In this document: positions 1-64,000 of the stretch, one piece after another
Numbering within the stretch: the stretch's first letter is position 1
How the letters are laid out: the number at the start of each line of letters is the position of its first letter
Assembly: GCA_964016885.1 (NCBI GenBank)
Contig: OZ024766.1
Location: forward strand, 15,810,001-15,874,000
Direction of reading: 5' to 3'
Source of the DNA: Eledone cirrhosa
Lineage: Eukaryota
Length of the DNA: 64,000 bases
Notes under the pieces: generated by a model
What the model saw: the letters and a program-made list of their open reading frames with translations, nothing else
Database searches by the model: none
Told to the model about the DNA's origin: nothing
Program-made: the position numbers and the translations under genes

Positions 1-751
1 CCAATGTCAGTTGTCATACAGGTGTCCATGGCTGTCTTATTTAACTGGCTACTCCAATGACTGCTCCTTCTAGTCTCTTCTTCCAATGTCAATTGTCATA
101 CAGGTGTCCATGGCCATCTTATTTAACTGGCTACTACAGTGACTACTCCTTCTAGACCCTTCTTCCAATGTCAGTTGTCATACAGGATTCCATGGCTGTC
201 TTATTTAACTGGCTACTCCAGTGACTGCTCCTTCTCGTCTCTTCTTCCAATGTCAGTTGTCATACGGGTGTCCATGGCTGTCTTATTTAACTGGCTACTC
301 CAGTGACTGCTCCTTCTAGTCTCTTCTTCCAATGTCAGTTGTCATACAGGTGTCCATGGCTGTCTTATTTAACTGGCTACTCCAATGACTGCTCCTTCTA
401 GTCTCTTCTTCCAATGTCAATTGTCATACAGGTGTCCATGGCCATCTTATTTCACTGGCTACTACAGTGACTACTCCTTCTAGACCCTTCTTCCAATGTC
501 AGTTGTCATACAGGATTCCATGGCTGTCTTATTTAACTGGCTACTCCAGTGACTGCTCCTTCTCGTCTCTTCTTCCAATGTCAGTTGTCATACGGGTGTC
601 CATGGCTGTCTTATTTAACTGGCTACTACAGTGACTGCTCCTTCTAGTCCCTTCTTCCAATGTCAGTTGTCATACAGGAGTCCATGGCTGTCTTATTTAA
701 CTGGCTACTCCAGTGACTGCCCCTTCTTGTCTCTTCTTCCAATGTCAATTG
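1..751. repeat. 82-bp minisatellite array, unit 1 (at least 9 copies, truncated by window start)
   Basis: Monomer ccaatgtcagttgtcatacaggtgtccatggctgtcttatttaactggctactccagtgactgctccttctagtctcttctt recurs every 82 nt; the variant tggccatctt at 111 and 439 gives a 328-bp (4-mer) sub-period. Confidence 0.97.
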
Positions 752-1162
752 CCATGCAGGAGTTGATGTTCTTTAAATGCTTCTTGATATGTGCTGCACT
801 CTTCCTCCAAATCACCTGAGATCCTCAAATGACGTTGGTCCTTGAACAATAAGCAGAAGTGGCTGTAAATAAAAACTCTCTCTGTTGTTGGGGTGGTCAT
901 TGTAAACATGCCCAATAGCATCACTTGCCTTGACTTCATCACCTTCCACTAAATGACCCTGCTTCCTTTGATTCCAAGTCTTACAATTGGTCCAGGTGTA
1001 GTATTTTGGGATGTCAGCATATAGGAGGGATCGAAGAAATTCTTTATTCTGGCAGTGTTTCAAAAAAGCAGTTAGAGTAGTGTCAGGTGGTGCTGGTGTC
1101 AACTGATGAGAAGTGGTTTCAGTGAAGTACACACTCTGTCCATTTTCTATATGTATAGAGAT
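752..1162 (-). mobile_element. Helitron Rep/helicase relic (linker between Rep and Pif1-like helicase), unit 1
   Basis: ORF 812..1177(-) contains HIENGQSVYF...TTLTAFLKHCQ...LLYADIPKYYTW...DAIGHVYNDHPNNRESFYLQPLLLIVQGPTSFEDLR, matching the Helitron pattern HLENGQRVYF...TTLTAFF...LLY.EVP.YYTW...IGRVYTVHP...E.FYLRLLL..V.GPTSFEDLR. Stops and frameshifts follow. Confidence 0.88.
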
Positions 1163-1164
1163 AA

Positions 1165-1586
1165 GGATGAAAAGCAAAGTTAATCTCTCAGAGGTTAGCT
1201 TTGCCTTTCATCCCTACGGGGTCGATAAAATAAAGTACCAGTAATACACTGGGGTAATTGCTGGCCTTGTGCCTAAAGTAGAAACAATTTTTACGGGGTC
1301 GATAAAATAAAGTACCAGTAATACACTGGAGTAATTGCTGGCCTTGTGGCTGAAGTAGAAACAGTTATTATGGGGTTGATAAAATAAAGTACCAGTAATT
1401 CACTGGGGTTATTTGCTGGCCTTGTGCCTAAAGTAGAAACAGTTATTACGGGGTTGACAAAATAAACTACCAGTAATACACTGATTTATTTACTGGCCTT
1501 GTGCCCAAAGTAGAAACAGTTATTACCTGGCTGATAAAATATAGTACCAGTAATTACTGGCCTTGTGTTAAAAGTAGAAACAATTA
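1165..1586 (+). repeat. Tandemised SINE 3' portion (77-78 bp, 5 copies) preceded by a short inverted SINE piece
   Basis: ggggtcgataaaataaagtaccagtaatacactggggtaattgctggccttgtgcctaaagtagaaacaatt repeats; it is the 3' half of the SINE at 3184-3362. Paralogues: 10488-11063 (7 copies), 21169-21526 (4), 36616-36818 (2), 44888-45166 (3), 55389-55746 (4). Confidence 0.85.
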
Positions 1587-2000
1587 TCACATTTCTTTTT
1601 AATATATCACATCACTATAGAATTAAATACGACTGGAAATGTGTGAAGGTATTAAATTATGTCAGGGACTTTTAACGTTTGACACCGGTACGAGAGTTGA
1701 TACATTCGCTAAGACACCGAATACCTGCTGTCTTCGTTATAACTTTAATTAATCTAATTATATCTTGTGTAACAATTATATATATATATACACACACACA
1801 ATTTTAATTCCCCGACATCAGTCTTACACTGTCATATCTATTCTTACTTTACAATTGTGTCTACTAAGAGTTCCATTACAATCTGTAGTAGTAAAACTAC
1901 TATTTCACCAGAACATCTGCGCTCAGTCATTTATAGACAATATATATATTTTAGACCACATATCAACCTAATATATATATATTTCCTATCAAATCTGTAG

Positions 2001-2205
2001 CTAAAGACATAAAGTCAGCCTCACTACTTCATTCTGACAAGATATCAATTTATGACTAAAGATGAAGAAGATACACCAATGTTAATGTCGTGAAATAAAG
2101 CTGATAACATTGAAACTTCTAATTTGATAACAAAGAGATTATTTCTTTGGTTGTTTAGTAACAACTAACAACACAATACATTGATTATATGTGAAGGAGG
2201 TAAGT
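2001..2205 (+). promoter_or_regulatory. Putative non-coding 5' exon ending at a consensus splice donor
   Basis: GAG|GTAAGT with GT at 2200, retained in all six units (11678, 22141, 37431, 45780, 56358). A possible acceptor ctgtag ends at 2000. No transcript evidence. Confidence 0.55.
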
Positions 2206-2236
2206 TGACAAAGATTTACTTAATGTCTATATTAAT

Positions 2237-2418
2237 TGTTTCTAATTTAGGCACAAGGCCAGCAATCAACCAGTGCATTACTGGTACTTTATTTTATCGA
2301 CCCCGTAAGGATGAAAGGCAAAGTTAACCTTGACGGGATTTGAACTCAGACTGTAAAGGGACGTAACTATGCTGGAAAGCATGGCGTCCGACTCTCTACC
2401 GATACTGCCAATCCCCCG
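2237..2418 (-). mobile_element. Full-length tRNA-derived SINE, unit-1-specific insertion
   Basis: Reverse strand has A box TGGCAGTATCGG, B box GAGTTCAAATCC and the gtcgataaaataaagtaccag body. The other five units have the empty site attaatgtgtgtaaat; aat is duplicated at the junctions. Confidence 0.88.
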
Positions 2419-2517
2419 AATGTGTGTAAATAATATAATTATTTTAACCCTACAACGATCTAGTAATTAACCAGATTCCACTGTTACATGTGATATAAAA
2501 TATATTGTTATGACTGT

Positions 2518-2856
2518 CTTTATTATTTAAATTACCTCCGTCTCTTTAATTATCTTGTTCACTACCTTACATTATAAAATATAGTTTATATTTAGCTGTA
2601 CCTTGTTGTTGCTTTAAGTAAATTAAAGATATATTTATTATTTAAATTACCTCCGTCTATTTAATTATCTTGTTCACTACCATACATTATAAAATATAGT
2701 TTATATTTAGCTGTACCTTGTCATTGCTTTAAGTAAATTAAAGATATTTTTGTTATCTAAATTACCGCCGTCTATTTAATTATCTAGTTCACTACCTTAC
2801 ATTATAAAATATAGTTTATATTTAGCTGTACCGTGTTGTTGCTTTAAGTAAATTAA
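2518..2856. repeat. 115-bp AT-rich intronic VNTR (3 copies)
   Basis: attacc(t/g)ccg at 2531, 2646, 2761. Other units: 2 copies (from about 11815), 4 (about 22275), 3 (about 37567), 4 (about 45913), 4 (about 56492). Confidence 0.9.
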
Positions 2857-3099
2857 TATTTTGTCTATTTTAGTCTAAACCTCTTACAATTTAATTAACT
2901 TCATCTACTTATGGTTGAACATTATTTTATTGCGGGTTTCATTTAATTGTAATTATGTCTGAGTTAGCCAGCCAAGTAGGGGTTTAGTATCTGTATTTCA
3001 GGGAACTGGTTTGATGGTGAAGGGACATCTGTTGGTGTGGGATCTCGGTGGCTGTACATAATAAGGTTCTAATACTCTAAAGAGCTAGCTGAATAACCG

Positions 3100-3490
3100 T
3101 CTGATACATGTCTTGTATAGAGGATCATAAAGCCATGTATAGAAGAGCAGTCAGCAATGTCAGGATTTACATTCATAGTGAAGTGGCAGTATCGGTAGGG
3201 AGTCGGACACCATGGTTTGAGGCACAGAGTTACGTCCCTTTATGATCTGAGTTCAAATCCAGCTGAGGTTAACTTTGCCTTACATCCATACAGGGTCGAT
3301 AAAATAAAGTACCAGTAATGTACTGGGTAATTGCTGGCCTTGTGTTTAAAATAGAAACAATTATAGTGAAGAATTTGGAGTGTAGTCTGGTGTCCACCAG
3401 GGCTCTGTTCTTAGCCCTCACTTAGTTATTATCGTCCTGCAGCCTATAACAGATGTTTAAGACTGGCTGCCCATGGAAACTCCTGTATGC
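3100..3490 (+). mobile_element. RTE-clade LINE reverse-transcriptase fragment, interrupted by a SINE
   Basis: Translates with frameshifts as IIKAMYRRAVSNVR..SEEFGV.SGVHQGSVLSP..IIVLQ..FKTGCPWKLLYA, i.e. RT motifs up to the YADD box. Present in all six units. Confidence 0.78.
3184..3362 (+). mobile_element. tRNA-derived SINE with target-site duplication
   Basis: A box TGGCAGTATCGG, B box GAGTTCAAATCC; flanked by direct repeats atagtgaag at 3175-3183 and 3363-3371. Paralogues: 12368-12546, 23056-23234, 38233-38411, 46695-46873, 57273-57451. Confidence 0.88.
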
Positions 3491-4040
3491 ACAACAGGAC
3501 CTGAAGAATGCGATCATATGCATTTTCAAGGTCTATAAAACGATAATATATACCTCTTGGCAATACTCCCACGATTTCTCAAAGACCTGCCACAGTGTGA
3601 ATATTTGGTGGGTTATGTTGCACCCAGGGAGCAAACAGCACTGTCCATCAGCTGTGACTCGCTACATCACTTTGCCAGAAACTTAGCATATACTTTACCA
3701 TGGAGTCTTAACAAGGTGATCCCTCTCTATTTGGAACAATCTCTTGTGTGTCCCTTTTTATCAATTGGGATTATCACTCCCGATTGCCTTTGCTTGAGTG
3801 CCATTTCAGAGACCCAGGCCATCTGACACACATGAGTCGGTCATATTTGAGCTCTTTAATTGCTCTTGTGACCTCAGCCTCCGAGAGATTAGTCACCGCT
3901 ATCAGATTCACCTCATGTACATCTGAAGATGCTGTTGTGATCGGGTTTGGGAGATCAGCAAAGTATTCTCTCCACCTCATGAGGATCCATCTCTCTGAAG
4001 AGAAAAGAACCCCAGATACACTCATGGTTGCAGGTGTGGA
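3491..4040 (-). mobile_element. RTE-clade LINE fragment (endonuclease-RT linker and RT N-terminus), unit 1
   Basis: RWREYFADL.NP...EAEVTRAIKELK...KKGDTRDCSK.RGITLL..GKVYAK...FIDLENAYDRI, degenerate with frameshifts. Confidence 0.82.
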
Positions 4041-4169
4041 GAAAGATTTCTTGTAACTAATTAAAAACTAAAATAATTTGATTTTTCAATAAAAATTTCC
4101 AGGGTTTATAGATGTAAAATTTCCACTGTTAAATCTATCTCTGCTTCTTAAGTATTCTCTATTATCTCA

Positions 4170-4191
4170 TACTGTTTCTTTTTCATTTCAG
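4170..4191 (+). promoter_or_regulatory. Putative splice acceptor before the coding exon
   Basis: Pyrimidine tract tgtttctttttcatttcag, conserved in all units (AG ends at 13382, 24045, 39233, 47709, 58280). Confidence 0.6.
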
Positions 4192-4571
4192 AATATCAGA
4201 TGACATTGGGATAAATTATTATTTTCAATCTTGGATACATCACCTCTATTTATCATCATTTGAAGATTAAAACTTTTTAAACGGAGCTTATATAACACTG
4301 TTTATATAAATCTATCAGAATTACTGTGATATATTTCCTCAGAACTGAGTTTAAAGACAAAATTTCTTTTCTTCACTGTGTGGTGTATATATGAGAGATA
4401 TATTTTGTATTTTAACTCAGCTTCAATGACAAAGAAGTTTGCATCATCTTCAGGTATTAACTGAGATCATAATTGAGGGAAATATAACAGAAATAATATT
4501 TTTTAGGAATATAATATAAAAAATATTAAAGAGTAACATCTGTAAATTCTGCCAAGGGAAGAAGAATTATT

Positions 4572-6437
4572 ATGGAAAATAAATTGAGTGAAAAGAATAT
4601 TAAATGTGAAACAATGACTAAAGATATGGCTATTACAGAAGAGATGTCAAAGGATAGAGGAGAGAAGCCATATCACTGTGATGTCTGTGGTAAATCATTC
4701 TCTGTTAGTAGTAAATTAGCTAGTCACAAACGTATACATACAGTAGAGAAGCCATATCACTGTGATATCTGTGGTAAATCATTCTTTGTTAATGGTAATT
4801 TAACAAGCCACAAACGTACACATACAGGAGAGAAGCCATACCACTGTGATATCTGTGGTAAATCATTCTCTGAAAGTGGTAACTTAACTAGACACAAACG
4901 TATACATACAGTAGAGAAGCCATATCACTGTGATATCTGTGGTAAATCATTCTTTGTTAATGGTAATTTAACAAGCCACAAACGTACACATACAGGAGAG
5001 AAGCCATATCACTGTGATATCTGTGGTAAATCATTCTTTGTTAATGGTAATTTAACTAGCCACATGCGTATACATACAGGTGAGAAGCCATATCACTGTG
5101 ATATCTGTGGTAAATCATTCTTTGTTAATAGTAAATTAACTAGACACAAACGTACACATACAGGAGAGAAGCCATATCACTGTGATATCTGTGGTAAATC
5201 ATTCTCTGGAAGTAGTAATTTAACTAGCCACGTGCGTATACATATAGGTGACAAACCATATCACTGTGATATCTGTGGTAAATCATTCTCTCTAAGTAGT
5301 ATATTAACTTGTCACATCCGTACCCATACAGGTGATAAGCCATATCACTGTGATGTCTGTGGTAAATCATTCTCTCGAAGTGGTACCTTAACTAGCCACA
5401 AACGTACCCATACAGGAGACAAACCATATCACTGTGATATCTGTGGTAAATCATTCTCTCGAAGTAGTCATTTAACTACACACAAACATATACATACAGG
5501 AGAGAAGCCATATCACTGTGATATCTGTGGTAAATCATTCTCTTTTAGTAGTAATTTAACTTCTCACATACGTACTCATACAGGAGACAAGCCTTATCAC
5601 TGTGATATCTGTGGTAAATCATTCTCTGAAAGTGGTAACTTAACTAGTCACAAAAGTATACATACAGGAGAGAAGCCATATAACTGTGATATCTGTGGTA
5701 AATCATTCTCTAAAAGTAGTATATTAACTAACCACATGCTTATACATATAGGTGAGAAACCATATCGCTGTGATATCTGTGGTCAATCATTCTCTCTAAG
5801 TAGTATATTAACTTGTCACATCCGTACCCATACAGGTGACAAGCCATATCACTGTGATATCTGTGGTAAATCATTCTCTGAAAGTGGTAACTTAACTAGA
5901 CACAGACGTATACATACAGGAGAGAGGCCATATCACTGTGATATCTGTGGTAAATCATTCTCTTTTAGTAGTAACATAAATTCTCACATACGTACTCATA
6001 CAGGAGAGAAGCCTTATCACTGTGATATCTGTGGTAAATCATTCTTTAATAATTTTAGTTTAACTAGACACGAACGTACCCATTCAGGAGAGAAGCCATA
6101 TCACTGTGATATCTGTGGTAAATCATTCTTTGTTAATAGTAATTTAACTAGACACAAAAGTATACATACAGGAGAGAAGCCATATCACTGTCATATCTGT
6201 GGTAAATCATTCTCTCGAAGAAGTTACTTAACTGAGCACTTACGTACCCATACAGGTGAGAAGCGATATCGCTGTGATATCTGTGGTAAATCGTTCTCTC
6301 AAAGTAGTCCCTTAACTCAACACTTACGTATCCATACAGGTGAGAAGCCACATCACTGTGATATCTGTGGTGGATCATTCTCTCAATTAAGTAGTTTAAC
6401 TAGACACAAATATACCCATACAGGTAAGAAACCATAA
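4572..6437 (+). CDS. Tandem C2H2 zinc-finger protein, 21 fingers (ZNF-1)
   Basis: 621-aa ORF: 33-aa leader plus 21 x 28-aa repeats YxCxxCGKSFxxxxxLxxHxxxHTGEKP. Confidence 0.95.
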   Translation: MENKLSEKNIKCETMTKDMAITEEMSKDRGEKPYHCDVCGKSFSVSSKLASHKRIHTVEKPYHCDICGKSFFVNGNLTSHKRTHTGEKPYHCDICGKSFSESGNLTRHKRIHTVEKPYHCDICGKSFFVNGNLTSHKRTHTGEKPYHCDICGKSFFVNGNLTSHMRIHTGEKPYHCDICGKSFFVNSKLTRHKRTHTGEKPYHCDICGKSFSGSSNLTSHVRIHIGDKPYHCDICGKSFSLSSILTCHIRTHTGDKPYHCDVCGKSFSRSGTLTSHKRTHTGDKPYHCDICGKSFSRSSHLTTHKHIHTGEKPYHCDICGKSFSFSSNLTSHIRTHTGDKPYHCDICGKSFSESGNLTSHKSIHTGEKPYNCDICGKSFSKSSILTNHMLIHIGEKPYRCDICGQSFSLSSILTCHIRTHTGDKPYHCDICGKSFSESGNLTRHRRIHTGERPYHCDICGKSFSFSSNINSHIRTHTGEKPYHCDICGKSFFNNFSLTRHERTHSGEKPYHCDICGKSFFVNSNLTRHKSIHTGEKPYHCHICGKSFSRRSYLTEHLRTHTGEKRYRCDICGKSFSQSSPLTQHLRIHTGEKPHHCDICGGSFSQLSSLTRHKYTHTGKKP

Positions 6438-6965
6438 CAAAGTCATATCTCATTGTCTCAAAATTGTAAATTAATTAGACACAAATACATTCATATGAGT
6501 GAGAAGTCATACCACTGTGATATTGCGGAGAAATTATTCTCTTGTATTGCTACATTAACTACATACAAACATAAATATATACTGGAGAAAAGCCATATTA
6601 CTGTGATATCTGGGGGAAATTGTTATCTATAAAAGCTAGCTTAACTAGACACAAACATATACATACAGGAGAGAAACTATATCACTGTGATATCTGTGGG
6701 AAATCATTCTCTGAAATAAGTCACTTCACTCGGCACTAACATTTAAAGAAAAGGAACCATATCGTTGTGATATCTGCAGTAAATCATTCTCTAAATGTTG
6801 TGGCTTCCCTACACACTAACATATACAGGAGAGGAACCATATCACTGTGATGTCTGTGATAAATCCTTCTCTAAATGTTGTGACTTTACTAGACACTAAC
6901 ATATACAGGAGAGGAACCATATCACTGTGTTGTCTGTGGTAAATCATTTTCTAAATGTTGTGTTA
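6438..6965 (+). pseudogene. Decayed zinc-finger repeats (about 7) in the putative 3' UTR
   Basis: Finger-like DNA (ccatatcactgtgat..tgtggtaaatcattctct) with stops, indels and lost Cys/His. Also at 15715-16240, 41226-41830, 49370-49895, 60645-61172. Confidence 0.85.
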
Positions 6966-7063
6966 CCAACATAAGGTTACTTAATGGAACACAAACACGA
7001 TCAGACAAGATAAAAACCATGTCACTCACCGAAAATAGTGCCACCAATGTTGTTAATGTTTTG

Positions 7064-7069
7064 AATAAA
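7064..7069 (+). terminator. Putative polyadenylation signal AATAAA
   Basis: AATAAA followed by T/GT-rich sequence; conserved at 16337, 26271, 41927, 49992, 61271. Confidence 0.55.
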
Positions 7070-7403
7070 ACTTGTTTGTTCTGAAATTATTCTCCTTTCA
7101 TTTTATTTGTAGAAGTTGTAACCAAGACTTATGCTGACAAATCTGTATGGTACAGAATTTACAAACACTATATATATATATATATGTGTGCCAAAACATC
7201 TATGATCTCGGTTTACAGCTGATGAAGGGTTTCTTCTCTCCTTTCATCCATATTACCATCTTAAACTTTGTTTACAGTAACCACACAACTCCTTTCGTTT
7301 CTTATGATTTTATATATATATATAACAAAGGAGGTGTGGTAAAGAACCAGATGGACCATATACGCACCAGAGTACTCAATACTTAGGGTAGTAGAGCGGG
7401 TAA

Positions 7404-7524
7404 TAGGAAAATGTTTAAACCCGACGGCAGAGCTCAATCCGTTTCGACGGCTATTTCTGGAAACAGTCCAGAAATAACCGTCGAAATGACTTTAGCTCTG
7501 CTGTCGGGGTTAAACATTTTCCTA
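7404..7524. repeat. About 120-bp imperfect inverted repeat (hairpin A)
   Basis: taggaaaatgtttaaacccgacggcagagct...tttctgg-aaacagt-ccagaaa...agctctgctgtcggggttaaacattttccta. Paralogues: 16677-16797, 27821-27940, 42257-42377, 50332-50452, 61611-61731. Confidence 0.9.
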
Positions 7525-7839
7525 TATATATATATATATATATATATGTATGAGTGTATATGTCAGTGTGTAGAAAATTCTGTCCATGAAAATGATTATC
7601 TTTATTTGTATATATGTATGTGTATGTTTATATGTGTTCTTATATACATGTGTGCACATCTTGATATATTTTCAGTGTCTGTTCTAGTTCTCAGAGTACA
7701 AATCCCACTGAGGTAAAGTTGCTTTGATATTTTGAGGCCAATAAATGAAATACCAGTGAAATACTGGAGTGGTTAATTCCTCTTCTTTGTCATTGTCTGT
7801 TGTCTACTCTTGTCTTTCTCTGTATTTATATATATATAC

Positions 7840-8033
7840 ACAAAATTAAAATAAATTAAAATAAAATTAATCTAAATCAAATTATGGGTGTCATGCCAGA
7901 AAGACATGTGACATATCACCCGTAAAATAAGCTCCATGGAGCTTATTTTACGGGTGATATGGCGCACGTCTTTCTGGCATGACACCCATAATTTGATATA
8001 GATTAATTTTATTTTAATTTATCTTAATTTTGG
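7840..8033. repeat. About 194-bp loopless palindrome (hairpin B), foldback/MITE-like, set within (TA)n
   Basis: Centre aaaataagctcca|tggagcttatttt at 7936/7937; arms about 97 bp. Paralogues: 17118-17311, 28261-28431, 42712-42899, 50764-50957, 62047-62240. Confidence 0.92.
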
Positions 8034-8949
8034 ATATATATATATAAATACGGCCCCTTAATTGTAGAGCTAACTCTGTTGAAAGGACGTGACTGCTGTT
8101 TCTAGTTGTCAATAACCCTATTCACGCAACTGGGACGAAGCTGGTATGATGTGTGTATTTTTAGTAGATACAGCACGTGTTACTGGTCAGTCGCTGATTT
8201 GAACTTGATGCGTAAACACAGATGGTTGGACTTCTTCCTTGTTGAGAATCCAAGATCTGGCTACTGTCGTTTACCAATCGATTAATTGGTGAAATATATT
8301 TCTTTAATGGAATATATACAAGGAAGATTAATCATTTTCTAAGGTATCTATTTTTGAAGTTCTAGTTAAATTTATTTAGTTACCTACCTAGCTATGTCTG
8401 CTTACACACTTTTACAAATTATCCCCTGTGATTGTTTCATATGTTTATTTATATGTCAATCAATTTCTAGTTGATATATATATATATATATATATATACG
8501 TGGAAAAGTAAAATATAGCAGAACAGACCGTTAAAAGATGTTTATTTAAAATAGCACCTATGTAATTTTCACCTGGATGGGCTTCTCAAGGGTATAAATA
8601 ACTAAAAAGTGTTCTTTACATGGCCCAGAATGTGTTTTTAGAGATTAGTTCACGTCAGAGTTCATTCTTTGCAAAAAAGCGTGTTTTGATGTTGCAGTAG
8701 GTCAAGGGAGGTAACTCTAGCTGGTGTTAGGGCAGTCTTTCCCAGAAAATGTTTTTCTCTGTTAAAAGATATGGTTACAACCCTACCATTGTCGATACGC
8801 ACAGGGTCAGGTATGCAACGTTTGTTTGCTGCACCTGCCCGCCTGGGTCATATGAAGCCATGTCTGGGATGCATGGTTAGTTTCCGGATTTTTTTTGCAG
8901 CGCCTGCTAATGAGCGAGACACGGTCACCCGAACTAACTTGCTTCTAAA

Positions 8950-9010
8950 TACGACAAACCCGTCCAACCCATGCTAGCATGGAAGATAGACAATAATCGA
9001 TGATGATGAT
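8950..9010 (+). mobile_element. RTE-type LINE/SINE 3' tail remnant
   Basis: acccgtccaacccatgctagcatggaag...gatgatgatgat resembles the 3' end of the LINE at about 27670-27730. Confidence 0.6.
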
Positions 9011-9282
9011 ATCTAGGGATTGTAACATTACCACAACAGAAGTCTGACAAGCTTTTAATTCCAGAGTCAAGCTAGATCAATACAGATCAAACCTTGAGCT
9101 GATCGATAGCAAAACGTGCTTCACTGCTCAATAAATGTAATGAAGACATGACAAATTGTCCTCTCGCTCTCTCTCTATATATAGAGAAAAGGTGAAGTTT
9201 GAAATAGCACGGAAAATATATTTTAGGGCCTGTTTTTCTGTTATATATCTTTTGATTCGTTAAAGTGACCCTATTGAAAAAA

Positions 9283-9420
9283 TCATCATTCATCATCATT
9301 TCATTTCACGTCCGCTTTTTCCCTGCTTGCAAGGGTGGGACGGGAACTGATTCTGGCTTGATTTCTAAAGATGGATGCCCTTCCTAATGCCAACCTCATT
9401 TACAGTGAGTGCTGGGTGCT
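9283..9420 (-). mobile_element. SINE 3' portion with RTE-like (GAT)n tail, abutting the Helitron relic
   Basis: Reverse complement matches the 3' half of the SINE at 17777-18062. Paralogues: about 18885-19024, 29125-29262, 43595-43734, 52532-52670, 63502-63640. Confidence 0.8.
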
Positions 9421-10486
9421 GTCATGTTGAATGTTTTTCATGATGTTGTGGTAGGCATATTTCTGGTCATCCACCAGTCAAGGTTTATTTTCATCCACAA
9501 ACTTACGCAACACTTCAATATCATGGTTTGTCTCCTGAAAAACTGATTGTATTACCTCAATTTCTTCTGGCTCTGGCATCCTGCATTGCTATTCATTGCT
9601 GGAATTCAATGGGACAGGTTGCACAGAGGTTGATTGTAAATCCTGGAGGTAGATTCCACATAAATATTGCTATAACATCTTTGGGCTAGGTGTAGATAGT
9701 CGTCTGACATATTGTTTTTGTACTCCTGCCAGGGTAGATGAGATTTATTCCAGATGCTGTGAGTATCGTAGCAAACAACTGTCTTATTTAACTGACTGCT
9801 CCTTCTAGTCCCTTCTTCCAATGTCAGTTGTCATACAGGTGTCCATGGCTGTCTTATTTAACTGGCTACTCCAGTGACTGCTCCTTCTAGTCCCTTCTTC
9901 CAATGTCAGTTGTCATACAGGTGTCCATGGCTGTCTTATTTAATTGGCCACTCCAGTGACTGCTCCTTCTAGTCTCTTCTTCCAATGTCAGTTGTCATAC
10001 AGGAGTCCATGGCTGTCTTATTTAACTGGCTACTCCAGTGACTGCCCCTTCTTGTCTCTTCTTCCAATGTCGATTGCCATGCAGGAGTCGATGTTCTTTA
10101 GATGCTTCTTGGTATGTGCTGCTCTTCCACCAAATCACCTGAGATCCTCAAATGACGTTGGTCCTTGAACAATAAGCAGATGTGACTGTAAATAAAAACT
10201 CTCTCTGTTGTTGGGGTGGTCATTGTAAACATGCCCAATAGCATCACTTTCCTTGACTTCATCACCTTCCACTAAATGACCCTGCTTCCTTTGATTCCAA
10301 GTCTTACAATTGGTCCATGTGTAGTATTTTGGGATGTCAGCATATAGGAGGGATCGAAGAAATTCTTTATTCTGGCAGTGTTTCAAAAAAGCAGTTAGAG
10401 TAGTGTCAGGTGGTGCTGGTGTCAACTGATGAGCAGTGGTTTCAGTGAAGTACACACTCTGTCCATTTTCTATATGTATAGAGATA
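9421..10486 (-). mobile_element. Helitron Rep/helicase relic, unit 2 (spans the minisatellite)
   Basis: GPTSFEDLR segment, then the repeat, then LFATILTA...WQEYKNNMSDDYLH...IYNQ.L...GMPEPEE...ETNHDIEVLRKFVDENKP*LVDDQKYAYHNIMKNI, ending just before the expected Pif1 Walker A motif. Confidence 0.88.
9779..10076. repeat. 82-bp minisatellite array, unit 2 (about 4 copies)
   Basis: Same monomer; the first copy has a 12-bp deletion. Confidence 0.95.
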
Positions 10487-11247
10487 AGGATGAAAAGCAA
10501 AGTTAATCCCTCAGAGGTTAGCTTTGCCTTTCATCCCTACGGGGCGGATAAAATAAAGTACCAGTAATGTACTGGGGTATTTCCTAGCCTTGTGCCTAAA
10601 TTAGAAACAATTATTACGGGATCGATAAAATAAAGTACCAGTCATACACTGAGGTAATTGCTGGCCTTGTGCCTAAAGTAGAAACAATTATTACGGGATC
10701 GATAAAATAAAGTACCAGTAGTACACTGGGGTAATTGCTGGCCTTGAGGCTGAAGTAGAAACAGTTATTACGGGGTTGATAAAATAAAGTACCAGTAATT
10801 CACTGGTGCTATTTGCTGGCCTTGTGCCTAAAGTAGAAACAGTTATTACGGGGTTGACAAAATAAACTACCAGTAATACACTGGGGTATTGCCGGCCTTG
10901 TGGCTAAAGTAGAAACAATTATTACGGGGTTGATAAAATAAAGTACCAGTAATTCACTGGTGTTATTTGCTGGCCTTGTGCCTAAAGTAGAAACAGTTAT
11001 TACCTGGCTGATAAAATATAGTACCAGTAATTACTGGCCTTGTGTTAAAAGTAGAAACAATTATCACATTTCTTTTTAATAAATCACATCACTATAGAAT
11101 TAAATACGACTGGAAATGTGTGTGAAGGTATTAAATTATGTCAGGGACTTTTAACGTTTGACACCGTACGAGAGTTGAAATATACGCAACGAGACCGAGT
11201 ACCTGCTGCCTTCATTATAACTTTAATTAATCTGATTATATCTTGTG

Positions 11248-11278
<31 letters not shown>

Positions 11279-12676
11279 AGTTTAATACCCCGACATCTGT
11301 CTTACACTGTCATATCTATTCTTACTTTACAATTGTGTCTACTAAGAGTTCCATTACAATCTGTAGTAGTAAAACTACTATTTCACCAGAACATCTGCTA
11401 TCAGTCATTTATAGACAATATATATATTTGAGACCACATATCAACCTAATATATATATATTTCCTATCAAATCTGTAGCTAAAGACATAAAGTCAGCCTC
11501 ACTACTTCATTCTGACAAGATATCAATTTATGACTAAAGATGAAGAAGATACACCAACGTTAATGTCGTGAAATAAAGCTGATAACATTGAAACTTCTAA
11601 TTTGATAACAAAGAGATTATTTCTTTGGTTGTTTAGTAACAACTAACAACACAATACATTGATTATATGTTAAGGAGGTAAGTTGACAAAGATTTACTTA
11701 ATGTCTATATTAATGTGTGTAAATAATATAATTATTTGAACCTTACAACGATCCAGTAATTAACCAGATTCCACTGTTACATGTGATATAAAATATATTG
11801 TTATCATGACTGTCTTTATTATTTAAATTACCTCCGTCTATTTAATTATCTTGTTCACTCCCTTACATTATAAAATATAGTTTATATTTAGCTCTACCTT
11901 GTTATTGCTTTAAGTAAATTAAAGATATATTTATTATTTAAATTACCTCCGTCTATTTAATTATGTGGTTCACTACCGTACATTATAAAATATAGTTTAT
12001 ATTTAGCTGTACCTTGTTGTTGCTTTAAGTAAATTAATATTTTGTCTATTTTAGTCTAAATCTCTTACAATTTAATTAACTTCATCTACTTATGGTTGAA
12101 CATTACTTTATTGTGGGTTTCATTTCATTATAATTATGTCTGAGTTAGCCAGCCAAGTAGGGGTTGAGTATCTGTATTTCAGGGAACTGCTTTGATGGTG
12201 AAGGGACATCTGTTGGTGTGGGATCTCGGTGGCTGTACATAATAAGGTTCTAATACTCTAAAGAGCTAGCTGAATAACCGTCTGATACATGTCTTGTATA
12301 GAGGATCATAAAGCCATGTATAGAAGAGCAGTCAGCAATGTCAGGATTAACATTCATTATAGTGAAGTGGCAGTATCGGTAGAGAGTCGGACACCATGCT
12401 TTGAGGCACAGAGTTACGTCCCTTTATGATCTGAGTTCAAATCCCGCCGAGGTTAACTTTGCCTTACATCCATACGGGGTTGATAAAATAAAGTACCAGT
12501 AATGTACTGGATAATTGCTGGCCTTGTGTTTAATATAGAAACAATTATAGTGAATAATTTGGAGTGTAGTGTGGTATCCACCAGGGCTCTGTTGTTAGCC
12601 CTCACTTAGTTATTATCGTCCTGCAGCCTATAACAGAGATGTTTAAGACTGGCTGCCCATGGTAACTCTTGTATGC

Positions 12677-13230
12677 ACAGCAGGACCTGAAGAATGCGGT
12701 CATGTGCATTTTCAAGGTCTATAAAACGATAATATATACCTCTTAGCAATACTCCCACGATTTCTCAAAGACGTGCCACAGTGTGAATATTTGGTGGGTT
12801 ATGTTGCACCCAGGGAGAAAACAGCACTGTCCATCAGCTAGCTTGGACTCGCTACATCACTTTGCCAGAAACTTTGCATATACTTTACCAGGGAGTCTTA
12901 ACAAGGTGATCCCTCTCTATTTGGAACAATCTCTCGTGTGTCCCTTTTTATAAATTGGGATTATCACTCCCGATTGCCTTTGCTTGAGTGCCATTTCAGA
13001 GACCCAGGCCATCTGACACACATGAGTCGGTCACATTTGAGCTCTTTAATTGCTCTTCTGACCTCAGCCTCCGAGAGATTAGTCACCGCTATCAGATTCA
13101 CCTCATGTACATCCGAAGATGCTGTTGTGATCGGGTTTGGGAGATCAGCAAAGTATTCTCTCCACCTCATGAGGATCCATCTCTCTGAAGAGAAAAGAAC
13201 CCCAGATACACTCATGGTTGCAGGTGTGGA
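12677..13230 (-). mobile_element. RTE-clade LINE fragment, unit 2
   Basis: ORF 12964..13215(-) RWREYFADLPNP..EAEVRRAIKELK; paralogue of 3491-4040. Confidence 0.8.
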
Positions 13231-13764
13231 GAAAGATTTCTTGTAACTAATTAAAAACTAAAATAATTTGATTTTTCAATAAAAAGTTTCCAGGGTTTAT
13301 AGATGTAAAATTTCCACTGTTAAATCTATCTCTGCTTCTTAAGTATTCTCTATTATTTCATACTGTTTCTTTTTCATTTCAGAATATCAGATGACATTAG
13401 GATAAATTATTATCTTCAATCTTGGATACATCACCTCTATTTATCATCATTTGAAGATTAAAACTTTTTAAACAGAACTTATATAACACTGTTTATATAA
13501 ATCTATCAGAATTACTGTGATATATTTCCTCAGAACTGAGTTTAAAGACAAAATTCCTTTTCTTCACTGTGTGGTATATATATATGAGAGATATATTTTG
13601 TATTTTAACTCAGCTTCAATGACAAAGAAGTTTGCATCATCTTCAGGTATTAACTGAGATCATAATTGAGGGAAATATAACAGAAGAAATATTTTTTAGG
13701 AATATAATATAAAAAATATTAAAGAATAACATCTGTAAATTCTGCCAAGGGTAGAAGAATTATT

Positions 13765-15714
13765 ATGGAAAATAAATTGAGTGAAACGAAGATTAAATGT
13801 GAAACAATGTCTAAAGATATGGCTATTACAGAAGAGATGTCAAAGGATAGAGGAGAGAAGCCATATCACTGTGATGTTTGTGGTAAATCATTCTCTGAAA
13901 GTAGTAAATTAACTAGTCACAAACGTATACATACAGTAGAGAAGCCATATCACTGTGATATCTGTGGTAAATCATTCTTTGTTAATGGTAATTTAACAAG
14001 CCACAAACGTACACATACAGTAGAGAAACCATATCACTGTGATGTCTGTGGTAAATCATTCCTTGATAATAGTAAATTAACTAGCCACATGCGTATACAT
14101 AGAGGTGAGAAACCATATCACTGTGATATCTGTGGTAAATCATTCTCTGAAAGTGGTCACTTAACTAGCCACAAACGTATACATACAGGAGAGATGCCAT
14201 ATCACTGTGATATCTGTGGTAAATCATATTCTCAGAGTAATGCCTTAACAAGCCACAAACGTATACATACAGGAGACAAGCCATATCACTGTGATATCTG
14301 TGGTCAATCATTCTCTCGAAGTGGTACCTTAACTAGCCACAAACGTATACATACAGGAGAGAAGCCATACCACTGTGATATCTGTGGTAAATCATTCTAT
14401 GATAGTAGTACCTTAACTAGCCACAAACGTATACATACAGGAGAGAAGCCATATCACTGTGATATCTGTGGTAAATCATTCTTTGTTAATGGTAATTTAA
14501 ATAGCCACATGCGTATACATACAGGAGAGAAGCCATATCACTGTGATATCTGTGGTAAATCATTCTTTGTTAATGGTAATTTAAATAGCCACATGCGTAT
14601 ACATACAGGAGAGAAGCCATATCACTGTGATATCTGTGGTAAATCATTCTCTGTAAGTGGTAACTTAACTAGCCACAAACGTATACATACAGGAGAGATG
14701 CCATATCACTGTGATATCTGTGGTAAATCATTCTCTGTAAGTGGTAACTTAACTAGCCACAAACGTATACATACAGGAGAGATGCCATATCACTGTGATA
14801 TCTGTGGTAAATCATATTCTCGGAGTAATGCCTTAACAAGCCACAAACGTATACATACAGGAGACAAGCCATATCACTGTGATATCTGTGGTCAATCATT
14901 CTCTCGAAGTGGTACCTTAACTAGCCACAAACGTATACATACAGGAGAGAAGCCATACCACTGTGATATCTGTGGTAAATCATTCTTTGTTAATGGTAAT
15001 TTAAATAGCCACATGCGTATACATACAGGTGAGAAGCCATATCACTGTGATATCTGTGGTAAATCATATTCTCACAGTAATGCCTTAACTAGCCACAAAC
15101 GTATCCATACAGGAGACAAGCCATATCGCTGTGATATCTGTGGTAAATCATTCTCTCGAAGAAGTTACTTAACTGAGCACTTACGTATCCATACAGGAGA
15201 CAAGCCATATCACTGTGATATCTGTGGTCAATCATTCTCTCGAAGTGGTACCTTAACTAGCCACAAACGTATACATACAGGAGAGAAGCCATACCACTGT
15301 GATATCTGTGGTAAATCATTCTATGATAGTAGTACCTTAACTAGCCACAAACGTATACATACAGGAGAGAAGCCATATCACTGTGATATCTGTGGTAAAT
15401 CATTCTTTGAAAATAGTAAATTAACTAGTCACAAACGTACACATACGGGAGAGAAGCCATATCACTGTGATATCTGTGGTAAATCATTCTCTGAAAGTAG
15501 TACCTTAACTAGCCACAAACGTATCCATACAGGAGAGAAGCCATATCGCTGTGATATCTGTGGTAAATCATTCTCTCAAAGTAGTCCCTTAACTCAACAC
15601 TTACGTATCCATACAGGTGAGAAGCCACATCACTGTGATATCTGTGGTAAATCATTCTCTCAATTAAGTAATTTAACTAAACACAAAAATACCCATACAG
15701 GTAAGAAACCATAA
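13765..15714 (+). CDS. Tandem C2H2 zinc-finger protein, 22 fingers (ZNF-2)
   Basis: 649-aa ORF: 33-aa leader plus 22 x 28 aa. Confidence 0.95.
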
Positions 15715-17776
15715 CAAAGTCATATCTCATTGTCTCAAAATTGTAAATTAATTAGAAACAAATACATTCATATGAGTGAGAAGCCATACCACTGTGATAT
15801 TGTGGAGAAATTATTCTCTTGTATTGCTACATTAACTACATACAAACATAAATATATACTGGAGAAAAGCCATATTACAGTGATATCTGTGGAAATTGTT
15901 ATCTATAAAAGCTAGCTTAACTAGACACAAACATATATATACAGGAGAGAAACTATATCACTGTGATATCTGTGGGAAATCATTCTCTGAAATAAGTCAC
16001 TTCACTCAGCACTAACATTTACAGAAAAGGAACCATATCATTGTGATATCTGCAGTAAATCATTCTCTAAATGTGGCTTCACTAGACACTAACATATACA
16101 GGAGAGGAACTATATCACTGTGATGTCTGTGGTAAATCCTTCTCTAAATGTTGAGAATTCCCTACACACTAACATATACAGGAGAGGAACCATATCACTG
16201 TGTTGTCTGTGGTAAATCATTTTCTAAATGTTGTGGTACCAACATAAGGTTACTTAATGTAACAGAAACACAATCAGACAAGATAAAAACCATATCACTC
16301 ACCCAAAATAGTGCCACCAATGTTGTTAATGTTTTGAATAAAACTTGTTTGTTCTGAAATTATTCTCCTCTCATTTTATTAGTAGAAGTTGTAACCAAGA
16401 CTTATGCTGACAAATCTGTATGGTACAGAATTTACAAACACTGTATATATATATATATGTGCCAAAACATCTATGATCTCGGTTTACAGCTGATGAAGGG
16501 TTTATTTTCTCCTTTCATCCATATTACCATCTCAAACTTTGTTTACAGTAACCACACAGCTCCTTTCGTTTCTTAGAATTTTATATATATATATATAACA
16601 AAGGAGATGTGGTAAAGAACCAGATGGACCATATACACACCAGAGTACTCAATACTTACGGTAGTAGAGCGGGTAATAGGTAAATGTTTAACCCCGACGG
16701 CAGAGCTCAAACCGTTTCGACGGCTATTTCTGGAAACAGTCCAGACATAACCGTCGAAATGGCTTGAGCTCTGCCGTCAGGGTTAAAGGTTTTCCTATAT
16801 ATATATATGTATGAGTGTATATTTCAGTGTGTAGAAATTTCTGTCCATGAAAATGATTATCTTTATTTGTGTATATGTGTATATGTGTATATGTATATGT
16901 ATGTTTATATGTGTTCTTATATACATGTGTGCACATCTTGAAATATTTTCAGTGTCTGTTCTAGTTCTCAGAGTACAAATCCCACTGAGGTAAAGTTGCT
17001 TCGATATTTTGAGGTCAATAAATGAAATACCAGTGAAATACTGGGGTGGTTAATTCCTCTTCTTTGTCATTGTCTGTTTGTCTACTCATCTCTTTCTCTG
17101 TATATATATATATATATCCAAAATTAAGATAAATTAAAATAAAATTAATGTAAATCAAATTATGGGTGTCATGCCAGAAAGACAGGCGCCATATCACTCG
17201 TAAAATAAGCTCCATGGAGCTTATTTTATGGGTGATATGGTGCATGTCTTTCTGGCATGACACCCATAATTTGATATAGAATAATTTTATTTTAATTTAT
17301 CTTAATTTTGGATACATATATATATATAAGTACGGCCCCTTAATTGTAGAGCTAACTCTGTTGAAAGGACCTGACTGCTGTTTCTAGTTGTCAATAACTC
17401 TATTCACGCCACTGGGACAAAGCTGGTATGATGTGTGTATTTTTAGTAGATACAGCACGTGTTACTGGTCAGTCGCTGATTTGAACTTGATGCGTAAACA
17501 CAGATGGTTGGACTTCTTCCTGGTTGAGAATCCAAGATCTGGCTACTGTCGTTTACCAATCGATTAATTGGTGAAATATATTTCTTTAATGGAATATATA
17601 CAAGGAAGATTTATCATTTTCTAAGGTATCTATTTTTGAAGTTCTAGTTAAACTTTATTTAGTTACCTACCTAGCAATGTGTGCTTACACACTTTTACAA
17701 ATTATCCCCTGTGATTGTTTCATATGTTTATTTATATTTCAATCAATTTCTAGTTGATATATATATATATATATAT

Positions 17777-18062
17777 CAGTTCAATTCTCAGACCGGGTGA
17801 TGTGTTGTTTCCTTGAGCAAGACACTTTATTTCACATTGCTCCAGTTTACTCAGCTGTAGAAATGAAATGATAGGGACTGGGGTCCCTATCATTCCACTT
17901 TAAAGTGGTCGTGGAGGTGCCACGGCAAAAAAGCACCCAGCACTCACTGTAAATGAGGTTGGTGTTAGGAAGGGCATCCAGCTGTAGAATTCAAGCCAGA
18001 ATCAGTTCCCGTCTCACCCTTGCAAGCAGGGAAAAGTGGACGTAAAATGAAATGATGATGAT
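17777..18062 (+). mobile_element. 5'-truncated SINE (B box, CORE-like domain, RTE-like tail) inserted in (TA)n; units 2 and 5 only
   Basis: agttcaattc B-box-like; gtttccttgagcaagacactt resembles the CORE-SINE domain; tail ggttggtgttaggaagggcatccagctgtag...gatgatgat. Units 1, 3, 4, 6 have an uninterrupted TA tract here. Confidence 0.82.
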
Positions 18063-19024
18063 ATATATATATATATACACGTGGAAAAGTAAAATATAGC
18101 AGAACAGACCGTTAAAAGATGTTTATTTAAAATAGCAACTATGTACATTTCACCTGGATGGGCTTCTCAAGGGTATAAATAACTAAAAAGTGTTCCTTAC
18201 ATGGCCCAGAATGTGTTTTTAGAGATAAGTTCACGTCAGAGTTCATTCTACGCGAAAAAGCGTGTTTTGATTTTGCAGTAGGTCAAGGGAGGTAATTCTA
18301 GCTGGTGTTAGGGCAGTCTTTCCCGGAAAATTTTTTTATCTGTTAAAAGATATGGTTACAACCCTACCATTGTCGATACGCACAGGGTCAGGTATGCAAC
18401 GTTTGTTTGCTGCACCTGCCCGCCTGGGTCACTTGAAGCCATGTCTGGGATACATGGTTAGTTTCATGATTTTTTTTGCAGCACCTGCTATATATATATA
18501 TATGAGCGAGACACGGTCACCCGACCTAACTTGCTTCTAAATACGACAAACCCGTCCAACCCATGCTAGCATGGAAGATAGATAATAATCGATGATGATG
18601 ATATCTAGGGATTGTAACATTACCACAACAGAAGTCTGACAAGCTTTTGATTCCAGAGTCAGGCTAGATCAATACAGATCAAACCTTGAGCTGATCGATA
18701 GCAAAACGTGCTTCACTGCTCAATAAATGTAATGAAGACATGACAAATTGTCCTCTCGCTCCCTCTCTCTATATATAGAGAAAAGGTGAAGTTAGAAATA
18801 GCACGGAAAATATATTTTAGGGCCTGTTTTATGTTATATATCTTTTGATTCGTTAAAGTGACCCTATTGAAAAAATGGGAGAGACATCATCATTCATCAT
18901 CATTTCATTTCACGTCCACATTTTCCCTGCTTGCAAGGGTGGTACGGGAACTGATTGTGGCTTGATTTCTAAAGATGTATGCCCTTCCTAACGCCAACCT
19001 CATTTACAGTGAGTGCTGGGTGCT

Positions 19025-21166
19025 GTCATGTTGAATGTTTTTTATGTTGTGGTAGGCATATTTCTGGCCATCCACCAGTCAAGGTTTATTTTCATCCACA
19101 AACTTACGCAACACTTCAATATCATGGTTTGTCTCCGGAAAAAGTGATTGTATTAACTCAATTTCTTCTGGCTCTGGCATCCTACATTGCTATTCATTGT
19201 TGGAATTCAATGGGACAGGTTGCAAAGAGGTTGATTGTAAATCTTGGAGGTAGATTCCACATAAATATTGCTATAACGTCTTTGGGCTAGGTGTAGATAG
19301 TCGTCTGACATATTGTATTTGTGCTCCTGCCAGGGTAGATAAGATTTATTCCACATGCTGTGAGTATAGTAGCAAACAACTGTCTTATTTAACTGGCTAC
19401 TCTAGTGACTGCTCCTTCTAGTACCTTCTCCCAATGTCAGTTGTCATACAGGTGTCCATGGCTGTCTTATTTAACAGGCTACTCCAGTGACTGCTCCTTC
19501 TAGTCTCTTCTTCCAATGTCAGTTGTCATACAGGTGTCCATGGCTGTCTTATTTAACTGGCTACTCCAGTGACTGCCCCTTCTAGTCTATTCTTCCAATG
19601 TCAGTTGTCATACAGGTGTCCATGGCTGTCTTATTTAACTGGCTACTCCAGTGACTGCTCCTTCTAGTCTCTTCTTCCAATGTCAGTTGTGATACAGGTG
19701 TCCATGGCTGACTTATTTAACTGGCTACTCCAGTGACTGCTCCTTCTAATCTCTTCTTCCAATGTCAGTTGTCATACAGGAGTCCATGGCTGTCTTATTT
19801 AACTGGCTACTCCAGTGACTGCTCCTTCTAGTCCCTTCTTCCAATGTCAGTTGTCATACAGGTGTCCATGGCTGTCTTGTTTAACTGGCTACTCCAGTGA
19901 CTGCTCCTTCTAGTCTCTTCTTCCAATGTCAGTTGTCATACAGGTGTCCATGGCTGTCTTATTTAACTGGCTACTCCAGTGACTGCTCCTTCTAGTCTCT
20001 TCTTCCAATGTCAATTGTCATACAGGAGTCCATGACTGTTTTATTTAACTGGCCACTCCAGTGACTGCTCCTTCTAGTCTCTTCTTCCAATGTCAGTTGT
20101 GATACAGGTGTCCATGGCTGACTTATTTAACTGGCTACTCCAGTGACTGCTCCTTCTAATCTCTTCTTCCAATGTCAGTTGTCATACAGGAGTCCATGGC
20201 TGTCTTATTTAACTGGCTACTCCAGTGTCTGCTCCTTCTAGTCCCTTCTTCCAATGTCAGTTGTCATACAGGTGTCCATGGCTGTCTTATTTAACTGGCT
20301 ACTCCAGTGTCTGCTCCTTCTAGTCTCTTCTTCCAATGTCAGTTGTCATACAGGTGTCCATGGCTGTCTTATTTAACTGGCTACTCCAGTGACTGCTCCT
20401 TCTAGTCTCTTCTTCCAATGTCAATTGTCATACAGGTGTCCATGGCCATCTTATTTAACTGGCTACTACAGTGACTACTCCTTCTAGACCCTTCTTCCAA
20501 TGTCAGTTGTCATACAGGATTCCATGGCTGTCTTATTTAACTGGCTACTCCAGTGACTGCTCCTTCTCGTCTCTTCTTCCAATGTCAGTTGTCATACGGG
20601 TGTCCATGGCTGTCTTATTTAACTGGCTACTACAGTGACTGCTCCTTCTAGTCCCTTCTTCCAATGTCAGTTGTCATACAGGAGTCCATGGCTGTCTTAT
20701 TTAACTGGCTACTCCAGTGACTGCCCCTTCTTGTCTCTTCTTCCAATGTCAATTGCCATGCAGGAGTTGATGTTCTTTAAATGCTTCTTGATATGTGCTG
20801 CACTCTTCCTCCAAATCACCTGAGATCCTCAAATGACGTTGGTCCTTGAACAATAAGCAGAAGTGGCTGTAAATAAAAACTCTCTCTGTTGTTGGGGTGG
20901 TCATTGTAAACATGCCCAATAGCATCACTTGCCTTGATTTCATCACCTTCCACTAAATGACCCTGCTTCCTTTGATTCCAAGTCTTACAATTGGTCCAGG
21001 TGTAGTATTTTGGGATGTCAGCATATAGGAGGGATCGAAGAAATTCTTTATTCTGGCAGTGTTTCAAAAAAGCAGTTAGAGTAGTGTCAGGTGGTGCTGG
21101 TTTCAACTGATGAGAAGTGGTTTCAGTGAAGTACACACTCTGTCCATTTTCTATATGTATAGAGAT
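19025..21166 (-). mobile_element. Helitron Rep/helicase relic, unit 3
   Basis: Paralogue of 9421-10486; ORF 20816..21181(-). Confidence 0.87.
19380..20755. repeat. 82-bp minisatellite array, unit 3 (about 17 copies)
   Basis: Same monomer over about 1.38 kb. Confidence 0.97.
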
Positions 21167-23362
21167 AAGGATGAAAAGCAAAGTTAATCTCTCAGAGGTT
21201 AGCTTTGCCTTTCATCCCTACGGGGTCGATAAAATAAAGTACCAGTAATACACTGGGGTAATTGCTGGCCTTGTGCCTAAAGTAGAAACAATTTTTACGG
21301 GGTCGATAAAATAAAGTACCAGTAATACACTGGAGTAATTGCTGGCCTTGTGGCTGAAGTAGAAACAGTTATTATGGGGTTGATAAAATAAAGTACCAGT
21401 AATTCACTGGTGTTATTTGCTGGCCTTGTGCCTAAAGTAGAAACAGTTATTACCTGGCTGATAAAATATAGTACCAGTAATACACTAGGGTAATTACTGG
21501 CCTTGTGTTAAAAGTAGAAACAATTATCACATTTCTTTTTAATAAATCACATCACTATAGAATTAAATACAACTGGAAATGTGTGTGAAGGTACTAAATT
21601 ATGTCAGGGACTTGTCACGTTTGACACCGTACGAGAGTCGAAACATTCGCTAAGACACCGAGTACCTGCTGTCTTCGTTATAACTTTAATTAATCTAATT
21701 ATATCTTGTGTAACAATTATATATATATATATACACACACAATTTTAATTCCCCGACATCAGTCTTACACTGTCATATCTATTCTTACTTTACAATTGTG
21801 TCTACTAAGAGTTCCATTACAATCTGTAGTAGTAAAACTACTATTTCACCAGAACATCTGCTATCAGTCATTTATAGACAATATATATATTTGAGACCAC
21901 GTATCAACCTAATATATATATATTTCCTATCAAATCTGTAGCTAAAGACATAGAGTCAGCCTCACTACTTCATTCTGACAAGATATCAATTTATGACTAA
22001 AGATGAAGAAGATACACCAACGTTAATGTCGTGAAATAAAGCTGATAACATTGAAACTTCTAATTTGATAACAAAGAGATTATTTCTTTGCTTGTTTAGT
22101 AACAACTAACAACACAATACATTGATTATATGTTAAGGAGGTAAGTTGACAAAGATTTACTTAATGTCTATATTAATGTGTGTAAATAATATAATTATTT
22201 TAACCCTACAACGATCTAGTAATTAACCAGATTCCACTGTTACATGTGATATAAAATATATTGTTATCATGACTCTTTATTATTTAAATTACCTCCGTCT
22301 CTTTAATTATCTTGTTCACTACCTTACATTATAAAATATAGTTTATATTTAGCGGTACCTTGTTGTTGCTTTAAGTAAATTAAAGATATATTTATTATTT
22401 AAATTACCTCCGTCTATTTAATTATCTTGTTCACTACCATACATTATAAAATATAGTTTATATTTAGCTGTACCTTGTCATTGCTTTAAGTAAATTAAAG
22501 ATATTTTTGTTATCTAAATTACCGCCGTCTATTTAATTATCTTGTTCACTACCTTACATTATAAAATATAGTTTATATTTATCTGTACCTTGTCATTGCT
22601 TTAAGTAAATTAAAGATATATTTATTATTTAAATTACCTCCGTCTATTTAATTATGTGGTTCACTACCTTACATTATAAAATATAGTTTATATTTAGCTG
22701 TACCTTGTTATTGCTTTAAGTAAATTAATATTTTGTCTGTTTTAGTCTAAATCTCTTACAATTTAATTAACTTCATCTACTTATGGTTGAACATTACTTT
22801 ATTGTGGGTTTCATTTAATTGTAATTATGTCTGAGTTAGCCAGCCAAGTAGGGGTTTAGTATCTGTATTTCAGGGAACTGGTTTGATGGTGAAGGGACAT
22901 CTGTTGGTGTGGGATCTCGGTGGCTGTACATAATAAGGTTCTAATACTCTAAAGAGCTAGCTGAATAACCGTCTGATACATGTCTTGTATAGAGGATCAT
23001 AAAGCCATGTATAGAAGAGCAGTCAGCAATGTCAGGATTTACATTCATAGTGAAGTGGCAGTATCGGTAGGGAGTCGGACACCATGGTTTGAGGCACAGA
23101 GTTACGTCCCTTTATGATCTGAGTTCAAATCCAGCTGAGGTTAACTTTGCCTTACATCCATACGGGGTCGATAAAATAAAGTACCAGTAATGTACTGGGT
23201 AATTGCTGGCCTTGTGTTTAAAATAGAAACAATTATAGTGAAGAATTTGGAGTGTAGTCTGGTGTCCACCAGGGCTCTGTTCTTAGCCCTCACTTAGTTA
23301 TTATCGTCCTGCAGCCTATAACAGATGTTTAAGACTGGCTGCCCAGGGGAACTCCTGTATGC

Positions 23363-23895
23363 ACAGCAGGACCTGAAGAATGCGATCATATGCATTTTCA
23401 AGGTCTATAAAACGATAATATATACCTCTTAGCAATACTCCCACGATTTCTCAAAGACCTGCCACAGTGTGAATATTTGGTGGGTTATGTTGCACCCAGG
23501 GAGCAAACAGCACTGTCCATCAGCTGTGACTCGCTACATCACTTTGCCAGAAACTTAGCATATACTTTACCATGGAGTCTTAACAAGGTGATCCCTCTCT
23601 ATTTGGAACAATCTCTTGTGTGTCCCTTTTTATCAATTGGGATTATCACTCCCGATTGCCTTTGCTTGAGTGCCATTTCAGAGACCCAGGCCATCTGACA
23701 CACATGAGTCGGTCATATTTGAGCTCTTTAATTGCTCTTGTGACCTCAGCCTCCGAGAGATTAGTCACCGCTACCAGATTCACCTCATGTACATCCGAAG
23801 ATGCTGTTGTGATCGGGTTTAGGAGATCAGAACAGTATTCTCTCCACCTCATGAGAAGAGAAACCCAGATGCACTCATGGTTGCAGGTGTGGAGG
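23363..23895 (-). mobile_element. RTE-clade LINE fragment, unit 3
   Basis: ORF 23646..23852(-); small deletion relative to other units. Confidence 0.78.
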
Positions 23896-24066
23896 AAGAT
23901 TTCTTGTAACTAATTAAAAACTAAAATAATTTGATTTTTCAATAAAAAGTTTCCAGGGTTTATAGATGTAAAATTTCCACTGTTAAATCTATCTCTGCTT
24001 CTTAAGTATTCTCTATTATCTCATACTGTTTCTTTTTCATTTCAGAATATCAGATGACAATGGGAT

Positions 24067-24300
24067 AAATTATTATTTTCAATCTTGGATACATCACCTC
24101 TATTTATCATCATTTGAAGATTAAAACTTTTTAAACAGAACTTATATAACACTGTTTATATAAATCTATCAGAATTACTGTGAAAATAATTATTTTCAAT
24201 CTTGGATACATCACCTCTATTTATCATCATTTGAAGATTAAAACTTTTTAAACAGAACTTATATAACACTGTTTATATAAATCTATCAGAATTACTGTGA
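24067..24300. repeat. 117-bp tandem duplication in the putative 5' UTR (units 3 and 6)
   Basis: caatcttggatac at 24080 and 24197; also at 58315 and 58432. Confidence 0.9.
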
Positions 24301-24542
24301 TATATTTCCTCAGAACTGAGTTTAAAGACAAAATTCCTTTTCTTCACTGTGTGGTATATATATGAGAGATATATTTTGTATTTTAACTCAGCTTCAATGA
24401 CAAAGAAGTTTGCATCATCTTCAGGTATTAACTGAGATCATAATTGAGGGAAATATAACAGAAGAAATATTTTTTAGGAATATAATATAAAAAATATTAA
24501 AGAATAACATCTGTAAATTCTGCCAAGGGAAGAAGAATTATT

Positions 24543-25742
24543 ATGGAAAATATATTGAGTGAAAAGAAGATTAAATGTGAAATAATGTCTAAAGATATGG
24601 CTATTACAGAAGAGATGTCAAAGGATAGAGGAGAGAAGCCATATCACTGTGATATCTGTGGTATATCATTCTCTCTAAGTTGTATATTAACTTGTCACAT
24701 ACGTACCCATACATGTAACAAACCATATCACTGTGATATCTGTGGTAAATCATTCTTTGTGAGAAGAAATTTAACTAATCACATACGTACCCATACAGGA
24801 GAGAAGCCATATAACTGTGATATCTGTGGTAAATCATTCTCTCAAAGTAGTATATTAACTAACCACATACGTATACATACAGGTGAGAAGCCATATCACT
24901 GTGATATCTGTGGTAAATCATTCTCTCTAAGTAATACATTAACTTGTCACATACGTACCCATACATGTAACAAACCATATCACTGTGATATCTGTGGTAA
25001 ATCATTCTCTTTTAGGAGTAATTTAACTAATCACAAACGTATACATACAGGAGAGAAGCCATATCATTGTGATATCTGTGGTAAATTGTTCTCAACAAGT
25101 GGTACATTAACTTCTCACATACGTACTCATACAGGAGACAAGCCTTATCACTGTGATATCTGTGGTAAATCATTCAATAGTAGTAGTACCTTAACTATCC
25201 ACAAACGTACCCATACAGGAGACAAGCCATATCACTGTGATATATGTAGTAAATCATTCTCTGATAGTAGTACCTTAACTAGCCACAAACGTACCCATAC
25301 AGGAGACAAGCCATATCACTGTGATATCTGTGGAAAATCATTCTTTGTTACTGGTAATTTAACTAGCCACAAACGTATACATACAGGAGACAAGCCATAT
25401 CACTGTGATATCTGTGGGAAATCATTCTCTCAAAGTGGTACCTTAACTAGCCACAAACGTATACATACAGGAGAGAAGCCATATCACTGTGATATCTGTG
25501 GTAAATCATTCTCTGTAAGTAGTGCCTTACCTAGACACAAACGTACTCATACAGGAGACACGCCATACCACTGTGATATCTGTGGGAAATCATTCTCTCG
25601 AAGTAGTCACTTAACTAGACACAAACATATACATACAGGAGACAAACCATATCACTGTGATATCTGTGGTAAATCATTCAATAAAAGTAGTCACTTAACT
25701 GCACACATGCGTATACATACAGGTGACAAACCATATCACTGA
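24543..25742 (+). CDS. Tandem C2H2 zinc-finger protein, 13 fingers, truncated by a frameshift (ZNF-3; possibly a pseudogene)
   Basis: 399-aa ORF; cactgtgat became cactgat (2-bp deletion) creating TGA at 25740-25742. Confidence 0.88.
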
Positions 25743-26175
<433 letters not shown>

Positions 26176-26516
26176 CAACATAAGGTTACTTAATGTAACA
26201 CAAACACAATCAGACAATAAAAACGATATCACTCACCCAAAATAGTGCCACCAATGTTGTTAATGTTTTGAATAAAATTTGTTTGTTCTGAAATTATTCT
26301 CCTTTCATTTTATTTGTAGAAGTTGTAACCAAGACTTATGCTGACAAATCTGTATGGTACAGAATTTACAAACACTCTATATATCTATATATGTGCCAAA
26401 ACATCTATGATGTCGTTTTACAGCTGATGAAGGGTTTCTTCTCTCCTTTCATCCATATTACCATCTTAAACTTTGTTTACAGTAACCACACAGCTCCTTT
26501 CTTTTCTTATTATTTT

Positions 26517-27731
26517 AAATAGGAAAGAAAATAAGGCGCCGGTCCCTTCCGGGAAATGGCCATGCTCAGTGTGTAGGAAAGGCGTTGGTAGAAACTCCAT
26601 TTTATGTCCCAAATGCAAAGTATGGGTGCATAAAAGATGTAGTGGGATCACAGGTAAACTAACTAAGAACATAGATTTTACATGTGGCCGGTGCTCTGGT
26701 GCAATTAGTAGCAGCAAGTGCCCACAAAATACTAGCTCTTTCAATTGCGCAGAGGGTTCTATAGAAATAGTGGACAGCTTCCGTTACCTGGGTGACAAAA
26801 TCAGCAGTGGGGGAGGGTGCTCTGAAAGTACAGTAGCTAGAGTCAGAACTGGATGGAAAAAGTTGAGAGAGCTTATACCACTATTAGCCGCTAAAGGGTT
26901 CTCCCTAAAAATGAAAGGCATGTTGTATGATGCCTGCATACGAACAGCAATGTTACATGGCAGTGAGACCTGGGCATTGTGTGCAGAGGATATACGCAGA
27001 CTAGAGAGAAACGAAGCTTGCATGCTCCGCTGGATGTGTAATAGTAATATACGTAATCGGCAAAGCATAAACGAACTAAGGGGAAAATTAGAAATAAGAG
27101 GCGTCAGATGTTGTTTAGTCGAGAGAATGGTACGTTGGTATGGTCACGTGATGCGCATGAAAGACGACAGCTGTATAAAAAAGCGCAGGGCAATAAAGAT
27201 AGACGGTAGCCACGGAGTAGGCAGACCCAGAAAAACCTGGGACGACCTGATAAATTCCAACCTCACACACTTACACCTCTCCAAGACAATGTCACTGGAC
27301 CGAGATCTTTGGCGGTACTCAGTAATAGAGAAGACCCGCCTTATCTGAATACAAAGTAAAACCTACTACAGTCAGTAGGCATCTCTAACAAAACACACCC
27401 CCGTCCCCCCACCCCACCACACCGCCCCTTTCAATGTAAAGTTATGTTGGTGCCACAACATCCAGGCCGAAACAAATGAGATCGTGTAGGTGTCACGACA
27501 AAAAAAACACACAGTCCATGCTGTAATGTGGCCGTGTAGGCAACACGGTAAAAACCTCCCAGTCCCACACTGTAAATATGGTTGGTGTTAGGAAGGGCAT
27601 CCAGCTGTAGAAAAACTGCCAGACAGTCCTATGCGTGCAAGACAACCACTCTTGCCTCAAGTGGGAAAACTCCCGTCCAAACCCATGCAGGCGTGGAAAA
27701 TGGACGTAAAGCGATGATGATGATGATGAAG
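26517..27731 (+). mobile_element. 5'-truncated RTE-clade LINE, unit-3-specific insertion
   Basis: ORF 26473..27348 has a Cys/His finger then IEIVDSFRYLG..ARVRTGWKKLREL.PLL..LYDACIRTAMLHGSETW..RWYGHVMRM..GRPRKTW; 3' UTR ends in (GAT)n. Other units have a plain (TA)n tract at this site. Confidence 0.92.
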
Positions 27732-29262
27732 ATATATATAACAAAGGAGGTGCAGTAAGGAACCAGATGGACCATATACGTACCAGAGTACTCAATACTT
27801 AGGGGAGTAGAGTGGGAAACAGGAAAATGTTTAACCCCGACGGCAGAGCTCAATCCGTTTCGATGGCAATTTCTGGAAACAGTTCAGAAATAACCGTCGA
27901 AATGGTTTGAGCTCTGCCGTCGGGGTTAAACATTTTCCTATATATATATATATATGTATGAGTGTATATGTCAGTGTGTAGAAATTTCTGTCCATGAAAA
28001 TGATTATCTTTATTTGTGTATATGTGTGTATATGTATGTTTATATGTGTTCTTATATACATGTGTGCACATCTTGATATATTTTCAGTGTCTGTTCTAGT
28101 CCTCAGAGTACAAATCCCACTGAGGTAAAGTTGCTTCGATATTCTGAGGTCAATAAATGAAATACCAGTGAAATACTAGGGTGGTTAATTCCTTTTCTTT
28201 GTCATTGTCTGTTTGTCTACTCTTCTCTTTCTCTGTATATATATATATATATATATATATCCAAAAGTAAGATAAATAAAATTATTCTATATCAAAGAAA
28301 GACATGTGCCATATCACCCGTAAAATAAGCTCCATGGAGCTTATTTTATGAGCGATATGGCGCCTGTCTTATTGGCATGACACCCATGATACGATTCAGA
28401 TTAATTTCATTTTAATTTATCTTAATTTTGGATTTATATATATATAAATAGGGCCTCTTAATTGTAGAGCTAACTCTGTTGAAAGAACCTGACTGCTGTT
28501 TCTAGTAGTCAATAACCCTATTCACGCCACTGGGACGAAGCTGGTATGATGTGTGTATTTTTAGTAGATACAGCACGTGTTACTGGTCAGTCGCTGATTT
28601 GAACTTGATGCGTAAACACAGATGGTTGGACTTCTTCCTGGTTGAGAATCCAAGATCTGGCTACTGTCGTTTACCAATCGATTAATTGGTGAAATATATT
28701 TCTTTAATGGAATATATACAAGGAAGATTAATCATTTTCTAAGGTATCTATTTTTGAAGTTCTAGTTAAATTTATTTAGTTACCTACATAGCTATGTGTG
28801 CTTACACACATTTACAAATTATCCTCTGTGATTGTTTCATATGTTTATTTATATGTCAATCAATTTCTAGTTGATATATATATATATATATAAATATATA
28901 TATATATACGTGGAAAAGTAAAATATAGCAGAACAGACCGTTAAAAGATGTTTATTTAAAATAGCATCTATGTAATGAAGACATGACAAATTGTCCTCAC
29001 GCTCTCTCTATATATATAGAAAAGGTGAAGTTGGAAATAGCACGGAAAATATATTTTAGGGTCTGTTTTTCTGTTATTTATCTTTTGGTTCGTCAAAGTG
29101 ACATTATTGAAAATATGGGAGGGACATCATCATTCATCATCATTTCATTTCACGTCCGCTTTCTCCCTGCTTGCAAGGGTGGGACGGGAACTGATTCTGG
29201 CTTGATTTCTACAGATGGAAGCCCTTCCTAACGCCAACCTCATTTACAGTGAGTGCTGGGTG

Positions 29263-32200
29263 TTGTCATGTTGAATGTTTTTCAAGATGTTATGGTCGGC
29301 ATATTTCTGGTCATCCACCAGTCAAGGTTTATTTTCATACACAAACTTACGCAACACTTCAATATCATGGTTTGTCTCCTGAAAAACTGATTGTATTACC
29401 TCAATTTCTTCTGGCTCTGGCATCCTGGATTGCTATTCATTGCTGGAATTCAATGGGACAGGTTGCACAGAGGTTGATTGTAAATCCTGGAGGTAGATTC
29501 CACATAAATATTGCTATAACATCTTTGGGCTGGGTGTAGATAGTCGTCTGACATATTGTTTTTGTACTCCTGCCAGGGTAGATGAGATTTATTCCACATG
29601 CTGTGAGTATAGTAGCAAACAACTGTCTTATTTAACTGGCTACTCCAGTGTCTGCTCCTTCTAGTCTCTTCTTCCAATGTCAGTTGTCATACAGGAGTCC
29701 ATGGCTGACTTATTTAACTGGCTACTCCAGTGACTGCTCCTTCTAGTCCCTTCTTCCAATGTCAGTTGTCATACAGGTGTCAATGGCTGTTATTTTACTG
29801 GCTACTCCAGTGACTGCTCCTTCTGGTCCCTTCTTCCAATGATAGTTGTCATACAGGTGTCAATGGCTGTTATTTAACTGGCTACTGCAGTGACTGCTCC
29901 TTCTGGTCCCTTCTTCCAATGTCAGTTGTCATACAGGTGTCAATGGCTGTTATTTAACTGACTGCTCCTTCTAGTCCCTTTTTCCAATGTCAGTTGTCAT
30001 ACAGGTGTCCATGGCTGTCTTATTTAACTGGCTACTCCAGTGACTGCCCCTTCTAGTCCCTTCTTCCAATGTCAGTTGTCATACAGGTGTCCATGGCTGT
30101 CTTATTTAACTGGCTACTCCAGTGACTGCCCCTTCTAGTCCCTTCTTCCAATGTCAGTTGTCATACAGGTGTCCATGGCTGTCTTATTTAACTGGCTACT
30201 CCAGTGACTGCCCCTTCTAGTCCCTTCTTCCAATGTCAGTTGTCATACAGGAGTCCATGGCTGTCTTATTTAACTGGCTACTCCAGTGACTGCCCCTTCT
30301 AGTCCCTTCTTCCAATGTCAGTTGTCATACAGGTGTCCATGGCTGTCTTATTTAACTGGCTACTCCAGTGACTGCTCCTTCTCGTCTCTCTTTCCAATAT
30401 CAGTTGTCTTACAGGAGTCCATGGCTGTCTTATTTAACTGGCTACTCCAGTGACTGCTCCTGCTAGTCTCTTCTTCCAATGTCAGTTGTCATACAGGAGT
30501 CCATGGCTGTCTTATTTAACTGGCTACTCCAGTGACTGCTCCTTCTAGTCCCTTCTTCCAATGTCAGTTGTCATACAGGTGTCCATGACTGTCTTATTTA
30601 ACTGGATACTCCAGTGATTGCCCCATCTAGTCTCTTCTTCCAATGTCAGTTGACATACAGGTGTCCATGGCTGTCTTATTTAACTGGCTACTCCAGTGAC
30701 TGCTCCCTCTAGTCCCTTCTTCCAATGTCAGTTGTCATACAGGAGTCCATGACTGTCTTATTTAACTGGCTACTCCAGTGACTGCTCCTTCTAGTCCCTT
30801 CTTCCAATATCAGTTGTCATACAGAAGTCCATGGCTGTCTTATTTAACTGGCTACTCCAGTGACTGCTCCTTCTAGTCCCTTCTTCCAATGTCAGTTGTC
30901 ATACAGGTGTCCATGGCTGTCTTATTTAACTGGCTACTCCAGTGACTGCTACTTCTAGTCTCTTCTTCCAATATCAGTTGTCATACAGGAGTCCATGGCT
31001 GTCTTATTTAACTGGCTACTCAAGTGACTGCTCCTTCTAGTCCATTCTTCCAATGTCAGTTGTCATACAGGAGTCCATGGTTGTCTTATTTAACTGGCTA
31101 CTCAAGTGACTGCTCCTTCTAGTCCATTCTTCCAATGTCAGTTGTCATACAGGAGTCCATGGTTGTCTTATTTAACTGGCTACTCAAGTGACTGCTCCTT
31201 CCAGTCCATTCTTCCAACGTCAGTTGTCATACAGGAGTCGATGGCTGTCTTATTTAACTGGCTACTCAAGTGACTGCTCCTTCTAGTCCATTCTTCCAAT
31301 GTCAGTTGTCATACAGGAGTCCATGGTTTTCTTATTTAACTGACTACTCCAGTGACTGCTCCTTTTAGTCCCTTCTTCCAATGTCAGTTGTCATACAGGT
31401 GTCCATGGCTGTCTTATTTAACTGGCTACTCCAGTGACTGCTCCTTCTAGTCTCTTCTTCTAATGTCAGTTGTCATACAGGTGTCCATGGCTGTCTTATT
31501 TAACTGGCTACTCCAGTGACTGCTCCTTCTAGTCCCTTCTTCCAATGTCAGTTGTCATACAGGTGTCCATGGCTGACTTATTTAACTGGCTACTCCAGTG
31601 ACTGCTCCTTCTAGTCCCTTCTTCCAATGTCAGTTGTCATACAGGTGTCCATGGCTGTCTTATTGAAATGGCTACTCCAGTGACTGCTCCTTCTAGTCCC
31701 TTCTTCCAATGTCAATTGTCATACAGGTGTCCATGGCTGTCTTATTTAACTGGCTACTCCAGTGACTGCTCCTTCTAGTCCCTTCTTCCAATGTCAGTTG
31801 TCATACAGGTGTCCATGGCTGTCTTATTTAACTGGCTACTCCAGTGACTGCTCCTTCTAGTCCCTTCTTCCAATGTCAGTTGTCATACAGGTGTACATGG
31901 CTGACTTATTTAACTGGCTACTCCAGTGATTGCCCCTTCTAGTCTCTTCTTCCAATGTCAGTTATACAGGTGTCCATGGCTGTCTTATTTAACTGGCTAC
32001 TCCAGTGATTTCCCCTTCTAGTCCCTTCTTCCAATGTCAGTTGTCATACAGGAGTCCATGGCTGTCTTATTTAACTGGCTACTTCAGTGACTGCTCCTTC
32101 TAGTCCCTTCTTCCAATGTCAGTTGTCATACAGGAGTCCATGTCTGTCTTATTTAACTGGCTACTCCAGTGACTGCTCCTTCTAGTCCCTTCTTCCAATG

Positions 32201-35200
32201 TTAGTTGTCATACAGGTGTCCATGGCTGTCTTATTTAACTGGCTACTCCAGTGACTGCTCCTTTTAGTCCCTTCTTCCAATGTCAGTTGTCATACAGGTG
32301 TCCATGGCTGTCTTATTTAACTGGTTACTCCAGTGGCTGCTCCTTCTAGTCCCTTCTTCCAATGTCAGTTGTCATACAGGAGTCCATGTCTGTCTTATTT
32401 AACTGGCTACTCCAGTGACTGCTCCTTCTAGTCCCTTCTTCCAATGTTAGTTGTCATACAGGTGTCCATGGCTGTCTTATTTAACTGGCTACTCCAGTGA
32501 CTGCTCCTTTTAGTCCCTTCTTCCAATGTCAGTTGTCATACAGGTGTCCATGGCTGTCTTATTTAACTGGCTACTCCAGTGACTGCCCCTTCTAGTCTCT
32601 TCTTCCAACGTCAGTTGTCATACAGGTGTCCATGTCTGTCTTATTTAACTGGCTACTCCTGTGACTGCTCCTTCTAGTCTCTTCTTCCAATGTCAGTTAT
32701 CATACAGGAGTCCATGGCTGTCTTATTTAACTGGCCACTCCAGTGACTGCTCCTTCTAGTCTCTTCTTCCAATGTCAGTTGTCATACAGGTGTCCATGGC
32801 TGTCTTACTTAACTGGCTACTCCAGTGATTTCCCCTTCTAGTCCCTTCTTCCAATGTCAGTTGTCATACAGGAGTCCATGGCTGTCTTATTTAACTGGCT
32901 ACTGCAGTGACTGCTCCTTCTAGTCTCTTCTTCCAATATCAGTTGTCATACAGGTGTCCATGGCTGTCTTATTTAACTGGCTACTCCAGTGATTTCCCCT
33001 TCTAGTCCCTTCTTCCAATGTCAGTTGTCATACTGGAGTCCATGGCTGTCTTATTTAACTGGCTACTGCAGTGACTGCTCCTTCTAGTCTCTTCTTCCAA
33101 TATCAGTTGTCATACAGGTGTCCATGGCTGTCTTATTTAACTGGCTACTCCAATGACTGCTCCTTCTAGTCCCTTCTTCCAATGTCAGTTGTCATACAGG
33201 TGTCCATGGCTGTCTTATTTAACTGGCTACTGCAGTGACTGCTCCTTCTTCTCTCTTCTTCCAATGTCAGTTGTCATACAGGAGTCCATGGCTGTCTTAT
33301 TTAACTGGCTACTCCATTGATTTCCCCTTCTAGTCCCTTCTTCCAATGTCAGTTGTTATACAGGTGTCCATGGCTGTCTTATTTAACTGGCTACTCCAGT
33401 GATTTCCCCTTCTAGTCCCTTCTTCCAATGTCAGTTGTCATACAGGAGTCCATGGCTGTCTTATTTAACTGGCTACTCCAGTGATTTCCCCTTCTAGTCA
33501 CTTCTTCCAATGTCAGTTCTCATACAGGTGTCCATGGCTGTCTTATTTAACTGGCTACTCCAGTGACTGCTCCTTCTAGTCCCTTCTTCCAATGTCAGTT
33601 GTCATACAGGTGTCCATGGCTGTCTTATTTAACTGGCTACTCCAGTGACTGCTCCTTCTAGTCTCTTCTTCTAATGTCAGTTGTCATACAGGTGTCCATG
33701 GCTGTCTTATTTAACTGACTGTTCCTTCTAGTCCCTTCTTCCAATGTCAGTTGTCATACAGGTGTCCATGGCTGACTTATTTAACTGGCTACTCCAGTGA
33801 CTGCTCCTTCTAGTCCCTTCTTCCAATGTTAGTTGTCATACCGGTGTCCATGGCTGTCTTATTTAACTGGCTACTCCAGTGACTGCTCCTTCTAGTCTCT
33901 TCTTCCAATGTCAGTTGTCATACAGGTGTACATGGCTGACTTATTTAACTGGCTACTCCAGTGATTGCCCCTTCTAGTCTCTTCTTCCAATGTCAGTTAT
34001 CATACAGGAGTCCATGGCTGTCTTATTTAACTGGCTACTCAAGTGACTGCTCCTTCTAGTCCATTCTTCCAATGTCAGTTGTCATACAGGTGTCCATGGC
34101 TGTCTTATTTAACTGGCTACTCCAATGACTGCTCCTTCTAGTCCCTTCTTCCAATGTCAGTTGTCATACAGGTGTCCATGGCTGTCTTATTTAACTGGCT
34201 ACTGCAGTGACTGCTCCTTCTACTCTCTTCTTCCAATGTCAGTTGTCATACAGGAGTCCATGGCTGTCTTATTTAACTGGCTACTCCATTGATTTCCCCT
34301 TCTAGTCTCTTCTTCCAATGTCAGTTGTCATACAGGTGTGCATGGCTGACTTATTTAACTGGCTACTCCAGTGATTGCCCCTTCTAGTCTCTTCTTCCAA
34401 TGTCAGTTGTCATACAGGAGTCCATGGCTGTCTTATTTAACTGGCTACTGCAGTGACTGCTCCTTCTAGTCTCTTCTTCCAATATCAGTTGTCATACAGG
34501 TGTCCATGGCTGTCTTATTTAACTGGCTACTCCAGTGACTGCTCCTTCTAGTCCCTTCTTCCAATGTCAGTTGTTATACAGGTGTCCATGGCTGTCTTAT
34601 TTAACTGGCTACTCCAGTGATTTCCCCTTCTAGTCCCTTCTTCCAATGTCAGTTGTCATACTGGAGTCCATGGCTGTCTTATTTAACTGGCTACTGCAGT
34701 GACTGCTCCTTCTAGTCTCTTCTTCCAATATCAGTTGTCATACAGGTGTCCATGGCTGTCTTATTTAACTGGCTACTCCAATGACTGCTCCTTCTAGTCC
34801 CTTCTTCCAATGTCAGTTGTCATACAGGTGTCCATGGCTGTCTTATTTAACTGGCTACTGCAGTGACTGCTCCTTCTTCTCTCTTCTTCCAATGTCAGTT
34901 GTCATACAGGAGTCCATGGCTGTCTTATTTAACTGGCTACTCCATTGATTTCCCCTTCTAGTCCCTTCTTCCAATGTCAGTTGTTATACAGGTGTCCATG
35001 GCTGTCTTATTTAACTGGCTACTCCAGTGATTTCCCCTTCTAGTCCCTTCTTCCAATGTCAGTTGTCATACAGGAGTCCATGGCTGTCTTATTTAACTGG
35101 CTACTCCAGTGATTTCCCCTTCTAGTCACTTCTTCCAATGTCAGTTCTCATACAGGTGTCCATGGCTGTCTTATTTAACTGGCTACTCCAGTGACTGCTC

Positions 35201-36613
35201 CTTCTAGTCCCTTCTTCCAATGTCAGTTGTCATACAGGTGTCCATGGCTGTCTTATTTAACTGGCTACTCCAGTGACTGCTCCTTCTAGTCTCTTCTTCT
35301 AATGTCAGTTGTCATACAGGTGTCCATGGCTGTCTTATTTAACTGACTGCTCCTTCTAGTCCCTTCTTCCAATGTCAGTTGTCATACAGGTGTCCATGGC
35401 TGACTTATTTAACTGGCTACTCCAGTGACTGCTCCTTCTAGTCCCTTCTTCCAATGTTAGTTGTCATACCGGTGTCCATGGCTGTCTTATTTAACTGGCT
35501 ACTCCAGTGACTGCTCCTTCTAGTCTCTTCTTCCAATGTCAGTTGTCATACAGGTGTACATGGCTGACTTATTTAACTGGCTACTCCAGTGATTGCCCCT
35601 TCTAGTCTCTTCTTCCAATGTCAGTTATCATACAGGAGTCCATGGCTGTCTTATTTAACTGGCTACTCAAGTGACTGCTCCTTCTAGTCCATTCTTCCAA
35701 TGTCAGTTGTCATACAGGTGTCCATGGCTGTCTTATTTAACTGGCTACTCCAATGACTGCTCCTTCTAGTCCCTTCTTCCAATGTCAGTTGTCATACAGG
35801 TGTCCATGGCTGTCTTATTTAACTGGCTACTGCAGTGACTGCTCCTTCTACTCTCTTCTTCCAATGTCAGTTGTCATACAGGAGTCCATGGCTGTCTTAT
35901 TTAACTGGCTACTCCATTGATTTCCCCTTCTAGTCCCTTCTTCCAATGTCAGTTGTCATACAGGTGTCCATGGCTGTCTTATTTAACTGGCTACTCCAGT
36001 GATTTCCACTTCTAGTCCCTTCTTCCAATGTCAGTTGTCATACAGGAGTCCATGGCTGTCTTATTTAACTGGCTACTCCAGTGATTTCCCCTTCTAGTCA
36101 CTTCTTCCAATGTCAGTTGTCATACAGGTGTCCATGGCTGTCTTATTTAACTGGCTACTCCAGTGACTTCCCCTTCTAGTCTCTTCTTCCAATGTCAATT
36201 GCCCCATGCATGAGTTGTTGTTCTTTAGATGCTTCTTGGTATGTGCTGCACTCTTCCACCAAATCACCTGAGATCCTCAAATAACGTTGGTCCTTGAACA
36301 ATATGCAGAAGTGACTGTAAATAAAAACTCTCTCTGTTGTTGGGGTGGTCATTGTAAACATGCCCAATAGCATCACTTGCCTTGACTTCATCACCTTCCA
36401 CTAAATGACCCTGCTTCCTTTGATTCCAAGTCTTACAATTGGTCCAGGTGTAGTATTTTGGGATGTCAGCATATAGGAGGGATCGAACAAATTCTTTATT
36501 CTGGCAGAGTTTCAAAAAGCAGTTAGAGTAGTGTCAGGTGGTACTGGTGTCAACTAATGAGCAGTGGTTTCAGTGAAGTACACACTCTGTCCATTTTCTA
36601 TATGTATAGAGAT
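29263..36613 (-). mobile_element. Helitron Rep/helicase relic, unit 4, split by a 6.6-kb minisatellite expansion
   Basis: ORFs 29437..29622(-), 29450..29677(-) and 36264..36515(-) carry the same Helitron peptides on both sides of the array. Confidence 0.87.
29623..36201. repeat. 82-bp minisatellite array, unit 4 (about 80 copies)
   Basis: Uninterrupted 82-bp periodicity over about 6.58 kb, with an internal 1628-bp duplication. Confidence 0.98.
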
Positions 36614-38541
36614 AAGGATGAAAAGCAAAGTTAATCTCTCAGAGGTTAGCTTTGCCTTTCATCCTTACGGGGTCGGTAAAATAAAGTACCAGTAATGTAC
36701 TAGGGTAATTGCTGACCTTGTGCCTAATGTAGAAACAATTATTACGAGGTCGATAAAATAAAGTACCAGTAATTCACTGGGGTATTTACTGGCCTTGTGC
36801 CAAAAGTAGAAACAATTATCACATTTCTTTTTTATAAATCACATCACTATATAATTAAGTACGACTGGAACTGTGTCTGAAGGTATTAAATTATGTCAGG
36901 GACTTTTAACGTTTGACACCGTACGAGAGTTTAAACATTCGCCAAGACACCGAGTACCTGCTGTCTTCGTGATAACTTTAATTAATCTAATTATATCTTG
37001 TGTAACAATTATATATATATACACACACACAATTTTAATACCCCGACACCAGTCTTACACTGTCATATCTATCCTTACTTTACAATTGTGTCTACTAAGA
37101 GTTCCATTACAATCTGTAGTAGTAAAACTACTATTTCACCAGAACATCTGCTCTCAGTCATTTATAGACAATATATATATTTTAGACCACATATCAACCT
37201 AATATATATATATTTCCTATCAAATCTGTAGCTAAAGACATAAAGTCAGCCTCACTACTTCATTCTAACAAGATATCAATTTATGACTAAAGATGAAGAA
37301 GATACACCAACGTTAATGTCGTGAAATAAAGCTGATAACATTGAAACTTCTAATTTGATAACAAAGAGATTATTTCTTTGGTTGTTTAGTAACAACTAAC
37401 AACACAACACATTGATTATATTTGAAGGAGGTAAGTTGACAAAGATTTACTTAATGTCTATATTAATGTGTGTAAATAATATAATTATGTGACCCCTACA
37501 ACGATCTAGTAATTAACCAGATTCCACTGTTACATGTGATATAAAATATATTGTTATCATGACTGTCTTTATTATTTAAATTACCTCCGTCTATTTAATT
37601 ATCTTGTTCACTACCTTACATTATAAAATATAGTTTATATTTAGCTGTACCTTGTTATTGCTTTAAATAAATTAAAGATATATTTATTATTTAAATTACC
37701 TCCGTCTATTTAATTATCTTGTTCACTACCTTACATTATAAAATATAGTTTATATTTAGCTATACCTTGTTATTGCTTTAAGTAAATTAAAGATATCTTT
37801 ATTATTTAAATTACCTCCGTCTATTTAATTATGTGGTTCACTACCTTACATTATAAAATATATTTTATATTTAGCTGTACCGTGTTGTTGCTTTAAGTAA
37901 ATTAATATTTTGTCTATTTTAGTCTAAATCTCTTACAATTTAATTAACTTCATCTACTTATGGTTGAACATTACTTTATTGTGGGTTTCATTTCATTAAA
38001 ATTATGTCTGAGTTAGCCAGCCAAGTAGTGGTTGAGTATCTGTATTTCAGGGCACTGCTTTGATGGTGAAGGGACATCTGTTGGTGTGGGATCTCGGTGG
38101 CTGTACATAATAAGGTTCTAATACTCTAAAGAGCTAGCTGAATAACCGTCTGATACATGTCTTGTATAGAGGATCATAAAGCCATGTATAGAAGAGTAGT
38201 CAGCAATGTCAGGATTAACATTCATAGTGAAGTGGCAGTATCGGTAGAGAGTCGGACACCATGCTTTGAGGCACAGAGTTACGTCCCTTTATGATCTGAG
38301 TTCAAATCCCGCCGAGGTTAACTTTGCCTTACATCCATGTGGGGTCTATAAAATAAAGTACCAGTAATGTACTGGGTAATTGCTGGCCTTATGTTTAAAA
38401 TAGAAACGATTATAGTGAAGAATTTGGAGTGTAATCTGGTGTCCACCAGGGCTCTGTTCTTAGCCCTCACTTAGTTATTATCGTCCTGCAGCCTATAACA
38501 GAGATGTTTAAGACTGGCTGCCCATGGGCACTCCTGTATGC

Positions 38542-39080
38542 TCAGCAGGTCCTGAAGAATGCGATCATATGCATTTTCAAGGTCTATAAAACGATAATAT
38601 ATACCTCTTAGCAATACTCCCACGATTTCACAAAGACCTGCCACATAGTGAATAATTGGTGGGTTATGTTGCACCCAGGGAGAAAACAGCACTATCCATC
38701 AGCTAGCTTGGACTCGATACATCACTTTGCCAGAAACTTAGCATATACTTTACCAGGGAGGCTTAACAAGGTGATCCCTCTCTATTTGGAACAATCTCTC
38801 GTGTCTCCCTTTTTATAAATTGCGATTATTACTCCCGAGTGCCATTTCAGAGACCCAGGCCATCTGACACACATGAGTTGGTCACATTTGAGCTCTTTAA
38901 TTGCTCTTGTGACCTCAGCCTCCGAGAGATTAGTCACCGCTGTCAGATTCACCTCATGTACATCCGAAGATGCTGTTGTGATCGGGTTTGGGAGATCAGC
39001 AAAGTATTCTCTCCACCTCATGAGGATCCATCTCTCTGAAGAGAAGAGAACCCCAGATACACTCATGGTTGCAGGTGTGG
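38542..39080 (-). mobile_element. RTE-clade LINE fragment, unit 4
   Basis: ORFs 38782..39066(-) ending IYKKGDTRDCSK and 38471..38692(-) with FIDLENAYDRI. Confidence 0.82.
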
Positions 39081-39611
39081 AGGAAGATTTCTTGTAACTA
39101 ATTAAAAATTAAAATAATTTGATTTTTCAATAAAAAGTTTCTAGGGTTTATAGATGTAAAGTTTCCACTGTTAAATCTATCTCTGCTTCTTAAGTATTCT
39201 CTATTATCTCATACTGTTTCTTTTTCATTTCAGAATATCAGATGACATTGGGATAAATTATTATTTTCAATCTTGGATACATCACCTCTATTTATCATCA
39301 TTTGAAGATTAAAACTTTTTAAACAGAACTTATATAACACTGTTTATATAAATCTATCAGAATTACTGTGATATATTTCCTCAGAACTGAGTTTAAAGAC
39401 AAAATTCCTTTTCTTCACAGTGTGGTATATATATGGGAGATATATTTTGTATTTTAACTCAGCTTCAATGACAAAGAAGTTTGATCATTTCAGATATTAA
39501 CTGAGATCATAATTGAGGGAAATATAACAGAAGTAATATTTTTTAGGAATATAATATAAAAAATATTAAAGAATAACATCTGTAAATTCTGCCAAGGGAA
39601 GAAGAATTATT

Positions 39612-41225
39612 ATGGAAAATATATTGAGTGAAAAGAAGATTAAATGTGAAACAATGTCTAAAGATATGGCTATTACAGAAGAGATGTCAAAGGATAGAGG
39701 AGAGAAGCCATATCACTGTGATGTCTGTGGTAAATCATTCTCTGTTAGGAGTAAATTAACTAGTCACAAACGTACCCATACAGGAGAGAAGCCATATAAC
39801 TGTGATATCTGTGATAAATCATTCTCTGAAAGTGGTACCTTAACTATACACAAACGTATACATACAGTAGAGAAGTCATATCACTGTGATATCTGTGGTA
39901 AATCATTCTTTGTTAATGGTAATTTAACAAGACACAAACGTACACATACAGGAGAGAAGCCATACCACTGTGATATCTGTGGTAAATCATTCTCTCGAAG
40001 TAGTCACTTAACTGGCCACAAACGGACACATACGGGTGAGAAGCCATATCGCTGTTTTATCTGTGGTAAATCATTCTCTCTAAGTAGTATATTAACTTTT
40101 CACGTACGTACCCATACAGGTGACAAACCATATCACTGTGATATCTGTGGTAAATCATTCTCTCGAAATAATATATTAACTTGTCACATACGTACCCATA
40201 CAGGAGACAAGCCATATCACTGTGATATCTGTGGTAAATCATTCTCTCGAAGTAGTAAATTAACTAACCACATGCATATACATATAGGTGAGAAACCATA
40301 TCGCTGTGATATTTGTGGTAAATCATTCTCTCGAAATAATACATTAACTTGTCACATACGTACCCATACAGGAGACAAGCCATATCACTGTGATATCTGT
40401 GGTAAATCATTCTCTCTAAGTAGTATATTAACTTTTCACGTATGTACCCATACAGGTGACAAACCATATCACTGTGATATCTGTGGTAAATCATTCTCTC
40501 GAAATAATATATTAACTTGTCACATACGTACCCATACAGGAGACAAGCCATATCACTGTGATATCTGTGGTAAATCATTCTCTCAAAGTGGTCACTTAAC
40601 TAGCCACAAACGTACCCATACAGTAGAGAAACCATATCGCTGTGATATCTGTGGTAAATCATTCTTTGTTAATAGTAAATTAACTAGACACAAACGTGTA
40701 CATACAGTAGACAAGCCATATCACTATGATATCTGTGGTAAATCATTCTCTGATAGTGGTAGCTTAACTAGCCACAAACGTATACATATAAGAGAGAAGC
40801 CATATCACTGTGATATCTGTGGTAAATCATTCTCTCAAAGTCCTGGCTTAACTAGGCACAAACGTATACATACAGGAGACAAGCCATATCACTGTGATAT
40901 CTGTGGTAAATCATTCTCTCAAAGTCCTGGCTTAACTAGGCACAAACGTATACATACAGGAGAGAAGCCATATCACTGTGATATCTGTGGTAAATCATTC
41001 TCTGAAAGTGGTAACTTAACTAGCCACAAACGTATACATACAGGAGAGAAGCCATATCACTGTGATATCTGTGGTAAATCATTCTCTGAAAGTGGTAACT
41101 TAACTAGCCACAAACGTATACATACAGGTGAGAAGCCACATCACTGTGATATCTGTGGTAAATCATTCTCTCAATTAAGTAGTTTAACTAGACACAGATA
41201 TACCCATACAGGTAAGAAACCATAA
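39612..41225 (+). CDS. Tandem C2H2 zinc-finger protein, 18 finger units, one with Cys to Tyr (ZNF-4)
   Basis: 537-aa ORF; finger 13 reads YHYDIC (tat at 40725). Confidence 0.95.
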
Positions 41226-43338
41226 CAAAGTCATATCTCATTGTCTCAAAATTGTAAATAAATTATACACAAATACATTCATATGAGTGAGAAGCCATAC
41301 CACTGTGATATTGTGGAGAAATTATTCTCTTGTATTGCTACATTAACTACATACAAACATAAATATATACTGGAGAAAAGCCATTTTACTGTGATATCTG
41401 GGGGAAATTGTTATCTATAAAAGCTAGCTTAACTAGACAGAAACATATACATACAGGAGAGAAACCATATCACTGTGATATCTGTGGGAAATCATTCTCT
41501 GAAATAAGTCACTTCACTCAGCATTAACAATTACAGAAAAGGGACCATATCACTGTGATATCTGCAGTAAATCATTCTCTAAATATTGTGGCTTCACTAC
41601 ACACTAACATATACAGGAGAGGAACCATATCACTGATATCTGCAGTAAATCATTCTCTAAATGTGGCTTCACTAGACACTAACATATACAGGAGAGGAAC
41701 TATATCACTGTGATGTCTGTGGTAAATCCTTCTCTAAATTTTGAGGCTTCCCTACACACTAACATATACAGGAGAGGAACCATATCACTGTGTTGTCTGT
41801 GGTAAATCATTTTCTAAATGTTGTGGTACCAACATAAGGTTACTTAATGTAACAGAAACACAATCAGACAAGATAAAAACGATATCACTCACCCAAAATA
41901 GTGCCACCAATGTTGTTAATGTTTTGAATAAAACTTGTTTGTTCTGAAATTATTCTCCTTTCATTTTATTAGTAGAAGTTGTAACCAAGACTTATGCTGA
42001 CAAATCTGTATGGTACAGAATTTACAAACACTGTATATTTTTGTGCCAAAACATCTATGATCTCGGTTTACAGCTGATGAAGGGTTTATTTTCTCCTTTT
42101 ATCCATATTACCATCTTAAACTTTGTTTACAGTAACCACACAGATCCTTTCGTTTCTTATAATTTTATATATATATGACAAAGGAAGGGTGGTAAAGAAC
42201 CAGATGGACCATATACGCACCAGAGTACTCAATACTTAGGGTAGTAGAGCGGGTAATAGGAAAATGTTTAACCCCGACGGCAGAACTCAATCCGTTTCGA
42301 CGGCTATTTCTGGAAACAGTCCAGAAATAACCGTCGAAATGGCTTGAGCTCTGCCGTCGGTGTTAAACATTTTCCTATATATATATATATATATATATAT
42401 GTATGAGTGTATATGTCAGTGTGTAGAAGTTTCTGTCCATGAAAATGATTATCTTTATTTGTGTATATGTGTGTGTGTGTATATGTATGTGTATGTTTAT
42501 ATGTGTTCTTATATACATGTGTGCACATCTTGATATATTTTCAGTGTCTGTTCTAGTTCTCAGAGTACAAATCCTACTGAGGTAAAGTTGCTTCGATATT
42601 TTGAGGCCAATAAATGAAATACCAGTGAAATACTGGGGTGGTTAATTCCTCTTCTTTGTCATTGTCTGTTTGTCTACTCTTCTCTTTCTCTGTATATATA
42701 TATATATATATCCAAAATTTAGATAAATAAAATTAATCTATATCAAATTATGGGTGTCATGCCAGAAAGACATGCGCCATATCACTCGTAAAATAAGCCC
42801 CATGGAGCTTATTTTATTAGTGATATGGCGCCTGTCTTATTGGCATGACACCCATGATTCGATTCAGATTAATTTTATTTTAATTTATCTTAATTTTGGA
42901 AATATATATATAAATACGGCCTCTTAATTGTAGAGCTAACTCTGTTGAAAGAACCTGACTGCTGTTTCTAGTTGTCAATAACCCTATTCACGCCACTGGG
43001 ACGAAGCTGGTATGATGTGTTTATTTTTAGTAAATACAGCACGTGTTACTGGTCAGTCGCTGATTTGAACTTGATGCGTAAACACAGATGGTTGGACTTC
43101 TTCCTGGTTGAGAATCCAAGATCTGGCTACTGTCGTTTACCAATCGATTAATTGGTGAAATATATTTCTTTAATGGAATATATACAAGGAAGATTAATCA
43201 TTTTCTAAGGTATCTATTTTTGAAGTTCTAGTTAAACTTTATTTAGTTACCTACCTAGCTATGTGTGCTTACACACTTTTACAAATTATCCCCTGTGATT
43301 GTTTCATATGTTTATTTATATGTCAATCAATTTCTAGT

Positions 43339-43378
<40 letters not shown>

Positions 43379-43734
43379 GTGGAAAAGTAAAATATAGCAG
43401 AACAGACCGTTAAAAGATGTTTATTTAAAATAGCACCTATGTAATGAAGACATGACAAATTGTCCTCGCGCTCTCTCTATATTTATAGAAAAGGTGAAGT
43501 TGGAAATAGCACGGAAAATATATTTTAAGGGTCTGTTTTTCTGTTATTTATCTTTTGATTCGTCAAAGTGACATTATTGAAAAAATGGGAGGGACATCAT
43601 CATTCATCATCATTTCATTTCACGTCCGCATTTTCCCTGCTTGCAAGGGTGGGACAGGAACTGATTGTTGCTTGATTTCTACAGATGGATGCCCTTCCTA
43701 ACGCCAACCTCATTTACAGAGAGTGCTGGGTGTT

Positions 43735-44886
43735 GTCATGTTGAATATTTTTCATGATGTTGTGGTAGGCATATTTCTGGTCATCCACCAGTCAAGGTTT
43801 ATTTTCATCCACAAACTTACGCAACACTTCAATATCATGGTTTGTCTCCTGAAAAACTGATTGTATTACCTCAATTTCTTCTGGCTCTGGCATCCTGCAT
43901 TGCTGTAATTCAATGGGACAGGTTGCACAGAGCTTGATTGTAAATCTTGGAGGTAGATTCCACATAAATATTGCTATAACGTCTTTGGGCTACGTGTAGA
44001 TAGTCGTCTGACATATTGTTTTTGTGCTCCTGCCAGGGACGATGAGATTTATTCCACATGCTGTGAGTATAGTAGCAAACAACTGTCTTAGTTAACTGGC
44101 TACTCCAGTGACTGCTCCTTCTAGTCCCTTCTTCCAATGTCAGTTGTCATACAGGTGTCCATGGCTGTCTTATTTAACTGGCTACTCCAGTGACTGCTCC
44201 TTTTAGTCCCTTCTTCCAATGTCAGTTGCAATACAGGAGTCCATGGCTGTCTTATTTAACTGGCTACTCCAGTGACTGCTCCTTCTAGTCTCTTCTTCCA
44301 ATGTCAATTGTCATACAGGAGTCCATGGCTGTCTTATTTAACTGGCTACTCCAGTGACTGCTCCTTCTAGTCTCTTCTTCCAATCTCAGTTGTCATACAG
44401 AAGTCCATGGCTGTCTTATTTAACTGGCTACTCCAGTGACTGCTCCTTCTAGTCTCTTCTTCCAATATCAATTGCCATGCAGAATTTGATGTTCTTTAGA
44501 TGCTTCTTGTTATTTGCTGCACTCTGCCACCAAATCACCTGAGATCCTCAAATGATGTTGGTCCTTGAACAATATGCAGAAGTGGCTGTAAATAAAAACT
44601 CTCTCTGTTGTTGGGGTGGTCATTGTAAACATGCCCAATAGCATCACTTGTCTTGACTTCATCACCTTCCACTAAATGACCCTGCTTCCTTTGATTCCAA
44701 GTCTTACAATTGGTCCAGGTGTAGTATTTTGGGATGTCAGCATATAGGAGGGATCGAACAAATTCTTTATTCTGGCAGTGTTTCAAAAAAGCAGTTAGAG
44801 TAGTGTCAGGTGGTGCTGGTGTCAACTGATGAGCAGTGGTTTCAGTGAAGTACACACTCTGTCCATTTTCTATATGTATAGAGATA
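43735..44886 (-). mobile_element. Helitron Rep/helicase relic, unit 5
   Basis: ORFs 43910..44137(-) and 44535..44900(-). Confidence 0.87.
44083..44474. repeat. 82-bp minisatellite array, unit 5 (about 5 copies)
   Basis: Same monomer over about 0.39 kb. Confidence 0.95.
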
Positions 44887-47002
44887 AGGATGAAAAGCAA
44901 AGTTAATCCCTCAGAGGTTAGCTTTGCCTTTCATCCCTACGGGGTCGGTAAAATAAAGTACCAGTAATGTACTGGGGTATTGCTGGCCTTGTGCCTAATG
45001 TAGAAACAATTATTACAGGGTCGATAAAATATAGTACCAGTAATGCACTGGCGTATTTACTGGCCTTGTGCCTAAAGTAGAAACAATTATTACGGGGTCG
45101 ATAAAATAATGTACCAGTAATACACTAGGGTAATTGCTGGCCTTGTGCCAAAAGTAGAAACAATTATCACATTTCTTTTTAATAAATCACATCACTATAG
45201 AATTAAATACGACTGGAACTGTGTGTCAAGGTATTAAATTATGTCAGGGACTTTTAACGTTTGACACCGGTACGAGAGTTGAAACATTCGCTAAGACACC
45301 GAGTACTTGCTGTCTTCATTATAACTTTAATTAATCTAATTATATCTTGTGTAACAATTATATATATATACACACACACAATTTTAATTCCTCGACATCA
45401 GTCTTACACTGTCATATATATTCTTACTTTACAATTGTGTCTACTAAGAGTTCCATTACAATCTGTAGTAGTAAAACTACTATTTCACCAGAATATCTGC
45501 TATCAGTCATTTATAGACAATATATATATTTTAGACCACATATCCACCTAATATATATATATTTCCTATCAAATCTGTAGCTAAAGACATAAAGTCAGCC
45601 TCACTACTTCATTCTGACAAGATATCAATTTATGACTAAAGATGAAGAAGATACACCAACGTTAATGTCGTGAAATAAAGCTGATCACATTGAAACTTCT
45701 AATTTGATAACAAAGAGATTATTTCTTTGGTTGTTTAGTAACAACTAACAACACAATACATTAATTATATGCGAAGGAGGTAAGTTGACAAAGATTTACT
45801 TAATGTCTATATTAATGTGTGTAAATAATATAATTATGTGACCCCTACAACGCACCAGTAATTAACCAGATTCCACTGTTCCATGTGATATAAAATATAT
45901 TGTTATGACTGTCTTTATTATTTAAATTACCTCCGTCTATTTAATTATCTAGTTCACTACCTTACATTATAAAATATAGTTTATATTTAGCTGTACCTTG
46001 TTATTGTTTTAAGTAAATTAAATTTATATTTATTATTTAAATTACCCCGTCAATTTAATTATCTTGTTCACTACCTTACATTATAAAATATAGTTTATAT
46101 TTAGCTGTACCTTGTTATTGTTTTAAGTAAATTAAAGCTATATTTATTATTTAAATTACCCCCGTCAATTTAATTATATGGTTCACTACCTTACATTATA
46201 AAATATAGTTTATATTTAGCTGTACCTTGTCATTGCTTTAAGTAAATTAAAGATATATTTATTATTTAAATTACCTCCGTCTATTTAATTATGTGGTTCA
46301 CTACCTTACATTATAAAATATAGTTTATATTTAGCTGTACCTTGTTATTGCTTTAAGTAAATTAATATTTTGTCTGTTTTAGTCTAAATCTCTTACAATT
46401 TAATTAACTTCATCTACTTATGGTTGAACATTACTTTATTGTGGGTTTCATTTTATTATAATTATGTCTGATTAGCCAGCCAAGTAGGGGTTGAGTATCT
46501 GTATTTCAGGGAACTGCTTTGATGGTGAAGGGACATCTGTTGGTGTGGGATCTCGGTGGCTGTACATAATAAGGTTCTAATACTCTAAAGAGCTAGCTGA
46601 ATAACCGTCTGATACATGTCTTGTATAGAGGATCATAAAGCCATGTATAGAAGAGCAGTCAGCAATGTCAGGATTAACATTCATTATAGTGAAGTGGCAG
46701 TATCGGTAGAGAGTCGGACACCATGCTTTGAGGCACAGAGTTACGTCCCTTTATGATCTGAGTTCAAATCCCGCCGAGGTTAACTTTGCCTTACATCCAT
46801 ACGGGGTCGATAAAATAAAGTACCAGTAATGTACTGGGTAATTGCTGGCCTTGTGTTTAAAATAGAAACAATTATAGTGAATAATTTGGAGTGTAGTCTG
46901 GTGTCCACCAGGGCTCTGTTCTTAGCCCTCACTTAGTTATTATCGTCCTGCAGCCTATAACAGAGATGTTTAAGACTGGCTGCCCATGGGAACTCCTGTA
47001 TG

Positions 47003-47556
47003 CTCAGCAGGTCCTGAAGAATGCGGTCATGTGCATTTTCCAGGTCTATAAAACGATAATATATACCTCTTAGCAATACTCCCACGATTTCTCAAAGACC
47101 TGCCACAGTGTGAATATTTGGTGGGTTATGTTGCACCCAGGGAGAAAACAGCACTATCCATCAGCTAGCTTGGACTCGCTACATCACTTTGCCAGAAACT
47201 TTGCATATACTTTACCAGGGAGTCATAACAAGGTGATCCCTCTCTATTTGGAACAATCTCTCGTGTGTCCCTTTTTATAAATTGGGATTATCACTCCCGA
47301 TTGCCTTTGCTTGAGTGCCATTTCAGAGACCCAGGCCATCTGACACACATGAGTCGGTCACATTTGAGCTCTTTAATTGCTCTTGTGACCTCAGCCTCCG
47401 AGAGATTAGTCACCGCTATCAGATTCACCTCATGTACATCCGAAGATGCTGTTGTGATCGGGTTTGGGAGATCAGCAAAGAATTCTCTCCACCTCATGAG
47501 GATCCATCTCTCTGAAGAGAAAAGAACCCCAGATGCACTCATGGTTGCAGGTGTGG
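47003..47556 (-). mobile_element. RTE-clade LINE fragment, unit 5
   Basis: ORF 47291..47542(-). Confidence 0.8.
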
Positions 47557-48091
47557 AGAAAGATTTCTTGTAACTAATTAAAAAGTAAAATAATTTGATT
47601 TTTCAATAAAAAGTTTCCAGGGTTTATAGATGTAAAATTTCCACTGTTAAATCTATCTCTGCTTCTTAAGTATACTCTATTATTTCATACTGTTTCTTTT
47701 TCATTTCAGAATATCAGATAACATTGGGATAAATTATTTTTTTCAATCTTGGATACATCACCTCTATTTATCATCATTTGAAGATTAAAACTTTTTAAAC
47801 AGAACTTATATAACACTGTTTATATAAATCTATCAGAATTACTGTGATATATTTCCTCAGAACTGAGTTTAAAGACAAAATTCCTTTTCTTCACTGTGTG
47901 GTATATATATATGAGAGATATATTTTGTATTTTAACTCAGCTTCAATGACAAAGAAGTTTGCATCATCTTCAGGTATTAACTGAGATCATAATTGAGGGA
48001 AATATAACAAAAATAATATTTTTTACGAATATAATATAAAAAATATTAAAGAATAACATCTGTAAATTCTGCCAAAGGAAGAAGAATTATT

Positions 48092-49369
48092 ATGGAAAAT
48101 AAATTGAGGGAAAAGAAGATTAAATGTGAAACAATGTCTAAAGATATGGCTATTACAGAAGAGATGTCAAAGGATAGAGGAGAGAAGCCATATCACTGTG
48201 ATGTTTGTGGTAAATCATTCTCTCGAAGTAGTAATTTAACTAGCCACATGCGTATACATACAGGTGAGAAGCCATATCACTGTGATATCTGTGGTAAATC
48301 ATTCTCTGAAAGTGGTAACTTAACTAGCCACATGCGTATACATACAGGTGAGAAGCCATATCACTGTGATATCTGTGGTAAATCATTCTTTCTTAATAGT
48401 AAATTAACTAGCCACAAACGTACACATACAGGAGAGAAGCCATATCACTGTGATATCTGTGGTAAATCATTCTCTCTAAGTAGTATATTAACTTGTCACA
48501 TCCGTACCCATACAGGTGACAAGCAATATCACTGTGATATCTGTGGTAAATCATTCTCTGAAAGTGGTAACTTAACTAGACACAAGCGTATACATACAGG
48601 AGAGAAGCCATATCACTGTGATATCTGTGGTAAATCATTCTCTTTTAGTAGTAATATAAATTCTCACATACGTACTCATACAGGAGAGAAGCCATATCAC
48701 TGTGATATCTGTGGTAAATCATTCTTTAATAATATTAGTTTAACTAGACACGAACGTACCCATTCAGGAGAGAAGCCATATCACTGTGATATCTGTGGTA
48801 AATCATTCTTTGTTAATAGTAATTTAACTAGACACAAAAGTATACATACAGGAGAGAAGCCATATCACTGTGATATCTGTGGTAAATCATTCTCTGAAAG
48901 TGGTACCTTAACTAGCCACAAACGTATACATACAGGAGACAAGCCATATCACTGTGATATCTGTGGTAAATCATTCTCTCAAAGAAGTTACTTAACTGAG
49001 CACTTACGTATCCATACAGGTGAGAAGCCATATCACTGTGATATCTGTAGTAAATCATTCTCTGATAGTGGTACCTTAACTAGCCACATACGTATACATA
49101 CAGGAGAGAAGCCATATCACTGTGATATCTGTAGTAAATCATTCTCTGAAAGTGGTACCTTAACTAGACACAAACGTATCCATACAGGAGAGAAGCCACA
49201 TCACTGTGATATCTGTGGTAAATCATTCTCTGAAAGTGGTACCTTAACTAGACACAAACGTATCCATACAGGAGAGAAGCCATACCACTGTGATATCTGT
49301 GGTATATCATTCTCTCAATTAAGTAGTTTAACTAAACACAAATATACCCATACAGGTAAGAAACCATAA
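48092..49369 (+). CDS. Tandem C2H2 zinc-finger protein, 14 fingers (ZNF-5)
   Basis: 425-aa ORF: 33-aa leader plus 14 x 28 aa. Confidence 0.95.
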
Positions 49370-51422
49370 CAGAGTCATATCTCATTGTCTCAAAATTGTA
49401 AATTAATTAGACACAAATACATTCATATGAGTGAGAAGCCATACCACTGTGGTATTGTGGAGAAATAATTCTCTTGTATTGCTACATTAACTACATACAA
49501 ACATAAATATATACTGGAGAAAAGCCATATTACTGTGATATCTGTGGAAATTGTTATCTATAAAAGCTAGCTTAACTAGACACAAACATATATATACAGG
49601 AGAGAAACTATATCACTGTGATATCTGTGGGAAATCATTCTCTGAAATAAGTCACTTCACTCAGCACTAACATTTACAGAAAAGGAACCATATCACTGTG
49701 ATATCTGCAGTAAATCATTCTCTATATGTGGCTTCACTAGACACTAACATATACAGGAGAGGAACTATATCACTGTGATGTCTGTGGTAAATCCTTCTCT
49801 AAATGTTGAGAATTCCCTACACACTAACACATACAGGAGAGGAACCATATCACTGTGTTGTCTATGGTAAATCATTTTCTAAATGTTGTGGTACCAACAT
49901 AAGGTTACTTAATGTAACAGAAACACATTCAGACAAGATAAAAACCATATCACTCACCCAAAATAGTGCCACCAATGTTGTTAATGTTTTGAATAAAACT
50001 TGTTTGTTCTGAAATTATTCTCCTCTCATTTTATTAGTAGAAGTTGTAACCAAGACTTATGCTGACAAATCTGTATGGTACAGAATTTACAAACACTGTA
50101 TATATATATATATGTGCCAAAACATCTATGATCTCGGTTTACAGCTGATGAAGGGTTTATTTTCTCCTTTCATCCATATTACCATCTCAAACTTTGTTTA
50201 CAGTAACCACACAGCTCCTTTCGTTTCTTAGAATTTTATATATATATATATAACAAAGGAGGTGTGGTAAAGAACCAGATGGACCATATACACACCAGAG
50301 TACTCAATACTTACGGTAGTAGAGCGGGTAATAGGAAAATGTTTAACCCCGACGGCAGAGCTCAAACCGTTTCGACGGCTATTTCTGGAAACAGTCCAGA
50401 CATAACCGTCGAAATGGCTTGAGCTCTGCCGTCAGGGTTAAAGGTTTTCCTATATATATATATGTAAGAGTGTATATTTCAGTGTGTAGAAATTTCTGTC
50501 CATGAAAATGATTATCTTTATTTGTGTATATGTGTATATGTATATGTATGTTTTTATGTGTTCTTATATACATGTGTGCACATCTTGAAATATTTTCAGT
50601 GTCTGTTCTAGTTCTCAGAGTACAAATCCCACTGAGGTAAAGTTGCTTCGATATTTTGAGGTCAATAAATGAAATACCAGTGAAATACTGGGGTGGTTAA
50701 TTCCTCTTCTTTGTCATTGTCTGTTGTCTACTCTTGTCTTTCTCTGTATTTATATATATATATCCAAAATTAAGATAAATTAAAATAAAATTAATGTAAA
50801 TCAAATTATGGGTGTCATGCCAGAAAGACAGGCGCCATATCACTCGTAAAATAAGCTCCATGGAGCTTATTTTATGGGTGATATGGTGCATGTCTTTCTG
50901 GCATGACACCCATAATTTGATATAGAATAATTTTATTTTAATTTATCTTAATTTTGGATACATATATATATATAAGTACGGTCCCTTAATTGTAGAGCTA
51001 ACTCTGTTGAAAGGACCTGACTGCTGTTTCTAGTTGTCAATAACTCTATTCACGCCACTGGGACAAAGCTGGTATGATGTGTGTATTTTTAGTAGATACA
51101 GCACGTGTTACTGGTCAGTCGCTGATTTGAACTTGATGCGTAAACACAGATGGTTGGACTTCTTCCTGGTTGAGAATCCAAGATCTGGCTACTGTCGTTT
51201 ACCAATCGATTAATTGGTGAAATATATTTCTTTAATGGAATATATACAAGGAAGATTTATCATTTTCTAAGGTATCTATTTTTGAAGTTCTAGTTAAACT
51301 TTATTTAGTTACCTACCTAGCAATGTGTGCTTACACACTTTTACAAATTATCCCCTGTGATTGTTTCATATGTTTATTTATATTTCAATCAATTTCTAGT
51401 TGATATATATATATATATATAT

Positions 51423-51708
51423 CAGTTCAATTCTCAGACCGGGTGATGTGTTGTTTCCTTGAGCAAGACACTTTATTTCACATTGCTCCAGTTTACTCAG
51501 CTGTAGAAATGAAATGATAGGGACTGGGGTCCCTATCATTCCACTTTAAAGTGGTAGTGGAGGTGCCACGGCAAAAAAGCACCCAGCACTCACTGTAAAT
51601 GAGGTTGGTGTTAGGAAGGGCATCCAGCTGTAGTATTCAAGCCAGAATCAGTTCCCGTCTCACCCTTGCAAGCAGGGAAAAATGGACGTAAAATGAAATG
51701 ATGATGAT
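51423..51708 (+). mobile_element. 5'-truncated CORE-like SINE in (TA)n, unit 5
   Basis: Near-identical to 17777-18062 at the equivalent site. Confidence 0.82.
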
Positions 51709-52670
51709 ATATATATATATATACACGTGGAAAAGTAAAATATAGCAGAACAGACCGTTAAAAGATGTTTATTTAAAATAGCAACTATGTACATTTCACC
51801 TGGATGGGCTTCTCAAGGGTATAAATAACTAAAAAGTGTTCCTTACATGGCCCAGAATGTGTTTTTAGAGATAAGTTCACGTCAGAGTTCATTCTACGCG
51901 AAAAAGCGTGTTTTGATTTTGCAGTAGGTCAAGGGAGGTAACTCTAGCTGGTGTGAGGGCAGTCTTTCCCGGAAAATTTTTTTATCTGTTAAAAGATATG
52001 GTTACAACCCTACCATTGTCGATACGCACAGGGTCAGGTATGCAACGTTTGTTTGCTGCACCTGCCCGCCTGGGTCACTTGAAGCCATGTCTGGGATACA
52101 TGGTTAGTTTCATGATTTTTTTTGCAGCACCTGCTATATATATATATATGAGCGAGACACGGTCACCCGACCTAACTTGCTTCTACATACGACAAACCCG
52201 TCCAACCCATGCTAGCATGGAAGATAGATAATAATCGATGATGATGATATCTAGGGATTGTAACATTACCACAACAGAAGTCTGACAAGCTTTTGATTCC
52301 AGAGTCAGGCTAGATCAATACAGATCAAACCTTGAGCTGATCGATAGCAAAACGTGCTTCACTGCTCAATAAATGTAATGAAGACATGACAAATTGTCCT
52401 CTCGCACCCTCTCTCTATATATAGAGAAAAGGTGAAGTTAGAAATAGCACGGAAAATATATTTTAGGGCCTGTTTTATGTTATATATCTTTTGATTCGTT
52501 AAAGTGACCCTATTGAAAAAATGGGAGAGACATCATCATTCATCATCATTTCATTTAACGTCCACATTTTCCCTGCTTGCAAGGGTGGTACGGGAACTGA
52601 TTGTGGCTTGATTTCTAAAGATGGATGCCCTTCCTAACGCCAACCTCATTTACAGTGAGTGCTGGGTGCT

Positions 52671-55386
52671 GTCATGTTGAATGTTTTTCATGTTGTGGTA
52701 GGCATATTTCTGGCCATCCACCAGTCAAGGTTTATTTTCATCCACAAACTTACGCAACACTTCAATATCATGGTTTGTCTCCTGAAAAAGTGATTGTATT
52801 AACTCAATTTCTTCTGGCTCTGGCATCCTACATTGCTATTCATTGTTGGAATTCAATGGGACAGGTTGCAAAGAGGTTGATTGTAAATCTTGGAGGTAGA
52901 TTCCACATAAATATTGCTATAACGTCTTTGGGCTAGGTGTAGATAGTCGTCTGACATATTGTATTTGTGCTCCTGCCAGGGTAGATGAGATTTATTCCAC
53001 ATGCTGTGAGTATAGTAGCAAACAACTGTCTTATTTAACTGGCTACTCCAGTGACTGCTCCTTCTAGTCTCTCCTTCCAATATCACTTGTCATACAGGTG
53101 TCCATGGCTGTCTTATTTAACTGGCTACTCCAGTGACTGCTCCTTCTAGTCTCTTCTTCCAATGTCAGTTGTCATACAGGTGTCCATGGCTGTCTTATTT
53201 AACTGGCTACTCCAGTGTCTGCTCCTTCTAGTCCCTTCTTCCAATGTCAGTTGTCATACAGGTGTCCATGGCTGTCTTATTTAACTGGCTACTCCAGTGA
53301 CTGCTCCTTCTAGTCCCTTCTTCCAATGTCAGTTGTCATACAGGTGTCCATGGCTGTCTTGTTTAACTGGCTACTCCAGTGACTGCTCCTTCTAGTCTCT
53401 TCTTCCAATGTCAGTTGTCATACAGGTGTCCATGGCTGTCTTATTTAACTGGCTACTCCAGTGTCTGCTCCTTCTAGTCCCTTCTTCCAATGTCAGTTGT
53501 CATACAGGTGTCCATGGCTGTCTTATTTAACTGGCTACTCCAGTGACTGCTCCTTCTAGTCCCTTCTTCCAATGTCAGTTGTCATACAGGTGTCCATGGC
53601 TGTCTTGTTTAACTGGCTACTCCAGTGACTGCTCCTTCTAGTCTCTTCTTCCAATGTCAGTTGTCATACAGGTGTCCATGGCTGTCTTATTTAACTGGCT
53701 ACTCCAGTGTCTGCTCCTTCTAGTCCCTTCTTCCAATGTCAGTTGTCATACAGGTGTCCATGGCTGTCTTATTTAACTGGCTACTCCAGTGACTGCTCCT
53801 TCTAGTCTCTTCTTCCAATGTCAATTGTCATACAGGAGTCCATGACTGTTTTATTTAACTGGCTACTCCAGTGACTGCTCCTTCTAGTCTCTTCTTCCAA
53901 TGTCAGTTGTCATACAGGTGTCCATGGCTGTCTTGTTTAACTGGCTACTCCAGTGACTGCTCCTTCTAGTCTCTTCTTCCAATGTCAGTTGTCATACAGG
54001 TGTCCATGGCTGTCTTATTTAACTGGCTACTCCAGTGACTGCTCCTTCTAGTCTCTTCTTCCAATGTCAGTTGTCATACAGGTGTCCATGGCTGTCTTAT
54101 TTAACTGGCTACTCCAATGACTGCTCCTTCTAGTCTCTTCTTCCAATGTCAATTGTCATACAGGTGTCCATGGCCATCTTATTTAACTGGCTACTACAGT
54201 GACTACTCCTTCTAGACCCTTCTTCCAATGTCAGTTGTCATACAGGATTCCATGGCTGTCTTATTTAACTGGCTACTCCAGTGACTGCTCCTTCTCGTCT
54301 CTTCTTCCAATGTCAGTTGTCATACGGGTGTCCATGGCTGTCTTATTTAACTGGCTACTCCAGTGACTGCTCCTTCTAGTCTCTTCTTCCAATGTCAGTT
54401 GTCATACAGGTGTCCATGGCTGTCTTATTTAACTGGCTACTCCAGTGACTGCTCCTTCTAGTCTCTTCTTCCAATGTCAGTTGTCATACAGGTGTCCATG
54501 GCTGTCTTATTTAACTGGCTACTCCAATGACTGCTCCTTCTAGTCTCTTCTTCCAATGTCAATTGTCATACAGGTGTCCATGGCCATCTTATTTCACTGG
54601 CTACTACAGTGACTACTCCTTCTAGACCCTTCTTCCAATGTCAGTTGTCATACAGGATTCCATGGCTGTCTTATTTAACTGGCTACTCCAGTGACTGCTC
54701 CTTCTCGTCTCTTCTTCCAATGTCAGTTGTCATACGGGTGTCCATGGCTGTCTTATTTAACTGGCTACTACAGTGACTGCTCCTTCTAGTCCCTTCTTCC
54801 AATGTCAGTTGTCATACAGGATTCCATGGCTGTCTTATTTAACTGGCTACTCCAGTGACTGCTCCTTCTCGTCTCTTCTTCCAATGTCAGTTGTCATACG
54901 GGTGTCCATGGCTGTCTTATTTAACTGGCTACTACAGTGACTGCCCCTTCTTGTCTCTTCTTCCAATGTCAATTGCCATGCAGGAGTTGATGTTCTTTAA
55001 ATGCTTCTTGATATGTGCTGCACTCTTCCTCCAAATCACCTGAGATCCTCAAATGACGTTGGTCCTTGAACAATAAGCAGAAGTGGCTGTAAATAAAAAC
55101 TCTCTCTGTTGTTGGGGTGGTCATTGTAAACATGCCCAATAGCATCACTTGCCTTGATTTCATCACCTTCCACTAAATGACCCTGCTTCCTTTGATTCCA
55201 AGTCTTACAATTGGTCCAGGTGTAGTATTTTGGGATGTCAGCATATAGGAGGGATCGAAGAAATTCTTTATTCTGGCAGTGTTTCAAAAAAGCAGTTAGA
55301 GTAGTGTCAGGTGGTGCTGGTGTCAACTGATGAGAAGTGGTTTCAGTGAAGTACACACTCTGTCCATTTTCTATATGTATAGAGAT
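52671..55386 (-). mobile_element. Helitron Rep/helicase relic, unit 6
   Basis: ORFs 52853..53086(-) and 55036..55401(-). Confidence 0.87.
53026..54975. repeat. 82-bp minisatellite array, unit 6 (about 24 copies)
   Basis: Same monomer over about 1.95 kb; 54061 onward matches window position 1 onward. Confidence 0.97.
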
Positions 55387-57579
55387 AAGGATGAAAAGCA
55401 AAGTTAATCTCTCAGAGGTTAGCTTTGCCTTTCATCCCTACGGGGTCGATAAAATAAAGTACCAGTAATACACTGGGGTAATTGCTGGCCTTGTGCCTAA
55501 AGTAGAAACAATGTTTACGGGGTCGATAAAATAAAGTACCAGTAATGCACTGGAGTAATTGCTGGCCTTGTGCCTAAAGTAGAAACAGTTATTACGGGGT
55601 TGACAAAATAAACTACCAGTAATACACTGGCGTATTTACTGGCCTTGTGCCCAAAGTAGAAACAGTTATTACCTGGCTGATAAAATATAGTACCAGTAAT
55701 ACACTAGGGTAATTACTGGCCTTGTGTTAAAAGTAGAAACAATTATCACATTTCTTTTTAATAAATCACATCACTATAGAATTAAATACGACTGGAAATG
55801 TGTGTGAAGGTACTAAATTATGTCAGGGACTTGTCACGTTTGACACCGTACGAGAGTCGAAACATTCGCTAAGACACCGAGTACCTGCTGTCTTCGTTAT
55901 AACTTTAATTAATCTAATTATATCTTGTGTAACAATTATATATATATATACACACACAATTTTAATTCCCCGACATCAGTCTTACACTGTCATATCTATT
56001 CTTACTTTACAATTGTGTCTACTAAGAGTTCCATTACAATCTGTAGTAGTAAAACTACTATTTCACCAGAACATCTGCTATCAGTCATTTATAGACAATA
56101 TATATATTTGAGACCACGTATCAACCTAATATATATATATTTCCTATCAAATCTGTAGCTAAAGACATAGAGTCAGCCTCACTACTTCATTCTGACAAGA
56201 TATCAATTTATGACTAAAGATGAAGAAGATACACCAACGTTAATGTCGTGAAATAAAGCTGATAACATTGAAACTTCTAATTTGATAACAAAGAGATTAT
56301 TTCTTTGGTTGTTTAGTAACAACTAACAACACAATACATTGATTATATGTTAAGGAGGTAAGTTGACAAAGATTTACTTAATGTCTATATTAATGTGTGT
56401 AAATAATATAATTATTTTAACCCTACAACGATCTAGTAATTAACCAGATTCCACTGTTACATGTGATATAAAATATATTGTTATCATGACTCTTTATTAT
56501 TTAAATTACCTCCGTCTCTTTAATTATCTTGTTCACTACCTTACATTATAAAATATAGTTTATATTTAGCGGTACCTTGTTGTTGCTTTAAGTAAATTAA
56601 AGATATATTTATTATTTAAATTACCTCCGTCTATTTAATTATCTTGTTCACTACCATACATTATAAAATATAGTTTATATTTAGCTGTACCTTGTCATTG
56701 CTTTAAGTAAATTAAAGATATTTTTGTTATCTAAATTACCGCCGTCTATTTAATTATCTTGTTCACTACCTTACATTATAAAATATAGTTTATATGTATC
56801 TGTACCTTGTCATTGCTTTAAGTAAATTAAAGATATATTTATTATTTAAATTACCTCCGTCTATTTAATTATGTGGTTCACTACCTTACATTATAAAATA
56901 TAGTTTATATTTAGCTGTACCTTGTTATTGCTTTAAGTAAATTAATATTTTGTCTGTTTTAGTCTAAATCTCTTACAATTTAATTAACTTCATCTACTTA
57001 TGGTTGAACATTACTTTATTGTGGGTTTCATTTAATTGTAATTATGTCTGAGTTAGCCAGCCAAGTAGGGGTTTAGTATCTGTATTTCAGGGAACTGGTT
57101 TGATGGTGAAGGGACATCTGTTGGTGTGGGATCTCGGTGGCTGTACATAATAAGGTTCTAATACTCTAAAGAGCTAGCTGAATAACCGTCTGATACATGT
57201 CTTGTATAGAGGATCATAAAGCCATGTATAGAAGAGCAGTCAGCAATGTCAGGATTTACATTCATAGTGAAGTGGCAGTATCGGTAGGGAGTCGGACACC
57301 ATGGTTTGAGGCACAGAGTTACGTCCCTTTATGATCTGAGTTCAAATCCAGCTGAGGTTAACTTTGCCTTACATCCATACGGGGTCGATAAAATAAAGTA
57401 CCAGTAATGTACTGGGTAATTGCTGGCCTTGTGTTTAAAATAGAAACAATTATAGTGAAGAATTTGGAGTGTAGTCTGGTGTCCACCAGGGCTCTGTTCT
57501 TAGCCCTCACTTAGTTATTATCGTCCTGCAGCCTATAACAGATGTTTAAGACTGGCTGCCCAGGGGAACTCCTGTATGC

Positions 57580-58128
57580 ACAGCAGGACCTGAAGAATGC
57601 GATCATATGCATTTTCAAGGTCTATAAAACGATAATATATACCTCTTAGCAATACTCCCACGATTTCTCAAAGACCTGCCACAGTGTGAATATTTGGTGG
57701 GTTATGTTGCACCCAGGGAGCAAACAGCACTGTCCATCAGCTGTGACTCGCTACATCACTTTGCCAGAAACTTAGCATATACTTTACCATGGAGTCTTAA
57801 CAAGGTGATCCCTCTCTATTTGGAACAATCTCTTGTGTGTCCCTTTTTATCAATTGGGATTATCACTCCCGATTGCCTTTGCTTGAGTGCCATTTCAGAG
57901 ACCCAGGCCATCTGACACACATGAGTCGGTCATATTTGAGCTCTTTAATTGCTCTTGTGACCTCAGCCTCCGAGAGATTAGTCACTGCTATCAGATTCAC
58001 CTCATGTACATCCGAAGATGCTGTTGTGATCGGGTTTGGGAGATCAGCAAAGTATTCTCTCCACCTCATGAGGATCCATCTCTCTGAAGAGAAAAGAACC
58101 CCAGATACACTCATGGTTGCAGGTGTGG
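57580..58128 (-). mobile_element. RTE-clade LINE fragment, unit 6
   Basis: ORF 57863..58114(-). Confidence 0.8.
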
Positions 58129-58777
58129 AGAAAGATTTCTTGTAACTAATTAAAAACTAAAATAATTTGATTTTTCAATAAAAATTTCCAGGGTTTATAG
58201 ATGTAAAATTTCCACTGTTAAATCTATCTCTGCTTCTTAAGTATTCTCTATTATCTCATACTGTTTCTTTTTCATTTCAGAATATCAGATGACATTGGGA
58301 TAAATTATTATTTTCAATCTTGGATACATCACCTCTATTTATCATCATTTGAAGATTAAAACTTTTTAAACGGAGCTTATATAACACTGTTTATATAAAT
58401 CTATCAGAATTACTGTGAAAATTATTATTTTCAATCTTGGATACATCACCTTTATTTATCATCATTTGAAGATTAAAACTTTTTAAACAGAACTTATATA
58501 ACACTGTTTATACAAATCTATCAGAATTACTGTGATATATTTCCTCAGAACTGAGTTTAAAGACAAAATTTCTTTTCTTCACTGTGTGGTGTATATATGA
58601 GAGATATATTTTGTATTTTAACTCAGCTTCAATGACAAAGAAGTTTGCATCATCTTCAGGTATTAACTGAGATCATAATTGAGGGAAATATAACAGAAAT
58701 AATATTTTTTAGGAATATAATATAAAAAATATTAAAGAATAACATCTGTAAATTCTGCCAAGGGAAGAAGAATTATT

Positions 58778-60644
58778 ATGGAAAATAAATTGAGTGAAAA
58801 GAAGATTAAATGTGAAACAATGACTAAAGATATGGCTATTACAGAAGAGATGTCAAAGGATAGAGGAGAGAAGCCATATCACTGTGATGTCTGTGGTAAA
58901 TCATTCTCTGTTAGTAGTAAATTAACTAGTCACAAACGTATACATACAGTAGAGAAGCCATATCACTGTGATATCTGTGGTAAATCATTCTTTGTTAATG
59001 GTAATTTAACAAGCCACAAACGTACACATACAGGAGAGAAGCCATACCACTGTGATATCTGTGGTAAATCATTCTCTGAAAGTGGTAACTTAACTAGACA
59101 CAAACGTATACATACAGTAGAGAAGCCATATCACTGTGATATCTGTGGTAAATCATTCTTTGTTAATGGTAATTTAACAAGCCACAAACGTACACATACA
59201 GGAGAGAAGCCATATCACTGTGATATCTGTGGTAAATCATTCTTTGTTAATGGTAATTTAACTAGCCACATGCGTATACATACAGGTGAGAAGCCATATC
59301 ACTGTGATATCTGTGGTAAATCATTCTTTGTTAATAGTAAATTAACTAGACACAAACGTACACATACAGGAGAGAAGCCATATCACTGTGATATCTGTGG
59401 TAAATCATTCTCTGGAAGTAGTAATTTAACTAGCCACGTGCGTATACATATAGGTGACAAACCATATCACTGTGATATCTGTGGTAAATCATTCTCTCTA
59501 AGTAGTATATTAACTTGTCACATCCGTACCCATACAGGTGATAAGCCATATCACTGTGATGTCTGTGGTAAATCATTCTCTCGAAGTGGTACCTTAACTA
59601 GCCACAAACGTACCCATACAGGAGACAAACCATATCACTGTGATATCTGTGGTAAATCATTCTCTCGAAGTAGTCATTTAACTACACACAAACATATACA
59701 TACAGGAGAGAAGCCATATCACTGTGATATCTGTGGTAAATCATTCTCTTTTAGTAGTAATTTAACTTCTCACATACGTACTCATACAGGAGACAAGCCT
59801 TATCACTGTGATATCTGTGGTAAATCATTCTCTGAAAGTGGTAACTTAACTAGTCACAAAAGTATACATACAGGAGAGAAGCCATATAACTGTGATATCT
59901 GTGGTAAATCATTCTCTAAAAGTAGTATATTAACTAACCACATGCTTATACATATAGGTGAGAAACCATATCGCTGTGATATCTGTGGTCAATCATTCTC
60001 TCTAAGTAGTATATTAACTTGTCACATCCGTACCCATTACAGGTGACAAGCCATATCACTGTGATATCTGTGGTAAATCATTCTCTGAAAGTGGTAACTT
60101 AACTAGACACAGACGTATACATACAGGAGAGAGGCCATATCACTGTGATATCTGTGGTAAATCATTCTCTTTTAGTAGTAACATAAATTCTCACATACGT
60201 ACTCATACAGGAGAGAAGCCTTATCACTGTGATATCTGTGGTAAATCATTCTTTAATAATTTTAGTTTAACTAGACACGAACGTACCCATTCAGGAGAGA
60301 AGCCATATCACTGTGATATCTGTGGTAAATCATTCTTTGTTAATAGTAATTTAACTAGACACAAAAGTATACATACAGGAGAGAAGCCATATCACTGTCA
60401 TATCTGTGGTAAATCATTCTCTCGAAGAAGTTACTTAACTGAGCACTTACGTACCCATACAGGTGAGAAGCGATATCGCTGTGATATCTGTGGTAAATCG
60501 TTCTCTCAAAGTAGTCCCTTAACTCAACACTTACGTATCCATACAGGTGAGAAGCCACATCACTGTGATATCTGTGGTGAATCATTCTCTCAATTAAGTA
60601 GTTTAACTAGACACAAATATACCCATACAGGTAAGAAACCATAA
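58778..60644 (+). CDS. Tandem C2H2 zinc-finger gene, near-identical to ZNF-1, with a +1 frameshift after finger 14 (ZNF-6)
   Basis: ORF 58778..60046 (422 aa); acccataca became acccattaca at 60037-60038. Seven further fingers continue to the GKKP-TAA stop at 60644. Confidence 0.88.
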
Positions 60645-63640
60645 CAAAGTCATATCTCATTGTCTCAAAATTGTAAATTAATTAGACACAAATACATTCA
60701 TATGAGTGAGAAGTCATACCACTGTGATATTGCGGAGAAATTATTCTCTTGTATTGCTACATTAACTACATACTAACATAAATATATACTGGAGAAAAGC
60801 CATATTACTGTGATATCTGGGGGAAATTGTTATCTATAAAAGCTAGCTTAACTAGACACAAACATATACATACAGGAGAGAAACTATATCACTGTGATAT
60901 CTGTGGGAAATCATTCTCTGAAATAAGTCACTTCACTCGGCACTAACATTTAAAGAAAAGGAACCATATCGTTGTGATATCTGCAGTAAATCATTCTCTA
61001 AATGTTGTGGCTTCCCTACACACTAACATATACAGGAGAGGAACCATATCACTGTGATGTCTGTGATAAATCCTTCTCTAAATGTTGTGACTTTACTAGA
61101 CACTAACATATACAGGAGAGGAACCATATCACTGTGTTGTCTGTGGTAAATCATTTTCTAAATGTTGTGTTACCAACATAAGGTTACTTAATGGAACACA
61201 AACACGATCAGACAAGATAAAAACCATGTCACTCACCGAAAATAGTGCCACCAATGTTGCTAATGTTTTGAATAAAACTTGTTTGTTCTGAAATTATTCT
61301 CCTTTCATTTTATTTGTAGAAGTTGTAACCAAGACTTATGCTGACAAATCTGTATGGTACAGAATTTACAAACACTATATATATATATATATGTGTGCCA
61401 AAACATCTATGATCTCGGTTTACAGCTGATGAAGGGTTTCTTCTCTCCTTTCATCCATATTACCATCTTAAACTTTGTTTACAGTAACCACACAACTCCT
61501 TTCGTTTCTTATGATTTTATATATATATATAACAAAGGAGGTGTGGTAAAGAACCAGATGGACCATATACGCACCAGAGTACTCAATACTTAGGGTAGTA
61601 GAGCGGGTAATAGGAAAATGTTTAAACCCGACGGCAGAGCTCAATCCGTTTCGACGGCTATTTCTGGAAACAGTCCAGAAATAACCGTCGAAATGACTTT
61701 AGCTCTGCTGTCGGGGTTAAACATTTTCCTATATATATATATATATATATATATGTATGAGTGTATATGTCAGTGTGTAGAAAATTCTGTCCATGAAAAT
61801 GATTATCTTTATTTGTATATATGTATGTGTATGTTTATATGTGTTCTTATATACATGTGTGCACATCTTGATATATTTTCAGTGTCTGTTCTAGTTCTCA
61901 GAGTACAAATCCCACTGAGGTAAAGTTGCTTTGATATTTTGAGGCCAATAAATGAAATACCAGTGAAATACTGGGGTGGTTAATTCCTCTTCTTTGTCAT
62001 TGTCTGTTGTCTACTCTTGTCTTTCTCTGTATTTATATATATATACACAAAATTAAAATAAATTAAAATAAAATTAATCTAAATCAAATTATGGGTGTCA
62101 TGCCAGAAAGACATGTGACATATCACCCGTAAAATAAGCTCCATGGAGCTTATTTTACGGGTGATATGGCGCATGTCTTTCTGGAATGACACCCATAATT
62201 TGATATAGATTAATTTTATTTTAATTTATCTTAATTTTGGATATATATATATAAATACGGCCCCTTAATTGTAGAGATAACTCTGTTGAAAGGACGTGAC
62301 TGCTGTTTCTAGTTGTCAATAACCCTATTCACGCAACTGGGACGAAGCTGGTATGATGTGTGTATTTTTAGTAGATACAGCACGTGTTACTGGTCAGTCG
62401 CTGATTTGAACTTGATGCGTAAACACAGATGGTTGGACTTCTTCCTTGTTGAGAATCCAAGATCTGGCTACTGTCGTTTACCAATCGATTAATTGGTGAA
62501 ATATATTTCTTTAATGGAATATATACAAGGAAGATTAATCATTTTCTAAGGTATCTATTTTTGAAGTTCTAGTTAAATTTATTTAGTTACCTACCTAGCT
62601 ATGTCTGCTTACACACTTTTACAAATTATCCCCTGTGATTGTTTCATATGTTTATTTATATGTCAATCAATTTCTAGTTGATATATATATATATATATAT
62701 ATATACGTGGAAAAGTAAAATATAGCAGAACAGACCGTTAAAAGATGTTTATTTAAAATAGCACCTATGTAATTTTCACCTGGATGGGCTTCTCAAGGGT
62801 ATAAATAACTAAAAAGTGTTCTTTACATGGCCCAGAATGTGTTTTTAGAGATTAGTTCACGTCAGAGTTCATTCTTTGCAAAAAAGCGTGTTTTGATGTT
62901 GCAGTAGGTCAAGGGAGGTAACTCTAGCTGGTGTTAGGGCAGTCTTTCCCAGAAAATGTTTTTCTCTGTTAAAAGATATGGTTACAACCCTACCATTGTC
63001 GATACGCACAGGGTCAGGTATGCAACGTTTGTTTGCTGCACCTGCCCGCCTGGGTCATATGAAGCCATGTCTGGGATGCATGGTTAGTTTCCGGATTTTT
63101 TTTGCAGCGCCTGCTATATATATATATATATGAGCGAGACACAGTCACCCGACCTAACTTGCTTCTAAATACGACAAACCCGTCCAACCCATGCTAACAT
63201 GGAAGATAGACAATAATCGATGATGATGATATCTAGGGATTGTAACATTACCACAACAGAAGTCTGACAAGCTTTTAATTCCAGAGTCAGGCTAGATCAA
63301 TACAGATCAAACCTTGAGCTGATCGATAGCAAAACGTGCTTCACTGCTCAATAAATGTAATGAAGACATGACAAATTGTCCTCTCGCTATCTCTCTATAT
63401 ATAGAGAAAAGGTGAAGTTTGAAATAGCACGGAAAATATATTTTAGGGCCTGTTTTTCTGTTATATATCTTTTGATTCGTTAAAGTGACCCTATTGAAAA
63501 AATCATCATTCATCATCATTTCATTTCACGTCCGCTTTTTCCCTGCTTGCAAGGGTGGTACGGGAACTGATTGTGGCTTGATTTCTAAAGATGGATGCCC
63601 TTCCTAATGCCAACCTCATTTACAGTGAGTGCTGGGTGTT

Positions 63641-64000
63641 GTCATGTTGAATGTTTTTCAAGATGTTGTGGTAGGCATATTTCTGGTCATCCACCAGTCA
63701 AGGTTTATTTTCATCCACAAACTTACGCAACACTTCAATATCATGGTTTGTCTCCTGAAAAACTGATTGTATTACCTCAATTTCTTCTGGCTCTGGCATC
63801 CTGCATTGCTATTCATTGCTGGAATTCAATGGGACAGGTTGCACAGAGGTTGATTGTAAATCCTGGAGGTAGATTCCACATAAATATTGCTATAACATCT
63901 TTGGGCTAGGTGTAGATAGTCGTCTGACATATTGTTTTTGTACTCCTGCCAGGGTAGATGAGATTTATTCCAGATGCTGTGAGTATCGTAGCAAACAACT
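63641..64000 (-). mobile_element. Helitron relic of a seventh unit (truncated by window end)
   Basis: Matches 9421-9780; the window ends exactly where the minisatellite would begin. Confidence 0.85.

Follow-up and report, generated by a model that had tools for sequence, protein, structure and literature searches.

The 64-kb window, the whole stretch of 64,000 nucleotides that we analyzed, contains six zinc-finger units arranged head to tail in a single orientation and with an invariant module order. We regard this array as a young tandem C2H2 zinc-finger (ZNF) cluster that carries passenger transposons and resembles mouse KRAB-ZNF clusters. With a probability of about 85%, we derive it from an ancestral ~8.5-kb unit, likely by unequal crossover and gene conversion, with a dead Helitron fragment and other relics as likely passengers. 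A sequence-only reading had proposed six head-to-tail units with the same module order; we recovered the exact start ATGs (4572, 13765, 24543, 39612, 48092, and 58778) and the constant order, and the five spacings it gave (9193, 10778, 15069, 8480, and 10686 bp from ATG to ATG) were reproduced exactly from these positions. The scope is 64 kb, and the outermost blocks, 0 and 6, are cut by the window start and end. The six genes are as follows.

4572..6437, plus strand: ZNF gene 1 coding sequence, 33-aa leader and 21 C2H2 fingers, intact
13765..15714, plus strand: ZNF gene 2, 22 fingers, intact, with finger duplications inside the gene
24543..25742, plus strand: ZNF gene 3, frameshifted and stopped after 13 fingers, with broken fingers beyond
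39612..41225, plus strand: ZNF gene 4, 17 canonical fingers and one degenerate finger, intact
48092..49369, plus strand: ZNF gene 5, 14 fingers, intact
58778..60644, plus strand: ZNF gene 6, a copy of gene 1 with 4 substitutions in ~2.4 kb

The number and order of fingers vary widely among genes 1–5. Single genes contain duplicated fingers, and fingers also recur in different genes; 13 of the 53 distinct fingerprints occur in more than one gene. In gene 5, five fingers almost match those of gene 1 with their order kept, whereas its 3′ end corresponds to that of gene 2. With a 1-bp homopolymer-type insertion at 60037, in finger 14, gene 6 is either a young pseudogene or affected by a read error; truncated genes are two of the six (genes 3 and 6). 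Degenerate fingers were also seen beyond the stop of gene 1, to ~6960. Only 33 residues lie N-terminal to the first finger, and the coding sequence is predicted as one exon; the 25 top-ranked of 42 Pfam families included no KRAB domain. The leader showed eight non-synonymous and no synonymous changes among the six copies, and no conserved accessory domain is evident in its predicted sequence. Homologue and atlas searches returned generic C2H2 matches, and an exact-match look-up in a protein collection found none of the five proteins submitted. Two of the 23 homologue matches were Octopus vulgaris proteins, neither of them among the best; the style of the fingers and of the SINE also suggests that the cluster is likely that of an octopus.

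The predicted DNA-contact residues are diversifying fast, with amino-acid change in excess. The contact positions (-1, 2, 3, and 6) change ~2–2.7 times faster than synonymous sites: for 79 distinct fingers of genes 1–5 joined in a spanning tree, pN/pS was 2.66, and it was 2.1–2.3 when each codon change was counted once, while other non-structural positions gave 0.6–0.7. These ratios are spanning-tree counts on recombining repeats rather than codon-model estimates, and exclude the one degenerate finger of gene 4 and the entire gene 6; because the search pattern requires Cys and His, these residues are invariant in the finger tables. Fast change of contact residues, finger gain and loss, and some pseudogenes, all seen here, are features of a tandem C2H2 cluster.

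The units share their flanks as well as their genes. The same-orientation paralogues have common flanks and ancestral transposon junctions, as in a tandem-duplicated C2H2 cluster. Divergence of the non-tandem modules between units was 0–8.2%, and unit-to-unit divergence was 0.2–8%. Spacing differences had been attributed mostly to tandem-repeat copy number. Compared with the shortest unit, the net change in the tandem arrays explained 152 of 713, 1439 of 2298, 5416 of 6589, and 1340 of 2206 bp; the attribution stood for the most part, but three other changes also contribute: two blocks share a deletion of 588 bp, two have an insert of ~290 bp, and one has gained a LINE piece of 1.2 kb. Apart from the Helitron relic, the following modules were found.

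8140..8345, plus strand: most conserved non-coding block, predicted as a candidate promoter or first exon
9290..9420, minus strand: short retroposon-tail piece bounding the downstream side of the Helitron relic
10538..11031, plus strand: 77-bp tandem array derived from a SINE 3′ tail, one array per unit, 2–6.4 copies
11679..13382, plus strand: predicted intron, with donor 11679 and acceptor 13382 invariant in all six units and the coding exon next
11815..12037, plus strand: 115-bp tandem array, 1.9–3.9 copies per unit
12368..12547, plus strand: 180-bp tRNA-type SINE-like element, A/B-box-like head by eye
12570..13230, no single strand: two LINE reverse-transcriptase-like relics in opposed orientation, one a weak RVT_1 match (E 0.046)
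26522..27731, plus strand: LINE 3′ piece, an insertion restricted to block 3

The second LINE-like relic was recognized by sequence motifs only. The SINE-like element has 95.6–98.3% identity to its counterparts in the other five blocks reaching that far; many loose contig ends occur at its edges in the sequencing runs. ARAGORN predicted no genes in the window, and two Rfam matches, one in a palindrome and the other in a microsatellite, scored far under the gathering threshold and were dismissed as chance. As for the predicted intron, no spliced joint was among the 15 joints listed of 2266 in four of 12 sequencing runs (X1, X4, X5, and X6), and a metagenome scan for the splice acceptor gave no matches. 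Summed depth over the exon start was 1775 (X4) and 1426 (X6) versus 1–26 over the two unique bins of the relic, where depth does not stand for copy number. The contrast in X4 and X6 would fit many related ZNF genes without the relic, and we did not count it as evidence. Depth also falls past the predicted donor in X5, as in X4 and X6, an observation likewise not counted, the kind of run for X5 not being recorded.

The units proved to be mosaic. Over ~8 kb of sequence outside the 82-mer, blocks 2 and 5 differ by ~0.5% at an offset of 33.7 kb, while the segment from block 0 through gene 1 to block 1 is ~0.4% apart from that spanning block 5, gene 6, and block 6 over ~6.9 kb at an offset of 54.2 kb; block 5 switches partner within 57023–57985. 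The few other breakpoints that could be located lie in the last fingers of genes 2 and 5, near 23770, and at the edges of the 77- and 115-bp arrays. Both ends of a tract in block 0 (1289–2933) are near such arrays, and small repeats may steer some of the exchange. A 117-bp duplication in block 5 follows block 2 while its surroundings follow block 0, and the history was therefore more complex than one crossover. Mosaic paralogues of this kind, formed by non-allelic exchange, are typical of tandem C2H2 clusters, and together with the 0.2–8% divergence they point to unequal crossover or gene conversion.

Near-identity of these pairs raises the question of whether gene 6 and its flanks, perhaps with block 5, are an artefact in which the assembly joined two haplotypes. 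Only the 4 substitutions and the homopolymer-type insertion separate gene 6 from gene 1, and flanks ~0.5% apart are compatible with heterozygosity; the 99.5%-identical pairs could in part be an assembly duplication of two haplotypes. However, the two pairs have different offsets and meet inside block 5, and at least five units are distinct, genes 1–5 differing in their fingers. We consider the artefact unlikely.

A Helitron relic accompanies every unit, in each case containing an array of an 82-bp repeat (82-mer) where the window covers it.

1..1165, minus strand: RepHel linker relic of block 0, cut by the window start, 82-mer array at 1–760
9418..10488, minus strand: relic of block 1, RepHel linker, ~residues 823–1100 of homologue P0001, 82-mer array inside at 9793–10093
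19022..21169, minus strand: relic of block 2, 82-mer array at 19380–20764
29262..36616, minus strand: relic of block 3, 82-mer array at 29623–36201, additional stop and frameshift in the 5′ part
43732..44888, minus strand: relic of block 4, 82-mer array at 44083–44482
52668..55389, minus strand: relic of block 5, 82-mer array at 53026–54984
63638..64000, minus strand: relic of block 6, cut by the window end

Of 174 candidate proteins, 106 of RepHel type matched the relic at E ≤ 0.001 (best 2e-30, 53% identity), most of the matching proteins carrying PF14214/PF05970. The relic corresponds to ~290 codons of the segment that links the Rep domain to the helicase domain. In a 1546-aa RepHel, the HUH motif (625), Y2 motif (765), and Walker A (1123) all lie outside the ~823–1100 covered by the relic. 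The HUH/Y2 Rep domain is absent, the relic beginning ~55 residues past the Y2 motif; the Pif1 helicase motifs are absent as well, the relic stopping ~20 residues short of Walker A, and frameshifts and stops occur throughout. A tblastn search with 28 homologues of at least 1300 aa gave no other RepHel match in the window at E < 0.01. Because the 5′ part accumulated 12 non-synonymous and 2 synonymous changes, one stop, and one frameshift among six copies, there is no purifying selection on the relic, and its decay is neutral. A 131-codon frame in the relic was rejected as a maintained ORF; it lacks Met, is broken in block 3, and is not under purifying selection. Relic divergence among blocks 1–5 was 2.2% and 3.9%, which falls within the 1.0–6.5% of seven other non-coding pieces.

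Both relic junctions are identical in all six copies and are bounded by retroposon pieces. The SINE, the 77-bp tail array, the LINE-like relics, and two palindromic elements are likewise present in every unit. The claimed pairing of each ZNF gene with a Helitron relic is thus correct in that every unit has one, but the other transposon relics are paired equally, and the pairing therefore reflects one ancestral unit copied whole. Relic-like contigs, 12–17% diverged, were present in runs X1 and X5; two of them continue in unlike sequence beyond the relic edge, consistent with older Helitron copies outside the cassette.

The absence of Helitron termini, noted before, was confirmed for canonical ends in the 64-kb window: no hairpin-CTRR end is common to the units. 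One unit has 230 CTRR sites on both strands, and the 14 with the strongest upstream fold are mostly in the SINE tail or in a segment deleted in two blocks. Only one of them occurs in all six units; its fold is weak, at -4.4 kcal/mol (within about the top 5% for random positions), and no TC follows it. No rolling-circle junction (CTRR then 5′ TC) with a strong hairpin was found among the seven CTRR-TC sites of one unit (-0.8 to -3.1 kcal/mol). An excess of hairpin-CTRR sites over shuffles (7 versus a mean of 2.0) was rejected as a Helitron signal; it is a SINE-tail motif repeated in the 77-mer.

These results bear on the alternative that the whole unit is a non-autonomous Helitron with a captured ZNF gene, copied head to tail by a rolling circle with RepHel acting in trans. 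A RepHel-derived piece in every unit, the same orientation of all units, and related Helitron copies in sequencing runs of the same species would agree with it; moreover, a fungal Helitron-like element is proposed, in the available text, to duplicate a host gene in tandem (10.1101/2025.11.13.688278), and truncated Helitron arrays are described (PMC12628747). However, the CTRR sites share no strong hairpin among units, retroposon pieces rather than Helitron ends bound the relic, and the units are mosaic and up to 8% apart, not a single burst of identical copies. We judge this alternative very improbable. The earlier proposal of Helitron-related amplification found no support in the window, the relic having neither catalytic motifs nor termini and having entered the unit once, while its fallback, that the relic may be a mere passenger, fits all our tests.

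The 82-mer is a tandem copy of the coding sequence of the relic itself, on the coding strand. With a profile of 58 homologue linkers, successive 82-mer copies matched in shifting frames (columns ~181–230, best iE 4.3e-5), and the matches on either side of the array were collinear. Copy numbers in blocks 0–5 are 9.3 (cut by the window start), 3.7, 16.9, 80.8, 4.9, and 23.9. A metagenome scan for the 82-mer core gave no matches. Within a dead relic, this minisatellite might be a functional driver that misaligns units for crossover, or its copy number might tune how strongly the adjacent gene is expressed. No other module varies as much (4–81 copies); the array lies ~1.5 kb upstream of the predicted exon and possibly in a first intron, and the longest array contains a ~20-unit internal duplication, which shows recent exchange within it. 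On the other hand, the handful of readable breakpoints lie outside the 82-mer, blocks 2 and 5 are near-identical on either side of the array, and each unit offers kilobases of 92–99% homology without it. A driver role is accordingly quite doubtful, and the earlier idea that the 82-mer promotes crossover found no support, the near-identical tract of blocks 2 and 5 passing through the array. A related and unlikely idea is that of a per-gene dial, in which the 82-mer, placed upstream of every ZNF gene or in its first intron, was co-opted so that 4–81 copies set the expression or recombination rate of the unit and the fingers may bind the 82-mer; the generation of diversity among cephalopod transcription factors would in that case be under the control of a dead transposon. 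Less likely still is its variant, in which the whole array arose by a rolling circle and its termini lie beyond the window. Of the earlier picture of an amplifying cassette that yields new binding specificities, the diverging contact residues and mosaic units remain, but not Helitron-related amplification or a crossover role of the 82-mer.

In the preferred reading of a young ZNF cluster, retroposon insertions would have truncated the relic before the unit was amplified. The tandem arrays of 82, 77, and 115 bp and those of the 84-bp fingers would then have changed independently of one another through slippage or unequal exchange. Selection would favor fingers with new specificities, possibly directed at transposons, as has been proposed for ZNFs of metazoans.

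Young mouse KRAB-ZNF clusters, as far as described (Bruno et al., PMC11952569), likewise combine tandem segmental duplication, transposons multiplied as passengers, and divergent finger repertoires, with recombination as the proposed driver. Here, in contrast, the unit is a single gene of 8–15 kb with coding sequence predicted as a single exon, the passengers are not ERVs but relics of a Helitron linker, a SINE, LINEs, and palindromic elements, and only the 33-aa leader precedes the fingers. The array also resembles the large lineage-specific tandem C2H2 expansions in SINE-rich coleoid genomes (PMC9068888, PMC12513265, PMC12988792); the word "Helitron" does not occur in the main text of these two genomic papers and one review. 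No report of an octopus ZNF–Helitron pairing was found in our literature search, whose coverage was incomplete and excluded supplements. Excess amino-acid change at base-contacting residues of recent paralogues is shared with cyprinid FiNZ-ZNF and other metazoan tandem ZNFs, as outlined in PMC10547256, but unlike FiNZ-ZNF, no conserved accessory domain is evident here. Variable tandem repeats within Helitron sequence are described for the 166-bp arrays of Heli2Xen, DINE/HINE elements, and oyster satellites (PMC12001565, PMC12628747). Those occur inside non-autonomous elements or at the ends of elements, and transposition is considered to spread them, whereas the 82-mer originated in RepHel coding sequence and belongs to a fragment without termini that is multiplied with its host unit. 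The fungal element, ToxB (10.1101/2025.11.13.688278), shares tandem host gene copies and a proposed Helitron connection; in the available text, it has terminus-like motifs and stem-loops at unit edges and no RepHel inside, whereas here RepHel is inside and no such edges were found.

The array shows a minisatellite born from Helitron protein-coding sequence. According to the available text of one of the coleoid sources above, a review, breakpoints of rearranged blocks are unanalyzed in coleoids, and the window supplies a few at the scale of a gene unit. The finding would matter far more if the 82-mer controlled expression or crossover, or if Helitron ends bordered the array. It reveals no new amplification system but is a clean, very young C2H2 example with readable breakpoints, an ordinary mechanism caught in the act, in which new finger combinations arise in a likely octopus family as units duplicate, fingers are shuffled, and selection acts on the contact residues.

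The start codons of the six head-to-tail C2H2 zinc-finger genes (genes 1-6) were re-located at 4572, 13765, 24543, 39612, 48092, and 58778, and the five ATG-to-ATG spacings proposed in the sequence-only reading were reproduced exactly. The stretches between the genes are termed blocks 0-6, the first and last of which are incomplete at the window edges. One module order is common to the blocks between genes, as that reading had described; in block 1, it runs from decayed fingers through two palindromic elements, a conserved block, a retroposon tail, the Helitron piece, a 77-bp array, a 115-bp array, a SINE, and LINE-like relics to a predicted acceptor and the coding sequence.

Modules of block 1 and copies of its conserved block
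7403-7525 and 7822-8051, two palindromic elements, with copies in every block
8140-8345, conserved block
17422, 28540, 43006, 51068, and 62347, copies of the 8140-8345 block
9290-9420, short retroposon tail
9418-10488, minus strand, Helitron piece with the 82-bp minisatellite (82-mer) inside
13382, predicted splice acceptor

The palindromic elements are TA-flanked, 85% and 94% self-complementary, and MITE-like in look. Non-tandem modules diverge by 0-8.2% between units. The differences in spacing, ascribed earlier mostly to tandem copy number, indeed come mainly from the tandem arrays, above all the 82-mer with its 3.7-80.8 copies per array; further contributions are the loss of 588 bp from blocks 3 and 4, an insert of about 290 bp shared by blocks 2 and 5, and the 1.2-kb LINE piece of block 3. 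This LINE 3' piece (26522-27731) is found in block 3 only, behind the shortened gene 3, and its 292-codon frame contains a PHD-like stretch rich in Cys (Pfam PF00628, E 1.2e-6). Retroposon insertions found only in block 0 (2233-2410) or only in blocks 2 and 5 (17776-18061 and 51422-51707) are handy markers for duplication order.

Shared-site patterns vary along the unit. Near-identity between blocks 2 and 5 begins at the last finger of genes 2 and 5 and extends to about 23770 and 57985, 82-mer included; block 0 from about 2934, together with gene 1 and block 1, is likewise near-identical to block 5 from about 57023, gene 6, and block 6. Because the two tracts meet in block 5, its partner switches somewhere in 57023-57985. 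The exception is a 117-bp tandem duplication, confined to blocks 2 and 5, where the predicted coding exon begins (24067-24300 and 58302-58535). The sole departure of block 0 from blocks 2 and 5 spans 1289-2933, between the 77-bp and 115-bp arrays. Gene 6 is a 99.8% copy of gene 1 except for a disrupting single T insertion at 60037, either the mark of a young pseudogene or a read error, and the gene may represent a haplotype duplication in the assembly. We infer that the mosaic is that expected of repeated unequal crossover and conversion. The units thus bear the unequal-crossover pattern put forward in the sequence-only reading, but its promotion by the 82-mer gained no such support, since none of the few breakpoints that could be located falls inside that repeat.

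At E<=0.001, the open 5' part of the relic matched 106 of 174 candidate proteins, almost all of the RepHel type. Comparison of the window with 28 homologues of at least 1300 aa matched only about 290 residues, corresponding to about 823-1100 of P0001, a 1546-aa RepHel homologue used as the coordinate reference. Because this stretch excludes the HUH (625), the Y2 motif (765), and Walker A (1123) of P0001, the relic is without both catalytic parts. Its two edges adjoin retroposon sequence and are identical in 6/6 copies, which indicates a single ancestral insertion. Back-to-back SINE pieces make a short fold-back at the upstream edge (10486-10537 and copies). Changes in the 5' part among the six copies comprised two synonymous and 12 non-synonymous substitutions, one stop, and one frameshift, and relic divergence (2.2% and 3.9%) lay inside the 1.0-6.5% range of seven other non-coding pieces. 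In public sequencing runs of organism A, relic-like contigs were 12-17% different from the relic, and two of them (run X1, records 4 and 7) ran into unlike sequence past the relic edge; a run of organism B gave a 206-bp piece with five differences. By these differences, the relic may be one fragment, trapped in the unit, of an older dispersed Helitron family. Pieces of the cassette flanks (compared with window 7900-13900) were present at 0-11% difference in the organisms of two other runs, X4 and X6, and the unit is therefore likely older than their split from E. cirrhosa.

A profile of 58 homologue linkers matched consecutive copies of the 82-mer, with shifts of frame, at columns of about 181-230, flanked by collinear matches at columns 57-190 and 212-349. 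The 82-mer is thus a frame-destroying tandem duplication of RepHel coding sequence; the birth of tandem repeats within Helitrons is already described (PMC12001565; PMC12628747). Seventy-four distinct variants were present among 129 units counted, with variants common to blocks 0, 2, and 5. Within the block 3 array (29623-36201, 81 copies), about 20 units are duplicated almost exactly, and three units are shortened. The 77-mer corresponds to the 3' tail of a 180-bp SINE that every unit carries.

Canonical Helitron ends, as given in passages of PMC12001565 and in section 16 of 10.1101/2025.11.13.688278, were sought within the window; the array's own ends lie beyond it. A perfect stem preceding CTRR gave 28 matches, mostly one SINE-tail motif, and the strongest (10-bp stem) sits in the insert that only blocks 2 and 5 have. 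When the 36 bases upstream of each of the 230 CTRR sites of one unit were folded, the best folds lay mostly in the SINE tail or in a segment deleted from two blocks. Only one of the top 14 folds was present once in all six units, and it was weak and had no following TC; none of the seven CTRR-TC sites of one unit gave a strong hairpin. Both scans agree with the earlier report of missing termini in the window. With no catalytic parts and no shared canonical end in the window, the unit fails as a Helitron, and the proposed Helitron-related amplification is not upheld; in the tests for each, it is a tandem ZNF cluster that passes and a Helitron that does not. Tuning of expression or recombination by the 82-mer, or the presence of Helitron ends beyond the window, is improbable.

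The closest system to this tandem cluster is a young mouse KRAB-ZNF cluster; transposon numbers in such clusters climb as passengers of segmental duplication, according to one study (PMC11952569). Tandem C2H2 expansions in coleoids are already known from three papers (PMC9068888; PMC12513265; PMC12988792). The style of the fingers and of the SINE suggests an octopus origin, and among 23 protein hits two came from Octopus vulgaris. A literature search of main texts found no description of a ZNF-Helitron cassette.

The predicted splice donor (11679) and acceptor (13382) are invariant. The 8140-8345 block, the most conserved non-coding part of the unit (mean pairwise 1.0%), ends in an invariant possible splice donor, and 8168-8329 has a single variable site across its 162 bp (Poisson P ~2e-5 for a region chosen after the fact). 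The block is a candidate promoter or first exon; if 8168-8329 is a first exon, the relic would lie antisense within intron 1, and otherwise upstream.

Genes 1-6 contain 21, 22, 13, 17 (plus one degenerate), 14, and 13 in-frame fingers, respectively, and gene 3 stops at a frameshift. Each stop codon is followed by five to six decayed fingers (6440-6960 behind gene 1), which indicates that the ancestral gene was shortened ahead of unit amplification. Identical fingers repeat within genes, and genes 1 and 5 have finger runs in common. For 79 distinct fingers of genes 1-5 placed on a spanning tree, pN/pS was 2.66 at helix positions -1, 2, 3, and 6 versus 0.67 at other non-structural positions; with each codon change counted once, the values were 2.07 versus 0.63, or 2.31 versus 0.70 for the four intact genes, all being approximate counts over recombining repeats. 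Both counts point to diversifying selection at -1, 2, 3, and 6, such as an earlier study reports in other young ZNF families (PMC10547256).

What the first reader, a model, noticed from the sequence alone, without database searches (positions are those of the whole stretch)
4572..60644. Combinatorial shuffling of 84-bp finger modules among paralogues
Seen: the scaffold ccatatcactgtgatatctgtggtaaatcattct is almost invariant at the DNA level across about 110 fingers, while variation concentrates in helix positions -1 to 6. The same helices reappear in different genes and orders: VNGNLT (ZNF-1, 2, 4, 6), ESGNLT (1, 4, 5, 6), LSSILT (1, 4, 5, 6), RSGTLTS (1, 2, 6), RSYLTE (1, 2, 5, 6), DSSTLTS (2, 3), RSSHLT (1, 3, 4, 6). 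Adjacent duplicates also occur (QSPGLTR twice, ESGTLTR twice, VSGNLTS twice). Known: PRDM9 finger arrays evolve as minisatellites with homogenised scaffold and diversified contact residues. Inference: here that mode operates across a multigene cluster that shares one finger pool.
Basis: partly seen in the sequence, partly recalled or inferred. Interest (0 to 1): 0.8.

Follow-up and report, generated by a model that had tools for sequence, protein, structure and literature searches.

The report
Self-reshuffling octopus zinc-finger gene cluster
Six recently duplicated, likely octopus, genes each encode a string of 13-22 DNA-reading zinc fingers that are likely copied, lost and patched mostly inside their own gene, so the fingers that the genes share were likely inherited from one ancestor rather than swapped one by one, a known way for such gene families to evolve fast.

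Summary
Gene 6 is a 99% copy of gene 1, and all units' flanks are only 0.4-5.8% apart. Shared fingers mostly keep their order, differ at flank level (3.6%), and all 9 cross-gene finger families include gene 1, so descent explains most sharing. Recent copying is mainly within genes (11 of 15 near-identical pairs, p=0.0002). Minisatellite-like behaviour is real: fingers are mosaics of each other (p=0.003), contact residues show pN/pS 2.2-2.6 against 0.5 elsewhere, and whole units recombine (flank PHI p=0.0002), with switch points beside the arrays, none shown inside. The signature is weaker than in PRDM9, and there is no KRAB or SET domain. Closest Octopus proteins share the scaffold, so it is family-wide. 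Finger-level exchange between genes is neither shown nor excluded; expression and polymorphism are untested. The scan reported a similar array once before, in another genome (e1-9925274). Verdict: new example of a known mode; interest 0.35.

The parts
4572..6437 (+). Gene 1: 31-residue leader plus 21 C2H2 fingers, one open frame; carries a member of every finger family shared between genes
13765..15714 (+). Gene 2: leader plus 22 fingers; most rebuilt array (identical fingers 6/13/17, 7/18, 8/9; exact internal repeats of 220, 164, 139, 133 bp)
24543..25742 (+). Gene 3: leader plus 13 intact fingers, then a 2-base deletion; most divergent array (11 of 13 fingers more than 4 bases from any finger of another gene)
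25726..26126 (+). Broken tail of gene 3: 5 out-of-frame finger copies with a stop and deletions
39612..41225 (+). Gene 4: leader plus 18 fingers (finger 13 has Tyr for the first Cys); internal duplications 6/10, 14/15, 16/17
48092..49369 (+). Gene 5: leader plus 14 fingers; fingers 4-8 are collinear with gene 1 fingers 14-18
58778..60644 (+). Gene 6: near-copy of gene 1, 21 fingers, with a 1-base insertion near 60037 that breaks the frame after finger 14 (real lesion or sequencing error, not resolved)
6438..6960 (+). Decayed finger relics (about 80-bp period) after the stop of gene 1; matching relics follow the other genes in the same order and diverge like flank DNA
23700..23800 (.). Approximate ancestry switch in unit 3: like unit 6 upstream, not like it downstream; lies about 0.8 kb before the start codon
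   Evidence: units 3 and 6: no difference before alignment column 1005, 19 after
49370..49900 (.). Approximate zone where units 5 and 2 become close (5' flank 2.5%, 3' flank 0.78%); at or just 3' of the array end, not pinpointed
1561..2236 (.). Segment where unit 1 differs from unit 6 by 2.3%, against 0.2-0.7% elsewhere; a third switch of ancestry
29623..36201 (.). Largest of six 82-bp satellite arrays, one per unit (80.8 copies; the others have at least 9.3, then 3.7, 16.9, 4.9 and 23.9)

Best explanation
This is a young tandem cluster of six likely octopus zinc-finger-only genes whose shared fingers were likely inherited from one ancestral array, and whose arrays likely change mainly by recombination inside each gene, with occasional recombination between whole units. 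Shown: units of about 9-15 kb (satellite, flank, finger exon, relic fingers) whose flanks are 0.4-5.8% apart; near-identical fingers concentrated within genes; collinear, flank-level-diverged fingers between genes; conflicting flank ancestries. Inferred: (1) unequal crossover between units duplicates, deletes and fuses whole units and pairs an exon with another unit's upstream region; (2) out-of-register pairing of the 84-bp repeats within an array duplicates or deletes blocks of one to three fingers; (3) short conversions and crossovers that fall inside a finger combine existing codons into new helices while keeping the scaffold uniform; (4) selection keeps diversity at positions -1, 2, 3 and 6. 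Function is inferred from the family only: sequence-specific DNA-binding proteins whose targets turn over fast, most plausibly repeats or transposons.
For: Flanks close and incongruent: units 3 and 6 differ at 21 of 2759 sites 5' but 94 of 1929 3' (p=2e-19); units 2 and 5 at 69 of 2759 and 19 of 2430 (p=1e-6); PHI on 148 informative flank sites p=0.0002. Copying within genes: pairs at 1 base or less are 11 of 763 within and 4 of 3065 between genes; longest exact repeats 220, 164, 141, 139, 133 bp within arrays against 137 and 108 bp between arrays, both collinear and shorter than the 158 and 171 bp flank runs of the same pairs. Descent: 9 of 9 cross-gene finger families include gene 1; 17 hand-picked matched pairs differ by 3.57%. 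Sub-finger recombination: two-parent mosaics leave 149 mismatches against 177 +/- 7 with codons permuted (p=0.003), linkage falls with distance (rho -0.30, p=0.001); differences between close fingers reuse codons present elsewhere (53 of 73 against 28 expected off contact; 31 of 38 against 21 at contacts). Contact pN/pS 2.2-2.6, other sites 0.47-0.52. Family: best hits of leader plus first finger are Octopus proteins.
Against: PHI on the 81 distinct fingers was not significant (p 0.22-0.60). Mosaic fit, linkage decay and reuse of codons can also come from covariation of neighbouring residues or recurrent mutation under constraint. 35 of 88 fingers have no relative within 4 bases in another gene, and 14 stay unexplained even with two parents from other genes, which leaves room for import from paralogues outside the window. 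Gene 5's array is closer to gene 1's than to that of its flank sister gene 2 (13 of 14 fingers within 5 bases of a gene 1 finger, 9 of 14 of a gene 2 finger, none within 2 bases of gene 2). Genes 1 and 6 show no finger gain or loss, so turnover is uneven. With flanks only about 3-4% apart, a single transferred finger cannot be told from an inherited one. pN/pS is not formally valid under conversion (PMC5519329).
Confidence: 0.65

Rival explanations
1. One shared finger pool: fingers or parts of fingers move between paralogues by short gene conversion often enough to shape the arrays, with donors inside and outside this window.
For: No clustering by gene (p=0.11) and 51 of 88 nearest neighbours in another gene; scaffold synonymous diversity equal within and between genes (0.059 and 0.065); units do recombine; 14 fingers lack parents among the other genes here; the 5' half of gene 5's last finger carries two variants found in no other finger of gene 5.
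Against: Recent copies are within genes; shared fingers are collinear and at flank-level divergence; no long cross-gene tract; mapped switches lie beside the arrays; lack of clustering by gene is expected from recent whole-unit duplication.
Confidence: 0.22
2. Near-neutral churn: redundant young copies decay and rearrange by repeat instability alone; contact-site diversity is inherited from an older array and is not under present selection.
For: Gene 3's tail is broken, gene 6 has a frameshift, gene 4 finger 13 lost a zinc ligand; in the 17 matched pairs non-contact amino-acid changes are not depleted (28 in 911 sites against 6 synonymous in 282, p=0.54); satellite copy number varies more than 20-fold between units.
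Against: Four long frames of 14-22 fingers are intact; 3 of the 4 zinc ligands are invariant in 88 fingers; contact changes exceed synonymous ones in close pairs (p=0.0006) and in the matched pairs (10 in 159 against 6 in 282, p=0.03; pairs hand-picked and not independent).
Confidence: 0.1
3. Part of the pattern is an assembly artefact: unit 6 is the other haplotype of unit 1, and chimeric flanks come from misjoined reads.
For: Units 1 and 6 are 99.2% identical over 5.6 kb; single- and two-base indels break genes 6 and 3.
Against: Unit 6 was left out of all finger statistics; units 1-5 differ by 1.7-5.8% per flank (except the 3' flanks of 2 and 5) and have distinct arrays; unit 6's upstream DNA is closest to unit 3, not unit 1.
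Confidence: 0.03

Closest known systems
Cephalopod (Octopus) expanded C2H2 zinc-finger gene clusters (PMC9068888, PMC12513265; first described in the 2015 octopus genome paper, recalled, not held)
   Same: Clustered, finger-only genes; short MEN...K leader and [16 protein letters not shown] scaffold as in Octopus hits (28 of 46 Octopus-labelled fingers within 2 residues of it, against 59 of 1583 other fingers). Interspersed 70-90 bp satellite is recalled from the 2015 paper; here 82- and 77-bp repeats cover 20.7% of the window.
   Different: The passages read give counts, phylogeny and expression; PMC12513265 has 0 occurrences of 'recombination' or 'conversion' in its main text. None of the 46 Octopus-labelled fingers shares a full -1 to +6 helix with this window.
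PRDM9 zinc-finger coding minisatellite (PMC2779102, PMC5519329, PMC11703093)
   Same: Identical non-adjacent fingers within a gene, reuse of codons from other fingers, excess change at -1, 3 and 6.
   Different: No KRAB, SSXRD or SET domain in the frame; multigene cluster; weaker homogenisation (6-26% of finger pairs over 90% identical against all pairs in mouse Prdm9); share of diversity at contact sites 0.36-0.45 against 0.687 human, 0.910 mouse, 0.49-0.55 salmonids, though it overlaps turtle (0.414-0.478) and a relaxed trout paralogue (0.367).
Young mouse KRAB-zinc-finger clusters (PMC5363842, PMC12575710)
   Same: Segmental duplication and non-allelic recombination of units; fingers duplicated in tandem and blocks of 2-7 repeated within a gene; arrays diverge faster than flanks; pseudogenes among copies.
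   Different: No KRAB exon found; units are small (about 10 kb) and spaced by satellites rather than retroviral elements; targets unknown.

Membership tests
Classical tandem C2H2 (Kruppel-type) zinc-finger proteins | C-X2-C-X12-H-X3-H repeats with TGEKP linkers | tested here: met
   Pfam zf-C2H2 373 bits and zf-H2C2_2 602 bits
Octopus expanded C2H2 clusters | Closest relatives are Octopus C2H2 proteins with the same scaffold and a similar leader | tested here: met
   top two hits are Octopus proteins; scaffold and leader comparison. Species not determined.
Octopus expanded C2H2 clusters | Genes clustered in tandem and interspersed with a 70-90 bp satellite (feature recalled; source paper not held) | tested here: met
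   six co-oriented genes, each preceded by 82-bp and 77-bp arrays
Octopus expanded C2H2 clusters | Expression in nervous and embryonic tissue | not testable with these tools
   no RNA run listed for the stretch
PRDM9 | KRAB, SSXRD and SET domains upstream of the array | tested here: not met
   31-residue leader with no Pfam match, in-frame stop just upstream; no such frame among the 14 ORFs of 120 aa or more in the window. A short spliced upstream coding exon was not excluded.
PRDM9 | Near-complete homogenisation of fingers within the array | tested here: not met
   pairs over 90% identical: 22/210, 61/231, 5/78, 19/153, 17/91; all pairs in mouse Prdm9 (PMC2779102)
PRDM9 | Amino-acid diversity concentrated at DNA-contact positions | tested here: inconclusive
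   0.36-0.45, above the median of 120 other finger proteins (0.29; 95th percentile 0.38-0.42), below human, mouse and salmonid PRDM9
PRDM9 | High allelic polymorphism and new alleles in the germ line; hotspot specification | not testable with these tools
   one assembly only; no genome held
KRAB-zinc-finger cluster genes | N-terminal KRAB domain | tested here: not met
   no KRAB among the 25 Pfam families shown (of 36) for gene 1, and no family in the leader
   power is low for single fingers, and donors outside the window could not be searched

The most novel reading that the evidence does not exclude
The whole octopus C2H2 family, kept alignable by a family-wide DNA scaffold, acts as one recombining library: short conversions copy codons and half-helices between paralogues, including ones outside this window, so new DNA specificities are assembled combinatorially at PRDM9-like speed across many genes at once.
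Probability: 0.22. Interest if true: 0.7.

Novelty: new member of a known kind. Interest (0 to 1): 0.35.

Why it matters
Cephalopods carry hundreds to thousands of these genes, and how their repertoire diversifies is described as open (PMC12513265, introduction). This window gives finger-level evidence for three nested processes (unit recombination, block duplication inside arrays, sub-finger mosaics) with excess change at contact residues, much as in young mouse clusters and, more weakly, PRDM9. It names testable loci: units 2 and 5 have 3' flanks under 1% apart but very different arrays. If exchange between genes were shown, it would be a new scale for the PRDM9 mode.

Tried and rejected
No whole genome is held, so paralogues outside the window could not be searched. 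The first protein search returned generic finger proteins of many animals; the leader alone found nothing. PHI on fingers: not significant. A codon model in IQ-TREE gave no omega that my script could read. No RNA holder listed; no conclusion on expression. Four runs were laid on 2900-4745, which holds one finger only: no splice joint at the predicted acceptor among the 15 joints shown (149 more not shown); contig depth is not a copy number; array variation between individuals was not examined. The 2015 octopus genome paper is not held. Considered and rejected: a PRDM9 orthologue (domains absent); the invariant scaffold as evidence of exchange special to this cluster (family-wide); lack of clustering by gene as proof of shuffling (expected from recent duplication); counting genes 1 and 6 as independent. 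Literature searches listed no finger-level recombination study of cephalopod C2H2 genes; the library lacks most subscription journals, and no supplements were read, which may bear on this.
Full report
What is there. The window holds six co-oriented units of about 9-15 kb. Each has an 82-bp satellite array, a 77-bp and a 115-bp repeat, about 1.7 kb of flank, a frame made of a 31-residue leader and tandem C2H2 fingers, and decayed finger copies after the stop. Finger numbers are 21, 22, 13, 18, 14 and 21. Pfam shows zinc-finger-type families over the frame of gene 1 (25 of 36 families shown) and nothing in the leader. With leader plus first finger as query, the two best hits are Octopus proteins; several have a similar leader, and 28 of 46 fingers from 16 Octopus-labelled hits are within 2 residues of this scaffold, against 59 of 1583 fingers from the 120 hits. 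The source is therefore likely an octopus; the species was not determined.

The observation. It is accurate. The scaffold is exact in 52 of 114 copies and within 3 mismatches in 113. All seven helix lists and three adjacent duplicates check out. But gene 6 repeats gene 1 (99.2% over 5.6 kb), so I dropped its 21 fingers and the 5 broken copies of gene 3 and worked with 88 fingers (81 distinct). The scaffold is also not special to this cluster: contigs of runs with two different organism labels pile up on the first 50 bases of the finger and continue into helices whose majority reading is not in this window.

How old the copies are. Flanks of all 15 unit pairs differ by 0.4-5.8%. An inherited finger should then differ by about 3 of 84 bases between genes. 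That is what is seen: 17 hand-picked matched pairs differ at 51 of 1428 bases (3.57%). Shared fingers keep their order: chains beat shuffled orders in 4 of 10 gene pairs (p 0.01-0.035, uncorrected), gene 5 fingers 4-8 match gene 1 fingers 14-18 as a block, and all 9 finger families that span genes contain a gene 1 finger (62 distinctive fingers clustered at 4 bases). So fingers do not cluster by gene (12.7 against 12.9 bases, p=0.11) largely because the genes are young copies of one array, for which gene 1 looks like the least changed witness (inference).

Where recent copying happens. Pairs at 1 base or less are 11 of 763 within genes and 4 of 3065 between genes (permutation p=0.0002). Only one cross-gene pair is identical, and it is collinear. 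The longest exact repeats are within arrays (220, 164, 141, 139, 133 bp); between arrays the best are 137 and 108 bp, shorter than the flank runs of the same pairs (158 and 171 bp). Repeats start and end at arbitrary offsets inside fingers, so the copied piece is not a clean 84-bp module.

Recombination inside fingers. Two-parent mosaics fit better than with codon order permuted (149 mismatches against 177 +/- 7, 300 permutations, p=0.003), and linkage falls with distance (rho -0.30, p=0.001). Differences between close fingers reuse codons found in unrelated fingers: 53 of 73 against 28 expected off contact, 31 of 38 against 21 at contacts. Oliver et al. use the same kind of reuse as a sign of conversion in PRDM9 (PMC2779102, passages). 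Against this: PHI on fingers was not significant (p 0.22-0.60), and covariation of neighbouring residues or constrained recurrent mutation could mimic part of the signal.

Recombination between units. PHI on 148 informative flank sites gives p=0.0002. Unit 3 is like unit 6 upstream (0.76%) but not downstream (4.87%), with the switch about 0.8 kb before the start codon. Units 2 and 5 are 2.5% apart upstream and 0.78% downstream, with the switch at or just after the array end. Units 1 and 6 differ by 2.3% in one upstream segment only. So paralogues do exchange DNA, in large pieces that move whole finger exons; no switch could be placed inside an array.

Selection. pN/pS at -1, 2, 3 and 6 is 2.2-2.6 under three ways of pairing fingers, against 0.47-0.52 elsewhere (p=0.0006 for 44 close pairs). 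Such ratios are not formally valid under conversion (PMC5519329, passages). The share of amino-acid diversity at contact sites is 0.36-0.45 (gene 4 used its first 12 fingers), above the median 0.29 of 120 other finger proteins and near their 95th percentile (0.38-0.42). It is below human 0.687 and mouse 0.910 and salmonid 0.49-0.55 (PMC11703093, passages). Only 6-26% of finger pairs within a gene are over 90% identical, against all pairs in mouse Prdm9. In the 17 matched pairs, non-contact amino-acid changes are not depleted (p=0.54), and genes 3 and 6 carry frame breaks, so some copies may be decaying.

What stays open. 35 of 88 fingers have no relative within 4 bases in another gene, and 14 remain so with two parents from other genes. 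They may be losses elsewhere, mosaics of vanished parents, or imports from paralogues outside the window. Gene 5's array is closer to gene 1's than to that of its flank sister gene 2; heavy rebuilding of gene 2 explains this, but replacement does too. With flanks 3-4% apart, single transferred fingers cannot be told from inherited ones. No genome and no RNA run were available.

Comparison with what is known. It belongs to the expanded cephalopod C2H2 clusters (PMC9068888, passages; PMC12513265, summary, introduction, start of results and passages). It works like young mouse KRAB-finger clusters, where fingers duplicate in tandem, blocks of 2-7 repeat within a gene and units recombine (PMC5363842, one section and passages; PMC12575710, passages), and like a weaker PRDM9. 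It is neither a PRDM9 nor a KRAB gene. A transposon-binding role is predicted for octopus finger proteins in general (PMC10547256, passages; PMC12988792, passages) and is untested here. The link with a 70-90 bp satellite is recalled from the 2015 octopus genome paper, which I could not read. Ten searches listed no finger-level recombination study in cephalopods; no supplements were read.

Verdict. Real feature; reading partly right. Best explanation (0.65): inheritance from a recent ancestral array, remodelling mainly within genes, and exchange of whole exons or flanks between units. A shared finger pool across genes keeps 0.22. New member of a known kind; interest 0.35.

Noticed in passing
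window 1-760, 9793-10093, 19380-20764, 29623-36201, 44083-44482, 53026-54984: One 82-bp satellite array per unit, 3.7 to 80.8 copies; with the 77-bp arrays it covers 20.7% of the window. The largest array is almost free of CpG.
   Followed up: partly
fingers of genes 1-5: No synonymous variant in 608 codons at seven structural positions (both Cys, both His, Asp, Phe, Leu), although the neighbouring 3' half has 19% synonymous diversity and flank C/T divergence is 1.6%. Positions were chosen after seeing the data; chance, conversion or constraint on the DNA are all open.
   Followed up: partly
window 49193-49360: Gene 5 finger 13 has the 5' half typical of terminal fingers, while the terminal finger 14 has a 5' half with two variants absent from the rest of gene 5: looks like an 84-bp insertion from a donor no longer in this gene.
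   Followed up: partly
window 812-1207 (-), 10135-10530, 20816-21211, 44535-44930, 55036-55431: A 131-codon stop-free stretch on the minus strand in five units, no Pfam match; resembles a Helitron helicase fragment (recalled, untested).
   Followed up: partly
window 26522-27731: Insertion in unit 3 only, with a 292-codon frame that starts with a PHD finger; likely the 3' end of a LINE-type retrotransposon (label recalled).
   Followed up: partly
window 7822-8051 and matching places in the other five units: A 230-bp self-complementary segment (94% identical to its reverse complement in unit 1), possibly a small DNA transposon relic.
   Followed up: no
window about 4180-4190 and matching places: A pyrimidine tract ending in CAG about 385 bases before the start codon in genes 1, 2, 4 and 5, a candidate splice acceptor; units 3 and 6 carry a 117-bp duplication just downstream of the matching place.
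   Followed up: partly
window 4194-9780 and 58402-64000: Units 1 and 6 lie 54.2 kb apart at 99.2% identity: a higher-order duplication, a long conversion, or a second haplotype in the assembly.
   Followed up: partly

Follow-up and report, generated by a model that had tools for sequence, protein, structure and literature searches.

An 82-bp minisatellite probably derived from Helitron RepHel coding sequence upstream of zinc-finger genes in Eledone cirrhosa

Six arrays of an 82-bp repeat lie in a 64,000-nt stretch of the Eledone cirrhosa assembly GCA_964016885.1 (contig OZ024766.1, positions 15,810,001 to 15,874,000; hereafter the window), one in each 9-13 kb tandem unit of a C2H2 zinc-finger cluster. 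The locus raises the question of where this repeat came from, how its copy number came to differ so widely between sister units, and whether its length matters to the genes beside it. TRF placed the longest array, A4, at exactly 29623-36201, with 80.8 copies and 93% matches. The arrays, defined by TRF and divided into cores by splitting on an anchor, are as follows, the count for A1 being a lower bound:

1..760, minus strand: sister array A1, at least 9 cores, cut by the window start
9793..10093, minus strand: sister array A2, 4 cores
19380..20764, minus strand: sister array A3, 17 cores
29623..36201, minus strand: A4, the 82-bp minisatellite, 81 cores
44083..44482, minus strand: sister array A5, 5 cores
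53026..54984, minus strand: sister array A6, 24 cores

A4 consists of 74 full-length monomers, 6 short ones (68-80 nt) and the last core. These counts recover the ones first read from the sequence, where A4 had been put at about 80. Combined, the arrays take up 17.8% of the window. With head-to-tail units in the 10-100 bp range, variant monomers and variable number they constitute a minisatellite or VNTR, the variation being between paralogous units. The zinc-finger units also contain short tandem repeats with periods of 77, 115, 117 and 84 bp that vary in copy number, so local duplication is common here. A search of positions 26000-45000 against Rfam gave 0 matches.

Each array sits within a decayed fragment of Helitron RepHel of about 0.8 kb, one per zinc-finger unit. 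The surroundings of A4 are:

29134..29262, minus strand: piece of a dispersed SINE-like repeat, bounding the RepHel remnant on its downstream side
29274..29622, minus strand: RepHel remnant downstream of A4, frameshifted and stopping short of the helicase Walker A motif
36202..36613, minus strand: RepHel remnant upstream of A4, the inter-domain region past the Rep domain, disrupted by two frameshifts and one stop
36615..36665, no strand assigned: perfect-like inverted repeat to which a highly abundant SINE-like repeat contributes two pieces in opposite orientation, bounding the remnant (z -6.45; 0/200 shuffles)
36665..36819, plus strand: 77-bp tandem repeat of the same SINE-like element as the inverted repeat, 2 to 6.4 copies per unit

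The SINE label for the piece at 29134..29262 is tentative. The minus-strand peptide that the initial annotation had reported beside the array reads as it was given, and the flanks are indeed Helitron RepHel: 92 of 133 candidates passed an E value of 0.001, the best matches having 58-60% identity (E 3e-26), and tblastn with the 92 relatives found matches confined to the array-flanking remnants. Reduced to one monomer, the remnant aligns collinearly over 630 nt with residues ~765-978 of a 1490-aa RepHel; for comparison, the domains of RepHel P0018 lie at 392-572 and 1034-1248. Neither the Rep (PF14214) nor the PIF1 helicase (PF05970) domain is present, the window piece giving no Pfam match, and the open reading frame has not been kept, stops and frameshifts being common to the units. 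A simple scan for a 5' TC and a 3' hairpin plus CTRR around the remnant or the unit found no shared terminus; the remnant ends in SINE-like pieces, not in Helitron termini. Lacking either catalytic domain and its termini, the fragment is a relic of an autonomous Helitron. A search for a close RepHel of the host species gave a best match of 62% over 104 residues, a near-length search gave 1 match, and the parent element was not found. Cover of the Helitron flank was slight or nil in runs X6 and X7, which we did not take as absence.

The full monomer comprises 1 nt and 27 codons from the linker that joins the Rep and helicase domains in RepHel, its coding part beginning at HG(L/H)LYDN. The peptide HWKKRLEGAVTGVAS*IRQ had been equated with the whole 82-bp monomer; it does belong to the monomer, but makes up only a core of about 60 nt. 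Anchored between its flanks, the monomer scored 16.3 against a shuffle maximum of -7.6 (0/1000 as good, in each of two shuffle types), and of 164 phases tried the expected one scored best. The monomer alone on a profile of 21 full-length RepHels did no better than chance (43/300 shuffles as good, with the best match at the wrong column), so the assignment leans on position between the flanks. Constructs holding one monomer gave a single alignment across both flanks in 21/21 full-length RepHels, bearing out the proposal that collapse to one monomer restores a collinear Helitron linker, and in each of the four units tried they outscored constructs with no monomer or with two (for example, mean bits of 134 against 91 and 80, respectively). 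The collapse is in frame for the four complete arrays other than A4, where it is out of frame because of a private 2-nt insertion at the first monomer. The linker of the remnant has 29 residues, one codon fewer than the 30 of relatives. As had been suggested as a check, we asked whether intact elements carry the segment once; at the protein level, in other species, 104 of the 241 relatives examined had both anchors, and 98 of these carry a single 30-residue linker. Together, the anchored test and the one-monomer collinearity support the proposed origin of the monomer from RepHel coding sequence. As in other repeats derived from transposon ORFs, the monomer is homologous to its parent in the anchored test, and the array is contiguous and co-oriented with the parent fragment.

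Further features of the monomer were unremarkable. Flanking microhomology at the duplication ends was not recoverable by eye, strong secondary structure was not seen (z -0.4 and -1.6; 63 and 15 of 200 shuffles), and a 10-bp AA/TT period like that of C. elegans Helitron minisatellites was equalled by 1524/2000 shuffles. We also considered whether part of the monomer came from finger linker DNA, and rejected this: the longest common word is 8 nt, equalled by 653/2000 shuffles.

Array length is changing much faster than the flanks. A3 and its recent sister A6 have flanks that differ by only 0.7% and 0.6%, but 17 and 24 copies; A4 and A5, closest sisters by most flank sites, have diverged by 3.7% and 3.6% in the flanks and hold 81 and 5 copies. 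That these differences, chiefly the 81 copies of A4, are artefacts of assembly is very unlikely. A 774-bp exact repeat at lag 1628 within A4 would fit such an artefact, but 47 distinct sequences occur among the 74 full monomers of A4, and array-specific variants follow in order. An internal duplication of 20 monomers, in which 17 consecutive monomers recur at lag 20, has 3 site differences between its blocks, and contigs of run X1 contain head-to-tail monomer joints. A weak hint in the same direction is the X1 depth of 97,787 and 27,742 over the monomer vs 605-3,120 over the Helitron flank, although this depth gives no copy number and X1 is possibly not independent of the assembly.

We consider it probable that the array consists of RepHel-derived 82-base copies standing in place between collinear flanks, and that it arose through what was likely one local duplication, was carried passively with the zinc-finger units, and changes in length without a function of its own. 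Upstream of each zinc-finger gene, in antisense orientation, lies the RepHel fragment of about 0.8 kb, truncated on either side by SINE-like pieces. A single duplication of 82 nt of this fragment would have started the array; since this length breaks the frame, the RepHel copy would already have been dead or would have died at that moment. All six arrays have the same two boundaries and the same remnant lesions, so the array was born before the units were duplicated. The inner monomers would then have been homogenized while the first copy drifted in its outer 21 nt, where five units show 5-8 differences of 21. Near-identical sisters now differ in length and blocks of monomers have been duplicated, as ordinary minisatellite turnover would bring about, the shifts in length likely occurring by unequal exchange or slippage. 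The array may also have been born within a still-mobile element before insertion here.

An active process has to be weighed against this passive history. On the strand opposite the ORF, the majority monomer contains a hairpin with a 5-bp stem that ends 11 nt before CTAG, with TC directly next, which resembles a Helitron circle junction (termini as in PMC13404089). An active RepHel supplied in trans might nick this mimic and add copies by rolling-circle replication, and rolling-circle tandemization of Helitron parts is described in the accessible text of PMC12628747. Monomers would then read as mini-Helitrons joined head to tail. The pattern is rarer than expected by chance (33/5000 dinucleotide shuffles; 1/207 circularized 82-mers from unit 5), although it was noticed post hoc, about five other features having been examined before it; the codon that supplies TC encodes Arg opposite the Thr of 83/98 relatives, which makes the TC a likely derived state; and run X4 holds less decayed copies of the same Helitron family. 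However, conservation of the motif is no better than that of its surroundings, with 2.2-2.3 vs 2.8 variants per site elsewhere in the monomer and 4/16 invariant sites vs 28/66 in the rest, and the pattern is kept in 75/128 monomers and in 1/8 in A1. At 15 nt the hairpin is shorter than those of Helitrons, quoted as 16-20 nt, the array's new junction does not fall at CTAG-TC, and the block duplications of variant monomers suit unequal exchange. Real Helitron 5' ends, moreover, need family-specific sequence. We judge amplification by RepHel in trans to be quite unlikely, and the junction-like motif stays unexplained if the array is a neutral passenger. A 70-90 bp repeat is said to flank octopus C2H2 genes; the 82-bp monomer falls within that class, but so do the 77-bp SINE-like repeat and decayed 80-84 bp fingers. 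It is decidedly unlikely that the ORF of a dead Helitron became a junction mimic amplified in place by an active RepHel, with the resulting arrays fronting an octopus C2H2 subfamily, being the source of that flanking repeat and tuning chromatin by their length. It is extremely improbable that each 9-13 kb unit as a whole represents a Helitron with a captured zinc-finger gene, multiplied in tandem by rolling circle: one RepHel remnant does lie in each unit and the units stand head to tail, but a hairpin plus CTRR scan found no site common to all units and none followed by TC except in one array monomer, both catalytic domains are missing from the remnant, which SINE-like pieces truncate, and the unit mosaics fit unequal exchange.

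It had also been suggested that the arrays could serve as crossover sites, which would make them drivers of the duplication and shuffling of zinc-finger units. In favor of this, they fill 17.8% of the window and are homologous between units, and in the 340 nt to their left A2 is grouped with A4 at 3 sites, where farther left and to the right A4 pairs with A5; this might reflect gene conversion with a tract that stops within or close to an array. The sister relationships of the flanks are nevertheless retained across the arrays: every bin to the left and to the right has A3+A6 as its top split, and A4+A5 reappears on each side. Pairing changes instead at the zinc-finger exon (before it, U4+U5, U3+U6 and U2+U5; after it, U2+U5, U3+U4 and U1+U6), and the sole mappable switch lies 2949-3587 nt to the right of A6, in intron DNA. 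This shows, from few events, that shuffling in the cluster occurs in or near the finger exon. The flank comparison does not support the suggestion, and we hold such a driving role to be highly improbable; with about five events visible the comparison has low power and is compatible with crossover in arrays at a background rate.

Whether array length affects the genes turns on what lies downstream. For A4 this is:

37156..37431, plus strand: predicted non-coding first exon of the zinc-finger gene, from an initiator-like motif to a GT donor
39570..41225, plus strand: C2H2 zinc-finger ORF, 17 fingers, intact, ATG at 39612

The first exons are predicted from motifs only. In 6/6 units the array edge lies 955-1310 nt before the initiator-like motif and 1230-1585 nt before the GT donor. 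In a search with the zinc-finger proteins most matches were vertebrate, four Octopus matches sharing the finger style, and an exact look-up of five zinc-finger proteins in the protein collection matched 0/5. A putative regulatory VNTR, whose length would influence how the zinc-finger gene some 1 kb downstream is packaged in chromatin or transcribed, by analogy with human ZNF558, would be in keeping with this constant position and with the 20-fold span of array lengths. In the part of the ZNF558 study available to us (10.1101/2020.08.18.255562), a variable repeat likewise lies beside a zinc-finger gene, there with a unit of 7.46 kb and a shown effect. Duplication of the units by itself, though, yields a constant position. 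The majority monomer has no CpG and A4 only 6 in 6579 nt, vs about 316 expected, which makes methylation of array DNA an unlikely route, and ORF intactness does not follow array length: the ORFs are intact in the 81-, 4- and 5-copy units, with an early stop in the 17-copy and a frameshift in the 24-copy unit. Regulation by array length is unlikely in our estimation, and the array is more likely a neutral passenger than a control element, judging by sequence. Its retention in all six units, about 1 kb from a predicted promoter, may leave room for an effect.

Origin from an ORF, described at the outset as unusual, can fairly be called so among Helitrons, whereas transposons at large offer precedents: tandem repeats from LINE ORF2, gag and CACTA Tnp2 are covered in the accessible portion of a review (PMC9659126). 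Its examples from coding parts include seal Pvc 20 and PROsat (LINE-1 ORF2), chicken HinfI (CR1 ORF2) and rye E3900 (gag), all of them from retroelements, unlike the present one; the only Helitron entry in that portion concerns the central tandem repeats of non-autonomous DINEs. We found no report of a tandem repeat derived from RepHel in the literature searched. Among the closest systems, as far as the available text goes, is Chenopodium CficCl-61-40 (CACTA tnp2; Belyayev et al. 2020, PMC7320549), whose monomer is also a piece of a DNA-transposon transposase ORF and whose array also adjoins a co-oriented truncated parent fragment, the parent piece being the start monomer. CficCl-61-40, however, has a monomer of about 40 bp, is a major satellite (3.8% of one genome) and has its parent on one side, whereas the present array derives from RepHel, has an 82-bp monomer and collinear flanks on both sides, and would trace to a single birth and have spread by gene-unit duplication. 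Arrays of variable copy number in Helitron-derived DNA include Drosophila DINE central repeats, bivalve Cg170/HindIII, the Xenopus Heli2Xen 166-bp repeat and C. elegans minisatellites (PMC12001565, PMC12628747, 10.64898/2026.08.08.743475). In the passages available from these sources they are internal to non-autonomous elements or terminal in an autonomous copy, and move with the element. Here, in contrast, the monomer is RepHel coding sequence and the termini are gone; no array between the conserved termini of a non-autonomous element, as in DINEs and CTR-type repeats, was found.

If the favored explanation alone is true, the biological consequence is small. The locus nonetheless offers an unusually clean record of the birth of a minisatellite, in which the ancestral single copy can be read from the protein family and both boundaries survive, and it would add Helitron RepHel to the sources of ORF-derived tandem repeats. 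Relative rates of length change can be obtained from the six paralogous arrays, whose flank divergence is measurable, and 4 to 81 copies before near-identical predicted promoters would form a natural series for repeat-length effects on cephalopod zinc-finger genes.

Tandem Repeats Finder gave exactly the limits of the initial annotation for the 82-bp array under study (A4, 29623-36201), which is real, as are its five sisters. The copy numbers proposed earlier (at least 9, about 4, 17, 80, 5 and 24) agreed closely with those we obtained by splitting each array at an anchor sequence (9 in the edge-cut array, 4, 17, 81, 5 and 24). Together the arrays fill 17.8% of the window, and the majority monomer is common to all six, with at most 2 sites different.

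Repeats and zinc-finger exons in the window (arrays A1 to A6 from Tandem Repeats Finder)
1-760: sister array A1, 9 cores, incomplete at the window edge
9793-10093: sister array A2, 4 cores
19380-20764: sister array A3, 17 cores
29623-36201: array A4, 80.8 copies with 93% matches, 81 cores by anchor splitting
44083-44482: sister array A5, 5 cores
53026-54984: sister array A6, 24 cores
36615-36665, with a counterpart in every unit: two pieces of an abundant SINE-like element in opposite orientation, forming a strong inverted repeat
37568-37905 and sisters: 115-bp intron repeat, 1.9-3.9 copies, all units
24067-24300 and 58302-58535: 117-bp duplication in the splice acceptor region, units 3 and 6 only
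4654-6437, 13847-15714, 24625-25742, 39694-41225 and 48174-49369: zinc-finger exons

Each array lies in one of the tandem units (U1 to U6), which are 9-13 kb long and 91-99% alike. Every unit ends with a C2H2 zinc-finger ORF containing 13-22 fingers; a frameshift splits one of these ORFs. The finger style, which is that of four Octopus proteins, and the abundant SINE-like repeats make an octopus the likely source; Albertin et al. reportedly described, in 2015, a 70-90 bp repeat flanking octopus C2H2 genes. Tandem Repeats Finder also identified further variable-number repeats in the units, of 77, 115 and 117 bp, and the 84-bp fingers. A MITE-like palindromic element of 150-230 bp, matching itself on the opposite strand, occurs in every unit (50746-50974 and sisters). 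Unit 3 alone has a 1.2-kb insertion (26522-27731), whose 292-codon open frame matches a PHD finger and resembles the end of a LINE ORF.

The DNA flanking the arrays is a relic of a gene for RepHel, the Helitron transposase. A 94-residue query from the right of A5 matched 92 of 133 candidate proteins (best E 3e-26, 58-60% identity), most of which bear Helitron_like_N and/or PIF1 domains, and tblastn matches of these 92 to the window were confined to both sides of each array. One relative, P0010, was placed with residues 823-939 at 36613-36267 and 957-1061 at 29700-29405. The remnant, on the minus strand, is the RepHel inter-domain region, ends before Walker A, and has stops and frameshifts common to the units. 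SINE-like pieces bound it at both ends, one making a strong hairpin, and after the inverted repeat at 36615-36665 comes the SINE-like element's tail as a 77-bp tandem repeat (2 to 6.4 copies). A scan of the units found no hairpin and CTRR ends shared by all.

The earlier reading of the monomer as RepHel coding sequence was correct, although the monomer (by our delimitation one base plus 27 codons) alone scored at chance level: in six frames against a profile of 21 full-length RepHels its best score was 17.9, in the wrong column, and was equaled by 43 of 300 shuffles. Placed between its flanking anchors, it scored 16.3, against maxima of -7.6 for 1000 DNA shuffles and -8.0 for 1000 residue shuffles; the expected phase was the best of 164, and the 60-nt core alone, anchored, also exceeded all 1000 shuffles. 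Deleting whole monomers restored the frame in A5 (4 x 82 nt), A3 (16 x 82 nt) and A6 (23 x 82 nt), and A2 is also in frame. A4 collapses out of frame because of a private 2-nt insertion, which is missing from 289/297 of the depth in sequencing run X1. As the initial annotation had anticipated, collapse to one monomer gave a single collinear alignment spanning both flanks with 21 of 21 RepHels, and in each of the four units examined the constructs with no monomer or with two scored below the one with a single monomer. That intact Helitrons hold a single monomer was borne out at the protein level in other species: among 241 relatives examined, 98 of the 104 with both anchors have a linker of 30 residues between the Rep and helicase domains, and that of the window has 29. 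Inner monomers retain the RepHel-majority Gly and Asp; the outer first copy lacks both.

Both boundaries are common to all arrays, which points to a single birth that would predate duplication of the zinc-finger units. In five units the outer copy departs from the inner monomers at 5-8 of its first 21 nt (an insertion shifts this stretch in the sixth unit), whereas divergence among monomers is about 5-7%, whether they come from one array or from different ones, and that among units is 1-7%; together these values suggest that the birth was old and that the array interior was later homogenized. Array length changes fast: A3 and A6 have 17 and 24 copies, yet their flanks are 0.7% and 0.6% apart, and A4 and A5 have 81 and 5 copies with flanks 3.7% and 3.6% apart. 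Within A4 a run of 17 monomers recurs 20 places further with 3 differences, the mark of a block duplication.

Four of 20 sequencing runs, all as contigs, were compared with window 36120-37560. Monomers in X1 are joined head-to-tail, and the window's stop and frameshift are present in most of the depth. Five X1 majority alleles were found in none of the six units, so related array-bearing copies exist beyond these six. Monomer bins in X1 reached depths of 97,787 and 27,742, and the Helitron flank 605-3,120, but depth is not copy number and X1 may not be independent. X4 holds a less decayed relative of the window's Helitron, judging from flank contigs about 85-88% alike, two without the stop and one without one frameshift; a further contig is 98.5% alike. 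The predicted promoter and first exon (37041-37515) have contigs 98-99% alike in three other organisms (X4, X6 and X7), better matches than most of their Helitron-flank contigs.

Could RepHel itself have driven the amplification? On the plus strand, opposite the ORF, the majority monomer (in the sister arrays too) contains a hairpin with a 5-bp stem, whose end lies 11 nt ahead of a CTAG that TC follows; by the terminus features in PMC13404089, a Helitron head-to-tail (circle) junction is built in this way. The motif is rare by chance (33 of 5000 shuffles, 1 of 207 control 82-mers), but it was spotted post hoc, following trials of several other features, is intact in 75 of 128 monomers and is conserved no better than the remaining monomer; we consider RepHel-driven amplification very improbable. 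The array is also a candidate regulatory element for the downstream zinc-finger gene: in all six units its end lies 955-1310 nt upstream of an initiator-like motif and 1230-1585 nt upstream of the GT donor of a predicted exon, and human ZNF558, where the VNTR is much larger, offers a precedent (10.1101/2020.08.18.255562). Against this, the majority monomer has no CpG, A4 has 6 where about 316 are expected, and the state of the zinc-finger ORF does not track array length. We found no special fold and no 10-bp period.

A role as crossover sites between units, also put forward earlier, fared poorly. A3+A6 was the top split in 8 of 8 bins centered on the arrays, and the A4+A5 pairing returns at both sides, with the exception of three A2+A4 sites within 340 nt of the arrays on their left. 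Pairings changed instead across the zinc-finger exon, from U4+U5 (12 sites), U3+U6 (11) and U2+U5 (9) before it to U2+U5 (33), U3+U4 (30) and U1+U6 (27) after it, and unit 6 passes from unit-3-like to unit-1-like 2949-3587 nt right of A6. With about five events and arrays occupying 17.8% of the window the test is weak, though it points away from the arrays. Paralogues exchange fingers as blocks (fingers 6-8 of unit 5 correspond, 0-1 differences apart, to fingers 16-18 of unit 1), and beyond each zinc-finger stop codon lie about 500 nt of decayed finger sequence. The zinc-finger genes of unit 1 (4530-6437) and unit 6 (58736-60644, frameshifted at finger 14) are near-identical finger by finger, reflecting either a recent duplicate or an assembly error.

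No tandem repeat from a RepHel ORF, nor this 82-bp repeat, was reported in the full texts searched, a set that includes few subscription journals. PMC9659126 catalogues ORF-derived repeats and concludes that every part of an element is a potential seed; the closest precedent is a CACTA tnp2-derived repeat (PMC7320549). The literature covered also included PMC12001565, PMC12628747, PMC10547256, PMC9795677 and 10.64898/2026.08.08.743475. The RepHel-derived origin of the array is real and was correctly read. Most likely the array has been carried along, as a neutral passenger, when zinc-finger units duplicated.
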